DNA of 64,000 nt from positions 67,456,001 through 67,520,000 of the forward strand of contig NC_092356.1 of assembly GCF_963676685.1 (NCBI RefSeq), written 5' to 3'. This DNA is from Mytilus edulis. Its lineage: Eukaryota. The notes under the pieces were generated by a model. The model made no database searches. It saw nothing but the letters and a program-made list of their open reading frames with translations, and was not told where the DNA came from. Positions 1-64,000 of this stretch are shown in pieces. How positions within the stretch are numbered: position 1 is the stretch's first letter; each line of letters starts with the position of its first letter. The translations under genes and the position numbers were made by a program.

Positions 1-984
1 CAGAAGTTTACATTTTGTCTTTTTGAGCGAAATAAATAGTTTTACCCTTTAATTTTTGCAGTTTTTTTCGAAATGGCCACCTCTAGGCGTCATTTTGAGC
101 GTGTTAGATAAGAAAACAGGAAAATGAGCAAGAGATCTATCATTATCACCTTTTTGATTTTGTCTAACGGGTGAAACGAGTATACTACTTCTTAAAAATT
201 AATACTAGTAACCTGATTTCACTTTATTATTGAAACATTCAGCCATGGAATTCCGGTATTTAAATATCCGTACATCAGCTTATTTTGCTATTTACAATGC
301 TACTTCAGAATGACTGAGACTGAGATGTAAAAGTAAAAAAGTCAGCTTAAACGCTCACAAAATTGTAAAATCATGGTGCGTTATTAATAAGCCGGTTCCA
401 AATTTAATCAACAGTAATTTAACGACATTCAATTCTGAAAAACAGACTAACAAGGGAATCGGTTGAACCTCAAAAGCTGTTCGTCGACAGTTGTTTATAC
501 ATAATTTTGTGTCAACCGGGAACCTTTGTTAATGGTATGATTTAGCTTAATTTTTATTGGATACGACGACCTTCTATTGGTAGATCACTTATTTGTCCTT
601 TAGTCTTTCATAGATAGTTAGTCTCACAAATTCATCCCCGATATTCTATATAATTACCACTTTTGAATTATTTAGTAAATTAGCAACCTGTATAGTGCGT
701 GGTGAATATCTATACTAACTGGGATATTTCTAAAGTGTTTAGTTCACGACAGATCTGAAATATACAGATTATGAGAATAAATACAAATTTACATATAAAT
801 GCATATAAATATTTCATTTTGTGGCAAATTATCTATATCATGTTTAATTACACTATTGCAAATAAATAAAAACAGTTAAATGACAACTCTGAATGTAAAC
901 AATTTGTTAATCAATACTAATGACAATTAATCACTAAAGTAAGTTGACCATTCGACTATATACAATACTATACAACATTGAATT

Positions 985-1170
985 TTAATTACACGAGAAG
1001 AACTTTTAAAAGCTGTTAAAAAGGCGAAGAATAATAAATCGCCTGGGGCAGATCAAATCATTAATGAATACAGTGCTTCATCTCTAGACAGTATGATTGA
1101 TATATACACACAATTGTTTAATCTTATTTTTGATACGGGTATATTGCCGGGAGCCTGGCTTATTGGTAAT
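985..1170 (+). mobile_element. Non-LTR retrotransposon (LINE A), fragment upstream of the RT core
   Basis: Reads ITREELLKAVKKAKNNKSPGADQIINEY and IDIYTQLFNLIFDTGILPGAWLIGN, the K-S-P-G-x-D and LFN...G..P..W motifs that precede LINE RT domain 1. Interrupted at about 1170. Confidence 0.8.
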
Positions 1171-3292
1171 CTATCTATCTATCTGTATATATCTTCTGCC
1201 AATTAAGACACACCTCCTGGAACCCGGAGTACGGTATATAAGAAATGTTACACTGAATATCCTCCACCAATATTTACAGTAGATCCGTAAGAATTTAGAC
1301 ACTGATAAAAGTTCTTTATCCACACAAAAAAACTTGTGTATGATTTAAAATCTAAAATTTATATTGTAAAATTGAATTTTAGATATTTATACATTGCATA
1401 GAGGTGATCTGACAGCACTATTAAAATGTCTTATATTTAATGCCGCATTTTCTATTCTTCTTCTTAGGCATAATGTTCAATAATTCATATCGCTTATGGT
1501 GCAGTCTGTATATAAGATGTCTGCACAGCGGTTCTAAATGAATGTTAATGTCATTAGTAAGCTCTAAATGTGCCGAGGTGATACAGTAGGCATAAGGATT
1601 CACTACGACAGTGAGAAGATCTACTTCTACAGCCAGATTATATTTAGCAAATAGCAAGCTACAAGTGTTGGTGATCTTTTCAAGAATATCTTTACGTACA
1701 TATTCAAGCCGGGTACAGCCTAGCAGAAAATGAGCAAGTGTCTCTTCACTACATTTGCATAGCATACAGACAACATCTATTTTGTTCTGATTAAAAGCGG
1801 CTCTATTTGTTTGGAGAATGTATGTGCCAGTTGCAATTTTTAATCGAACTGGTATCTTTGCAATATCTCTGATGTTTGCATCTACAGTTCCTGCTATAGG
1901 ATGACATTGTCGTATCTTATAAATCATTTCCAGATATGACAGTGTTGAATATAACTTAGATTCATCGTTAATGCGTTTTTCCCAATAGCTATTAACCTTT
2001 GTTGATATGAATTTTTTCCATAAAAATTTGGATAATGGAGTAATAATAAAACTGTAAGGATCATCAATGTCATATTTCAGGCAAAGCTTTTTTATCTCAA
2101 TGAACCAACTATTACTATTCATATTTTTAATACTCAGCTGTCTCTCTGCAATTCTCCATTCCATTGATGTATTCCCTGATCTACATATATTGCCAAACAA
2201 AGTGAATGCCCTTTTATGAATTTCAGCCTCTGCTGGTAGTTGACCTGATATGAGATATACAGCAGGATCTGCTACATTTGTAGTCAAAGATAGTATTTGC
2301 TTCAGCATCTTTTTGTATTGCTTATTGATTAGATCCAGATTTTTACCATTAGGAAGTAGTGTCTCCAATCCGTATAGCATAACTGGAATGATATATGTTT
2401 TAACTAAACTGATTGCTGTAACTGGATCTAATCCATTTTCGCCATGTAGGCCAGATGCCATTAAGCTATATAGAGATCTCCTTGCTTTTTTTTAAGGTTT
2501 TCTTCAATTGTGGCAGATGCAGAATCTTTAAAAGCTCTCTGAATGCCAATATGTGGGGTTTTGTCAACTACTGGTATCAGCCCAACATTCAAATCGAGAT
2601 CCATATCGTCAAATAATCTGTTTGATGTTTTAACAGGGAGGATGACACTCTTTGTTGGTTGTAAATGGTACCCTTCACGCTTGCTGTAATCGATATTGAC
2701 CATGGCTTGTAGGTTGTACGGATTATCGCTTACTAAGGCTATATCGTCGGCACAGGTGGGGGCACAGCATGATATAGACCCAATTTTTCCGCCAAGGTTA
2801 GAATCTTCAAGAAGGTTTAGTAGTTGATTTATATATATTTTATATAAGTCGGCGCTTAATGTCCACCTTGTCGTACACCTTGTTCGATATTGAAAGATTC
2901 TGAAAGCTGTCCATTCCATTTAATTTTGGTAGTTGCATTTGTATATAGACTATCTATAAGTAGTATTGATTGTTCCGATAGTCCGAGATGGTATAATTTC
3001 CGTATCATGTTGGAGTGACGAACCACATCAAAGGCAGACTTTGCATCAAGCATTCCTAGGATAGTTGTTTTCTTTAGATCCTTGTTCTCTCTTTCGAATT
3101 CATCTATCATAAGTGTAGCAATAAGTGGAGCAGAATTTTCGGTAAATCCTCGTTGAAGCGGGTTTTGTTGATCTAAAATTTGAGGATTAATACGGAATTT
3201 TAGTATGGTTTCAATAATTTTAGATATGGTTGGAGTGATGGTTATTCCTCTATAGTTTTTAGCGTCGAAAATATTTCCTTTATTTTTGAATT
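1171..3292 (-). mobile_element. 5'-truncated LINE (LINE B), frameshifted RT and C-terminal region, inserted antisense into LINE A
   Basis: Three staggered ORFs (2856-3308, 2461-2919, 1421-2461) contain NYRGI, LQRGF, LDAKSAFD, QGVRQGG, CADD and a terminal CxxC...ETLAHFLLGC. An (AGAT)n tail lies at about 1170-1185. Confidence 0.9.
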
Positions 3293-4557
3293 TTAAATAA
3301 TTTTTCACAGTATTGTAATAATTGGAAATTAAGAATCAATGTTAGCAAAACCAAAGTGATGGTTTTTACAAGAGGAAGAATATCCAATAATTTGAAATTT
3401 TGTATTGAAAAAGAAGAAATAGAGATAGTTAAACATTATAAATACCTTGGTGTTATTTTTTTCTAGAAATGCATCTTTTTTCGAAACTAGAAAATATTGA
3501 CGAGACCAAGCAACTAAGGGTATGTATAGTGTTATCAAGAAGACCAGATTGAATCACTTATCGATTGAATGCCAACTAGAAATGTTTGATAAACCTGTTG
3601 TACCCATTCTTCTATACGGGGCTGAAATTTGGGGATACGAAAATTTTGATATACTTGAGCGAGTTCATTTGAAATTCTGTAAGCACATTTTAAAATTTAA
3701 AAACTCGACTCCAAATTTTATGATTTATGGAGAACTTGGGAGATACCCCATTTCTTTATATGCAAAATTACGAATGATCAATTTTAGGTGTCGCCTTCTT
3801 GATAATACAAATGAAAATAAATTATCCTGTATACTATATAAATTACTATACATTAATTATAACAATTATGGTATTGGAAATAAATGGATTTTATGTATTA
3901 AGAAAATTTTTGATGAATGTGGCATGTCAAATGTATGGCATTGCCAAGATTATTTTAACAAAAAATGGATAAAATTAAGTATTGAGCAAAAGCTTAATGA
4001 CCAATTTCGACAAAATTGGTGTGCAGATTTACACCAATCTTCAAAAGGTTTATGTTATAAAATTTTCAAGACTGAATTTAAATTTGAAAAGTATTTGTCG
4101 ACTTTGCCTTTTAATTTTTTATATACTTTGTGTAAATTTAGATGCGGAAATCATCATTTGCCAGTGGAGACAGGAAGGTGGCAAACTATTCCGAGATCGG
4201 AAAGGTCTTGTAATCTCTGTAGCTCTAAATATATTGGCGTTGAATTTCCCTACATTATGTCATGCAATTGTTTTAACATAGAAAGAGAAAAATATTTACC
4301 ACACTATTGTAACAAATGCAAACATTAGTAAATTTTAAAATGCATTCTCATCTGAAAAAGTTGTAGAACTAGAAAAATTGTGTAGATTTATACGATATAT
4401 ATCATTGAAAGTCTGTCCTCCTGGTTAGAGGAACTGTAATATTATTATAATGTTATTTATTTTCACACATGCGAAACAAAGATATGTATTATATATGAAC
4501 TGTTATTATCTCTGTAGCTATGTACTAGTTTATGAGAATAAAATCATTCATTCATTC
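3293..4557 (+). mobile_element. LINE A 3' portion (RT thumb, C-terminal region, 3' UTR, tail)
   Basis: YCNNWKLRINVSKTKVMVF, YKYLGV, PILLYGAEIWG, YGELGRYP, KFRCGNHHLPVETGRW, CNLC. Ends AATAAAAT(CATT)n at about 4537-4557. Confidence 0.85.
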
Positions 4558-7500
4558 GAAAGTTAATTACAGGTAAATAAGAAAATATAAATTTTGAAAT
4601 GCAATTAGCAAAGTAAATGAAACTAAATAAAATATTTAAGACAATCATATTTAACCATAGATTAATTAGAAAAAAACCTGAGATGTAAAAAACTAATAAT
4701 GCTGGCTATGGCTCGTAATGTTGTATCTGGTGTTACTTATTTTGCATTGACGATATAGTTAAAATTACAGTAAAAAGGTGAACTGTTAAACTAGACAGAT
4801 CCAAATAAAACAACTATTAAGAAAAGTAGTGTGTCCATTAGCCAGTGGTGAGTAAATATAAAAGAACCTACATAGGGTATTTTAATTCATTGGACTTCTC
4901 CACTTGTCAAATATATATCATACTGATAAATGAAGGAGATTTCAATATTATCATAAGTCTTGTTTAATTATATCGGTGTTTTTATTTAAATGAAAGAGAT
5001 TTCAATATTATCATAAGTCTTGTTTAATTATATCGGTGTCTTCATCTTTAGCGGTATATTTTTACATTACAATAAAGCGCGGAGGTTTGGCAAGCCAAAT
5101 AACCAGGTTCAACCCATAATTTTGTCTTAAAAAGTACTGTGCAAAGTCAGAAATATGGGAGTTATTATCTAATAGTTCGTTTCTATGTATGTTGCATTGT
5201 CGTTTGTTTTTTGTTGCACTTGTTCTGTTGTTTCGTTGTTTTTCTCTTATATTTTATGTGTTTCCCTCTGTTTGAGTATGTAACCCGTATTTAGTTTTTT
5301 TTCTCAATCGATTTATGACTTTTGAACAGCGGCATACTACTGTTGCCTTTATTTGAATGATACAATATTATAATTATATATAACAATGTTATGGATTCTT
5401 ACTATCAATATAATTAAGAGTATATTTCACTGAAGAAAAAACAATAACAATGTGCAAACAAAAAAGTAACTTTGTGCGTTTATAATTAACGAATATGACT
5501 CTTTTTCTGTCTCAAATTATACTTTATATCTACCGTATCCATACAGTAAATATGTATGTTATTGTTATACAATTAAAATTGATTGTGTCTGCATTCAAAG
5601 TTAGCCAATACTTTAAGCTGAACCAAACTGCTTTCTGAAACATGCTTTATATGTTCATGAATTCAATTTTATTTCACGTTTAAATTTAAATTTGTTAAAG
5701 GATACGTTTAATGCATTCTTTTGGTAAGTGTGCAAACTAATTGAAATGCTTAAACAATATTGTTGAGAAATCATATCTTACCTTACCCACAATATAGGTT
5801 AAAGACCGTATAGGAATAAGTTCTGCTTAGAGACGCACGACAAAGAAAATCAAAAACGCGGTGAAACTATAATTACTATAAGAACGGTAAAGAACCTGAC
5901 TCGCACAAGCCTTGTCTCTGTAAAATAATTAACCAATGTACAGGATATATAAAGTTATATTTTTTACAAAGAGTAGAATGTGCTTAGTTGGTAGATTGAT
6001 TGTTTGATTGATTGGTAGTTAACGTTCAGTGGTAAATATTTCATGCATGTTAAGAACGAGTACAACTTAACAGTTAATACAATAGGTAGGTCCTGTATTA
6101 GAGAACACCCGGGATGAAGGTCGGGGAAATTTAGTTAGCCACTGGTAAATAAGGGGGAAATTAAATAGAGACTAAATTTGAACATTGCAACAGGCCAACT
6201 ATGGACCATCGAAAGAACTGTTATAAAAGGTTGTAACGTAAAGAGAGCGTGACACTCTATCTTCACGAGGTATTGAATGTTACGTCCCTAATTGACCGAC
6301 CGAACTTATACATCCCACACATTCAAACAGAAGCCCCACTTTGGCAAGGGTTTTACTGCCGGTCAGAAGAAGACTTGAAGTAGCCATATTCACCAACCCT
6401 TTGGAGTTCAGTTGGTATAGACTTGTATTTTTCGTGTTTCAGTAACACAATTTTTATATTGTAAATATTATTGGCCAAGTTCGATCGTAATCTCAGGAAG
6501 CGTATCTGTGCATGTCTAGTTGACAAATATGGTACCACTTTTGTTTAGTTAATATGGAGAGTTTAATAAAAAAGAAATGTGTACGTTTGGAAAATGTGCA
6601 TTTTCAGAATATGATGCATTATGGGTATTATTTGTAAAGCGTACACCAAAACGTTCTGATTGGTTTACAAAATCATTAACAACGTAATGTTATTTTCATT
6701 TTGGTGTAGAAACATCTTTTAGGTTTCCATAAGGCAAGTTGTAACATGCTACAGATTATGTGTGTTTACTCCTAAAATTTAATATGACAGGAATATGACA
6801 GTTAATTTTCCTCGGAACTCAGTATTTTTGTGTTGTTTCTTTGACTCCTAAAATTTGAGACTTGAAATAGCTATTGATTTTGTATCTATATATAAACTTA
6901 GGAAGAGGTGGTATGATTGCAAATGAAACAGCTTCCTACAAGAGACCAAAATGACACAGAAATTAATAACTATATGTCAGCATACGGCGTACAACAATAA
7001 GTAAAACCAATACCGCATAGTCAGCGATAAAAGGCCACAGAATGACGAATGTCAAACAATTAAAACTAACGGCCTAATTTGTGTAAAAAAATGAACCACC
7101 ACAAATATGTAACACATTAATAAACACCAACCACTAAATAACAGGCATCTGGCTCGGGACCGGCACACACGGAATGTTGGAGGGTTAAGGATGTTTGAAC
7201 ATGCGCCAATCCTCCCCAAACTTGGTTAAGTTTTGTAACAGTTCAACATAAGAACTAGACAAATCAGTTGAAAAGGGTTTCACTCATCAGACAGATACAT
7301 ATCAGAAATACATCTAACAAAAACACAGAGTGGCAGGGTACATCCTGACAACAAAACACACAAAACAGAGTTCTTAGAGTACTCGCAGTTACTGACAGCT
7401 AATTCAAAGCCAATAACAAGTAATAAAAAGCATGCATCTAAGACTAAAACATCAATCAGTACACATCCAACATCAAATGGATTAAGTGTACGTTCTACAC

Positions 7501-8118
7501 CTACATGTACGTCAGATGACAACCCAATTGATCAATTCAAAAGTAATGTATATGAAATGTACTAAATTATGCATCATTCCTTTAGACTAAATTTAGATTA
7601 TATTTCAATATAAAGACAAAAAAGTATAAAACAAGTATAAGATTAGCTTAAATGTGGATGAAATTTCGGAAAACGGAAACTGTTTAAAATGTATAAGATA
7701 TATGATATACATGATATGAGCCGAACATAGGGATTGCAATATGTTTTCTTATTTATAACAAAAGGCCAGATGAAATTCGAGACATTATACTTATATCATA
7801 TTAAATCGGTACAATCTAATCTGCTGCCCTATTTTATAACACATATGTAGTTGATCATCTTTCCAATAAGACATTCTAATAATTTTAAATAGCTTTAAAT
7901 CATATGTCTACAAAGTAGCGCAATGAAGGTGTATATAGTAAGTTTCCAAAATCATTAGTGTATTCAAATAAACTATTCTAATTCCATATATATGTATATT
8001 TATTAATTTTTTTATTCATTTATAATTTTTTGTTTGCATAATTATATAATTTAGTTTATGACTTTTCATTTATAACTACGCAGATACACTGTTAAGTAAC
8101 AACGCTTTTTCTATTCAG

Positions 8119-8349
8119 AGACTCCAAATATTGCACAGCACAAACAAACACAACAGTCGAGTTTATTTGAAAACCAAAGCAGGTTTATAGCTAACACGGT
8201 AGTTGATGGTATTTACAAACAAGACCTTGACGAATTAGATGCACGGTGTTCACATACATCTCTTGAGCTTCAGCCTTGGTGGGCAGTTGACCTCGGAGCT
8301 GTTTGCAGTATTCACACCGTAGTAGTCTTTGGGAGAACAGACTGCTGTG
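8119..8349 (+). CDS. Gene 1 exon: F-type lectin (fucolectin/FTP) domain, N-terminal half
   Basis: Acceptor tttttctattcag, donor G|gtacgt (phase 1). Translates TPNIAQHKQTQQSS...VVDG...RCSHTSLELQPWWAVDLGAVCSIHTVVVFGRTDCC. Absent from the ORF track. Confidence 0.9.
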
Positions 8350-8409
8350 GTACGTCTTTTCAAATTAATTCAGGCAAGGCTATTATTGTAATAGGTATAA
8401 AAATTAGTT

Positions 8410-8582
8410 TTCCCGTTTGAATGGTTTTACACTAGTAATTGTGGGGCCCGTTATAGCTTGTTGTTCGGTGTGAGCCAAGGCTCCATGTTGAAGGCCTTAC
8501 ATTGACCTATAATGGTTCATTTTATATATTGTTATTTGGATGGAGAGCTGTCTAATTGACACTCATACAACATCTTCCTATA
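8410..8582 (+). repeat. Dispersed SINE-like repeat (other copies at about 41155-41345 minus, 46762-46935, 61730-61905)
   Basis: Shared core GTGTGAGCCAAGGCTCC.TGTTGAAGGCC.TACATTGACCTATAATG...GGAGAG.TGTCT.ATTG.CACTCA.ACCACATCTT. Confidence 0.8.
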
Positions 8583-9796
8583 GCAATCAACATACATACA
8601 AGGATTTACAATAGTTGACTCTATACATTTTAATACCCAATTTTTAAACATACCGTGTTTATACGCGCTATAAATGGTCAAACTCACTGTTGTATTAAGC
8701 GTTCAGTAACAAATTCGATGTGCTGCGGTTGTGAGCCTCTTTGTGGTATTGAAACAAACATACTTTTGAAGTAAGAACTGAAAAGGTCGTCTGATATTGT
8801 TAAATTGTCTTCGCAAGCTTTTAGACTAATTTTGTGACGGTGTATGTTCGTGATTACAGCTGTTGACGGTGCAATTAAAATGAGTTTCGTGAATAAGTCA
8901 GATGCGCTTTTCTGGATTAACCTTATCAGGAACGCCCAAATCAAATATATGAAGGTTAGGAATGTATAAATACGTAGAAAAAATTATTAGTTTTAACATT
9001 GCCATTAGGCGCAAGGTTTGACTAGCCATAAAACCAGGGTCATCCCACCATTTTTTCTTGAAATATCCTTTACTTAGTCAGGGAATGGCAATTGTTTGTT
9101 ATCTTATAGTTCGTTTCTGTGTATGTTTGTATTGGCGTTTGTTTTTGTTGCACCTCTGTGTTTTTTATTGTTCCGTTGCTTTCCTTTTATAGTTGATGTG
9201 TTTCCCTCGGTTTTAGTTTGTTACCCGGATTTGTTTTCTCTCAGTTGATTGAGAAATGTGAAGTGCAGTATACAACTGATGCCTTCATTTATCTATTTTT
9301 GTTCTCGGCTACACAGTTTGATAAAAAAAGTTTTGTTATCCTATTTGCTTGGGAAGACCTTTGAAACGTGTGCTGTAATAATATCAGTAGGACGAGTGGT
9401 AAGTGTTGTGGCGATATTTAGATAGGTGCACTGTTATAGTAGATATAATATTTGTGTTAGCCATACAAATTGCTTGCCCTATTTTGGGAGGTCCTAATTT
9501 GGCTTCAAAGCATACCAGAGTAACAAACAAAGAAATGACATTCAAAAGAAGAAATTTCAAGACAAACGACCCCCTCCTTTTCCAAAATTAAAAAATCAAA
9601 ATTCAAGAGGACAGTACAGGTAAAAATATAAGCCCCGAAAGTAGAGTTCTCAGAAAAGTCATTTTTAAAAATGTATTGTGGGTTATTGGTGTTGTTATTA
9701 GTAGTTCCCTGGAAGTTTTCTATTAGAGCGAGCAGCAAAAAATTTCAAAATACTAAAACTTTGCTTTAATGATCAATTAATCCCCTACCAATTAAA

Positions 9797-10443
9797 TTAA
9801 AGTACAAATATAAGTAAGAACAAATATAAGTAAGAACAAATATAAGTAAGAACAAATATAAGTAAGAACAAATATAAGTAACCATAAATATAAGTAAGAA
9901 AAATGTAGGTAAAAACAAATATAAGTAAGTACAAAATTAAAGAAAAAACAATTATAAGTAGTTACAAATATAGGTAAGAACAAATATAAGTAAGAACAAA
10001 TATAAGTAAGTACAACTATAAGTAACCGTAAATATAAGTAAGTATCATAAGTCAGCACAAATATAGGTAAGTACAAATATAAGTAAGTACAAATATAAGT
10101 AAGTACACATATAAGTACAAATGTAAGTAGGAACAAATAGAAGTAAGTACACATATTAGTAGGTACAAATATAAGTAAGTATCATAAGTCAGTACAAATA
10201 TAGGTAAGTACAAATATAAGTAAGAACAAATATAATTAAGTAAGTACAAATATAAGTAGGAACAAATATAAGTACAAATATAAGTACAAATATAAGTAAG
10301 TACAAATATAAATAAGTATAAATGTAAGTAAGAACAAATAAAAGTTAGTACAATTATAAGTACAAATAAACGTTAGAACAAATAAAATTTAGTACAATTA
10401 AAAGTACAAATAAACGTTAGAACAAATCTAAGTAAGTACAAAT
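9797..10443. repeat. 16-bp minisatellite (TAAGTAAG[T/A]ACAAATA)n, intronic
   Basis: Directly visible tandem units with no spacers. Confidence 0.95.
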
Positions 10444-10562
10444 ATTATTAGTTACTAGTGTGCTAGTGACCAAATACGGTGCATATGGGGTCAGTAAATT
10501 CTATGTGGGATTTACTGACCACATATATACCGTATTACGTCACTAGCACATTATGTAACGAA

Positions 10563-11013
10563 TTTATCTTACCGACTATCTTAACGTGTGAAATTTAGAC
10601 TAGTGACCTATCAGAATGAGCAAGTCTTCGATACTGTTAGAATTTAATAAGAAACTACTTCCATTGATCCTACAAAAACACATGCAAACATGAACATCTT
10701 GTTAGGTTTAAATGTGTTTTATGAATTTATTTCCATCGTACTCATCAATTTCTTCGTCTGTTGAAACCGTTAAGATTTTTCTCAGTACCGTTTTGTTTTT
10801 ATAAAGGGACGTAGCACCACTACTAACCGTGTATGAAATAAGCCCTGCCTCCCTTCTTACCTATTTTAGAATATAAAGGGACGTAACACCACTACTAACC
10901 GTGTATGAGATAAGCCCCGCCTCCCTACTAACCTAACATCAAATATGCACGGTTTGCACGCGGACGCTTCATGACCAATCATATTCCTAGAAATGTATAG
11001 GAGGTAAGATAAA
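10563..11013. mobile_element. MITE-like insertion splitting the 16-bp minisatellite
   Basis: Inverted termini TTTATCTTACC / GGTAAGATAAA and an internal direct repeat of about 50 bp (10801 and 10874). Confidence 0.5.
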
Positions 11014-11309
11014 AGTAGTTACAAATATAAGTAAGAACAAATATAGACGAGAACAAATAGGTAAGTACAAGTATAAGTAACCATAAATATAAGTAAGTGC
11101 GAATATAAGTATGTACAAATATAAGTAAGTGCAAATATAATTATGTACAAATATAAGTAAGTACAAATATAAGTAAATACAAATATAAGTAAGAACAAAT
11201 ATAAGTTAGTTCAAATATAAGTAAGTACAAATACAAATTAGTTCAAATATAAGTGAGAACAAATATAAGTAAGTACAAATATAAGTAAGTACAAATATAA
11301 ACAAGTACA
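11014..11309. repeat. 16-bp minisatellite, second block
   Basis: Same unit as 9797-10443. Confidence 0.95.
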
Positions 11310-11401
11310 ACGTTTACTCAACTATTCACATTATATATGTATACATACTAATTATTTAGTTATAACAAGAGCATTATCCAAACTATATGGTATATTTTCA
11401 G

Positions 11402-11653
11402 TTGAACGCTTGTCAAACTTCAGCATTGACGCAATACGACCATGCAACAACCATTCTGGATGGTTCGATAATAGTTTAACCACACGTTGTTCTTATCAAG
11501 ATGAGGCAACAATATATGCAGAACACAGATGTCGCCTGGACACCATTGGTAGATATGTGCGAATACAAATCCACAAGTTGACAGAGGAATATCTAACCTT
11601 ATGTGAAGTCGAGGTTCATGGAACAATTGTTAACGTATCTGATGACACTAAGT
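11402..11653 (+). CDS. Gene 1 exon: F-type lectin domain, C-terminal half
   Basis: Acceptor attttcag, donor T|gtatgt (phase 1). Translates (V)ERLSNFSI...C...IGRYVRIQ...YLTLCEVEVHG, the canonical FTP C-terminus. Confidence 0.9.
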
Positions 11654-12465
11654 GTATGTTATAATTTAATGTTGGATGTAACACGTCTTCTGATTGGTCT
11701 AGCATTTTTTTGCCTAGGAAATAACCAAAAAATGTGTTGCTCACTTTTAAACATCAATACTAACGGTTCCAATTTTTCTGTACCAAATGCGTCTTCCGCC
11801 ATTTAATGTCTATTATATAAAGCTTGTGTTAAAAGAAATACGAAAATCCAAAAAATGAAAAGCTTATAAAGTAGGAAGAACATAAGTATAGCCAAAAAGC
11901 CGGACCACAGAATCAGAGCTTTGCACGAGGAAGATATATTTTGAAACAGCAATTTTTAATAACACAATATCAGTATAATATGGAAATTTCACTTACACGT
12001 GCTATTTACAGATATATGACACTTCATAAATAGGATAAAATAAAATAAAAAAAAAAAAAAAACTTTTCAGTGTTTTATTTTTATATTCCTTTTTTCAGAT
12101 TCCTTACCATTGACATATTGCAGTTAATAAGATTAAAATATGGGTTCTCATTATAGCAATTACTTTAACAAATGTTAACTGTTTACCGTTTCTGATCACG
12201 TCACGACAAGTTCCAACGATTGCAAACACAAATTATTGATCTTAATAATAACAATGACAAACAGTTGCGAATCATTTGACTTTATCATAAGATCGATATA
12301 GTTATTAATAATTACACTAAAAGGAAATAGTGTTAACATTGCAGCATGTCCCTTGTAGTCAAGGTCGCCATCACTTTTTGTTGATAATTTAAATGCATTT
12401 ATTTCAATTTAACGTTGATACTAAATTCTGTCACAGCTTTTTGACGAAAATACCAAAAGGAAATA

Positions 12466-12523
12466 CAGTCGAACCGAACCGAGTGTTTGACACAACCGAG
12501 TTCGACTGAACGAGGTTCGACTG
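12466..12523. mobile_element. 58-bp Tigger/pogo-type mini-MITE
   Basis: TA|CAGTCGAACC...GGTTCGACTG|TA. Confidence 0.75.
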
Positions 12524-12695
12524 TATATCCCTACACTGGGCACCAGAGTGTACTATTTACAAGAACATATTGAAAGTTTGAAACCCACAAAAAGGCTTCG
12601 TTAACTTATGAACTTCTCACAAACATGTTTTAATATCAAATATGTTCAATCAATATAACAACAGTTATGAATAATATTATCTGTTATTACCATAG

Positions 12696-13078
12696 CAACA
12701 GCTGCTACTTGTGATGAATCAACAAATACCATATCATCATCTTTAACAGGACAGGAAGAACGATCGGTCATAATTCCTCCACAAAATAACACTCGGTGCT
12801 TCTGTTCTTGTGAACAAAAACAGCAAACAAACGTAAATACTCATTTGGATGTTCACGCGAATGAAATAACTCCATTAGATATTCTTGTAACCAGAATCAA
12901 ACAAGAACTAACAATTGATAAGAAAAACACATCTGAATATAAGAGATCTAAAACCTCACAACGAGACACACGTTTGTCGTCCATTTGTATTGGTGTTATT
13001 GGCAGTGGTATTATTGCAGTTCCAGTTATATCTATAATCACATGTGATATTATGAACTGGTTTGCTCAGTGGAATTGA
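12696..13078 (+). CDS. Gene 1 last exon: short S/T linker, CxCxC, conserved juxtamembrane module, TM helix, 9-aa tail
   Basis: Acceptor ttattaccatag, phase 1, in frame with ORF 12845-13078. RCFCSC...LTIDKKNTSEYKRSKTSQRDTRLSSICIGVIGSGIIAVPVISIITCD. AATAAA at about 13181 and 13236. Confidence 0.8.
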
Positions 13079-13930
13079 GATGTACAAATCTAAACAAAAG
13101 GAATGGTTGTTATTGGTATACAGCTGAACTCCAAGAATTTCTGTTATTTGTATAGAACTATTATACAAATGCTATACTGAAATAAACATGTTTTTTGTGT
13201 GAATTTTGATTAAGCCTATGTATCACAACATCTGAAATAAATATATAACAGTAAACTACAATTATTAAATTGACAATGCATATAAATGCAATGCATTAAA
13301 AAAAAGATATTACTTGCAGCTATACATCAATTTTACAGTGTTCATATTTTACAGTGACAAATAAGTTGAAATTGAACTACTTACAACATGGTCGTACGAT
13401 GACTCTGTAGTTGTGGTCCACTCCGTTTCATATTCCCACTTAACTTAAGCAAAAAATAAGGGGTAATATAAATAATGATATTTGGCATGTTGTTGTACAT
13501 ATATACGAAATATAACATCTCATTAATGGATATTAGTTGGTCAACCCCTTAGTCATGGTCTTTTGACAATGTATTTTTGAGTCTAGGTCGCCTGTTTAAA
13601 TACATGGAACCTAGCCTCTAGTAACAAGGTAAGTTACGATTAAAAAAAAAATAGTCAAATATCAAATGCATATTAATACTTTGGTGAATTTTGATTTACG
13701 TTGTCATATTCTTTCATGCATTTTCATATACATAAATATCATATGAATTTATTCAACAATGCGACAACCCATCGCCAAAAATAATTAAAAGATATATTAT
13801 AAGTATAGTTCAATATACAGGTTAATCAATAAAAAATATATAAAAAAAGTGCAAACTGTTATTGAAAAAAAAATTCATGTATTTGTAGAATGATATATAT
13901 TATATATTTAACACACATTATTTTAGTTGA

Positions 13931-14097
13931 GAAATAATTGATGCAAGCTAAACTTTATTGTAGTTTTAACATGGGTAGGCATTATATCAAATTCGTGATT
14001 ATTTTGCCCGAGCGATAGTGTGAGCTACAATAACACGAATATAATGTTTACCCATTTTAAAACTACAATAAAGTATAGCTTGTATCAATTATTTCGA
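13931..14097. repeat. Long imperfect palindrome (hairpin-type non-autonomous element)
   Basis: GAAATAATTGATGCAAGCT...ACTTTATTGTAGTTTTAA...ATGGGTA is mirrored by TACCCAT...TTAAAACTACAATAAAGT...AGCTTGTATCAATTATTTC. Confidence 0.75.
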
Positions 14098-15074
14098 TGA
14101 TTCTGACTAGGACACTTAAGGTACCTTTTATGTCCGATGTGAAGAGCGTATGTGTAGTCTATTCCAGGAACTTTTTTTTTTTTGGTAAACAAGCAAACGA
14201 CTGGCAATATGATTGTTCAAAGGGAGGAGTTTGAACAGCCGGCATGAACGGTTGTCGTATCTAGGTCACAAATGTCAATTTCGAATTGCAACCCATTACA
14301 ATGATGATAAATAAATTAGTAACAACAAGTGCATTAATTATGAGTTTGGAAGTGTTTTAAGTTAATGCATATATTTAATGCATGCCAATTTGATTAAAAT
14401 TCATTATTCTGCAGTAGTCAATATCCGCATGTGCAAACACATTTTATTGGATTTAATGGGTTTATCCACATCGCAGAAGAAACACGTCATGTTAGAATAG
14501 TACGTTGTACATGCCATTTCATGAAGCCTAGATTTAATTGCTGCTAGTCTGTATAAGGACGACATCAATTAGTGACGCTAATGCTATTAAGACATGTATT
14601 GGATAACTACAAAAGAGACGTCTATTAGAGGGATATATGATTGGTCTTAGAAGTTGACGTCGACTCAAGGAATGAATGTCGATAAGAAACGCACAAGAGA
14701 CCGGATATCCATCGGAGCGACTATAAATAATTCGTTCATGACGAAATTCCTCAAATCTGAGTCTATGGTCATTTTGTCTAAATCTACACAATGTTTATGT
14801 TGGTTTTCATATACACAAAACCGATTATAAAGCGACTATAAGTAATTCGTTGGGTATTATTATTAACAAAATTTTCAAATTCAAAGTTGAGTGTGAAATT
14901 AAAATCGTTTTTTTATTCATTTGCTGTGCTCACCATTAGACATGGAATTTCTTGTGCCTTTCCATATCTTGACCAAATCTAATTTGAAGCAAATTTTATA
15001 GCATCATCTTAAATTTGTTTTCGTTATATTTTAGCAAATGAAGACATAAAATATCAATTTCTCGGAAAACAATG

Positions 15075-18000
15075 TATCCTTCAACCCCCCAAGTTCGTCC
15101 CACCCGCAAGTTCGTCCACCATCATTGTTTTCATTTATCGCGCATGCGGAAGACCCGTGACGTCACTTACCAGCTGATCAGCGTTCTATATATAGTAAAG
15201 AACAACGTGGAAAAGTGAAACCAAAACATGAGATTGAAACAGGTAAATAATCATAAAAATAAAAAAATCTTTGTCAACACCGCCATTTTTACTAATTCCC
15301 TTTTCTATCTTTCTTTAAATGGATTTTTTAATAGTAAAACACAGGGGAAATCCCTTCTAAACTGAGTTGCCGATTTGTTTACATTCCAGTGATCATGACT
15401 GATGACCTATAAAAGTATGTCAGGCCAAGCATACGTAAAAATCGTATCTTACAAATATGGAAATTTTAATGAATTTTTTGCACAGATTATGAAAAATTCG
15501 GGAAAAATGATGAATTATCGCTATAAAATGGCTTCTACTGCCGAATGTGATTTTTTCCACAGCATCACGGTTGCTAAAAAAGCTAAGGCTTTGTCATTTC
15601 CAGACCAATATTTACAATAAAGGGCTCAAAATCTAGCTGAGACTTTACACTTTACATACAAAGAAATAGATATACACACATACACAATGCTACAACAAAA
15701 AATACAGCAATAAACAAAAGACATCTCATTACATTTCAGGCTAAACCTACCTTCCTCAGACATGATAAAAAGTACAGGTTGTACAGTCCCACGGCTTTGA
15801 CAAATGCATACATATCAGTAAGGAATAATGAAATGTCACAAAGAAAAGCAGCTCTTCAATTTAATGTCCCAAGGCAAACTCTACGTGATAGAATCACTGG
15901 CAAAATAAGTCCAGATTGTGTCACCACTGGAAGGGCACCTGTCTTTTCGCTTGAAGAGGAGGCACGCATTGTGGAACATGTAAAGTCCATGGCTTCATAT
16001 GGATATGGGTACACTAGACAAGAAGTTACAGATCTAGCTACTGATTTTGCCTACACAATCAAAATAAAACCAAGGAGTGAAGAATTTACCTTGAGATGGT
16101 TTGAGGGTTTCATAAAAAGATGGCCAGAACTTAGAGTGGTGAAACCTAGAAGTTTGGAGATTCTTCGTGCAAAATGTGGTTCTGTTGCTAATGTTGAAAA
16201 ATACTTTGCAAGCTTAACGGAAGTCGTCCTAAAATACAATCTTCAAGATAAACCACATCTCATATTTAATGTTGATGAGAAGGGTATAACACTGAATCAC
16301 AAACCACCTAATGTTGTATCTGGAATTGAATGTACCACATCATCAGTAACATCTGGAAGGTCTAGTACTACCACCATACTTGGATGTGGCAGTGCCTCAG
16401 GATTTGCTGTTCCTCCGTATTTTGTTTTTGAAGGGAAAAGATTGAATAATGAATTGATGAAAGGTGCAACACCTGGTGCTGTTGGTGCAGTATCAGACTC
16501 AGGATGGTCCAATACCAACATATTCAGACAATATTTAACAGATCATTTTCTTAAATACATCCCTGGTAGAAACAATGAAAACGTACTTCTTCTCCTCGAC
16601 GGACATAAATCACATGTAGCAGTTGATATAATTGAATGGGCACAGGAACATCACATCATCATTCACGTCCTACCAGCTCATACCTCACATATTTTACAAC
16701 CTTTGGATGTTGGATGTTATGGGCCGTTGCAGCGTATTTACGATAATGAATGTCACAAAACCATACGTAAAAACTCCTCAGTAATAACCAAATATAATAT
16801 ATGTGAACTAGCCTGCAAAGCATACCAGAAAGCACTGTGCCCAGAAAACCTTCAGTCGGCATTTAGAAAGACTGGAATATACCCCTTGGATAAGACTGTC
16901 ATTAACCAAGATCAACTGAAACCATCAGAGGTATTTACAAGAAATGAGGAATGTAAAGAAACTACAGAAACTACAGATGAACCAAAAACAGATGAGATCC
17001 AAATGCAAGAAGTCGAATTAGTCGAAGTTGATATGAAAAGAGAAGTAACAGAAGCTGTTGAAAGTGCTGTGACTGTGACTGATGTTGTTGAAGATATGCA
17101 AGACCATGATACTGATGTACCACACTTCTTTGCGGAACGAATAAACAAACTAAAAAAAATGAAGTCCGAAAATGACAAGAAAGAAAGAAAAACACTTGGA
17201 AAGATTGTCTCTGGTATGCCAATAACTGAAAGTGAGGTAGCAGAAAAGGTTAAACAGCACGTTGAAAACCAAGGAAAAAATAAACCAAGCAACCAGAGTT
17301 GTAAGAAAACTGGAAAACAAATTAAAAAGAATACGTCCACTTCTGCTTCATCACTTACATCAGGACCTAGCCACACTAAACTTGGACCTAGCAACATAAC
17401 TAATAAACCAGGACCTAGTCACAAGTCTCCAAAACCAGGACCTAGTCACATAAACATTGATGATTCCATGGACTTCAGCGATACAGACGATGAAGAAATT
17501 CCAGAAGTCGAATTATGCTGTGTGTGTAAACAGTTTACCCCAAAACAAATTAGACTTGGGGTTGGTGTTGAACTTACCAAATGGGTGCAGTGTGACAATT
17601 ATAGGTGCATGCACTGGACACATCTGAAATATTGTACAGAATTGAGGGTTGTGAGGAGAAATACCCAGTTTTACTGCATGCATTGCAAGGACATGGAATA
17701 GACAATTTTGCCAAATTTTCTTGTTATAATTACTTGTTGAAAATTTTATTGTTAATTATTTAATTTTTGTTGATTTTTTTCAATACTTACCCTTTAAAAT
17801 TAACTTTGAACAAAAAATGCGAAAATGCAATGTGTTTGGCCTAACCTGTGTGACGTAACGAGGTTGTACATCCGGTGGACGAACTTGAGGGGCGAAAGTA
17901 GAACAGGCATTGATTTCAAGTAAGTGTTCACTTTTGCATTTCCGTTATACTACGGTCTTCTGTTGATTCTTTTTCATGCCAAAGATTATAATTTTATTAA

Positions 18001-18098
18001 ATCTTTATTACTGCAAATTATCGGGAATATACAGGAAACGTATCTGAAAATGCACCGCGATATTCGTTAGGTGGACGAACTTTGGGGAGTGGAGGATA
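15075..18098 (+). mobile_element. Full-length pogo-superfamily DNA transposon (DD35D, Fot1/Passer-like)
   Basis: Imperfect TIRs TATCCTTCAACCCCCCAAGTTCGTCC / GGACGAACTTTGGGGAGTGGAGGATA bounded by TA. Inner copies of AAGTTCGTCCACC at 15108 and (inverted) at 17874. Confidence 0.9.
15228..17701 (+). CDS. Pogo-like transposase (HTH-psq, CENP-B HTH, DDE_1, C-terminal PHD-type finger); predicted exons 15228-15242 and 15740-17701
   Basis: MSQRKAALQFNVPRQTLRDR, WFEGFIKRW, FNVDEKG, LLLLDGHKSH, LQPLDVG (35 aa between D2 and D3), CxxC...WVQCD...C..W.H..C...YCxxC. ATG exon MRLKQ|gtaaat splices in frame to catttcag|GCT. Confidence 0.9.
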
Positions 18099-19899
18099 TG
18101 TGTATTCTACCAGGTAACATTCTCCCCTGTTTGATATCTTCTTAAAGCTTTTTTCAATTGCTTTATAGTTGAGTTAAGGTTATAAATAATAATAAAAATT
18201 CAAAAGGAAAGTCCCTAATCATATGGGAAGCAGTAGCTCAAACACACCAAACGAATGAAAAGCAACTGTCATGTTCCTGACGTGGGGGCTTGTATTTCCT
18301 TATATATACAATGGTGGATTAAACCTGAATTTATCGCTAGCTCACTTCTCATTTTTATGACTGTAAATTGACCACTTTCAAGTTATGTCCCTCACCGGAA
18401 AAGTTCGTAAATTTTGTGCATCTTTGTTTAACAAGCGTCTTTTGATCGTCTTTGTGCAGGATAAACAAGAACAACTATTTTTGTCGTTAGTACTTAAATA
18501 TGAAAAAGAAGATGTGGTATGATTGCCTATGAACCAATACTCTAAGAGACAAAATGACACAGAAACTAACAATTATTGGCCACCGTACGACTATCCTCAA
18601 CTATATATAATACACCGAATTGACAATTTAAAACAATTCAAACGAGAAAACTAACCGTCTTATTTATGTAACACAAATATGTAACACACAAACAAACGAC
18701 AACCACTGAATTACAGGCTCCTGATTTGGGACAGGCACATACATACAGAATGTGGCGGGGATAAACATGCTAGCTAGATCCCAACCTTCCCCTTAACCAG
18801 GGACAGTGGTGTTACAGTACTTCGTTAACATAATAACGAACTATAAAATTCAGTTTAACAAGGCTTAACTCATCAGATGGATAAAAATTCAAATAATAAA
18901 AAACCTAGTGGACGTGGCCAGGTACTTATACATCCAACAACAAAAAGACACTAAGTATAGATCTGAGAGTACTCCCAGTTACTGGCAGCTAGTTCAAAGC
19001 CAATACCAACTAAAAAGAAATCATGCATCTATGACTAAATTATCAACCAGTACACAGCCAATATCCAATGAATTTAGTGTAAGGACGTCATAAACAGTCA
19101 CAGAAAACACGACCTTGTGCAATGCCAAGATACAGGAGACCATAGATTGTATATGAATGAATGTGTATATGTATGTAACAATAATATTTAGTTTGCTTTT
19201 GATTTACGTATATCAAAATCAGTATTAATACCAATAAAACAATGTTCAATGATCTTATTACAGTGTTGAATTGGTAACCTTTTATAATAAGTTTATTTAA
19301 AGGATCGATAAGCTTACCAGGATTGATTCTTAATTTCCGAGCACGGTAAATAACATTTCCTTAAAAATGAGGATGTTCTATCCGTTTGAAATAAGTGTTG
19401 TTGAATGTATCAATTAATTTAGACGGGTCTTTAATGAGTTTTTTTTCACAAACTGTGATTCATAACAGTACAAAAACTAGTGGGCTAGTAATGGGCACAA
19501 TTAGTGCCCATTGAAATACCTACAATATGCCGATAAATTTTGTTGCCGAATCGTACATAAATATTATCAAGGGAAAAATTAACAGCTTCAATCGTCTTAT
19601 CACACCTCCATTAAGTATATCTATCATAATTACAATTCTCATTAGAGAAGAAGGCTTTAAATGGGTTACAGTAAATATTTTGCATTCAGATTTACCAAAC
19701 TACCATCTAATTAAAAAGGAACACTTTTGTTTAATAAGAATGTGTGGAAGTGTAGTGTAAAGAGTAGACATTTCAAAACGTGCAACATAATCAGAAGGAC
19801 TATCGAAAGCACGTAATCTATCTAAAACATCCAAAGATTTTTTTAAACTCCAAAACTAATTACTTCCACTATTTTTATATATTTTATTACAGTAGTTTA

Positions 19900-21334
19900 T
19901 GATAACAACGTAGTCATGGGCAAAAACATTACCATCGGCCTAATGTAAAAAAGTCTTCCAAATCTAGATCACCCTCTGGGAGCTTTGGTGACCTTCTTTC
20001 ACATCTTCATCATCCACTAGGGTTACATTACATAAGAAATATTCTCTTTTCACTGCCAGTTAATTTTCTAAAACGGTTGAGAGATTATGCACTTGACAAA
20101 GGAGGCACCAATACATTTTCTGCAATATACAGACTAGTCAGTATTATTTGTGCTGTAGCTCTTTTCCGTCTTTTCAAACCAGTAAGATCGGAACCTTTAC
20201 ATGAGGAAAAGAGGAAATTCTTTCCTGTTGATTTTGCCAATAGAGAATTTGATGCCATCAATATCTGCAACGTACTGCATCACAAGAAGGTAACATCTAA
20301 AATTCCTATTTATTTTCAAAATCAGTCTGTTCCTATTGTATCCTACAGTTACACCAACACCATTGCACCTAAAATATTTAACTATAAACAAGCATTGCAG
20401 TACCTTGACTTAGAACAATACCTAAAAAAAACCTCCGACATGTGACTGTTCCCACTCGCCTTATAATTACAGCCCCTCTGGTCATGTTATAACTGGGGAT
20501 CTAAACATAATACAACATGAAAATCTTCGAAAGGTGATTTCTCATGGCCCTAAGTTTAGAGAACCCAAACACATCAATTGGAACCATAACTTCAAAATAA
20601 TTATTGATTCAATTGAGGACTATGCCAGAGCATGGGCTAAGCGAGAAGAAGTTGAACTTGACACTTTGTCAAAATGGGTTAAAACTATCAGGTCTCTGAT
20701 AAAACGTCGCATTCAAAAGTTGAAAAACTGTGTGAACGATTGACCAAAGTTCGTTTTCAGAGACAAAGAGGCCATGCAATGTCTATCATCTCTTCATGAT
20801 AAGTATGTTGTTGTTCCTGCGGACAAAGCTTCAAATAAAATTGTCTTTGTAAGTAAATCTTATTACTACGAATGTCTTGTAAAAGAATTGGGTATAAAGG
20901 AGCACTCAGGTAATCCCACATACAAAGACATATCATTTGACAAGAATGAGATTTTAGGAAATCATAAGTCCTTCATGGTTTAAATGAACATTACATTGAA
21001 CACCAAATCGGAGGACTTACCTTGTTTGTATTGGATACCAAAGCTTCATAAAATTTCGTACAAACAACGGTATATTGCTGGCTCATCTTCATGTTCCACA
21101 AAAAAATTGTCCATTATATTGACTAGAATTTTATCCGCGGTGAAAGAGGGTCTTCGGAAAAACTGTGAAACTGTTTACTTGCGTAGTGGTATTAACCATA
21201 TGTTGATTCTAAAATTCTAAAGAACTTCTAGACAATTTTAAATCTCGGTCTTTTTCTGAAATTAGTTCTATCAAAACTTTTGATTTTTCAACTCTGTATA
21301 CCACCATTCCCCATGTGAAATAGATAAATCGTAT
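19900..21334 (+). mobile_element. Penelope-like retroelement (probably Naiad/Chlamys type), degenerate, part 5' of the BEL insertion
   Basis: GHVITGDL, GPKFREP, VVVPADKASN, LYWIPKLHK, RYIAGSSSCST, FDFSTLYTTIPH, with several stops and frameshifts. The 5' boundary is approximate. Confidence 0.85.
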
Positions 21335-24300
21335 TGTTGAGAATAGTTCGAAGTTATAACGTTACGTTTCCCGTATTTACGTTCACATGTTTGTGACGTT
21401 GCTTACACCTTGTATGGGCTTCGCCATTGTAAATATTATACGCAAAGTAAACACAACGCAAAGTACATATACGACTTATTTAGTTTATTCCACACATTTA
21501 TGGTGCCGTAACCATTGGATAAGATGGACAGCAAGCCAAAAGCAGTCAGAGCTGGTCACAAAAGTGCAGTAAAGAGACTTTTACGGAAAACGGAAGATGA
21601 TTCAAACTTGGACAATGAAGAAAGTGCTGAACTTTTAGAAACATTAATTCAAAACAGAAAATTATTAGTGCATTGGACGAAGATATTATGAATTCTTTAA
21701 AGGAGGAGGACATCGAGGAAGAAATTCTAAATGCAGATGAGTACAAATTCTTTTTGAACACCAAAATACGACATTTACGGAAAACATTCGCAAACAAATT
21801 ATGTACTGATAATGATATCCCACCGCATGATCACGGATTACCTTCTCACACTTTTGAAAACATTAATCAACACAGTTCTGTTCCGTACACAACACAAATG
21901 TATCCCGTTCAGCAACCTAGCAACCAAAATCACCATTTGCCGAAACTTACACTACCCATGTTTAACGGAGAAATTCTGACTTGGCAAACATTTTGGGACT
22001 CTTTTGAATCTTCCGTCCATTACAATGTAACACTCACAGACGTACAGAAATTTAGTTATTTAAAATCCCAGCTTGTTAATGATGCTGCAAGAACTATTGA
22101 CGGGTTACCGCTCACAAACTCAAATTACATGGAAGCTATTAAACTTTTAAAGGAGCGTTTCGGACAATCGCATAAGATTACAAATGCTTATATGCAAGCT
22201 ATGCTAGAACTTAGAGCACCACAAAACAACCTACTCAGTCTAAGGGGTTATTACGACAAGTTAGAGGCATACATAAGAGGTCTTGAATCGTTAGGCCGCT
22301 CCGGAGAATCTTATGGTGCATTACTTATTCCGATAATACTGAACAAGCTTCCGTCAGAAATACGGCAACACTTAGCTCGTGAAAACGGTTCCGATAATTG
22401 GGAATTGATTGATTTGAGACGTGGATTTTGAAAGAAATCACTATAATTGAAGCTGGACAACGCTCGTCGTCGTTTATGGATTCAATGCAGCCTACTGCAA
22501 TGACCGCATCGTTTTTGACAAGCGCTAATAGAAAAGGTACACCGAGTAAAGAAATTACATTCGATAACCGTGAGAGACAAACACAAAATATTCGACAAAA
22601 ACCTTGCATATTCTGCCAGAATTTACATGACCCTGCAAAATGCCCAAATGTTACAGATAACGACACACGCCTATCAATCGTCAAAGAAAAGAAGTTATGT
22701 TTTAACTGCTTAGGATCACACCGTTCCGTAGATTGTAAATCGAAATTTCGCTGCCGCCAGTGCCATAAAAAGCACCACACAAGTCTCTGCCATGAAAATA
22801 CATGTACTAATGATAAGCAAACGTCAGTAAATGCCGTCGTTGATGATAGCGAAAATACATTGATCGCCGCAAGTTTTCATTCGTCTGAAGAAAAATTCCG
22901 TTCGAACGTGCTTCTAAAAACTGCCGTTGCACCAGTTGGGGGAAATCGATATATTGATACGCACATTTTGTTTGATGAAGGAGCACAGCGCTCTTTTGTT
23001 ACCGAGGAGTTAGCGTCGAAAATAGATTTAGAAATACTAGGAACAGAAACCATACATTTATCGGCATTTGGAAGTACCGACAGCAAAGTCCGTCATTTGT
23101 CAAGAGCACGCGTATACGTAGAGTCGATAAATAGAACGAAAATTCCAGTTGAGGTTCTAGTAGTACCGAACATCGCCAGCCCGTTAAGCAATTACATCGG
23201 TAATGGCATACGAGAATTCAAGTACCTGAAAGGATTACGTTTAGCTCATCCGTTTACAGAAGACAACTCTTCTTTTGAAATTTCCTTGCTCATCGGAGCT
23301 GATTTCTATTGGGATTTCGTAGAGGATACAATATTAAGAGGAAATGGTCCAACCGCCGTAAAATCCAAACTTGGTTATTTGTTGTCTGGTCCAATTCCGA
23401 CGTCTAATCGTCAACAGAGTAATGTAGGTTTGTACAACATATTGACATCGCACAAACCAGAGGAGTTCATGAATTTAGAAAGATTTTGGAAATTAGAGTC
23501 GTTAGGAATAGATAGCAACACGACAGATGTTGAAACGGTAGACTATATGGGAACATATCAAAAGTCAGCAATCGAATTTCGAGAAAATAAGTACATAGCA
23601 AAGTTGCCATGGAAACCAGATCATGAACCCTTGCCTACCAACTTCTTCGTTACGAAACGAAGAACTGAAAACGTCATTCGAAAATTAAGTCAAGATCCCA
23701 AAATGCTTAAGGTATATGGACAGATAATCAATGATCAAGAACGCAGAGGATTTATTGAGAAGGTTAAGGATCCCGATATTAGTAAAGGTATTGTACATTA
23801 TATCCCACACCATCCGGTTAAAAAAGATTCAACAACTACACCAATAAGGATAGTTTACGATTGTAGCTGCCGACAGTCATCCCAGTTTCCGAGTCTTAAT
23901 GATTGCTTAATGAACACACCCCCGATTTTAAACGACCTTACAAAGATTTTAATCAGATTTCGATTGAACCCGGTTGCCATAGTAACTGACATTGAGAAGG
24001 CATTTTTACATGTCGGACTGCACGAACAGGACCGTGATGTCACACGATTTTTATGGTTAGATAACCCTGTTGATCCACAAAGCGATTTAGCGACATATAG
24101 GTTCAAGTCTGTACTATTTGGAGCGACGTGTTCGCCGTTTATCTTAAACGCTGTCCTGCTAAAACACTTACAGCAAACAGAAAATGAAACAACTAAAATA
24201 CTGACAAGGGATTTATATGTTGACAACATTTTATCTAGCATTTGCAATGAAACTCAAGCCGTAACTTATTTCAAAGAAGCGCGACAATTAATGTTAAATG

Positions 24301-27196
24301 CAGGATTTAATCTTCGCTCATGGACCTCAAACAACGAAAATGTGAGAAATCTAGCTATCAAGGAGGACGTGTTAGATACCGACAAAGAAGCAAAAATATT
24401 GGGAATGCGTTGGAATGTCGAAACGGATGAATTATCTTACGCAAAACGAGTTTTACCGTCTGTATCGTCAAATATTACAAAACGAGAAATTCTGAAAGAA
24501 TCTTCAAAGTTATTTGACCCACTAGGATTTTTAAGCCCAGTTAGTATCCGAGCAAAGATTTGATGCAAGATTTGTGGAAAGAACGCTATGATTGGGACGA
24601 ACCCCTACCTGAAAATCTACAGTTACAATGGAAGGATCTGGCAAAAGACATAGGAATCGTTACAAGTATGAAATTGCCTAGACAATACTTTACCGGAAAT
24701 ACAAACTCAAGATCACTACATGTATTTGTCGACGCAAGCATGAAAGCGTATGGAGCGGTAGCATACATATATCTATCGAAAGGACATAGTGCCGCATTAG
24801 TGATGGCAAAAACACGAGTTGCACCCGTTAAAAAGCTGACATTGCCACAATTGGAATTAATGGCCGCCGTAATAGGAGCTCGCCTGACACAACATCTTAA
24901 ATCTACTTTGGAATGTACAGATGTGACACTTTGGTCGGACAGCCAAATTGTACTTCAATGGTTAAATACGTCAAAACCGTTGAAACGCTTCGTATCGAAT
25001 CGAATTAAAGAGATTAATGAATTAACGGAAGAATGTAAATGGAAATACTGCCCGACAAATTGTAACCCTGCTGATTTGCTCACTCGTGGTATAACCGCAA
25101 AACAGTTTATGGAGAGCGTATTATGGAAAACAGGACCGACTTGCCTAATTCAAAATTCAACCAACTTGGAAAAACATATACCTATTAACACAGCTTTATC
25201 CGTATTAGCAGACGACAATGAGGAGACATTAGATGAAGAAAGCAACACTGACAAAAATGGTGATCTTCATTTTCGAATTGACAAAATTATAAATGCTTAT
25301 AGGTATGGATCTTACGAGAAACTTTTGCGAGTGACAACTTATGTCCAACGTTTTATTCAAAATTGTAAGACAACTAAGTCTATGAGAAACACTGGGGAAT
25401 TACAACCAGATGAATTACAGCAATCAACTATATTATGGATACGATGTTGCCAAGCGACGGCATACCCCGGTGAAGTACGCGCACTCACATTAAAAAATGC
25501 GCAAAAAACTAAACTTCCACGACTTCGACAACTTCAACTATATTTAGATGAAAACAATTTAATGAGATGTAAAGGTAGAATTCATAATGCGCCATTATCC
25601 GAATCAGCAAAACATCCTTATATTTTACCAGCAAATCACCGATTATCAGAGCTTATAGTGTTGAACTCACACGAACTAGTTATGCATTCTGGAGTTAATG
25701 CCACCGTTACACAAATCCGTCAAACATTCTGGATACCGTCTTTGCGCCAATTCACCCGAAAATTACTTCACAGATGTACAACTTGCAAAAAGGTCAACGG
25801 AAAACCGTACAGGGCACCAGACCCTCCACCATTACAGAAAATAAGACTTCAAGAAGCACCGCCTTTCACAGTTACAGGTATAGACTTTACAGCAGCGCTT
25901 CAAGTCAAGGAAAATGATGGTACATTGAAAAAAGTTTACATATGTTTATTTACGTGTGCGTCGACAAGAGCCGTGCATTTGGAGATAATACCAACAATGA
26001 ACGAAGAATCTTTTTTACTTGGATTTAGACGATTTACAAGTAGAAAATCATTACCGCAGATCGTTATGTCGGACAATGCGCTTTCTTTTATTTCAGCGTC
26101 ACAGGAGGTAAAACGGCTATGTGAGTCAAAGAAAATTGAAGAAGCTTTATCTTCTTTTGGAGTCGAATGGAGATTCATTCCGAAGCGTGCACCCTGGTTT
26201 GGAGGGTGGTGGGAGAGATTAATTGCACTTACAAAAACAAATTTGAAAAAGACACTAGGACGTGCGTTAATCAATTTGGATATGTTACAGACATTTGTTA
26301 CAGAAATAGAGAAAATTCTGAACGACCGACCACTAACATATGTTTCTACAGACATTATTGATAGTGAACCGTTAACACCCGCGCACCTGTTGTATGGACG
26401 CCGAGTTACAACATTACCGTATCCACGTACCGAAATGAACAACATTAACGAAACATATACATTGACTGCTTCAGATATTTCAAAACGTGCTCAAAGATTA
26501 TCTACACTTATCGAACATTTTTGGAACCGTTGGAAATTTGAGTACTTAACCTCACTTCGAGAATTTCATAAAAAGACTGGAGACAATAAGATTAACATTA
26601 GGAGATGTAGTTCAAGTGCATGACGATAAACCGCGAATTAAATGGAAAACAGCAGTAGTGGAGGAAGTTGTTACTGGTAACGATGGTTTAGTGCGTTCGG
26701 CGATAATCAGAATGAACAGTGGCCGAACTTCACGTCCGATCGTCAAACTCTATCCTCTAGAAATAAACGAAGTAACACCATCTGATGAATATATGGAAGA
26801 ACCAAACAACGAAGAAATACCGACAAGAACATTGCCCTTGCGGAAGGCATCAATTCGTGCAAAGGAAAGAATAAAATCATGTACTCGTTAAAGTTTAATT
26901 CAAATTCCTATTTTTGTGTTTTGAAGAGACAGTAATTCCTGCAAGTGTAAAATTAAATTTCTTTTCTTTATTGATGAACATTTAAAGTAATATTCTATTG
27001 TTTTATACATAAATACACTTTGCGGGCCCCAGTATGTTGAGAATAGTTCGAAGTTATAACGTTACGTTTCCCGTATTTACGTTCACACGTTTGTGACGTT
27101 GCTTACACCTTGTATGGGCTTCGCCATTGTAAATATTATACGCAAAGTAAACACAACGCAAAGTACATATACGACTTATTTAGTTTATTCCACACA
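21335..27196 (+). mobile_element. BEL/Pao LTR retrotransposon, structurally complete
   Basis: 162-bp TG...CA LTRs (21335-21496, 27035-27196) with 1 mismatch, 5-bp TSD CGTAT, PBS TGGTGCCGTAAC at 21501 (tRNA-His-like). Confidence 0.97.
21524..26891 (+). pseudogene. BEL gag-pol polyprotein broken by four frameshifts
   Basis: Gag LPKLTLPMFNG...FWDSF, three Cys/His knuckles, protease LFDEGAQRSF, RT DIEKAF...YVDN, RNase H VFVDAS, integrase H-H-C-C with GIDF, SDNA, GGWWER. Frame changes near 21653, 22428, 24560 and 26600. Confidence 0.92.
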
Positions 27197-29020
27197 CGTA
27201 TTAAAGAAACAATCCACAATGCCTTTCAACATAAAAATGGTAGCATGCCCTATAAATTCATTACTTTGGGATTTCATAAGGCATATTTCGTTAATAGTGA
27301 CAAACAAAAAGGTAAAACATGCTGCACAGAAGAACAAGTGGTCAGTATGCTGGGGTTTCTTATCGACAACATATTTGTTGAGTTTGGAGGTAGACGTTTC
27401 TAACAAATTGTCGGCATTCCTATGGGAACAAACTGCGCGCCTCTTCCTGTCGACCTCTTCTTTTTTTCATATGAATCGGAGATCCTCCAGACACTTGTCA
27501 AAAACAAGAGGATCAAAGAAGCCAGATTATTTAATTTCATTTCAGATATATTGATGATGTTCTTTCTATAAACAATCCGAACTTTTCTGATTGGGCTCCA
27601 TTAATATATCCCCCAGAACTAGAGATTAAAGAAACAACAGACACGGCTGCCTCCGACTCATTTATAGACTTACATCTCGAATTTGACTTACACAGTCATC
27701 TCAGTACCAGAATCTATGACAAACGAGACGATTTTAATTTTGAAATTATAAATTTCCCCAACTTTAGTAGCAATATACCAACTTCACCTGTATATAGGAT
27801 ATATATTTCCCAACTTATTCGATATTCAAGAGCTTGCTGCTTCTACTCAGACTTTGTAAAAGTCATCAGTGTCTGAGTAGAGAGTTGATGAACCAGGGTA
27901 TGTCAAAGAACGTCTCGTCCTTTTTCTAAAAAAGTTCATCGGAAGGTAACAAGACTATGTTGATAAATATTCTGTATCAACTTCACAAATAATACACGAT
28001 GGTCTTGGTGTATAGATTCTGCGTACTGATGTTGTCTATCATCTTAACTACGTGTTTCATAGTTCTTTCATTTGTCCTTGTTCTATTATCAATATTACTT
28101 TTACTGTTGAATGTCCGTTTTGTCGTGGCTCGGTACTTATACATCTCGTCAATGTGTTTGTATTGTCTTTCATTTTTTGGTGGTGTGTTTTGTATATGAC
28201 TGGGGTTGTTTATCATTTTAATAACGTGTTATATTATTCTTTTATTTGTCTTCATTATTATTACTTTTACTGTTAAGTCTGTTTTTTGAGATATCCTTTT
28301 GACGTAACTCTGTGTTTATGTATCCCATCATACTTTGAACGACAAAATTATTTTATGATAACACTCTGTACCTATGTAAATTGTCATACTTTGAATGACA
28401 AAATTATTTTATTTATTAATATTACTTTTACTGTTATGTCTGTTTTTTGGGATATACATTTGACGTGACTCTGTACTTGTGTATCTCGTCATACTTTGAC
28501 CCACACTATTATTTCATTTATTATTATTACTTTTACTTTTGAGTCTGTTTTTGTTGTGTCTGTATTTGTGTGTCCCGTCATAATTTGAACGACAAAAGTA
28601 TTTCATGTCTACCTGTGTGAATTTCAAACGCGCAATTTTACACCAGTACACATGTATGCCTTTTTGTGCTTCTTCGTTACATTTGTTGTTTTTATAGTGA
28701 TTAAGATGATAACACAATGTTAACTGCTGTAGCCCTATTTTGGACATTTTTACCTATTGTGTCTGTTTGTTTTGTTCACGCATCGGTGACAATATAATGG
28801 AATTTGATGCGACTGTCATACAAGTGAGAGGTTTAGCTAGCTACAAAACCAGGTTCAATCCAACATTTTCTACATTTGAAAATGCATGTACCAAGTCAGG
28901 AATATGACAGTTCTTGTCCATTCGTTTTTGATGCGTTTTGTTATTTGATTTTGCCATGTGATTATGGACTTTCCAAATTGTTTTTCCTCTGAGTTCAGTA
29001 TTTTTGCGATTTTACTCTTC
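27197..29020 (+). mobile_element. Penelope-like element continued: RT core and C-terminus plus 3' non-coding region
   Basis: Resumes after the TSD with IKETIHNAF, FLIDNIFVEFGG, GIPMGTNCAP, RYIDD, YPPELEIK, YDKRDDFNF, SNIP, ISQLIRYSRAC. No C-terminal GIY-YIG is visible. Confidence 0.88.
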
Positions 29021-29039
29021 GATAGTAGTTAATGAACTT

Positions 29040-29700
29040 GGTAAAAGCACTGAAATATTAGTCGTATAACACCTATTAGAAGCCGAGATGAAACGATATT
29101 TTACTGGTTTTTTTTTGTGTAGTTTATGTCACTAATACATAGTAGGGTCCTTCAAATGTGCAGAATAAGCCGTAAGCTGTGATGTGGTTATGATATGTTT
29201 GTGTACTATATAACTCTCTGTAGAGCGCATGGACTTGAATGTAGATGAATTTAAAATTTCATTCTTAAGAACGTTCATGTAGTATTTACGGCATACCACA
29301 ACCATCGTGATGGCTGCTTTATCGGCCGGTTTACAGTTACACAGAAACCGCTTTGAAAGTTCTTGATGTTTATTTCTTAATCTGAAAATAGGTGTTTTAT
29401 GTACTTATTATTTACTTCTATTTTTCTTCAAAATATGATTCTATTACCCATAACACTCATACATTTATTTAAATAAGAATCAAGAGATTTTTAATCAGAT
29501 TTGTCCCGTTCACACCAACTTTTACAAAACGAGGAAAGAGCATCATGAGTGACCTGACGACACTGTTTCCAATCTATATTAGATGGATGACAATATGTTG
29601 GTCCTATTTTCAGAAAGTTTTTAACTTTTGTGTACAGGAAGATATTGGGGTCCCCCGTAATAACATGGCCATAGGAAACTTACATGTATCTAAGCTTCGA
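29040..29700 (-). mobile_element. Older, divergent Penelope-like fragment not shown in the ORF track
   Basis: Minus-strand hand translation gives GHVITGDPNI, KPADKAAITMVVVCRKYYMNVLKNE, HKLHKK and KYRFISAS, collinear with the motifs of the plus-strand element. It may extend further. Confidence 0.7.
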
Positions 29701-31253
29701 CGATTCACAGTTTCAAGTTAGAATAGTATTATTTTCTACATTGACGTCTGATTTTTCGACATATAATTGAAAATTAAAATTCAGCTGTATTTTGTGTATA
29801 GGTATGAAATAATAGGTGGTTCTGTGTTATCAAAATAGGGAGGTATACAGTCTTGTACGGTAGAGTCTTTAAATATACTAGATAATCTGCTTACATATTT
29901 AATTTTCAAAAAATGACGTTTATGATCTCCAGGTTTGTCGATACGCAATTACAGCCTATGGAGGCAGAAAGCTATAATTATACGCCAATATTCATACAGT
30001 GGCCTGACGAAAGAGATGGTGTCACACTCCTTGAAAATATCATGTAATTGATTACTAATTGGTATTTGACCCCGTTTACATAATAACTGATGCCCACATT
30101 GTTTTTAAGTATACATTTGTAGATACGAGATTACCAAGTGTATAATTTATAAACGATGTTTTATTCGTTCATTTCAATTGGTACGTTTGCCATATGAGAC
30201 CTATTATTTCGTTATCTTTTATCCATAATATTCATGATATCAATAGCAGAAATTGTAGATATGTTCCCTTATCCAAGAATATTGTCATTTAGACCAAGGG
30301 GTTTGAAGTCGTTTAATCCAAGACAGTTAGATAATTTTACGGGAATCTTCAAATTATTAATGTTATTGCTCTTGTTGTTTCTGGATCGTTTAGAGCTTTT
30401 GAATTCTAATAAATTTAATATTGTGGTAGTGTTGATTAAAATGTTGATAAATTATACTTTTGACTTTCTAAGGTTTTCGGAAGCGGTATAGATGTTCCTG
30501 ATTCCCGTCCTGTTTTTTTCTACATATTGTATACCACACTTTGGCTTTGGTCATGCAACCAGATAAATTAGGCTTTGGGGTTTTCATGTAATGTTACAGG
30601 AACAGAAAAGCAAAAAAGCTATCCCGTTCACTGTTGACCTAACAGTATTATCAGAAGATAATCTAGATCAGGTTTTTCCTTTTCTGGCATTGCAAGGAAT
30701 TAATTATTTGTGGATCTTTATTGATAGTCTGACAGAAGCAGCATTGCCACTGTATGGCGTATTAAATTATAATCCTGGTTCCTTTGATAACTATTTGAAA
30801 CAATTATTACGAATAAACACAATTCTTTGAAGATGGATGTGCTGAATACTAATTATAAGAATTTTATTTGCAGAATAATTCGTGCAATATATCAATATAA
30901 GTTTTGCAACCAATCGCTCAACAATATTAAATCGTGCGGTGACCTGTTGCTGTTAATTTCTGTATCATTTGGTGTCTTTTTTGAAATAGTTGTTTCAGAG
31001 GTAATCATACCACATCTTGTTTTTATATTCATTACTGGTTCAACGAAATATGTTTCCCTGTATAAGAATTGTGAATTAAATGATTGAGTCTTATAGACTA
31101 ATTAGAATCAAAACAAACTGCATGTTATGTTTATACGAATGGCAGTGAATGCTATATGTGCACATTTAAGAACTCAAGATGGCATAAAGGTAGATGATAT
31201 ATGTCTGTGATAGGAAAACACAACCAACATGACAGATATTTTTTCAACGAAGT

Positions 31254-32143
31254 TCAACGTCTATTAAATTTGACGACAATGTAGCTATGACTGTCAAAGA
31301 ATACAAATAGGGCTGTAACAAGACAAATGAAGACGACTCCTACACATCCTATGGATTTAGCCGATACACGATCATCTGAAGCTGATGTCTTCGAACGACG
31401 CATCCGGGTGGTATTTGATTTGTTGATACTCAGTATTGTTCTCATTAAGTATAATTCTGGTTCCATTACATCTGCTAATTGATCAAGAGTGAGATTCATT
31501 CCACGTAAGAAATCCCATTTATCCTCTCCAACCTTAGAACAGGGACATAGGCATCCAGTCATCATGACTGAAGTTGTCATCTCCGATTGAGCATGGATTG
31601 TTTGTTCTGTAGTTTTCACTGTATGTTTTCTTGGTGTTGTCATCTTTATAGTTTTCACTGTAGACTGCCCATGTGTTGTCATGTCGGTAGTTTTCACTGT
31701 AGATTGTCCAGGTGTTGTCATGTCGGTAGTTTTCACTGCATATTTTCTTGGTGTTGTCGTCTCTATAGTTTTCACTGTAGATTCTCTCGGTGTTGTCGTC
31801 TCTATAGTTTTCACTGTAGATTCTCTCGGTGTTGTCGTCTCTATAATTGTTAATGTAGACCGTCCAGGTGTTGTAATGTCGGTAGTTTTCAATGTAGATT
31901 GTCTAGGTGTTGTCATGTTGTTAGTTTGATCTGTAGATTGTTCAGGTGTTGTCATGTCGGTAGTTTTCACTGAAGATTGTCCAGGTGTTGACATCTCTAT
32001 AGTTTTCACTGTAGATTGTCCAGGTGTTATCATGTCGATAGTTTTCACTGTAGATTGTCCAGGTGTTGTCATGTCGATAGTTTTCACTGTAGATTGTCCA
32101 GATGTTGTCTTTTTGGTGGTTGGCACTGCTGGTGTAATTATGA
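31254..32143 (-). CDS. Gene 2 last exon: Thr-rich 13-aa repeat stalk (about 13 units), CxCxC module, TM, short tail
   Basis: Acceptor ttttatttaacag, phase 1, in frame with ORF 31254-32165. Confidence 0.9.
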
Positions 32144-32334
32144 CTGTTAAATAAAAACATTCCAATATTACAAAAATAGAAATTCATCTTGATAATTTTT
32201 TAAATAATTTTTTTGGGTTAATTTCCTGTTGCTGGCTCTAATTAATGTCAATTTATCACTTAATTTATGATAATAAACAAGTTGGACACTATGCACACAA
32301 CATTTAAAAATGTACACAACACAACAATTACAGT

Positions 32335-32650
32335 AAAGTCGGACTCATATCTTGACTTACATCTAGAAATTGACAATGAGGGTTGATTGAAAACAAAAAC
32401 TTTACGACAAAAGAGATGATTTCAGCTTTCCAACTGTGAACTTTCCATTTCTAAGTAGCAACATTCCAGCAGCGCCTGCATACGTTGTATATATCTCCCA
32501 ATTGATATGATTTTCCTGTGCATGCATTTCCTATTATGATTTTCTTGATAGAGAGTTGTTGCTCACAAGGAAGCTATTAAATCAAGAGTTCCACATGGTG
32601 AAGTTGAAATCATCTCTTCTTAAATTTTACGGATGCCACCACTAGTTGAT
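32335..32650 (+). mobile_element. Penelope-like RT C-terminal fragment in a gene 2 intron
   Basis: YLDLHLEID, LYDKRDDFSF, NFPFLSSNIPAAPAY, YISQL. Confidence 0.75.
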
Positions 32651-33478
32651 AAATCATATCGGATATGTTCCTGACGTCGTAATTACAATCCCCTAAGCAA
32701 CACGACGGGTGCCACATGTAGAGCAGGATCTGCTTACCCTTCCAGGGCACCTGAGACCACCTCTGGTTTTTGGTGGGGTTCGTGTTGTTTATTCTTTAGT
32801 TTTCTATGTTGTGTCATATGTACTATTGTTTGTCCTTTTCATTTTAAGCCTTGGCGTTGTCAGTTTATTTTCGATTTATGAGTTTGACTGTCCCTCTGGT
32901 ATTTTCGTCCCTCTTTTTCAAAGAATTCAAATAAATCTTTATGAATTATATTTCAGTATCTACAAGTAATGGCTCTTTGGTGATGCTCGAACATATTTGA
33001 AAAACCATTTGAGACTTGAATGAGAAATATTCGTTATTTGAAATGACATAAAATTTTCAATCTAGCGATCTTCGTGTGTTCACGCCAATATCGAATAACT
33101 GACTACTGAGCTTGCAATTCATCGTAAATATTAAGTGGACGAAGTCCCCTATAGCAGTAGGAAAAGCGATAAAAAAAATTTAAAAAAATCTAAAAAAAAA
33201 AAAATCAATGTACTCGTTAACCTTGTTTTAATAACTTTTTTATTTTCCCACATTTGCACAGAAATCCTTCTTTCTTTCGGTATCGTTTGCTATGAGACTT
33301 TGAGTATCACTAACAACAGGTCCAACATCGGAAACGTTAGGTATTTCCTGTATGACTGTAAATGAATAATCTTGAATAAGAGAAGGACAATAAGTCATAG
33401 ATACCCTTCATCTATTTAGGTTTAAGATTAGGGTAAGGGTAAGGGTTAGGAACTAGAATCATATGAAAAATTTCTTAC

Positions 33479-33620
33479 ATTCATAAACAGAATTCCGCCA
33501 GGGTCCTCCACATATTTGCGACGAATTCCCTCCACATGCATGATTACATTCAGTATCAGTTACCTTTGTGTACATATCTGAACCGCCCATTGAATCACCA
33601 CAAAAACACTCATAGATATT
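33479..33620 (-). CDS. Gene 2 exon 3: WSC domain C-terminal half
   Basis: tgttttacag|NIYECFCGDSMGGSDMYTKVTDTECNHACGGNSSQICGGPWRNSVYE|gtaaga, 142 nt, phase 0 to 1. Confidence 0.93.
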
Positions 33621-33749
33621 CTGTAAAACAAATAATAATTTGAAAAATTACAAAATAGGATATAAATGTTAATAAAATAATATACAAACCACAGACACAG
33701 GGTCGTGGATGTGAGTTATCATAAGCTAAAAACAATACACTGAACGAAT

Positions 33750-35104
33750 ATCAAATATGGTACACAGTATCTGACACCAACCACTGAAACTCAAATATGA
33801 TACACAGTAAATGACACCAACCACTGAAAATCAAATATAGTACACAGTATCTGACAACACCCACTGAAAATCAAATATGGTACACAGTACGTATCTGACA
33901 ACAACCACTGAAAATCAAATATGGTACACAGTACGTATCTGACACCAACCACTGAAAATCAAATATGATACACAGTACGTATCTGACACCAACCACTGAA
34001 AATCAAATATGATACACAGTAACTGACACCAATCACTGAAAATACAATATGGTACACAGTAACTGACGCCAACTACTGAAAATCCAATATGGTACACAGT
34101 AACTGACAACAACCACTGAAAATTCAATATGGTACACAGTAACTGATACCAACCACTGAAAATCAAATATGGTGCACAGTAACTGACACCAACCACTGAA
34201 AATCAAATATGGTACATAGTAACTGATACCAACCAAAGAAAATCAAATATGGTACATAATAACTGATACCAACCAAAGAAAATCAAATATTGTACACAGT
34301 AACTGACACCAACTACTGAAAATCAAATATGGTACACAGTAACTGACACCAACTACTGAAAATCAAATATGGTACAAAGTAACTGACACCAACCACTGAA
34401 AATATCTTATTGTACACAGTAACTGACACCAATCACTGAAAATCAAATATGGTACATAGTAACTGACACCAACTACTGAAAATCAAATATTATACACAGT
34501 AAATGACACCAACCACTGAAAATCAAATATGGTAGATAGTAACTGATAACAACCACAGAAAATCAAATATTGTACACAGTTACTGACACCAACAACTGAA
34601 AATTAAATATGGTACACAGTTACTGACAACACCCACTGAAAATCAAATATGGTACACAGTAACTGAAACCAACTACTGAAAATCAAATATTATACACAGT
34701 AAATGACACCAACCACTGAAAATCAAATATGGTACATAGTAACTGATACCAACCACTGAAAATCAAATATTTTACACAGTAACTGACACCAACTACTGAA
34801 AATCAAATATGGTACACAGTAAAAAGTAAAAACACAAAAATACTGAACTCCGAGGAACTGAAAATCAAATATGGTACACAGTAACTGACACCAACCACTG
34901 AAAATCAAATATTTTACACAGTAACTGACACCAACTACTGAAAATCAAATATGGTACACCGTAAATGACATCAACTACTGAAAATCAAATATTGTACTCA
35001 GTAAATGACACCAACCGCTGAAAAAAAAATATGGTACACAGTGAATGACACCAACCACTGAAAATCAAATATGGTACACAGTAACTGACACCAACCCCTG
35101 AAAA
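33750..35104. repeat. 40-bp minisatellite (AATCAAATATGGTACACAGTAACTGACACCAACCACTGAA)n, about 33 copies, intronic
   Basis: Directly visible. One foreign insert of about 40 bp near 34820-34858. Confidence 0.97.
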
Positions 35105-38100
35105 TTAGTAGCTTGACTTTAGACAGATCCACAAAGAATGTGGTAAAGTTAAACATATAAGTGACATTACAGTTGATTAACAGCAACAGCAAGCAACAAA
35201 CTGATCTTTTTTAAAATTTCTGCTTTTCATTCAAAGGCAATCAAACATGTAAATTGAGGTTTCATTAGGCATTAACAACCACAATCGCCAGTACCAGACA
35301 TACAGATATCGTGTAATCAAACTTTGCTGTTACAGCATTTTGAAAGAAACTTTAAATGTATCTCCCTCGTACAAAGACCCACTTTAGCTATATTTTCTGT
35401 CCTTTTTGTTTTAAAGCTCTATAGGTGATATACCACCACCAATTTTTTTTTCATATAAGTGTTTGTTTAATTTGCACTTTTCAAAAAAAAAATAAAAAAA
35501 ATATCCGAATTATTCTTTGTTTCAAATAACGAAATACTTGACATGGATAAAATTTATCCTGTCCCGTACTATAGAAAAAAATCCACGTAACATTTCATTG
35601 CATTTAAGAAAATAACCATCATTGGAAGATAACGAATCAAATGTTCCCCTCTTTTAACCTGTGTGCGAGCTTAAGTAACCTCAAGTTTCCCAAATATTCT
35701 CTGGCAACCTAATATAAAAAATAGTGGTGCTGTAAAATACTCAAGACATTTGTTTTTGACCCAGAAATGTTTAACTGCAATGACATGTAGGATTAATAAC
35801 CTACAACTGTCAAATTCAAGGGAATATCTTTGGTCGACCTATTTTTGTATGCAACCGGATGCGATGTACTATATTTGATGGTATTACACCTAAAGAAGAC
35901 TTTTTTGTTGTATAAACTGAATGTGACTTTTTTCCAATGTAAAACTGTTTTTTCTTAAGCATAACTGTCAAATTTGTCATAATCAGTTCAAAAGTTTGGG
36001 AAAAATCTAGTATAATGAAAGAAGACATGTACAGCGATTTGATGTGACGTACATTGATTTGTTGGTATAGTTTTTTTTAAAGTTTGGATTTACAAATTGT
36101 ATGGCCTCGTTTATCACTGAACAGACATTTATTGTCAAAATGCGTATCTGGTGCAGAAAGGTTGATACCGTTAATGTAATTACTATTACTAGGTCGATGC
36201 CTCTGCTGGTGATATATTAATCCCTGAGAGTATTAGTAGCACAGAAATTTGAAACTGCCATTGAAAAATTTATATGTATTACAAAAGTCTTTTTGGCGTA
36301 TAGGCTAAACATTTTTGGAATTTTAAATATTTTGACCTCATTGAACATGTTGCAGAGATATGTATTTTCGAAATGTGCATCTGTTGCACACACATTGTCA
36401 ATGTCATTTTATTTGTATGTTTGTTTGATGTATAAAGTCGGTTTTGTTGTATGTCTAGTTTTAGGTGCTGGATCCAAACTATTTTCACAATTACCGATAA
36501 TGTCTGTTTGTGTTGCTCATCCCATATTGTCAATTTAAAGAAACTATAAACAAAAGCATCAGTAGTATACAACTGTTCGAAAGTCATAAATCGATTGAGT
36601 TAAAATAAATCCGGGTTACAAACTAAAACTGAGTAAAACCAATCAACTATAAGAGGAAAACATCGAAACAATAGAAACACTGAAGTGCAAAAAAACCCCC
36701 AAAAAACCCGACAATTCAACACTCATAGAAATGAACTATAAAGTAACAACTGCCCTTTACTTAACTTGGTACAGGACATTGAAAGAAAAATTGTGTATTA
36801 AAGCTGGTTTTGTGGCTAGCAAAACCTCGCTTTTTTTTTGGCTAAGTTAAATATAAGACTACAGGACAGGACAGGACTCAATAAAGATAAATGCAAGAAC
36901 AATTCAGGACAGAGAAATAAACAATACAATAGTAGATTTAGACATTCTTATAGTAATCAATGTACCACGCTTATAATTGAGTATGCCCATATGGCGTTTC
37001 GTCTACATAGGAATCACTAGTGACGCATATATCAAACTAGTAAGAAAGCCAAACAAGTACAAAGTTGAAGAGCATTGATGATCCAAAATTGCAAAAAAAA
37101 TGTGACAAATACGGCTAAGGTTATCTATGTCTCGGATAAGAAAATGCTAAGTATTGAGAAACAACTGTCATACAAGTGCGAGGTTTATTTTGTTGTCAAT
37201 CCAGGATCAATCCACCATTTTCTGAGGAAACTGCCTATACAAAGTGAGGAATATTGACAGTTATTTTCCATGTGTATGATGTGTATTAAAATCATCCATT
37301 AAATCATACGAAATAGACCATGCATAAACTCAGATAGTTTAATTGCGTTTATTTTCTAGGTTAGTAAATAATACCTGTAATTAAATAGGCTACTTATCTA
37401 GAAATTTTGAAGCCACCCTCTTGAGTAGCTTAAATTTTGCTATGTATTCTTATTGACGGATTTAGATGTCAAACACACTCGCTTGCAAACTCCATATGCA
37501 AAGCGTGAGGTGAAGAAAAAAATGTCCAGTTGTTTACAGACACCAACATTTAAATAAGAGCAGAAGGAATTCTTTGAACATATATTTTACACAATATTAA
37601 ATCATAAAAACTATCTTTTTAAATTAACCCTGTTCGGTAGTGTAAATTTTCCTATGTTTAATCCTTATTGACAGAATTAAATAGCGATTGCAAAGCGTGA
37701 AGTCAAAAAGTCAACAAAAATCGAAAAAAAATTGTTTACAGACACCAACATTCAAATAAGAGCAGCATGAATATTTTGTACACACCTTTCAATGCTCTTC
37801 AGCTTTGTACTTGTTTGGCTTTATAACTATTTTGATGTCAGCGTCACGGGTGAGTCTTATGTAGACGATACGCGCGTCTGGCGTAGCAAGTTATATTCAA
37901 GTTACCTTTGATAATCTTTAACATGTTTTACACAATATTTCTACATCAACTTTAACCATTCGTAAATGATTGACGAAATTAAAGGTGCAAGCAGACGAAC
38001 AATAAGCATTTTGCATCTTACTTTTACCTTAAAGGAAAATATAAGAAAATAAGTAGCATATATAAACTATTGATTAAAGCTAATGCTCGAAGCGCAGATA

Positions 38101-38221
38101 CACATTTTAAAATATTTAAGAATCCTTACTTAAAAATTGGGCATACAAAGATAAAAAGAGCTCCATGCCCTAAACCCCTGTGACACCAGTGATTCATAAA
38201 GTGCCCTTGCTTACGACTTAC

Positions 38222-38349
38222 TTGTAATCCTAGGTAGCGTCGATTATAACATATTGTTTTGCACATTTCAAGTGTCATTAGACTATTAGCATGCCTTTCA
38301 TCTAACATTCTCTGCCAGTCATCTTTGTAGCAACCAAGGTATTTAACGT
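38222..38349 (-). CDS. Gene 2 exon 2: WSC domain N-terminal half
   Basis: ttttttttgcag|(D)VKYLGCYKDDWQRMLDERHANSLMTLEMCKTICYNRRYLGLQ|gtaagt, with WSC motifs YLGCY.D, MT.E.C...C and Y.GLQ. Confidence 0.93.
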
Positions 38350-39467
38350 CTGCAAAAAAAAGTTTAACATTTCTATGAGGATGACTAGTAATTTCCAAAT
38401 ACAGTTTACCTTGTGGAAGTCCTGAAGAGTATGGTTTACCGTTAAACGCAATTGTTGTTATCAAATAACATATTTATTGAAAACCGAATGTAAGCAACTT
38501 AACTGTTATTTGAATGATGTAAGCTTTTTGAACGTCGTCTAGGGACCCATGTACAAATTAAAACATTACAGCACTCATATAATTAATGATTTGAAGTGAC
38601 AATCTAATAGACTCATTATGATAATGAACATGAACCATCGACAGCCACTGAACTACAGGCTCATGAGTTGGGAGTGGCAAATAAAAAAATGTGGCGGGGT
38701 TGGAGATGTTTTTGAGTGCCCGACTACCCACTTACCTGGAGTGGTTGGATAAAACTTGGTCAAATATTGTTCAGGCTAGGTCGAGTATGGTTCAGATTAG
38801 GTCGAGTCTGGTTCAGACACATATAAAATAGTTAATACTGGTCGAGTAAAGGTCGAGTACAGATTCAGACTATTAAGTTTGGTTCAGACTACAGTCGAGT
38901 AGTATTTGCGAGTATGGTCTTGAGGAAACGATGATAGTCCGTCGGAAGGGGACGATAAAAGGCTGACCCGTGTTAAGAGAGAGCGATATCTCTTGCAAGT
39001 TAAAGACACCCTTGTAGATTTCGAAAAAGAGCAGGCTAATGCCACTACAAGGCAGCACTCGCACCCGCAAAGTGGAAAGGGATTAATATAAGTTGCAAAA
39101 CTTGTTTCCCAATCCATTATAATTAAATATGTTTAAACTAAGTAATTTTAGACCAATTCAGAGTAAACATCAGTATAGTCGACTACAGATATATCTGGTT
39201 TTTAGTGATAGTAAAAGTTTAAACCAGAAGAACGTTGGAGCCTTAATTCTGAATTTGTGATATCTTTACAAATGGCTTTGATCAGTGTGAAAACATCCCA
39301 ACGGTAAATTGTGACCTACAATTACTATATAGTATCATTAATGTTTACATCAAACCAAAACTTAAATAAAATCTATATATGAGTATTAACCGTTTACTTT
39401 TAATCTTTAACCTCCCACTGTAATACATATAGTACAAAAAGCCCTGCGTGTTTACAATCTGACTTAC

Positions 39468-39555
39468 CAATTGTTTTAACTATCTGTGGCATAAAAAGTA
39501 TCCAAATTAGACAGTGAAATGAAGTTATTAAATTGATGAACTTAATAATAAGCAT
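39468..39555 (-). CDS. Gene 2 exon 1: signal peptide
   Basis: MLIIKFINLITSFHCLIWILFMPQIVKTI+G|gtaagt, 88 nt, phase 1, homologous to 41835-41922. Confidence 0.85.
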
Positions 39556-40029
39556 AATGCCGAACTTTGTCTCAACAATCTATATGTTAGCCAGCCTTAA
39601 GCACTGACATAATATATATGACAAGTCTATTTAAATGATGTGTTATTAAGGTAAAATTGTTGTTAACAAATTTAATGAAAACTGAATGTTAGCAATTTAA
39701 CTGTAGTTTGAATGATGTAAGCTTTTTGAACTTCGTCTAGGGACCCGTGTACAAATTAAAACATCACAGCACTTATATAAATAATGATTTGAAGTGACAA
39801 TCTAATATACTCATTATGGTGAAACCATGCAGCATCAATACTTTTTATAATATATATATACTTAGATACGTGTCTGGCGAAACAGAATATTTGATAAGTT
39901 GTACTTAGACTACAACCAATAATCTAAATGTCGACGTTAAAGTGAGCAATATAATCCAGTTCAGTGATCAGAATATTACTGCGTAGTTTAAAAGCATGTT
40001 ACAAATATCTGTGAATGGCTGTTCCAATT

Positions 40030-40520
40030 TGAATATACAATTATCCCGTACTTACATCAAACTTCAAAATGAACATTTTGTAAACATGCCTTTTTAGATC
40101 TCTCAAGGCCATTCACACTAAATCATCCCTTCCATTTTAGTAAACCACAAGTCGTATCAATCCTTAACTTCGTTTATAATAAATATTCTCCTTTAATGAT
40201 AAACATATAACACCGAGAAAAAAAATTCAAAACATTTTTGCAGAGATCTAAGGTAAAAAAAACGACTGATAGATTGCGCATGTTTGTAAAATGATAAATT
40301 ACAGCCACATGTCTTCGTTGTCTTATGGTCTTAAGACCAATACAGTACTGTGATATGAATTACACTAAATCTTAACCTTTACTCATCGTGAAATTTTTTC
40401 TGACTCTGATTTGCATGGCAGTTGATTGATGCATGCACAATATGACCAACTTATCATAGCGTAGACCTCAATTATTTTGAAATTTAATGCAAGTACGGTT
40501 TATAAGTATATTTAAAATGA
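40030..40520. promoter_or_regulatory. Unique spacer at the centre of the inverted duplication, shared upstream region of divergent genes 2 and 3
   Basis: Flanked by mirrored blocks 39930-40025 and 40521-40620. A regulatory role is inferred from position only. Confidence 0.35.
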
Positions 40521-41834
40521 AACAGCCATTCACATTTATTTGTAACATGCTTTCAAACTAGGCAATAATATTCTGAATACAGAACACAATTAGTTTGCTT
40601 ATACCTCAACGACGACATTTGGGTTATCGGTAGTGTAAAAAGAAAAATCACAAAATATATTGAACTCCGAGGAAAATTTAAAACGGAAAGTTCCTTATCA
40701 AATTACAAAATTAAAAGCTCAAACACATCAAACCAATAGATTTTAACTGTAATATTCCTGACTTGGTACATACATTTTCTTAAGTAGCAAATGGTGGATT
40801 AAGCCTGGTCTTTATTGCTAGCTTAACTCCTTTGTTATATGACAATTGCATCATATTCAATTTTACTGATAACGATGTGTGAACAAAACAAATATACATA
40901 ATAGGTAAAAATGTCAAAAATAGAAAAACAACTGAAATTAACATAAACCAATAACACAATGATGGGATGTAAAAGTACAGAGTCATGTCAAATAAATATC
41001 ACTAAAACAGACTAAACAGTAGAAGTAATATTAATAAATACAAATACAAAAATACTATAACACGTTATTAAGATGATAAACAACGTCAGAACCCAGAATC
41101 TATACTTCAAGACCATCTTTTATTTTTTGTGCAGTTGATACGGAACAAGTACACATAGGAAGATGTGGTATGAGTCCCAATGAGACAACGCTCCATCCCA
41201 GTAACAATTTATACATGTAAACCATTATAGGACAATGTACGGCCTTCAACATGGAGCCTTGGCTCACACCGAACAGCAAGCTATTTAGGGCCCCCCCCAA
41301 AATTACAAGTGTAAAACCATTCAAAGGGGAAAACCAACGGTCTAATATATATAAAAATGAGAAAGAGAAGGGTCTTGGTACCATGCGATAATCATTTTTA
41401 GAAAAAAAAAAGTTTTTTGACATATTAAATGCAACTCATCAGATATTCCAGACTCATCATAGTTTTCGCTAGACCCGTGTCTAAGTATAATTATTTAAAA
41501 AATTAAACAATATTCATGCTTAAGTGTTTGTATCATTATATCATTATGATCGATATACAAGATCGTCACTTTATATTATTGATTATAGAAAGGCTTTAAT
41601 GTTTTTATTCGAACACGGGTCCCTAGAGGAGGTTCACAAAAACTGACATCCAAAGAATAGGTAAGTTGCTAATATTCTGTTTTCAATAAATATGTTATGT
41701 GTTAAAAATTGTTTTACACATCGACGATTCTTCTTACTTAATAACTCGTCATCTGAATTGCGTCTTTATAGATATTGAGTTAATATGAGGATGAATAAAA
41801 TGTAGATTGTAGAGACAAGGCTGTAATTGGCATT

Positions 41835-41922
41835 ATGCTTGTTATTAAATTCATCAATTCTAAACATATTTTTTACTTTCTGTATTGGATATGTTTTATG
41901 CTACAGATAGTCAATACAATAG
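41835..41922 (+). CDS. Gene 3 exon 1: signal peptide
   Basis: MLVIKFINSKHIFYFLYWICFMLQIVNTI+G|gtaagt, 88 nt, phase 1. Confidence 0.85.
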
Positions 41923-44884
41923 GTAAGTCAAATTGAAAAAAGTAAGTGTGTAATTATCTTTATTTAATCTCATATATAGATTGTATCTAAGTATTGGTTT
42001 CATGTACAAATAAATGATATTTTAATCGAAAATTGTTGATACTCATATATAAATTGTATCCAAGTATTGGTTTCATTTACAAATAAATGATACTGTATCT
42101 TTGTAGTCGTAACAGTAATTGTAGGTCACAATTTACCGCGGGATGTTTTAACATTGACCAAAGACATTTTTGGAGATATCAAAAACTAATAATTTAGGCT
42201 CCGACGTTCTTTTGCATTAAACTTGTACCATGAATGATTAAACATATGGAAGCCATCAATGTATAAGTACCATAAGTAAGCTACTAAACAAAAGCTCAGC
42301 TTCATAAGGTTCTATACGATCAAACGGAAACTAAAAGATTAGGGCTTTGTCAAAAGTATTCTTCATTGTCACTTTTTAAATTTATCCACTTTCAGTTTAT
42401 GAATATTTTTTCTATGTACTATTGTGTAGATTTTGGTAAGTGTTTTTTTGCCGTTTGTTGTTCCTTGTCGTGGTATTGTCGGTATATCTCCGACTTTAAA
42501 ATTGAGAAAGGAAATGGGGAATGTGTCAAAGCGACAACACCTCGACCATAGAGCTGACAACAGCCGAAGTCCACCAATAGGTCTTCAATGTAGCGAGAAA
42601 CTCCCGCATCCGTATGCGTCCTTCAGCTGGCCCTTAAAAAATATGTATACTAGAATAGAGATATTGGGCGTAATTCTAAACTCCTAATTATACACAAGAA
42701 ACTAAAATAGAAAATCGTACAAGACTAACAAAGGCCAGAGGCTTCTGACTTGGGACAGGCGCAAAATTGCGGCGGGGTTGAACATGTTTATGAGATCTCA
42801 ACCCTTCCCTTATGATTATTAATTTTCCCGTTGTATATCTTTAAACCCTCTTTTTAATTTTACCTAATAGCATTATAAATCACGGTTTAACAGCATAAAA
42901 CAAGAAGCATTCTAACAAGTTAATGTTATAGTATCTACCTTGCGTAAAGAATTATAACGTAATGTGACTGTTGGACCTCCCGTCCACTAATCATAGAATG
43001 ATCTACCGTTTTGACTAATCTTCGGGTTGGTACTTACAATATCAACACGACGGGTGCCACAAGTGAGGCAGGATTTACAAACCCTACCAGAGCATCTAAT
43101 ATAACACTTGGTTCTGTAATTCATTCTTCTAAAACGTTTTTTTTTATGTTCTGTTGTTTGTCATGTTGTCGTATTTTTTCATATATTTGTCATGGCGTTG
43201 AAGGTAATTTTAGACCTATGATTTTTCGCCTCTAATCATCCCTTCATAAATTCTCCGTTTCACAGATGATATCGGATATGTTCCTTATGTCGTAACTACA
43301 ATACCCTTCCCTTTTCACGAATGTGACCTACCGAATAAGACTATTTTGGTGGGGTTCGTGTTGCTTAGTCTTAAGTTTTCTATGTTGTGTCTTCTGTACT
43401 TTTAATTGTCTGTTTGTCTTTTTCATTTTCAGCCATGGCGTTGTCAGTTTATTTTCTATGAGTTTGGCTCTCGCTCTGGTATCTTTCGTCCCTCTTTTAT
43501 AGAAAAGTGTTCCAAGATGTGTATAGACTGTGAATTATTTTCAGACTTGATGCATTTATAGATTGAACAAAGGCCCGGTGTTTTCATATACACAAACAGT
43601 GGCTACACTTTAAAGCGGGACCGTTACTACACTTATTTATTTTGATCGTACATATTGTATACCATATTTTGAGAAATCCCTTAACAGCTTGTTATTGCAA
43701 TGAGGGATAACGTTTGTCATTAATACATAACAATGATTAATATTAAATCACTAAGAGTATGTTATATCATATATTTTTATTCTGATAAACTTTAGTCAAT
43801 ATAATGGTATACAGATAGTAGAAGTAACATGTAATGAATATCACAGTTATACATTATGATAAAACATACTATGTACATGCACTATTCACAAATAGAAGTT
43901 GAATTTAGCCGAGAGAACACACAATTGACTTATTATACCTTAAAAATGTAAACAACTTTTTAACATATGATTATTTTGTCATATACATAACTTCATTTAA
44001 TTTAATTATATTTTGATAATCCACATACTTCTGTTTTTCTATAGCCATAAATTTACACCTTATTACATAATAGAATTCATCTCTAAGATCTTTTAAGTCA
44101 CATAGTTCGCATATTTTTTTATCACTCTGAATTGATTTCTATCTAACACTTTCTATCAGTAGTCTGTGGTTAATTAGTTTAAATTCTAATATGACCATAA
44201 TGACGACCTATTATCGTCAACCAGTATAATCACACTATACTATATCGACTTTTAACGCAAGCGCAGTAATACACAAAAACGGCTGTTCCGCGTTACGACC
44301 AATTGTTCATACTACCAGATATTCTCAATTTCGACATCAAAACCCCAAGTTTACGTAGGCCGAAATTCAGATACATATATTTATCTCTGTTCTACAGCAA
44401 AATAAACAAATCAGTCCATTTCTATAATTTTTCATGGTAAAATTCCACGAAATGATGTTATTTTAGTTGCATGGCAACGAAACGTGGTGACGTAACAAGT
44501 ATGATTCCGTAAACAAAGCGTAAATGTAAACACTAGGCGTTATGAAGCTCTTAGTACGCGTCAGAACGAATAAAATTACATTGGAAGACGATATATAAGT
44601 TAAAAATGCGATTTGAAATAAAAATAATCATTGAATTATATAATATTACTAATATTATCAAAATTGGGTAAAACGGAACAGCCAAAACAGTATCGTATGT
44701 AGAGGGCTTTCACGGTTAACAAAATTACCGTATTTGTTCTATTAGAATCGAAATAATTCATGGCAGTCTGAGATTTGTTTTCATTTAACCATGGGTTGGA
44801 CATCTATATACGTATTTTACCCCCCCCCCCCCCCCTCTTGCTAACGCTCAGGTTAAAATAATCGAATATAAATGCTCGAGGCGT

Positions 44885-46440
44885 ACTACCAAACTTTAAA
44901 ACATGAAATGATGATAGTAATAATTGATATGAATGGAAAGATAGAATAAGAGAGTATTGGATATTATGTGATTATAAATAAGAATTTTTAAGAACTACTG
45001 TCCGACTTTTAACTTGTTATTGAGTATAGCAAATATATAATTGATTTAATGAAGCGATAGAATTATCATGATAATAGAATGATGGATATTAGGATGAGAT
45101 GGGAATAGTGGGATTGACATTATCGATAGAATTATTTTGAACTATATCGTCACCAAAAAGAAACATTCAAAAACAGATTGCTCACATTCAGACATATCAG
45201 AGAATCAACAGACGTACATACTAGAATCAACAGACATGCATACTAGAATCAACAGACATATATACTAGTATCAAAACGACAAAAGTAACTTTCGATAGGA
45301 AACAAAACATATTGATTTTATGACTTTTAAACAGCTGTATACTACTATTGCCTTTATTGATATCCAACCACTACAACCACGTGCATTTAAAAAAAGTTCC
45401 TGACTGAAGACAGGTACAAAAAAATATTTTGGGTTTAACAGAAACTAACTTTCACTTTATCCTGAAATAGTAGTGAAACATAACACAATGGACAGGCAAC
45501 ATTTAAAATATCAATTGAAATAGCGTTACACATTCAAAAGTAATATTAACAGAAGCAAGTTAATTTACAGCGAACAAATAGAATTGATTTGTAAACACAA
45601 AATAAATAATAAAAAAAGGGATGAGCTGTTAAACAAAACTAGAAAGACAACTACGACCTTGAACACATTGTCAATAAATGAAATAACGTAAACAGTTAAA
45701 TACATATAATTTGGAAGTAAGGATAACATGGAGTACGAAAAAAGTTTTTACAGAATAAATTAATTAGCAGTTCATAGTAAAAGATCAGAAGTGAAAATGT
45801 ATCGTCATAGTGAACAGGCAAGTCAGTAAAAAATTAAATAACAAAAATCCTGGACACAGACAAATAGAATTTAGAGTAATTTTAAGTATATTCAATGCCA
45901 ACTTCACATAAGTAATGGAATGGCAGCCGATCAATAAAATTTTATTTCAGATATAAAAATTTGACAATAATAAACTGTTATGCACTAACATATGAAGCTT
46001 AGTGGAAAGTTAAAGAGACGTTTTACCAAACTTTGAAACATAAAATGATGATGGTAATTAGTGATATGAATGGAAAAATAGGATTAGAGAATATTGGATA
46101 TTTAGATGTAATGGCATCGATGTGACATAATAAATAAGAATTATTTAGAACTGCTGTCATACTAATAACTTTTCCATTATTTATAGCATGTTGTCAACCA
46201 AAAAAATATCAGTGAGTAAATGAAAAGATAGAATTAAAAAATGATGGATATTAAGATGTGATGGGGAAAGTTTGAATGACATTATAAAAAATAAATCATT
46301 TAGAACTTCATCTCTACCAAAACAAATACATCCAAAACCAGATTATCGCTTTCAGACATAAAAATTATAAAACGACAAAAGTATATTTTTATAGGAATCT
46401 AAACATCGATAAACTCCTATTGCCTTTATTGACATTCTGT
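44885..46440 (+). repeat. Diverged direct duplication of about 350-400 bp (about 44885-45360 and 46020-46440) in gene 3 intron 1
   Basis: TACCAAACTTT.AAACAT.AAATGATGAT.GTAAT...GATATGAATGGAAA and later collinear blocks occur twice. Confidence 0.7.
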
Positions 46441-47555
46441 AACTACAGTGTATACAATTTGATAGATAATAACTGTTTAGTGTCTTTAAATACCAGAGGA
46501 TTTGTCTGAAGCTCAGAATCAGATTTAACGCGATTTTCAATGAGCTATTACTCGTATTTCGAGCCGATTGTTTAAATCAATATAAGAATACGTGGTATCA
46601 GTGCCAAAGAGATAATTATAATTCTCCATTTAATTTACAGTCTGTAAAAGTAAATCATTATAGGTCAAAGTGCGGACTTCAACACGTAGCCCTTATCTAC
46701 ATGATCTATGAAAAAAAAGTACGTGCACATAAAAAATAGGTTCTTGACTTCAGACAGGTGCCGTTTGAATGGATTAACACTAGTAATTTTGGGGCCCTTT
46801 ATAGATTATTGTGAAGATGTGAGCCAAGGCTTCGTGTTGAAGGCCGTACATTGACCTATAATGTTTACTTTTATAAATTGTTATTTGGATGGAGAGCTGT
46901 TTCATTGGCACTCACACCAAATGTTCCTTTATCTATAATAAAGTATTGAGATTATTTTTCTTTGAACAAGAAACCCTAATTTTAAAAATATGTTTTGTTT
47001 TTTCATGAACAATTATATTTTAGCAACTTTGTAATTAAAGTGTATTCAATAAGTTTCAATAATGAACGAATAATTGTTATGAAAACAAAGTGTAAAGTGG
47101 CCTGGTACTTATATTGGCGTCATTGAGCCAAGAAATATATCCTTTGCATGATTAATACTACTTAAACTTTTTAATTTCAAATCTTATGTACAATTTCTTA
47201 AACTTAAAATGATTATATGTAATAAAAAATAAAAAAAAATGTCAGTATCTTTCTCATATCTATTCAAATAATCTTCAACGAATTATGTTTGACTTTTTAT
47301 CCTTTTCATCCTTTTTATCCTATCTAATTTGTGACGTTATGTCCTGTGACGTTTTAATATGTGACTTTCTGTCCGTTTGATATAATAAACACAGAGGTGG
47401 TATATATATATATATAAGTACGTCTAAGTCAGTGACAACACTACAACAGATTTATTCATCGGATCACCAGCAATGTTGATGTTTAGACGAGTTGTATATA
47501 TATGATAAATGAGGGTACTTTTTATATGGCTTCCAATATCGTTTCAATCCCTAAC

Positions 47556-47595
47556 ATCACTGACGAGACATTTATTGTCGAAATCCGGATCTGGT
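47556..47595 (+). ncRNA. Solitary minimal type I hammerhead ribozyme motif
   Basis: ATCA-CTGACGA-GACA tttat TGTC-GAAA-T CCGG ATC^TGGT. Intact core, palindromic helix III, stem I only 4 bp. Confidence 0.65.
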
Positions 47596-47680
47596 TTACT
47601 ATAATAATATTGACACCTTATGTTTGTGGCATAACATCGTGGCCACAAGTAAATTTTTTTCTGTTTAGTATTAAATTTGT

Positions 47681-47940
47681 ATTAAGATCCATTTTGTTAC
47701 ATCTTGTGATCAATTTTATTTAGCAATCGCCAATGGCAGTCAGTAGGGTTAAAGAACATCAGAAGGGTCTAAAAACAGCACTAACAACATTTTCCAAAAG
47801 GCCAAAAAAGTGAAAAAGTATATTTAAACAAAACGCATTTGACTAACATGTCGAACAACTGATGTTATTTAACCCTGCTGACTGCCTTTGGCGATTGCGA
47901 AATAAAATTGATCACAAGATGTAACAAAATGGATCTTAAT
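47681..47940. mobile_element. MITE with TIRs of about 80 bp
   Basis: ATTAAGATCCATTTTGTTACATCTTGTGATCAATTTTATTT... is mirrored at 47860-47940 and followed by (TA)n. Confidence 0.85.
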
Positions 47941-48599
47941 ATATATATATAATGTACGTTTGAGTCAGTGACAACTCTACAACAGATTATATATATACTA
48001 AATAAGTAAACTTTAAATAACAATAATGCACCTTGTTTTGTTGTCATTGCATACCTGAGCTATTATATACAAAATATAGCTTGAAAAATTGCCACGATAA
48101 ATTGATATCAAATTGTAATATGCGTACTATATGTGTAACAAGTTCCTAAACTACTATCAAAGGAACTAATTGATATTTTTTGTAATAACAGATTTGAAAA
48201 CCGTGGAATTAACCATTTTTGCAGCGTAAAACAATTCTTTTGAGGGTTTAGATAGGTGACATGAATCAGAAATAAACACATCAATTCTAAAATCAGATTT
48301 TTGCAAGATACGGGTTATGCCCTCATATATTTTATTATGGTATAGTTGATACTTAACCCCAAAATGGGTTGATTGTGTTTGATTTTCATTTGATGAAGAA
48401 ATAACAATAAGTTTAGTTGAGATCTGGAGCTTGCATGTCAATAAAAAATAAGATAACAAAAATACCGAACTCAAAGGAACATTCCAAACGGAAAATTCGT
48501 TAGCATATTGCAAAACCAAAAACCTCAAACAGGATAACAACTGTCATAATCCTGACTGACTTGATACATGCATTTTTCTATACAAAAAATGGTTGATGA

Positions 48600-50025
48600 A
48601 ATCTGGCGTCACGACCATCGTGTATTATTTGTGAAGTTGATACGGAATATTTATCAACAAGGTCTTGGTACTTTTCGATGAACTTTTTTAGAAAAAGGAC
48701 GAGACGTTTTTTGACATACCCCTGGTTCATCAACTTTCTACTCAGACACTGATGACGTTTTAAAAAATCTGTGAAGGAGCTGCAAGCTCTTGAATATTGA
48801 ATAAGTTGGGAATATATATATTCCATATGCAGGTGAAGTTGGTATATTGCTACTAACTTGGGGAAAATTTATAATTTCAAAATTAAAATCGTCTCGTTTG
48901 TCATAGATTCTGGTACTGAGATGACTGTGTAAGTAAATTTCTTCGAGATATAAGTCTAAACATGAGCCGTGTCTGTTGTTTCTTTAATTTCTAGTTCTGG
49001 GGGATATATTAATGGAACCCAATCAGAAAAGTTCGGATTGTTTATGGAAAGAACCTCATCAATATATATGAAAGTGAAATTAAATAATCTGGCTTTTTTG
49101 ACCACTTGTTTTTGACAAGTGTCTGGAGGAACTCCGATGCATATGAAAATAAAAAGAGGTCGGCAAGAAGAGGCGCACAGTGTGTTCCCATAGGAATGCC
49201 GACAATTTGCTGGAAACGTCTACCCCCAAACTCAACAAATATGTTGTCGATAAGAAACTCCAGCATACTGACCACTTGTTTTTCTGTGTACAAATGTAGC
49301 ATGTTTTACCTTTTTGTTTGTCACTATAAACGAAACATGCCTTATGAAATCCCAAAATAATAAATTTATAGCGTATGCTACAATTTTTATGTTGAAAGGC
49401 ATTGTGGATTATTTCTTTAGGGCAATTTTTCAATTTCAAATGGGGAATGGTGGTATACAGGGTTGAAAAATTCAAAAGTTTTGATAGAACTTATTTTAGA
49501 AAAAGACCAAGACTTAAAATTGTCTAAAAGTTTTGTAGAATTTTTAAGAATCCTCATATGGTTAATACCACTACGCGAGTAAACAGTTTCACAGTATTTC
49601 TGAAGACCCTCTTTCACTGCTGACAGAATTTTTGTCAATCTAATGGACAATTCTTTAGTGGAACATGAAGATGAGCCAGTAATAATACTAATATACCGTT
49701 GTTTGTACGGAATTTTATGAAGCTTTGGTATCCAATACAAACAAGGTAAGTCCTCCGATTTGGTGTTCAATGTAATGTTTATTGAACTCATGAAGGACTT
49801 ATGATTTTCTAAAATCTCATCTTTGTCAAATGATATGTCTTTGTATGTGGGATTACCTAAGTGCTCCTTTATACCCAATTATTTTACAAGACATTCGTAT
49901 TAATACGATTTACATACAAAGATAATATTATTTGAAGCTTTGTCCGCATGAACAACAACATACTTCTCATGAAGAGATGATATACATTTTATGGCCTCTT
50001 TGTCTCTGAAAACGGACTTTGATCG
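48600..50025 (-). mobile_element. Penelope-like element copy (same family as 19900-29020), truncated and frameshifted
   Basis: ORFs 49417-49878, 49080-49475, 49042-49302 and 48578-48826 match the plus-strand copy closely. Confidence 0.9.
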
Positions 50026-51494
50026 AAACAGCCAGAGAAAATCATGACCTTGTGCAATGCCAAGTTACAGGTATCGACAGATTGTAGATCCACGAATTTG
50101 TATATGTATATAACATACTAGTAATATTTTGCTTTTAATTTACTGATTACAAAATCAATATTTATACCAATATAACAATATTCAATGATCTTATTACAGT
50201 GTTGAATAGGTAACATTTTAGATCAAGTTTATTTAAAGGAGCGACAAGTTTACATGGATCATTTCTAAATTTCCGGGCACGGTTAACAATATTTCCGTAA
50301 AAATGAGAATGTGCTATCCCGTTTCAAATAAGTTTTCTACAGGTACAACCAAACTTCAAAACCAAATCTTAATGTTTGTTTACGAGCCAGCTGAAGCTTG
50401 CATTTAGGTTTCGGGATTTTGTCGCATTTGTTGGCTGCTGCTATATTCTGCTCTTTGACCGATTTGTTGTCTCTTTGAGACATTTCCCATTTCCATTCTC
50501 AATTTATTTTGATGGTCCTTTTATGTTGGTTGAACGTTTTGATTTTTTCAAACGTTAATACTAAACATCCTTAAAATATAACTAAAGTTTTCCTATCTAA
50601 GTCAATGATCGTTATATAAATCTTAAAAATTTATTTGCTAAAACTCATAAATGATTTTTTTTCTCTATGAGAAAGGGAAATATGCTAGATTAACTTTGTG
50701 ATGAAAGGATTAAAACACTATTTTTGTTCTTTAAAACAAAATTTATATACGTTTTGGACAATAAAGTTTATTTGTTAATAAGCACGAACTCTCTTACAAT
50801 GCTGACGAAATTTACCAAAAGGAAATTACTATAAATAAATTTATATGAACAGCAATAACTGCACATTATAAGAAGATAATGTTTTTCTTTGAATGTTAAT
50901 GACGCTTTTCATTAAATCTTTTGAATCGTGGATGTGAACTGATAAATATGAAACTCTTAAATAAATGGTTTGTTTCATAAGTTGTAATTGCCCCTGGACC
51001 TAGCTGTCAGTAACTGCGCGAGTACTCCCAAATCTGTACCGAATGTCTATTCGTTTTGAGGATATTTAAGTACCTGTGTACGTCCACATTGTGTTTATGC
51101 TAGTTATATTTCTATGTGTATTCAACTGATCAGTTTAGCCTTTTTCTACTGTTTGTTTCTATAGTTTGTTGTTATGTCAAACTGTTACACCGCCCAGATT
51201 AGGATGGGTTGGGCAATCAAAAACATTTGTAAGAGCATGTAGTCCAGTGGCTGTCGTCGTTGATTCAGATCGGTTATATTTGTTTTTCATAAATTGAGGT
51301 CATAATCTTTCTCAATATAATTGCTTCATAGTTTACATGTGGAGGCTTTCTGTTGCCGATCATAAGACATTAGTTTTTGTCACTGTTGAAGGCCGTCCGG
51401 TTTCCTAATAATTGCTTTATTTGAATTTGTTGGAAAATTGTCATATTGGCAATCATACCAAATGTCCTCATTTTTTTTTATAATTTCTTTCCAT

Positions 51495-52845
51495 AAACAA
51501 TCAGAACTTTTCTGATTGAGTTTCATTAATATATCCCCCAGAACTAGAAATTAAAGAAACAACAGACACGGTTTTCATCGCCTCATTTTAAGACTTATAT
51601 CTCGAATTTGACTTACACAGTCATCTCAGTACCAGAATCTATGACACACGAGACGATTTTAATTTTGAAAATTATAAACTTCCCCCACCTTAGTAGCAAT
51701 CTACCAACTTCACCTGCATATGGGATATATATTTCCCAACTTGTTCAATATTCATGAGTTTGCAGTTCCTACTCAGACTTTGTGAAACGTCATCAGTGTC
51801 TGAGTAGAAAGTTGATGAACCAGGGGAATGTCAAAAAACGTCTCGTCCTTTTTCTAAAAAAAATTCGTCGGAAGGTACCAATACCTTGTTGGTAAATATT
51901 CCGTATCAACTGCACACATAATACATGATGGTCTTGATGTGTAGATTCTGCGTACTGATGTTGTTTATCATCTTAACAACGTATTATATTGTTCTTTCAT
52001 TTGTCTTTTTTCTATTATTAATATTACTGTTACTGTTGGATTGTTTTACGTGATATCTGTTTAACGTGGCTCGGTACTTAATGTGTTTGTATCATCTTTC
52101 ATTTTTTGCTGGTGTGCTTTTTATATGCGACTTTTTGTGTTTCTTTGGTTCTTATAACGTGACTCTGTACTTTAAAAGATCCCGTCAATATGTTATTGTA
52201 CTATAATATATCATTATGATGTATTTCTATTATGAATAAGGAAATACGTTGAACCACATACGTCAAAATTATGCAATCGCGAAGTGGAATGAACTATTTG
52301 TGGATTCTTATAAATTCGATATAACTTTATTTTGGACTATTTCAAATCTCGGTCTACTTCTGAAATTATTTCATACATACTTTCATTTTTAATCCTATAT
52401 GCTAGCATTGCCCATGATTTTTGTTTTTAAATTGTTTGTGTATAACGTATTTTCGTGACGTATTTTCTGACGTAAGACACGCAAATCAATGAATGTGTTT
52501 GTAGATAAAGATGTTTTTTTTGTGTTCTGTTATTTTGTTCCTTTTAAAATTGTAACACGATGGTGACTGCTGTACCCATATTTTGAATATTTTATTTATA
52601 TTGTCTGTTTAGTTCACGCATCATTGTGAATATAACGGAATTTGACGAGACTGTCATCAAAGTGATAGTTTTAGCGCTTTAAAACCAGGTTTAATCCACC
52701 ATTTTCTACAGTTGAAAATGTCTGTACCAAATCAGGAATATGACAGTTCTTGTCCAATCGTTTTTTATATGTTTTGTTAATTTATTTTTGCCATGTGATT
52801 ATGAACTTTCCGATTAGAGTTCAGTATTTTTGTGATTTTACCTTT
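51495..52845 (+). mobile_element. 3' fragment of the same Penelope-like family with its 3' non-coding tail
   Basis: YPPELEIKETTDT, RDDFNF and a 3' region similar to 27570-29020. Confidence 0.8.
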
Positions 52846-52983
52846 TATGAAACAGTTGACATTTAATGTCATTTTGGGCAACTGTAGTCCCTACTCTTTA
52901 GGACTACCACTTACTTAACTGTATTTTGATATTGCATGTCGGACTTATAGATAAGGTTTTTCATTCGGAATATTTTTTTCCAG

Positions 52984-53120
52984 AAGTTAAATACCTTGGT
53001 TGCTACGTTGATGACTCAAGCCGGATGTTAGATGAAGGCCATGGTATTGTTCTTTTTGGTCAAATGACACTTGAAAAGTGCAAAGGCTTATGCATTAATC
53101 ACCGGTACCTAGGATTACAA
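52984..53120 (+). CDS. Gene 3 exon 2: WSC domain N-terminal half
   Basis: tttttttccag|(E)VKYLGCYVDDSSRMLDEGHGIVLFGQMTLEKCKGLCINHRYLGLQ|gtaagt. Confidence 0.93.
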
Positions 53121-54370
53121 GTAAGTGGTAACCAATGAAACATGTGGAGCAGGATCTGATTACCCTTCCGGAGCACATGAGATAACCTCTAGTTTTTGGT
53201 GAGGTTCGTGTGTGCTATTGTTTGTCTGTTTGTCTTTTTAATTTTTAGCCACGGCGTTTTATATTATTTTTTTGATTTATGAGTTTGACTGTCCCTGTGG
53301 TATCTTTCGTCCCTTTTTTTTGGGAGACATGCATCACCTGTTTCGTTTGGGATTATGGTTTAAACCACTTTTTTCTTTTTTTTTGTGCACAATTGATAAT
53401 TTAACATTATTTAACATTTAATCTGATTTAACTCGACTAATGTGTGACTGAGATGCACAATTTATTATCGTTCATCTGATTGTACCTTACTATGACTGGT
53501 GATTAATGTTGATGTATAAAAGAGGGACGAAAGATACCAGAGAGACAGTCAAATCAAAGATAAAGATTGAAAACAAACTGATAACGCCATGGCTAAAAAG
53601 AAAAAGACAAACAGACAAATAAAAATCCAGAAGACAAAACATAGAAAAACCCATCAAAACTGGGGATGATCTCAGGTGCTCCGGAAGGGTAAGCAGATTC
53701 TGCTCCACATGTGGCAAGCATCGTGTTGCTATGTTATTACAAATCCGGTAAAAAGTATAACTCGGTAGGTCACAATAGTTAAAAGGGAAGGGTATTGTGG
53801 TTACGTTCTTGTAGGAGAACTATTAATGATAGCTCTATGTGATTGTATAGTCATTGTTTTATGTATATAAGAATATAAAAAAGGGAATTTTGTTGATATG
53901 TATAATATCTAGAAGGGGCTAGCGAGAAAAGAAATTTGCTATCTGGGGAAAAACAATGCGAATGCTGTTTACATTTTTAAATTTAAGCTCAAGTCTGATA
54001 TCAAAAATCTTAAACACGATAATCTGTGACCATTATAAGCAGACCAGTCCTCTGGTCTGGTCAATTGCAGACTTGTCCACAGGTTATCTTGCTTGTCTGC
54101 TAAAAAATTCTCAAGTAAACTTAGAAAGTGGTCAACAAGTCTGCTCCAAGTTAAGTTTTGTCAAGGTTAGGACCGCACCCATTTCTAAGGAACATATCCG
54201 ATATAATCTGCGAAACGGTTATTCCATATTTCATAATATAAATGTTGAATAAAAGATATGTACAAAAGATTCCTGCTGCTGTTATTTAAATTTTGGTGTT
54301 CGTAAATAACTGGACAACTTTTTCCGATTGTTGCGGACTTCTTTGCAAGCGAGTGTATTTGACATCTCAT

Positions 54371-55520
54371 ATGGCAAGCTGTTATCGTCAAAACTATTTT
54401 AAAACATTTATCGAAAATTTTACACAATGAGAATTTAAAAAAAAACCACACTGAGATTAAAAAACTTTAAAACACTCACTGATAATAGGAAATTACACAC
54501 TGAGATTTCGTAAAGACGCACTGAGATTACGAAAAGAAAAACACACACTGAGAATTGAAAATTACAATTTGAGATTACAAAAAGACACACTGAGATGAAA
54601 TAAACTGAAAAACACACACTGAGAATTTGAAATTAAACACTGAGAATTTTAAATTACACACTGAGATTTCTGCGCATTTTATATGGGCACATATCTAATT
54701 AGCATACGTAATCTTAATCTATTACAAGCTTACAACAACTAGGGGAAAGAATTCGGAAGTCCTTTAATCTGGCGCCAAATGTTTGATAAAATACATTAGA
54801 AATACAACGTAAAAGACCGATAGAACAAGACAAATACCCACTTACTCACATTACAAAATATAACCAGAGACATGTATTAAAATGTCTCTGATACAATCAA
54901 ATGGTGAAAAACTTTATCAAAATTATACAAAACATTGGAACGATCTACAAAAAGACCAACAATGCAATGACATGTTTGACCAAGTGTCTATTATAGCATA
55001 TAAACGTTACAAAAATATAAAAGATAACTCTGCGAAATCAGGGGAACAGTTGAAAAACTTTTGAAAAAAGACCTTTGCTTAAACAGTTTTCAGCAAACAA
55101 TCCCGATACAGCGTTAGCAATAATATTAATCTGAATTATATAGACAACAAACTTATGACTATAAGTTAGCAAAAAACGATGTTAATATGTATGAGACGAT
55201 ATGGTATGAAATTTATTATGAATTTTGGTTGAAGGAACCGCATTATTATAATGACAAGAGTTCTAGAGACCAAGATATTAATCTGTTGAATTATTCATCT
55301 CATGAATATTCATTTGTAATTTGCATATTAATCTTAATGTGTATAATTACCATTTCTCAGTGTGTGTTTTTCATTTTTTTTAAATCTCAGTGTGTAATTT
55401 TAAAATCTCAGTGTGTAATTTCGATTTCTCAGTGTGTTATTTTAGGGTTTTAAATCTCAGTGTGTATTTTTTTTTCGAAAAAAGGGTTTAAACATAGTTT
55501 TGACGAGAACGGCTTGCCAC
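54371..55520. mobile_element. Foldback/MITE-like element with long TIRs made of ACACTGAGA subrepeats
   Basis: TGGCAAGCTGTTATCGTCAAAACTAT / ATAGTTTTGACGAGAACGGCTTGCCA, approximate 8-bp TSD catctcat/aatctaat, empty site in the paralogous intron at about 37455-37490. Confidence 0.8.
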
Positions 55521-56447
55521 AATCTAATCCGTCAATAGGAATAAACATAGCAAAATTTAAGCTGCCCAAGTTGGTTTAATTTAAAATTTCTAGATAAGTA
55601 ACCTTTATAATTACAAGCATATTATTTGAGTTGATACTTGTTCTTGTTCGTATGATTCTATGAATGATTTTAGAACACATCATACACATGAAAAATAACC
55701 GCCTAGTTCCTGACTTGGTATAAAATGACATTAACGGTACAAAATTTTGTGCAACATATGCGCATTTCGACAATACGTATCTCATGTTCAATCATGCCAA
55801 AATATTTAAAAATCCAAAAATGTTAAGCCTAAAATAGTTATCAAAGGTACCAGGCTTATAGTGGTAACAATTTCATTAACGGTACCAAACTTTCATTACC
55901 AGATGCGTACGGCTACGACGAAGACCTTAGCTTCATAAAAGAGGGACGAAAGATACAAAAGAGACAGTCAAACTCATAAATCGAAAAAAAACTGTCAAAG
56001 CCATGGCCACAAATGAAAAAGACAAACAGAAAACAATAGCACACACAATATAGAAAACTAAAGAATAAGCAACCCGAATCCCATTAATAAAAATAGGGGT
56101 GATCTCATGTGCTCCGGAAGGATAAGCACATCCTGCTCCAAATGTAACATGTTTATGAGCCGATTGCCGTAAAATGTGAAGCAGTTAAATCTCAAAGGGA
56201 TCAGTTTGTTGTTTGGTGTTGCTGTTAATCCACTGTCATGTCACTTATAGGTTTAACCTCGCCGCATTCTTTGTATATCTGTGTAAATTTAAGCTACTAA
56301 TTTTCAGTGGTTGGTGTGAGTCACAAGTTTAGTGTGTTTAGCTTATGATCACTTATATCATCGACCCTGTGTCTGTAGTTGGCAATTTTATATTATAAAC
56401 ATTTATATCATATTTCATAATTTGTCAAATTGTTGATTTTTTTACAG

Positions 56448-56589
56448 AATTCCTATGAGTGTTTTTGTGGCGATTCTTTGGGCGGTTCAGATGTGTACCA
56501 AAAGACAAATGAAAGTGAATGTAATTACGCATGTCAAGGGGATTCGTCGCAAAAATGTGGTGGATTCTGGCGAAGTTCTGTTTATGAAT
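56448..56589 (+). CDS. Gene 3 exon 3: WSC domain C-terminal half
   Basis: ttttttacag|NSYECFCGDSLGGSDVYQKTNESECNYACQGDSSQKCGGFWRSSVYE|gtaact, 142 nt. Confidence 0.93.
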
Positions 56590-57787
56590 GTAACTTTTTT
56601 TAATGTGTTTCTGGTACTTATCCTTTCTCTAATTATAACCCAAAATATATGAAGAGAATTAAAATTCAAATGTAGTTTGCAACATGTTTTTTTTTGGGGG
56701 GAGGGGGGTTTCAACAACACAATTATAATCAAGATTTATATGTTTTCAACTTAACTGTCGCACACTATGTTATCGAACAGACATTTTCTTAATTTTCATT
56801 CAGACGAAAGCCCATCTGTGCTACATTATTTTGATCCTGGTATCTATAATGGGTGTTTTATCACATACGTTGGATGTGATATCATTCATTTAAACCAATT
56901 GTCAGCAATAATCAATGAAATGTTGATGCGTAATGATACATAATGTCAATATAGATTTCGGATTCAACTATAATAAATATCAGTAAGCAATATATGGTTG
57001 GATAAGGGAATTTCCTATTCAGAATTATTTCTCTTCGTTTATCCAAACTATGCATTTACTTTCATACATTGCAATTACCGGTGGGCAGTATGAAAGAGGG
57101 ACGAAAGATACCAGAGTGACATTCAAACTCAGGAATCGAAAATAAACTAACAACGCCATCGCGAAAAATGAAAAAAAGACAAACAAACAAACAATAGTAC
57201 ACATGGCACAACATAGAGCACTAAAGAATGAGCAGCACGAACCCCACCAAAAACTAGGGGTTATATGAGGTGCTCCGGAAAGGTAAGCTGATGCTGCTCC
57301 ACCTGTGGCACCCGTCCTGTTGAAAATGTTATAACAAATCCGGTAAATAGTCTAATTCGGTAGGTCACATTCATGAAAGGAAAGGGTATTGTAGTTACGA
57401 CGTAAGGAACATATCCAATATTATTTGTGAAACGGTTATTCCATAACGATCAACCAACTCGTGATGGAGTCCGTAAAATTTACGAAGGGATGATTTTAAT
57501 ATTTGGAACTCTTGTTTAAGTACTTATACCTCCTAAGGGTATAAAATATTTGCAAAAGAAAAAGTACCTCGGACGTTTATTATTCATTCTTTGTAAAAGT
57601 GTTGTGTTCCTTATATATTTTTTTATTTTGTTGTACAGTGTCTCCAACTTTTTTTTATCATACATTGAGTGATAAATAGACATCAATCTAAGCCAGCAAC
57701 AGGAATTAAGCCAAAATAATTCATTTGAAAAATTTGTACAGATGTTCTTGGTTTATTTTGTAATTTGTTATATTTATATTTTCATAG

Positions 57788-59379
57788 TCATTTCAACAGT
57801 GCCCTCAACAACCAAAATGACAACACCCGAACAATCTACAGTAAAAATTACAGAGATGACAACACATGAACAATATACAGTGAAAATTACAGAGATGGCA
57901 ACACCTGAACAATCTACAGTGAAAATTACAGAGATGGCAACACCTGAACAATCTACAGTGAAAATTACAGAGATGGCAACACCTGAACAATCTACAGTGA
58001 AAATTACAGAGAAGGCAACACCTGAACAATCTGCAAAGAAAACTACAGAGATGGCAACACCTGAACAATCTACAGTGAAAATTACAGAGATGGCAACACC
58101 TGGTCAATCTACAGTGAACACTACAGAGACGACAACAACTGGACAATCTACAAAGAAAACTACAGAGATGACAACACCTGAACAATCTACAGTGCAAACT
58201 ACAGAGATGACAACACCTGAACAATCTACAGTGAAAATTACAGAGACGACAACACCTGAACAATCTACAGTAAAAAATACAGAGATGACAACACCTGAAC
58301 AATCTACAGTGAACACTACAGAGATGACAACACCTGAACAATTTACAGTGCAAACTACAGAGATGACAACACCTGGACAATCTACAGTGAAAATTACAGA
58401 GACGACAACACCTGAACAATCTACAGTAAAAAATACAGAGATGACAACACCTGAACAATCTACAGTGAACACTACAGAGATGACAACACCTGAACAATTT
58501 ACAGTGCAAACTACAGAGATGACAACACCTGGACAATCTACACTGAAAATTACAGAGATGACAACACCTGAACAATCTATAGTGAAAACTACAGAGATGA
58601 CAACACCTGAACAATCTACAGTGAAAACTACAGAGATGACAACACCGGAACAATCTACAAAGAAAACTACAGAGATGACAACACCTGAACAATCTACAGT
58701 GCAAACAACAGAGATGAAAACACCTGAACAATCTACAGTGAAAATTACAGAGATGACAACACCTGGACAATCTACAGTGAAAACTACAGAGATGACAACA
58801 CCTGAACAATCTACAGTGCAAACAACAGAGATGAAAACACCTGAACAATCTACAGTGAAAATTACAGAGATGACAACACCTGGACAATCTACAGTGAACA
58901 CTACAGAGATGACAACACCTGGACAATCTGCAAAGAAAACTACAGAGATGACAACACCTGAACAATCTACAGTGCAAACTACAGATATGAAAACACGGAA
59001 AGAATCTACATTGACAACAGCAAAACAAACAACCCATGCTCAATCACGGGTGACAACTACAAACATGATGATTGAATGCATATGTCCCTGTTCTAAGGTC
59101 GGGAAAGGCAAATGGAATTTCTTGCGAAGAATGAATCTCACTCTTGATCAATTAACAGAATTACTGGAACCAGAATTAGACTTAATGAAGAAAGAACTGA
59201 GTATAAACAAATACAATACATCGCAGATGTGTCGTTCCAAGACATCAGCTCCAGATGATCGTGTATCGGCTAAATTCATAGGATGTGTAGGAGTCGTCTT
59301 CATTTGTCTTGTTACAGCCCTGTTTGTATTCTTTGACAGTCACAGCTACATTGTCGTCAAATTTAATAGACGTTCTTGA
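57788..59379 (+). CDS. Gene 3 last exon: mucin-like 13-aa repeat stalk (about 31 units of 39 nt), CxCxC module, TM, short tail
   Basis: Acceptor attttcatag, phase 1, in frame with ORF 57742-59379. Confidence 0.92.
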
Positions 59380-59748
59380 TAACAATCTGAAAAACATGGT
59401 TCATGTTCGTTTTTTTTTATAACAGACTTATATATTTTATTTATATAATATTTTGAGTTGTGAAAAGTTTACAATGACATACCTTTTTGAACTTGTTTTG
59501 ATTTGAGCGTCACTGAAGAAATTTTGTATACAAAAACGCGCGTCTCACATAAATAAAAATTTGAATTCTGGAATCTTTAAAGAGTTTATAAACGTTTAAA
59601 TAAAACAGTTTTTCTTGATTTTATTGGGTCTGTTTTTTTTTAAATGTTTAGAAATTTACTTGTGACGTCACTTTTGTGCGTCGATCAAGTCGAGCGACAT
59701 ACGATGCATGGTTCTGTTATGCTGTGTTTATGTGAGGAATCCACTTTA

Positions 59749-60592
59749 TTTAGCTCATCTGACCCAAAGGCCCAAGTCAGCTTTCCTTATCACTTGGCGT
59801 CTGTCGTCCGTCGTCGGTAACTTTTACAAAAATCTTCTTCTCTGAAATACTGGGCCAAATTTAATTAAACTTGGCCACATTCATCATAGAGGAATATAGT
59901 TTACAAAATATGTCCGGAAACGCGGTCAACCATCTAAGATGGCCGCCACGGCTAAATAGGGAAAATAAGGGTTAAATGTAGATTTTGGCTTATATCTCTA
60001 AAACTAAAGCATTTAAAGGAAATCATACATAATAAAATCAAATCAGGACAAGATCTATCTGCTCTCAAATTGTCAGATGATTGGGACAATCCGTTGATGG
60101 GTTGCTGCCCCTGAATTGGTTATTTCAAGGAAATTTTGCCGTTTTTTGGTTATTATCGTGAATGTTATTATAGATAGAGATAAACTGTTAACAGCAATAA
60201 CGTTCAGCAAAGCCAGATCTACAGATAAGTCAACATGAAGGCCGTAAGGTGACCTATCGTTTTGAATGTCCCTGTCATTTTGGTCTTTTGTGGATAGTTG
60301 TCTCATTGGCAATCATACCACATCTTCTTTTTTATATGACCAAAATGGTGAGTTGACCTCTTATAGAGTTATTGGCCTTTATAGTGAATTTTTGTACAAT
60401 TTTTCATAAATTTTGATAATCTTTTGACAAAAATCTTCTCCTCTGAAACGACTTAGACAAATTTAACCAAACTTTTCCACAATCATCATTAGGGTATCTA
60501 GTTTAAAAGTGTGTACAATGAGCCAGCCCCGCCATGTTTATTATGCACATAGACATAAGGTGAGCGACACAGGCTCTTTAGCGCGTCAGGTT
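59749..60592 (+). mobile_element. Non-autonomous Helentron/HINE-like element with a nested SINE-like fragment
   Basis: 5' TTTAGCTCATCTG with a nearby inverted copy and a (CGTC) microsatellite, 3' AGGTGAGCG subterminal inverted repeat plus a degenerate hairpin. Confidence 0.55.
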
Positions 60593-62518
60593 TACTTAAA
60601 ATGTCCAGTATATACACATGTGGGTTAGAATATCAATATAAAGAGAGAATCTTTCAAACTTGGACATATTTTCAATGATTGTACACTTTTTATACAATGT
60701 TTTTTAATATCAGCACAAACTCAACTACAAAGCTATAAACATAAGATTTCAGTGAATATCAAACAGGACAATCTCAACTACAAAGCTATTGGCATAATAT
60801 TTCAGTGAATATCAAACCGACATATGGTGATCACAGCAAATGAAAAAAGAAACGGTTTTGATTTCAAACTCACCTTTCATCGTCTTTTGTAGACGACACG
60901 CGCGGCAAGATCCTCAATCCTCTTTCACTTTGTACTTGTTTAGCTTTAAAATGTACTGATGAGTCTTTTGTATGTACAAAATTTAGTCCTGGTATCTATG
61001 ATGAGTTTCATGAAACGTTGTTAATATCAATAACTCACGAATTGTTTATAGTCTATCAGATATATATCTGGTCTATAAATAAAGGCAACAGTAGTATGCC
61101 GCTGTTTGAAATTCATAAATCGATAGAGAAAAAACCCAAATCCGAGTCACACACTAAAACTGAGGGACACACATCAAATATAAGAGAATTACGACAAAAC
61201 AGAAAAACAACATTAAAACGAAACACACACAGAAACGAACTACAATATAACAATAGCCATTTCCCTGACTTGGTACAGGGCATTTAAAGATTCATAATCG
61301 ACATTTATGTTGTCGCCTAGACTGGTTTCCGGGTTCTAATCGACATTCATTCCTTAAGTCGACGTCCAAATCTAAGACCAATCATAAATCCCTCTAATAG
61401 ACGTCTCTTTTGTTGTTATACAATACATGTCTGAACAATATTGGCTTCTCTAATTGATGTCGCCCTTTTACAGAGTAGCCGCAATTAAAGCATGGCTCTA
61501 TGAAATAAAGGTTAAAACTACTACTAAAATAAATTGAACGATATAATATTTCACATTTACAAATATATGTTATTATTTCTTTCCATAACTGTCCGTTCTT
61601 TTTTATTTTTCTATTGATTGGTACTGTTTAACTGATCTCCACCTAAATATGTTTTGATTATTTTTGACGATGGAATGTTGTCGTATTGTTGTTTATATTC
61701 ACATGGTATTTATGTACACATGTATGCTTCCTGTTTGAATGGTTTTACACTTGTAATTTTGGGCCCCTTTTTACTTTTTGCTCGGTGTGAGCCAAGGCTC
61801 CGTATTAAAGGCCTTACATTGACCTATAATGGTTTACTTTTAACAATTGTTATTTGAATGGAGAGTTGTCTCATTGGCACTAACACCACATCTTCCTATA
61901 TCTATGAAGGAATATGAGAACGTAAATCGAGCGGGAAACTTCTTTCACCATATCATAAATATGCAAACATGTGTACGATGATGTATGCGGTTGTCTTATT
62001 CTCATTTTCGTTATGTTGGACCTAAGTCACCTTTTATTTTTTAGCTGTTTTCCACAAGTGTTCATAGATTCCAGGTTCCATGTGTTTAAATAAGCGAACT
62101 AAGGTAAAAAATGCATTGTCAAAAGACCATGACTAAGGTGTTAACCAACTAGTCCGGGGGTTTCTCGCTATATTGAAGACCCATTAGTGGACTTCGGCTG
62201 TTGTCTGTTCTATGTCGGGTTGTTGTCGCTTTGACACATTCCCAATTTCCATTCTCAATTTTTATGTTTTCGTCAATGAGATGTTATATTTCGTATCCAC
62301 TTACGAAACACCAAATATCATTTACTTAGCATAACTGTTTAACTCACACTGTACTTAAGCATATAAACTTAATAACCGTTATTTGATTGATTTTGTAAGG
62401 ATTTTCTTATCCCAGGCATAGATTACCTTAGCCGTATTTGGCACAACTTTTTGGAATTTTGGATCCTCAATGCTCTTCAACTTTTTACTTGTTTGGCGTA
62501 ATAAATATTTTGATATGA

Positions 62519-62562
62519 GCGTCACTGATGAGTCTTATGTAGACGAAACGCGCGTCTGGCGT
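62519..62562 (+). ncRNA. Minimal type I hammerhead ribozyme, copy 1
   Basis: GCGTCA-CTGATGA-GTCT tatgt AGAC-GAAAC GCGC GTC^TGGCGT. Predicted cleavage after 62556. Confidence 0.9.
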
Positions 62563-62872
62563 ACTAAATTATAATCCTGGTACCTTTGATAACTATTTAC
62601 ACCACTGGGTCGATGCCACTGCTGGTGGACGTTTCGTCTCCGAGGGTATCACCAGCCCAGTAGTCAACACTTCGGTGTTGACATGAATATCAATAATGTG
62701 GTCATTTTTACAAATTTCCTGTTTACAAAACTTTGAATTTTTCGAAAACTAAGGCTTTTCTTATCCCAGGCATAGATTACCTTAGCCGTATTTGGCACAA
62801 CTTTTTGGAATTTTGGATCCTCAATGCTCTTCAACTTTTTATTTGTTTGGCGTAATAAATATTTTGATATGA

Positions 62873-62916
62873 GCGTCACTGATGAGTCTTATGTAGACGA
62901 AACGCGCGTCTGGCGT
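62873..62916 (+). ncRNA. Minimal type I hammerhead ribozyme, copy 2
   Basis: Identical to copy 1. Confidence 0.9.
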
Positions 62917-63226
62917 ACTAAATTATAATCCTGGTACCTTTGATAACTATTTACACCACTGGGTCGATGCCACTGCTGGTGGACGTTTCGTCCCCGAGGG
63001 TATCACCAGCCCAGTAGTCAACACTTCGGTGTTGACATGAATATCAATAATGAGGTCATTTTTACAAATTTCCTGTTAACAAAACTTTGAATTTTTCGAA
63101 AACTAAGGATTTTCTTATCCCAGGCATAGATTACCTTAGCCGTATTTGGCACAACTTTTTGGAATTTTGGATCCTCAATGCTCTTCAACTTTTTACTTGT
63201 TTGGCGTAATAAATATTTTGATATGA

Positions 63227-63270
63227 GCGTCACTGATGAGTCTTATGTAGACGAAACGCGCGTCTGGCGT
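63227..63270 (+). ncRNA. Minimal type I hammerhead ribozyme, copy 3
   Basis: Identical to copy 1. Confidence 0.9.
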
Positions 63271-64000
63271 ACTAAATTATAATCCTGGTACCTTTGATAA
63301 CTATTGTATTTACATTGTATCATAGATTCGTTCAGTGTATGTTCTCTTGTTTTGTTAATAAGTCTTTTGATTGAGATAAGTCAGTTTAATTGATATTTGA
63401 TAGTGTGTCATTATATACTGTGATGATACACGATTGTTTAAGGTAAGGGCGAAGGTTGGTACCTATTGTACATAAAACATTTAAACCCGCTGCATTTATT
63501 TGCACCTGTCCTTAACATTAAAAAAAGAAGATATGGTAGATTGCCAATGAGACAACTCTCCACAAGAAACACCATAACAGATATTAACAGTCATATGTCA
63601 CTGTATGGCCTTCAATAATAAGCCAAGCCCATACAGCTATTCCAATAAATCAAACGTGAAAATTAAAGACCACACTGAGGTACAAAAAAAAATAACGACA
63701 ACAAGTATGTAACCAATAACAACCATTGGATAACATGCTTCTGACTTCTGACAGGCACATATATACAGAATGTAACGGGGTTATTAGCCGGATCCCAACC
63801 CTACTCTAACATAGGACAGTAGTGTAAACTCATCATATGACCACAAAGAGAAATACATATATCAAAAACCTAGAATGAACGTGACCAGGTATTTGTTCTC
63901 ATGCAGAAACATGTTGTTCAGTGGTTGCTGTTTTTTGATGTGGTTCATAAGTGTTGATCATTTTTCGGTTTTATATAGATTAGACCGTTGGTACTCCGGT

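What the first reader, a model, noticed from the sequence alone, without database searches (positions are those of the whole stretch)
8119..59379. Modular receptor family: different glycan-binding heads on one conserved, unnamed membrane anchor module
Seen: three genes end in CxCxC, about 30 aa, then an ungapped 47-aa block. Gene 1 has LTIDKKNTSEYKRSKTSQRDTRLSSICIGVIGSGIIAVPVISIITCD and gene 3 has LSINKYNTSQMCRSKTSAPDDRVSAKFIGCVGVVFICLVTALFVFFD, 18/47 identical, including RSKTS, DxRxS, IGxxG and an Asp exactly 14 residues after the second Gly. Their heads are unrelated folds: F-type lectin in gene 1, WSC in genes 2 and 3. Known: both are carbohydrate-binding domains. Inference: a family of cell-surface glycan or pattern receptors with swappable heads, variable stalks and a constant anchor. 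Tails are only 9-13 aa, so the conserved polar juxtamembrane face and TM Gly/Asp may mediate oligomerisation (CxCxC plus helix), binding to a shared signalling partner, or shedding. I cannot assign the module to a named domain.
Basis: partly seen in the sequence, partly recalled or inferred. Interest (0 to 1): 0.85.

Follow-up and report, generated by a model that had tools for sequence, protein, structure and literature searches.

The report
Shared membrane anchor of mussel receptors
Three mussel genes with unrelated sugar-binding heads end in the same roughly 100-residue stalk-end, helix and membrane-anchor cassette, which is an unnamed, mollusc-wide module present in hundreds of genes per genome and joined to at least ten kinds of extracellular head.

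Summary
The window lies on a 75,045,669-base Mytilus edulis chromosome (C13).

**The three genes.** All three last exons (12671-13078 +, 32183-31254 -, 57676-59379 +) encode the same layout:
- CxCxC;
- N-glycosylated amphipathic helices;
- a polar juxtamembrane stretch;
- a membrane helix that starts GxxG and holds an Asp 17 residues after the first Gly;
- a short basic tail.

**Gene 1 belongs.** A profile built without gene 1 scores it at 80 bits (E 8e-18).

**Size of the family.**
- The profile finds 524 candidate loci in this genome.
- It finds 2,723 protein clusters (50% identity) in public data.
- Every named hit is a mollusc, either bivalve or gastropod.
- The module sits at the C-terminus in 161 of 168 proteins.

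**Heads.** They include WSC, Sushi, Ig, C-type lectin, F-type lectin, SUEL, TSP1, Kringle, PAN and FAMeT-like domains.

**No name.** Pfam, PDB sequences, Foldseek and six literature searches give none.

**RNA.** Contigs from two studies splice the lectin exons of gene 1 in frame onto the anchor exon.

**Conservation.** R63, G70 and D88 are identical in all 207 distinct modules.

**Not shown.** Function as an oligomerising or partner-docking anchor is inferred only. A dimer prediction gave no verdict. Gene 1 has no identifiable signal peptide.

The parts
8119..8348 (+). Gene 1, first F-type lectin exon. It holds the His of the fucose triad and ends in ...GRTDCC.
   Evidence: Pfam PF22633, 2.7e-8. 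GT..AG joint 8348->11401 in RNA contigs of runs X2 and X11. 100% match to XP_071145328.1.
11401..11653 (+). Gene 1, second F-type lectin exon. It ends one base into a codon (phase 1).
   Evidence: Joints 8348->11401 and 11653->12696, both GT..AG. 100% match to XP_071145328.1. Splice contexts checked.
12696..13078 (+). Gene 1, last exon coding part: a short Ser/Thr stalk plus the anchor cassette, which is 12791-13075. The stop codon is 13076-13078.
   Evidence: The leave-out profile scores it 80.4 bits.
7290..7541 (+). Upstream exon used by the RefSeq model of gene 1. It has no signal peptide and is doubtful, because a degenerate copy with stop codons lies at 18898-19108.
   Evidence: tblastn of P0172. 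The RNA contig X2 record 15 does not use this exon.
41050..41116 (-). Gene 2, predicted signal-peptide exon. The ATG is at 41116 and the 3' end is not fixed.
   Evidence: Hydrophobic ATG-led ORF, similar to the gene 3 candidate at 51925. Prediction only.
38216..38362 (-). Gene 2, WSC exon 1.
   Evidence: Pfam WSC profile 1-45. tblastn with P0005 and P0002.
33480..33623 (-). Gene 2, WSC exon 2.
   Evidence: Pfam WSC profile 42-82, 1.4e-9. tblastn.
31254..32183 (-). Gene 2, last-exon ORF. The mucin-like stalk is 12.8 copies of a 39-bp repeat at 31610-32109. The anchor cassette is 31257-31559.
51925..51990 (+). Gene 3, predicted signal-peptide exon. The 3' end is not fixed.
   Evidence: Prediction only.
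52983..53126 (+). Gene 3, WSC exon 1.
56442..56588 (+). Gene 3, WSC exon 2.
   Evidence: Pfam WSC profile 43-82, 1.1e-9. tblastn.
57676..59379 (+). Gene 3, last-exon ORF. The mucin-like stalk is 30.8 copies of a 39-bp repeat at 57817-59018. The anchor cassette is 59071-59376 and the stop codon is 59377-59379.

Best explanation
The three genes belong to a very large mollusc family of single-pass surface proteins. The layout is: variable recognition head, then a Ser/Thr-rich tandem-repeat stalk, then a conserved anchor cassette of about 100 residues. The stalk and the cassette are encoded together by the last exon.

**Shown: the cassette, in order.**
- CxCxC.
- About 35 residues of amphipathic helix carrying an N-x-T sequon.
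- A basic, polar juxtamembrane stretch with S-A-x-D-x-R-x-S.
- A membrane helix that opens with G-x-x-G and holds an invariant Asp 17 residues after the first Gly.
- Six or so further hydrophobic residues, then a short basic tail. The tail often contains Cys and has no signalling motif.

**Shown: the family.**
- It is real, significant and huge.
- It is mollusc-wide and unnamed.
- It is C-terminal and is combined with many different heads.

**Inferred: how it works.**
- The cassette tethers and presents the heads on the cell surface.
- The CxCxC plus helix probably makes disulphide-linked oligomers, which would raise lectin avidity.
- The invariant Asp/Arg/Ser before the membrane, the GxxG and the buried Asp probably dock these short-tailed proteins to themselves or to a shared membrane partner. 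That partner has not been found, and would serve signalling, trafficking or regulated release.
For: **Family size.**
- The gene 3 and gene 1 modules each match at least 150 scored loci in this genome.
- The profile finds 524 candidates. All 150 that were scored have E <= 3e-14.
- In public proteins, 2,723 clusters match at E <= 1e-3 and 1,397 at E <= 1e-10.

**Position and heads.**
- The module is C-terminal in 161 of 168 proteins, with a median of 3 residues after the profile match.
- Head tally among 108 hits: Ig 14, WSC 12, C-type lectin 10, TSP1 8, FAMeT-like 5, F5/8-C 3, and also Sushi, Kringle, SUEL and PLAT.

**Head swapping.** On the anchor tree, heads need 15 changes. The minimum possible is 6 and the shuffled mean is 36. 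Branches with SH-aLRT support of at least 95% force at least two origins each for the Ig, SUEL/TSP1, FAMeT and F5/8-C heads.

**Conservation in 207 distinct modules.**
- R63, G70 and D88 are 100% conserved.
- D61 98%, C5 99%, C3 97%, C7 94%, S58 94%, S65 92%, G73 87%.
- Sequon at positions 21-23: N 76%, T/S 88%.
- No indel occurs between G70 and D88.

**Other support.**
- dN/dS is about 0.4 among the nine chromosome-13 paralogues compared.
- Tails have a median of 17 residues. None has an ITAM-like motif, 170 of 193 have at least 2 K/R, and 106 of 193 have Cys.
- The AlphaFold2 monomer (pLDDT 78.7) has helices at 14-20, 25-43, 51-57 and 65-101.
- RNA contigs join the lectin exons of gene 1 to the anchor exon in frame.
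- Gastropod members (Elysia, Bulinus) keep the S-A-P-D-x-R-x-S...G...D core.
- The module has no Pfam, PDB or Foldseek match.
Against: - No experiment or prediction here shows oligomerisation or a partner. The ESMFold2 dimer job scored 0.02, which the tool reports as no verdict.
- Gene 1 has no identifiable signal peptide. Public models start MTETPN... or MDRYIS..., and I found no fitting 5' exon in 28 kb upstream. Its surface topology therefore rests on family analogy.
- Only 24 of 98 public models show a clear N-terminal hydrophobic core by a crude measure. Many of those models are obviously 5'-truncated.
- Some gastropod members lack the CxCxC, so that part is not universal.
- I could not query InterPro, PANTHER or the AlphaFold DB, so a name elsewhere cannot be fully excluded.
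Confidence: 0.72

Rival explanations
1. Release cassette. The conserved juxtamembrane stretch and the top of the membrane helix form a protease site (sheddase, rhomboid-type or convertase). On this reading the family are membrane precursors of soluble lectins and adhesins that are shed into mucus or haemolymph.
For: - Small-residue pairs S-A (94% and 87%) and S-[S/A] lie just outside the membrane.
- GxxG at the top of the helix and Pro at helix position 80 in 36% of modules are helix-weakening features.
- The chromosome-13 WSC subfamily carries R-x-R-R before S-K.
Against: - The basic residues do not form a consistent convertase motif across the family. Gene 3 has M-C-R-S and gene 1 has Y-K-R-S.
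- An invariant Asp on the cytoplasmic side is not explained by this model.
- Gene 1 appears to make an anchor-less mRNA by reading through the donor at 11653. That is a different route to a soluble form.
- No cleavage data exist.
Confidence: 0.18
2. Passive anchor. The cassette is only a membrane tether. Its similarity reflects common descent, tandem duplication and gene conversion, not a specific interaction.
For: - Copies lie in tandem arrays.
- Genes 2 and 3 have identical membrane helices and nearly identical tails while differing elsewhere. That pattern suggests gene conversion.
- Heads mostly cluster on the anchor tree.
Against: - Three residues are 100% conserved and six more are 92-99% conserved, with no indel across the membrane helix, in 207 modules whose identities to the reference module are mostly 25-45% in the alignments made. 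These modules span bivalves and gastropods.
- A plain hydrophobic tether would not keep a buried Asp and an Arg.
- dN/dS is about 0.4.
Confidence: 0.08
3. GPI-attachment signal, or for gene 1 a tail-anchor. In the first case the S-A pair is the attachment site and the hydrophobic stretch is removed. In the second, gene 1 lacks a signal peptide and is inserted post-translationally with its lectin domain in the cytosol.
For: - A small-residue pair lies about 10 residues before a 19-residue hydrophobic stretch.
- Gene 1 has a tail of only 9 residues without basic residues, and no signal peptide in three public models.
Against: - 170 of 193 tails carry at least 2 K/R after the hydrophobic stretch, which is atypical for GPI signals.
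- Pro occupies the +2 position in 30% of modules.
- The invariant residues inside the helix would be discarded after GPI attachment.
- The heads are disulphide-rich extracellular domains, and an N-x-T sequon sits in the cassette.
- RefSeq-grade relatives such as P0054 and P0080 do have hydrophobic N-termini.
Confidence: 0.05

Closest known systems
Vertebrate short-tailed activating immunoreceptors that pair with DAP12, FcR-gamma or CD3 through charged membrane-helix residues (from general knowledge, not tested here)
   Same: Large, tandemly arrayed families of lectin- or Ig-headed single-pass proteins. Their tails are too short to signal, and they keep a conserved charged residue in the membrane helix.
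   Different: In the vertebrate system the receptor carries a basic residue and the adaptor carries the Asp. Here the receptor carries an Asp near the inner end of the helix. No adaptor is known, there is no sequence similarity, and the CxCxC, helix and D-x-R-x-S elements have no counterpart.
Fungal Wsc1/Mid2-type cell-wall sensors (WSC head, Ser/Thr-rich stalk, one membrane helix; from general knowledge)
   Same: Genes 2 and 3 have the same order: a WSC domain with 8 Cys, a long Ser/Thr-rich repeat stalk, and a single membrane helix.
   Different: The fungal sensors signal through a long cytoplasmic tail. Here the tail is 12-13 residues. The conserved cassette between stalk and membrane is absent from the fungal proteins, and the same cassette serves many non-WSC heads.
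Kremen (Kringle-WSC-CUB-membrane helix)
   Same: One family member (P0138) has Kringle plus WSC in front of the anchor.
   Different: The genes in this window have no Kringle or CUB domain. The anchor is the shared element, not the head.
Clusters of polymorphic single-pass transmembrane (TM1) genes in Biomphalaria snails (PTC1/GRC, PTC2; PMC7494358)
   Same: These are mollusc gene clusters encoding single-pass proteins of 166-530 codons with the membrane helix away from the N-terminus. The paper reports no known domains and proposes them as surface recognition molecules. The module found here occurs in another planorbid snail, Bulinus.
   Different: I did not test whether the PTC proteins carry this module, because no sequences were available in the paper's held supplements. 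The paper reports no homology outside gastropods.
Disulphide-linked mucin-stalk receptors such as CD8 or PSGL-1 (from general knowledge)
   Same: Head, O-glycosylated stalk, cysteine(s) close to the membrane, single helix and short tail.
   Different: No sequence relation. Here the membrane-proximal part is a conserved 100-residue cassette shared by hundreds of genes.

Membership tests
Any curated domain (Pfam-A 2025) or solved structure, tested for the anchor module | A significant profile or fold match | tested here: not met
   There was no Pfam hit above noise for the three modules at E <= 10. The profile against PDB sequences gave a best E of 0.065 on unrelated GPCRs. Foldseek against PDB gave nothing. 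The ESM Atlas neighbours are 'hypothetical protein' clusters from Mollusca with no common Pfam family. UniRef names stalk-plus-module-only proteins 'Uncharacterized protein'.
F-type lectin domain (head of gene 1) | Match to the F5/8 type C / FTP domain profile | tested here: met
   The exon at 8119-8348 hits PF22633 at 2.7e-8. The orthologue P0064 hits PF22633 at 1e-12 over profile positions 3-91 of 91. UniRef names it 'Fucolectin tachylectin-4 pentraxin-1 domain-containing protein'.
F-type lectin domain (head of gene 1) | Fucose-binding motif H-X24-R-X-D-X4-(R/K), as given in PMC5712786 | tested here: inconclusive
   His, Arg-x-Asp and the second Arg are all present (H...GRTDCCVER). The spacing is X26, not X24 (read). 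The motif spans the exon junction 8348|11401, which RNA contigs confirm.
WSC domain (heads of genes 2 and 3) | PF01822 match over the whole profile, and eight cysteines | tested here: met
   Searched exon by exon. Profile positions 1-45 score 19.7 and 20.2 bits. Positions 42-82 score 38.4 and 38.8 bits, against a cut-off of 27.8. Each gene has 3 + 5 Cys.
Adaptor-coupled activating receptor (DAP12 / FcR-gamma type) | A basic residue in the receptor's membrane helix, pairing with an acidic residue of an ITAM adaptor | tested here: not met
   The conserved charged residue is an Asp, at 100%. No tail has an ITAM-like motif. No adaptor was identified. The resemblance is in working principle only.
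GPI-anchored protein | A C-terminal hydrophobic signal with no charged cytoplasmic tail | tested here: not met
   170 of 193 modules have at least 2 K/R after the hydrophobic stretch, and the median tail is 17 residues.
Type I membrane protein (whole family) | An N-terminal signal peptide | tested here: inconclusive
   Similar signal-peptide-like exons are predicted for gene 2 (41116, minus strand) and gene 3 (51925, plus strand). RefSeq relatives P0054 and P0080 have hydrophobic N-termini. Only 24 of 98 public models do, and gene 1 has none in any model.
Biomphalaria PTC/GRC TM1 proteins | Sequence match of those proteins to the module profile | not tested

The most novel reading that the evidence does not exclude
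Molluscs run a receptor system organised like the vertebrate adaptor-coupled immunoreceptors. Hundreds of short-tailed lectin-, Ig-, WSC- and TSP1-headed surface proteins share one docking cassette. Its invariant buried Asp, together with the D-x-R-x-S collar, pairs with a basic residue of a common signalling or trafficking subunit that has not yet been found. The same cassette may underlie the polymorphic single-pass gene clusters that control schistosome resistance in snails.
Probability: 0.2. Interest if true: 0.85.

Novelty: new variant of a known kind. Interest (0 to 1): 0.6.

Why it matters
Bivalves and snails have greatly expanded sets of lectin-like and Ig-like surface proteins. How these proteins signal with almost no cytoplasmic tail is unknown.

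A single conserved anchor cassette is shared by hundreds of such genes per genome, with three residues that never vary. This has three uses:
- It gives a concrete handle. One profile can catalogue the whole receptor set.
- One set of point mutants (the CxCxC cysteines, the Arg before the membrane, the buried Asp) can test assembly.
- One bait can fish for a common partner.

The cassette also deserves a curated domain entry. At present these proteins are annotated only by their heads, or as 'uncharacterized'.

Tried and rejected
- **Dimer prediction of the module** (2 copies). The score was 0.02, under the mark, and no controls were run. The tool gives this as no verdict, so it is not used for or against binding.
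- **Foldseek of the AlphaFold2 monomer against PDB**. No match.
- **Profile against PDB sequences**. Only chance-level hits.
- **Six literature searches**. No description of the cassette was found. The Biomphalaria TM1 papers are a lead only.
- **Supplements of PMC7494358**. They hold no protein sequences, so the PTC link could not be tested.
- **Word-indexed homology searches**. They returned only 17 and 8 hits and added little on taxonomic range. Whether the module exists outside molluscs remains open.
- **Search for the 5' exon of gene 1.**
  - The pattern for an exon ending ATG-ACN-G followed by GT gave one irrelevant match in the window and none in 28 kb upstream.
  - Hydrophobic ATG-led ORFs upstream at 5189 and 5552 lie in a repeat that is also present at 9022-9245, so I rejected them.
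- **Nearest anchor paralogue of gene 1** (chromosome 13, 57.73 Mb). No F-lectin exon lies within 9.8 kb upstream. This is inconclusive.
- **GPI-signal reading.** Rejected on tail charge.
- **Universal furin site.** Rejected because the basic motif is not consistent across the family.

Full report
**What is in the window.**

The window is 64 kb at 33% G+C and has no N runs. It is G000:C13:67456001-67520000, on a contig of 75,045,669 bases. That length equals the contig that carries the RefSeq protein XP_071145328.1 of Mytilus edulis. That protein matches four exons of the window at 96-100%. So this is the blue mussel genome.

The open frames around them are 12671-13078 (+), 32183-31254 (-) and 57676-59379 (+).

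I count 19/47 identities between gene 1 and gene 3 in the ungapped block, and 18/47 between gene 1 and gene 2. No shuffle out of 200,000 reaches 18.

**Gene structures.**

I searched the exons one by one, by reference.

Gene 1:
- Exon 8119-8348 hits the F5/8-type-C / F-lectin profile PF22633 (2.7e-8).
- Exon 11401-11653 is the second half of that domain. It matches XP_071145328.1 at 100%.
- The His...Arg-x-Asp-x4-Arg fucose triad described for F-type lectins (PMC5712786) is present with a spacing of 26 instead of 24. It spans the exon junction.
- The last exon starts at 12696.

Genes 2 and 3:
- Each has two WSC exons, covering profile positions 1-45 and 42-82.
- Gene 2 exons are 38362-38216 and 33623-33480. 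Gene 3 exons are 52983-53126 and 56442-56588.
- Similar signal-peptide-like first exons are predicted at 41116 (-) and 51925 (+).
- Their last exons carry a 13-residue (39-bp) Thr/Ser/Pro-rich tandem repeat before the conserved end. There are 12.8 copies in gene 2 and 30.8 in gene 3.

**RNA evidence for gene 1.**

I laid transcriptome-sized contig sets and one raw RNA-seq run on 7200-13150.
- They show a GT..AG joint 8348->11401 in runs X2 and X11, with 231 bases on the shorter side.
- They show a GT..AG joint 11653->12696 in the same two runs, which come from two studies. The sides are 26 and 19 bases.
- The phases fit. Exon 11401-11653 ends one base into a codon, and 12696-12697 complete it in the frame of the anchor ORF.
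- Independent public gene models make the same junctions (CAG2204417.1, VDI55674.1, XP_071145328.1).

One contig (X2 record 15, 930 nt) is spliced at the first intron but runs through the donor at 11653 to 11988. That would end the protein at a stop at 11662-11664, giving a lectin without an anchor.

**Is gene 1 really related?**

Yes.
- With the gene 1 module as query, this genome returns at least 150 scored loci. These include many that the gene 3 module also finds, and gene 3 itself at E 1.8e-4.
- A profile of 42 modules that excludes gene 1 and its nearest paralogue scores gene 1 at 80.4 bits. That is E 7.7e-18 for a search space of 1.8e9 sequences. It matches only the three ORFs in the window.

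**Size, range and position of the family.**

- The profile of 44 modules (alignment A1) finds 524 candidate loci in this genome. Only 150 were scored, and all have E <= 3e-14.
- The loci lie in tandem arrays on most chromosomes. Fifteen scored matches lie on chromosome 13 between 67.47 and 67.69 Mb (two of them with in-frame stops), and these include the three window genes.
- Against 1.84 billion representative proteins, the profile finds 2,723 clusters at E <= 1e-3 and 1,397 at E <= 1e-10.
- In 161 of 168 retrieved proteins the module is at the C-terminus. The six proteins with two modules look like fused neighbouring genes.
- Every named source is a mollusc:
  - four Mytilus species;
  - Saccostrea, Argopecten, Ylistrum and Potamilus;
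  - the gastropods Bulinus and Elysia.
- The names are 'hypothetical', 'uncharacterized', or derived from the head or stalk ('mucin-22-like', 'contactin-6-like', 'complement factor H-like').
- I could not see the weak tail of the hit list, so presence outside molluscs is open.

**Heads.**

Pfam scans of 108 hits give this tally:

| Head domain | Proteins |
|---|---|
| Ig | 14 |
| WSC | 12 |
| C-type lectin | 10 |
| TSP1 | 8 |
| FAMeT-like | 5 |
| F5/8-type-C | 3 |
| Sushi | 2 |
| Kringle | 2 |
| SUEL lectin | 2 |
| PLAT | 1 |
| PAN | 1 (seen in the separate scan of P0080) |

- Many proteins have heads with no Pfam match.
- On a tree of the anchor alone, heads are clustered, needing 15 changes against a shuffled mean of 36.
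- They are not monophyletic, since the minimum possible is 6. Branches with SH-aLRT support of at least 95% force at least two origins each for the Ig, SUEL/TSP1, FAMeT-like and F5/8-C heads.
- The tree rests on only 112 columns, and head groups came from BLAST clustering. So this supports repeated head exchange but does not date it.

**Anatomy and conservation of the cassette.**

Conservation in 207 distinct modules aligned to the profile:

| Element | Conservation |
|---|---|
| Three Cys of CxCxC | 97%, 99%, 94% (where that part is present) |
| Trp at position 14 | 78% |
| N-x-T/S sequon at 21-23 | N 76%, T/S 88% |
| Hydrophobic stripe at 27, 31, 35, 38, 42, 44 | Leu/Ile/Met/Val as the commonest residues |
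| Ser58 | 94% |
| Ala59 | 87% |
| Asp61 | 98% |
| Arg63 | 100% |
| Ser65 | 92% |
| Gly70 | 100% |
| Gly73 | 87% |
| Asp88 | 100% |

- There is no insertion or deletion between Gly70 and Asp88.
- The six residues after Asp88 are on average hydrophobic (Kyte-Doolittle hydropathy 1.23). The Asp therefore sits inside, or at the inner edge of, a hydrophobic span of about 25 residues.
- Tails after the Asp have a median of 17 residues. 170 of 193 have at least 2 Lys/Arg, 106 of 193 have Cys, and none has an ITAM-like motif.
- AlphaFold2 with the alignment gives mean pLDDT 78.7, with helices at 14-20, 25-43, 51-57 and 65-101. Confidence is highest in the membrane helix.
- Among the nine chromosome-13 paralogues compared, dN/dS is about 0.4 in every part of the cassette.
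- Gastropod members keep the S-A-P-D-x-R-x-S...G...D core but can lack CxCxC.

**Comparison with what is known.**

- The three modules have no Pfam match.
- The profile has no PDB sequence match and the model has no Foldseek match.
- The ESM Atlas neighbours are unnamed mollusc clusters.
- Six full-text literature searches found no description of the cassette.
- The closest analogies are functional, not sequence-based:
  - vertebrate short-tailed receptors that pair with ITAM adaptors through charged membrane residues, although here the receptor bears the acid;
  - fungal Wsc1-type sensors, which share the WSC, Ser/Thr stalk and single-helix layout but have long tails;
  - disulphide-linked mucin-stalk receptors.
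- Snail clusters of polymorphic single-pass genes linked to schistosome resistance (PMC7494358; PMC13712769) are an untested lead.

**Mechanism.**

Shown:
- A conserved, C-terminal, lineage-wide cassette sits behind variable heads and variable stalks.

Inferred:
- The orientation is type I. The evidence is the sequon, the disulphide-rich heads and the basic residues at the far C-terminus.
- Covalent oligomers form through CxCxC and the amphipathic helix.
- The invariant collar, GxxG and buried Asp make a specific contact, either with the protein itself or with a shared partner.

I put about 0.9 on the family-and-cassette statement. I put about 0.35 on partner or self docking as the reason for the invariant residues, and about 0.2 on regulated release.

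The dimer prediction gave no verdict.

The main weakness is gene 1, for which no signal peptide can be found.

**Other elements in the window.**

These are only described.
- A pogo-type transposase ORF lies at 15779-17701.
- A BEL/Pao-type LTR retroelement has three consecutive ORFs at 21673-26623.
- Reverse-transcriptase fragments lie at 1421-3308.

No N runs occur in the window.

Noticed in passing
window 11401-11988 (+): An RNA contig (run X2, 930 nt) is spliced at 8348->11401 but reads through the donor at 11653 into the intron. It would encode an F-lectin ending at the stop at 11662-11664, without stalk or anchor. This may be a secreted isoform, or it may be an unspliced precursor.
   Followed up: partly
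window 7290-7541 (+) and 18898-19108 (+): The N-terminal 85 residues of the RefSeq model XP_071145328.1 come from 7290-7541. A degenerate copy with stop codons lies at 18898-19108, so this 'exon' may be repeat-derived. The RNA contig X2 record 15 instead has 111 nt of 5' sequence that lie outside 7200-13150.
   Followed up: partly
window 33746-35105: A 40-bp minisatellite of about 34 copies (88% matches) lies inside the intron between the second WSC exon and the first WSC exon of gene 2. It gives long spurious ORFs on the minus strand.
   Followed up: partly
window 15779-17701 (+): An uninterrupted 640-residue ORF has HTH_psq and DDE_1 domains. This is a pogo/Tigger-type DNA transposase, lying between gene 1 and gene 2.
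   Followed up: no
window 21673-26623 (+): A BEL/Pao-type LTR retroelement has three consecutive, slightly overlapping ORFs: DUF1759 gag-like; DUF1758 peptidase plus reverse transcriptase; and Peptidase_A17 plus integrase. It is described only.
   Followed up: no
window 31257-31350 (-) and 59281-59376 (+): Genes 2 and 3 have identical membrane helices and nearly identical tails, although the rest of the cassette differs (79% identity overall). This suggests local gene conversion between the two oppositely oriented paralogues.
   Followed up: no
window 62396-63305: An earlier scan note (s1-830556) reports a retrozyme array with hammerhead ribozymes here. I did not examine it.
   Followed up: no
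window 5103-5291 and 9022-9245 (+): Two copies of a repeat have ORFs that look like signal peptides (hydrophobic and ATG-led). They could mislead gene prediction upstream of and inside gene 1.
   Followed up: partly
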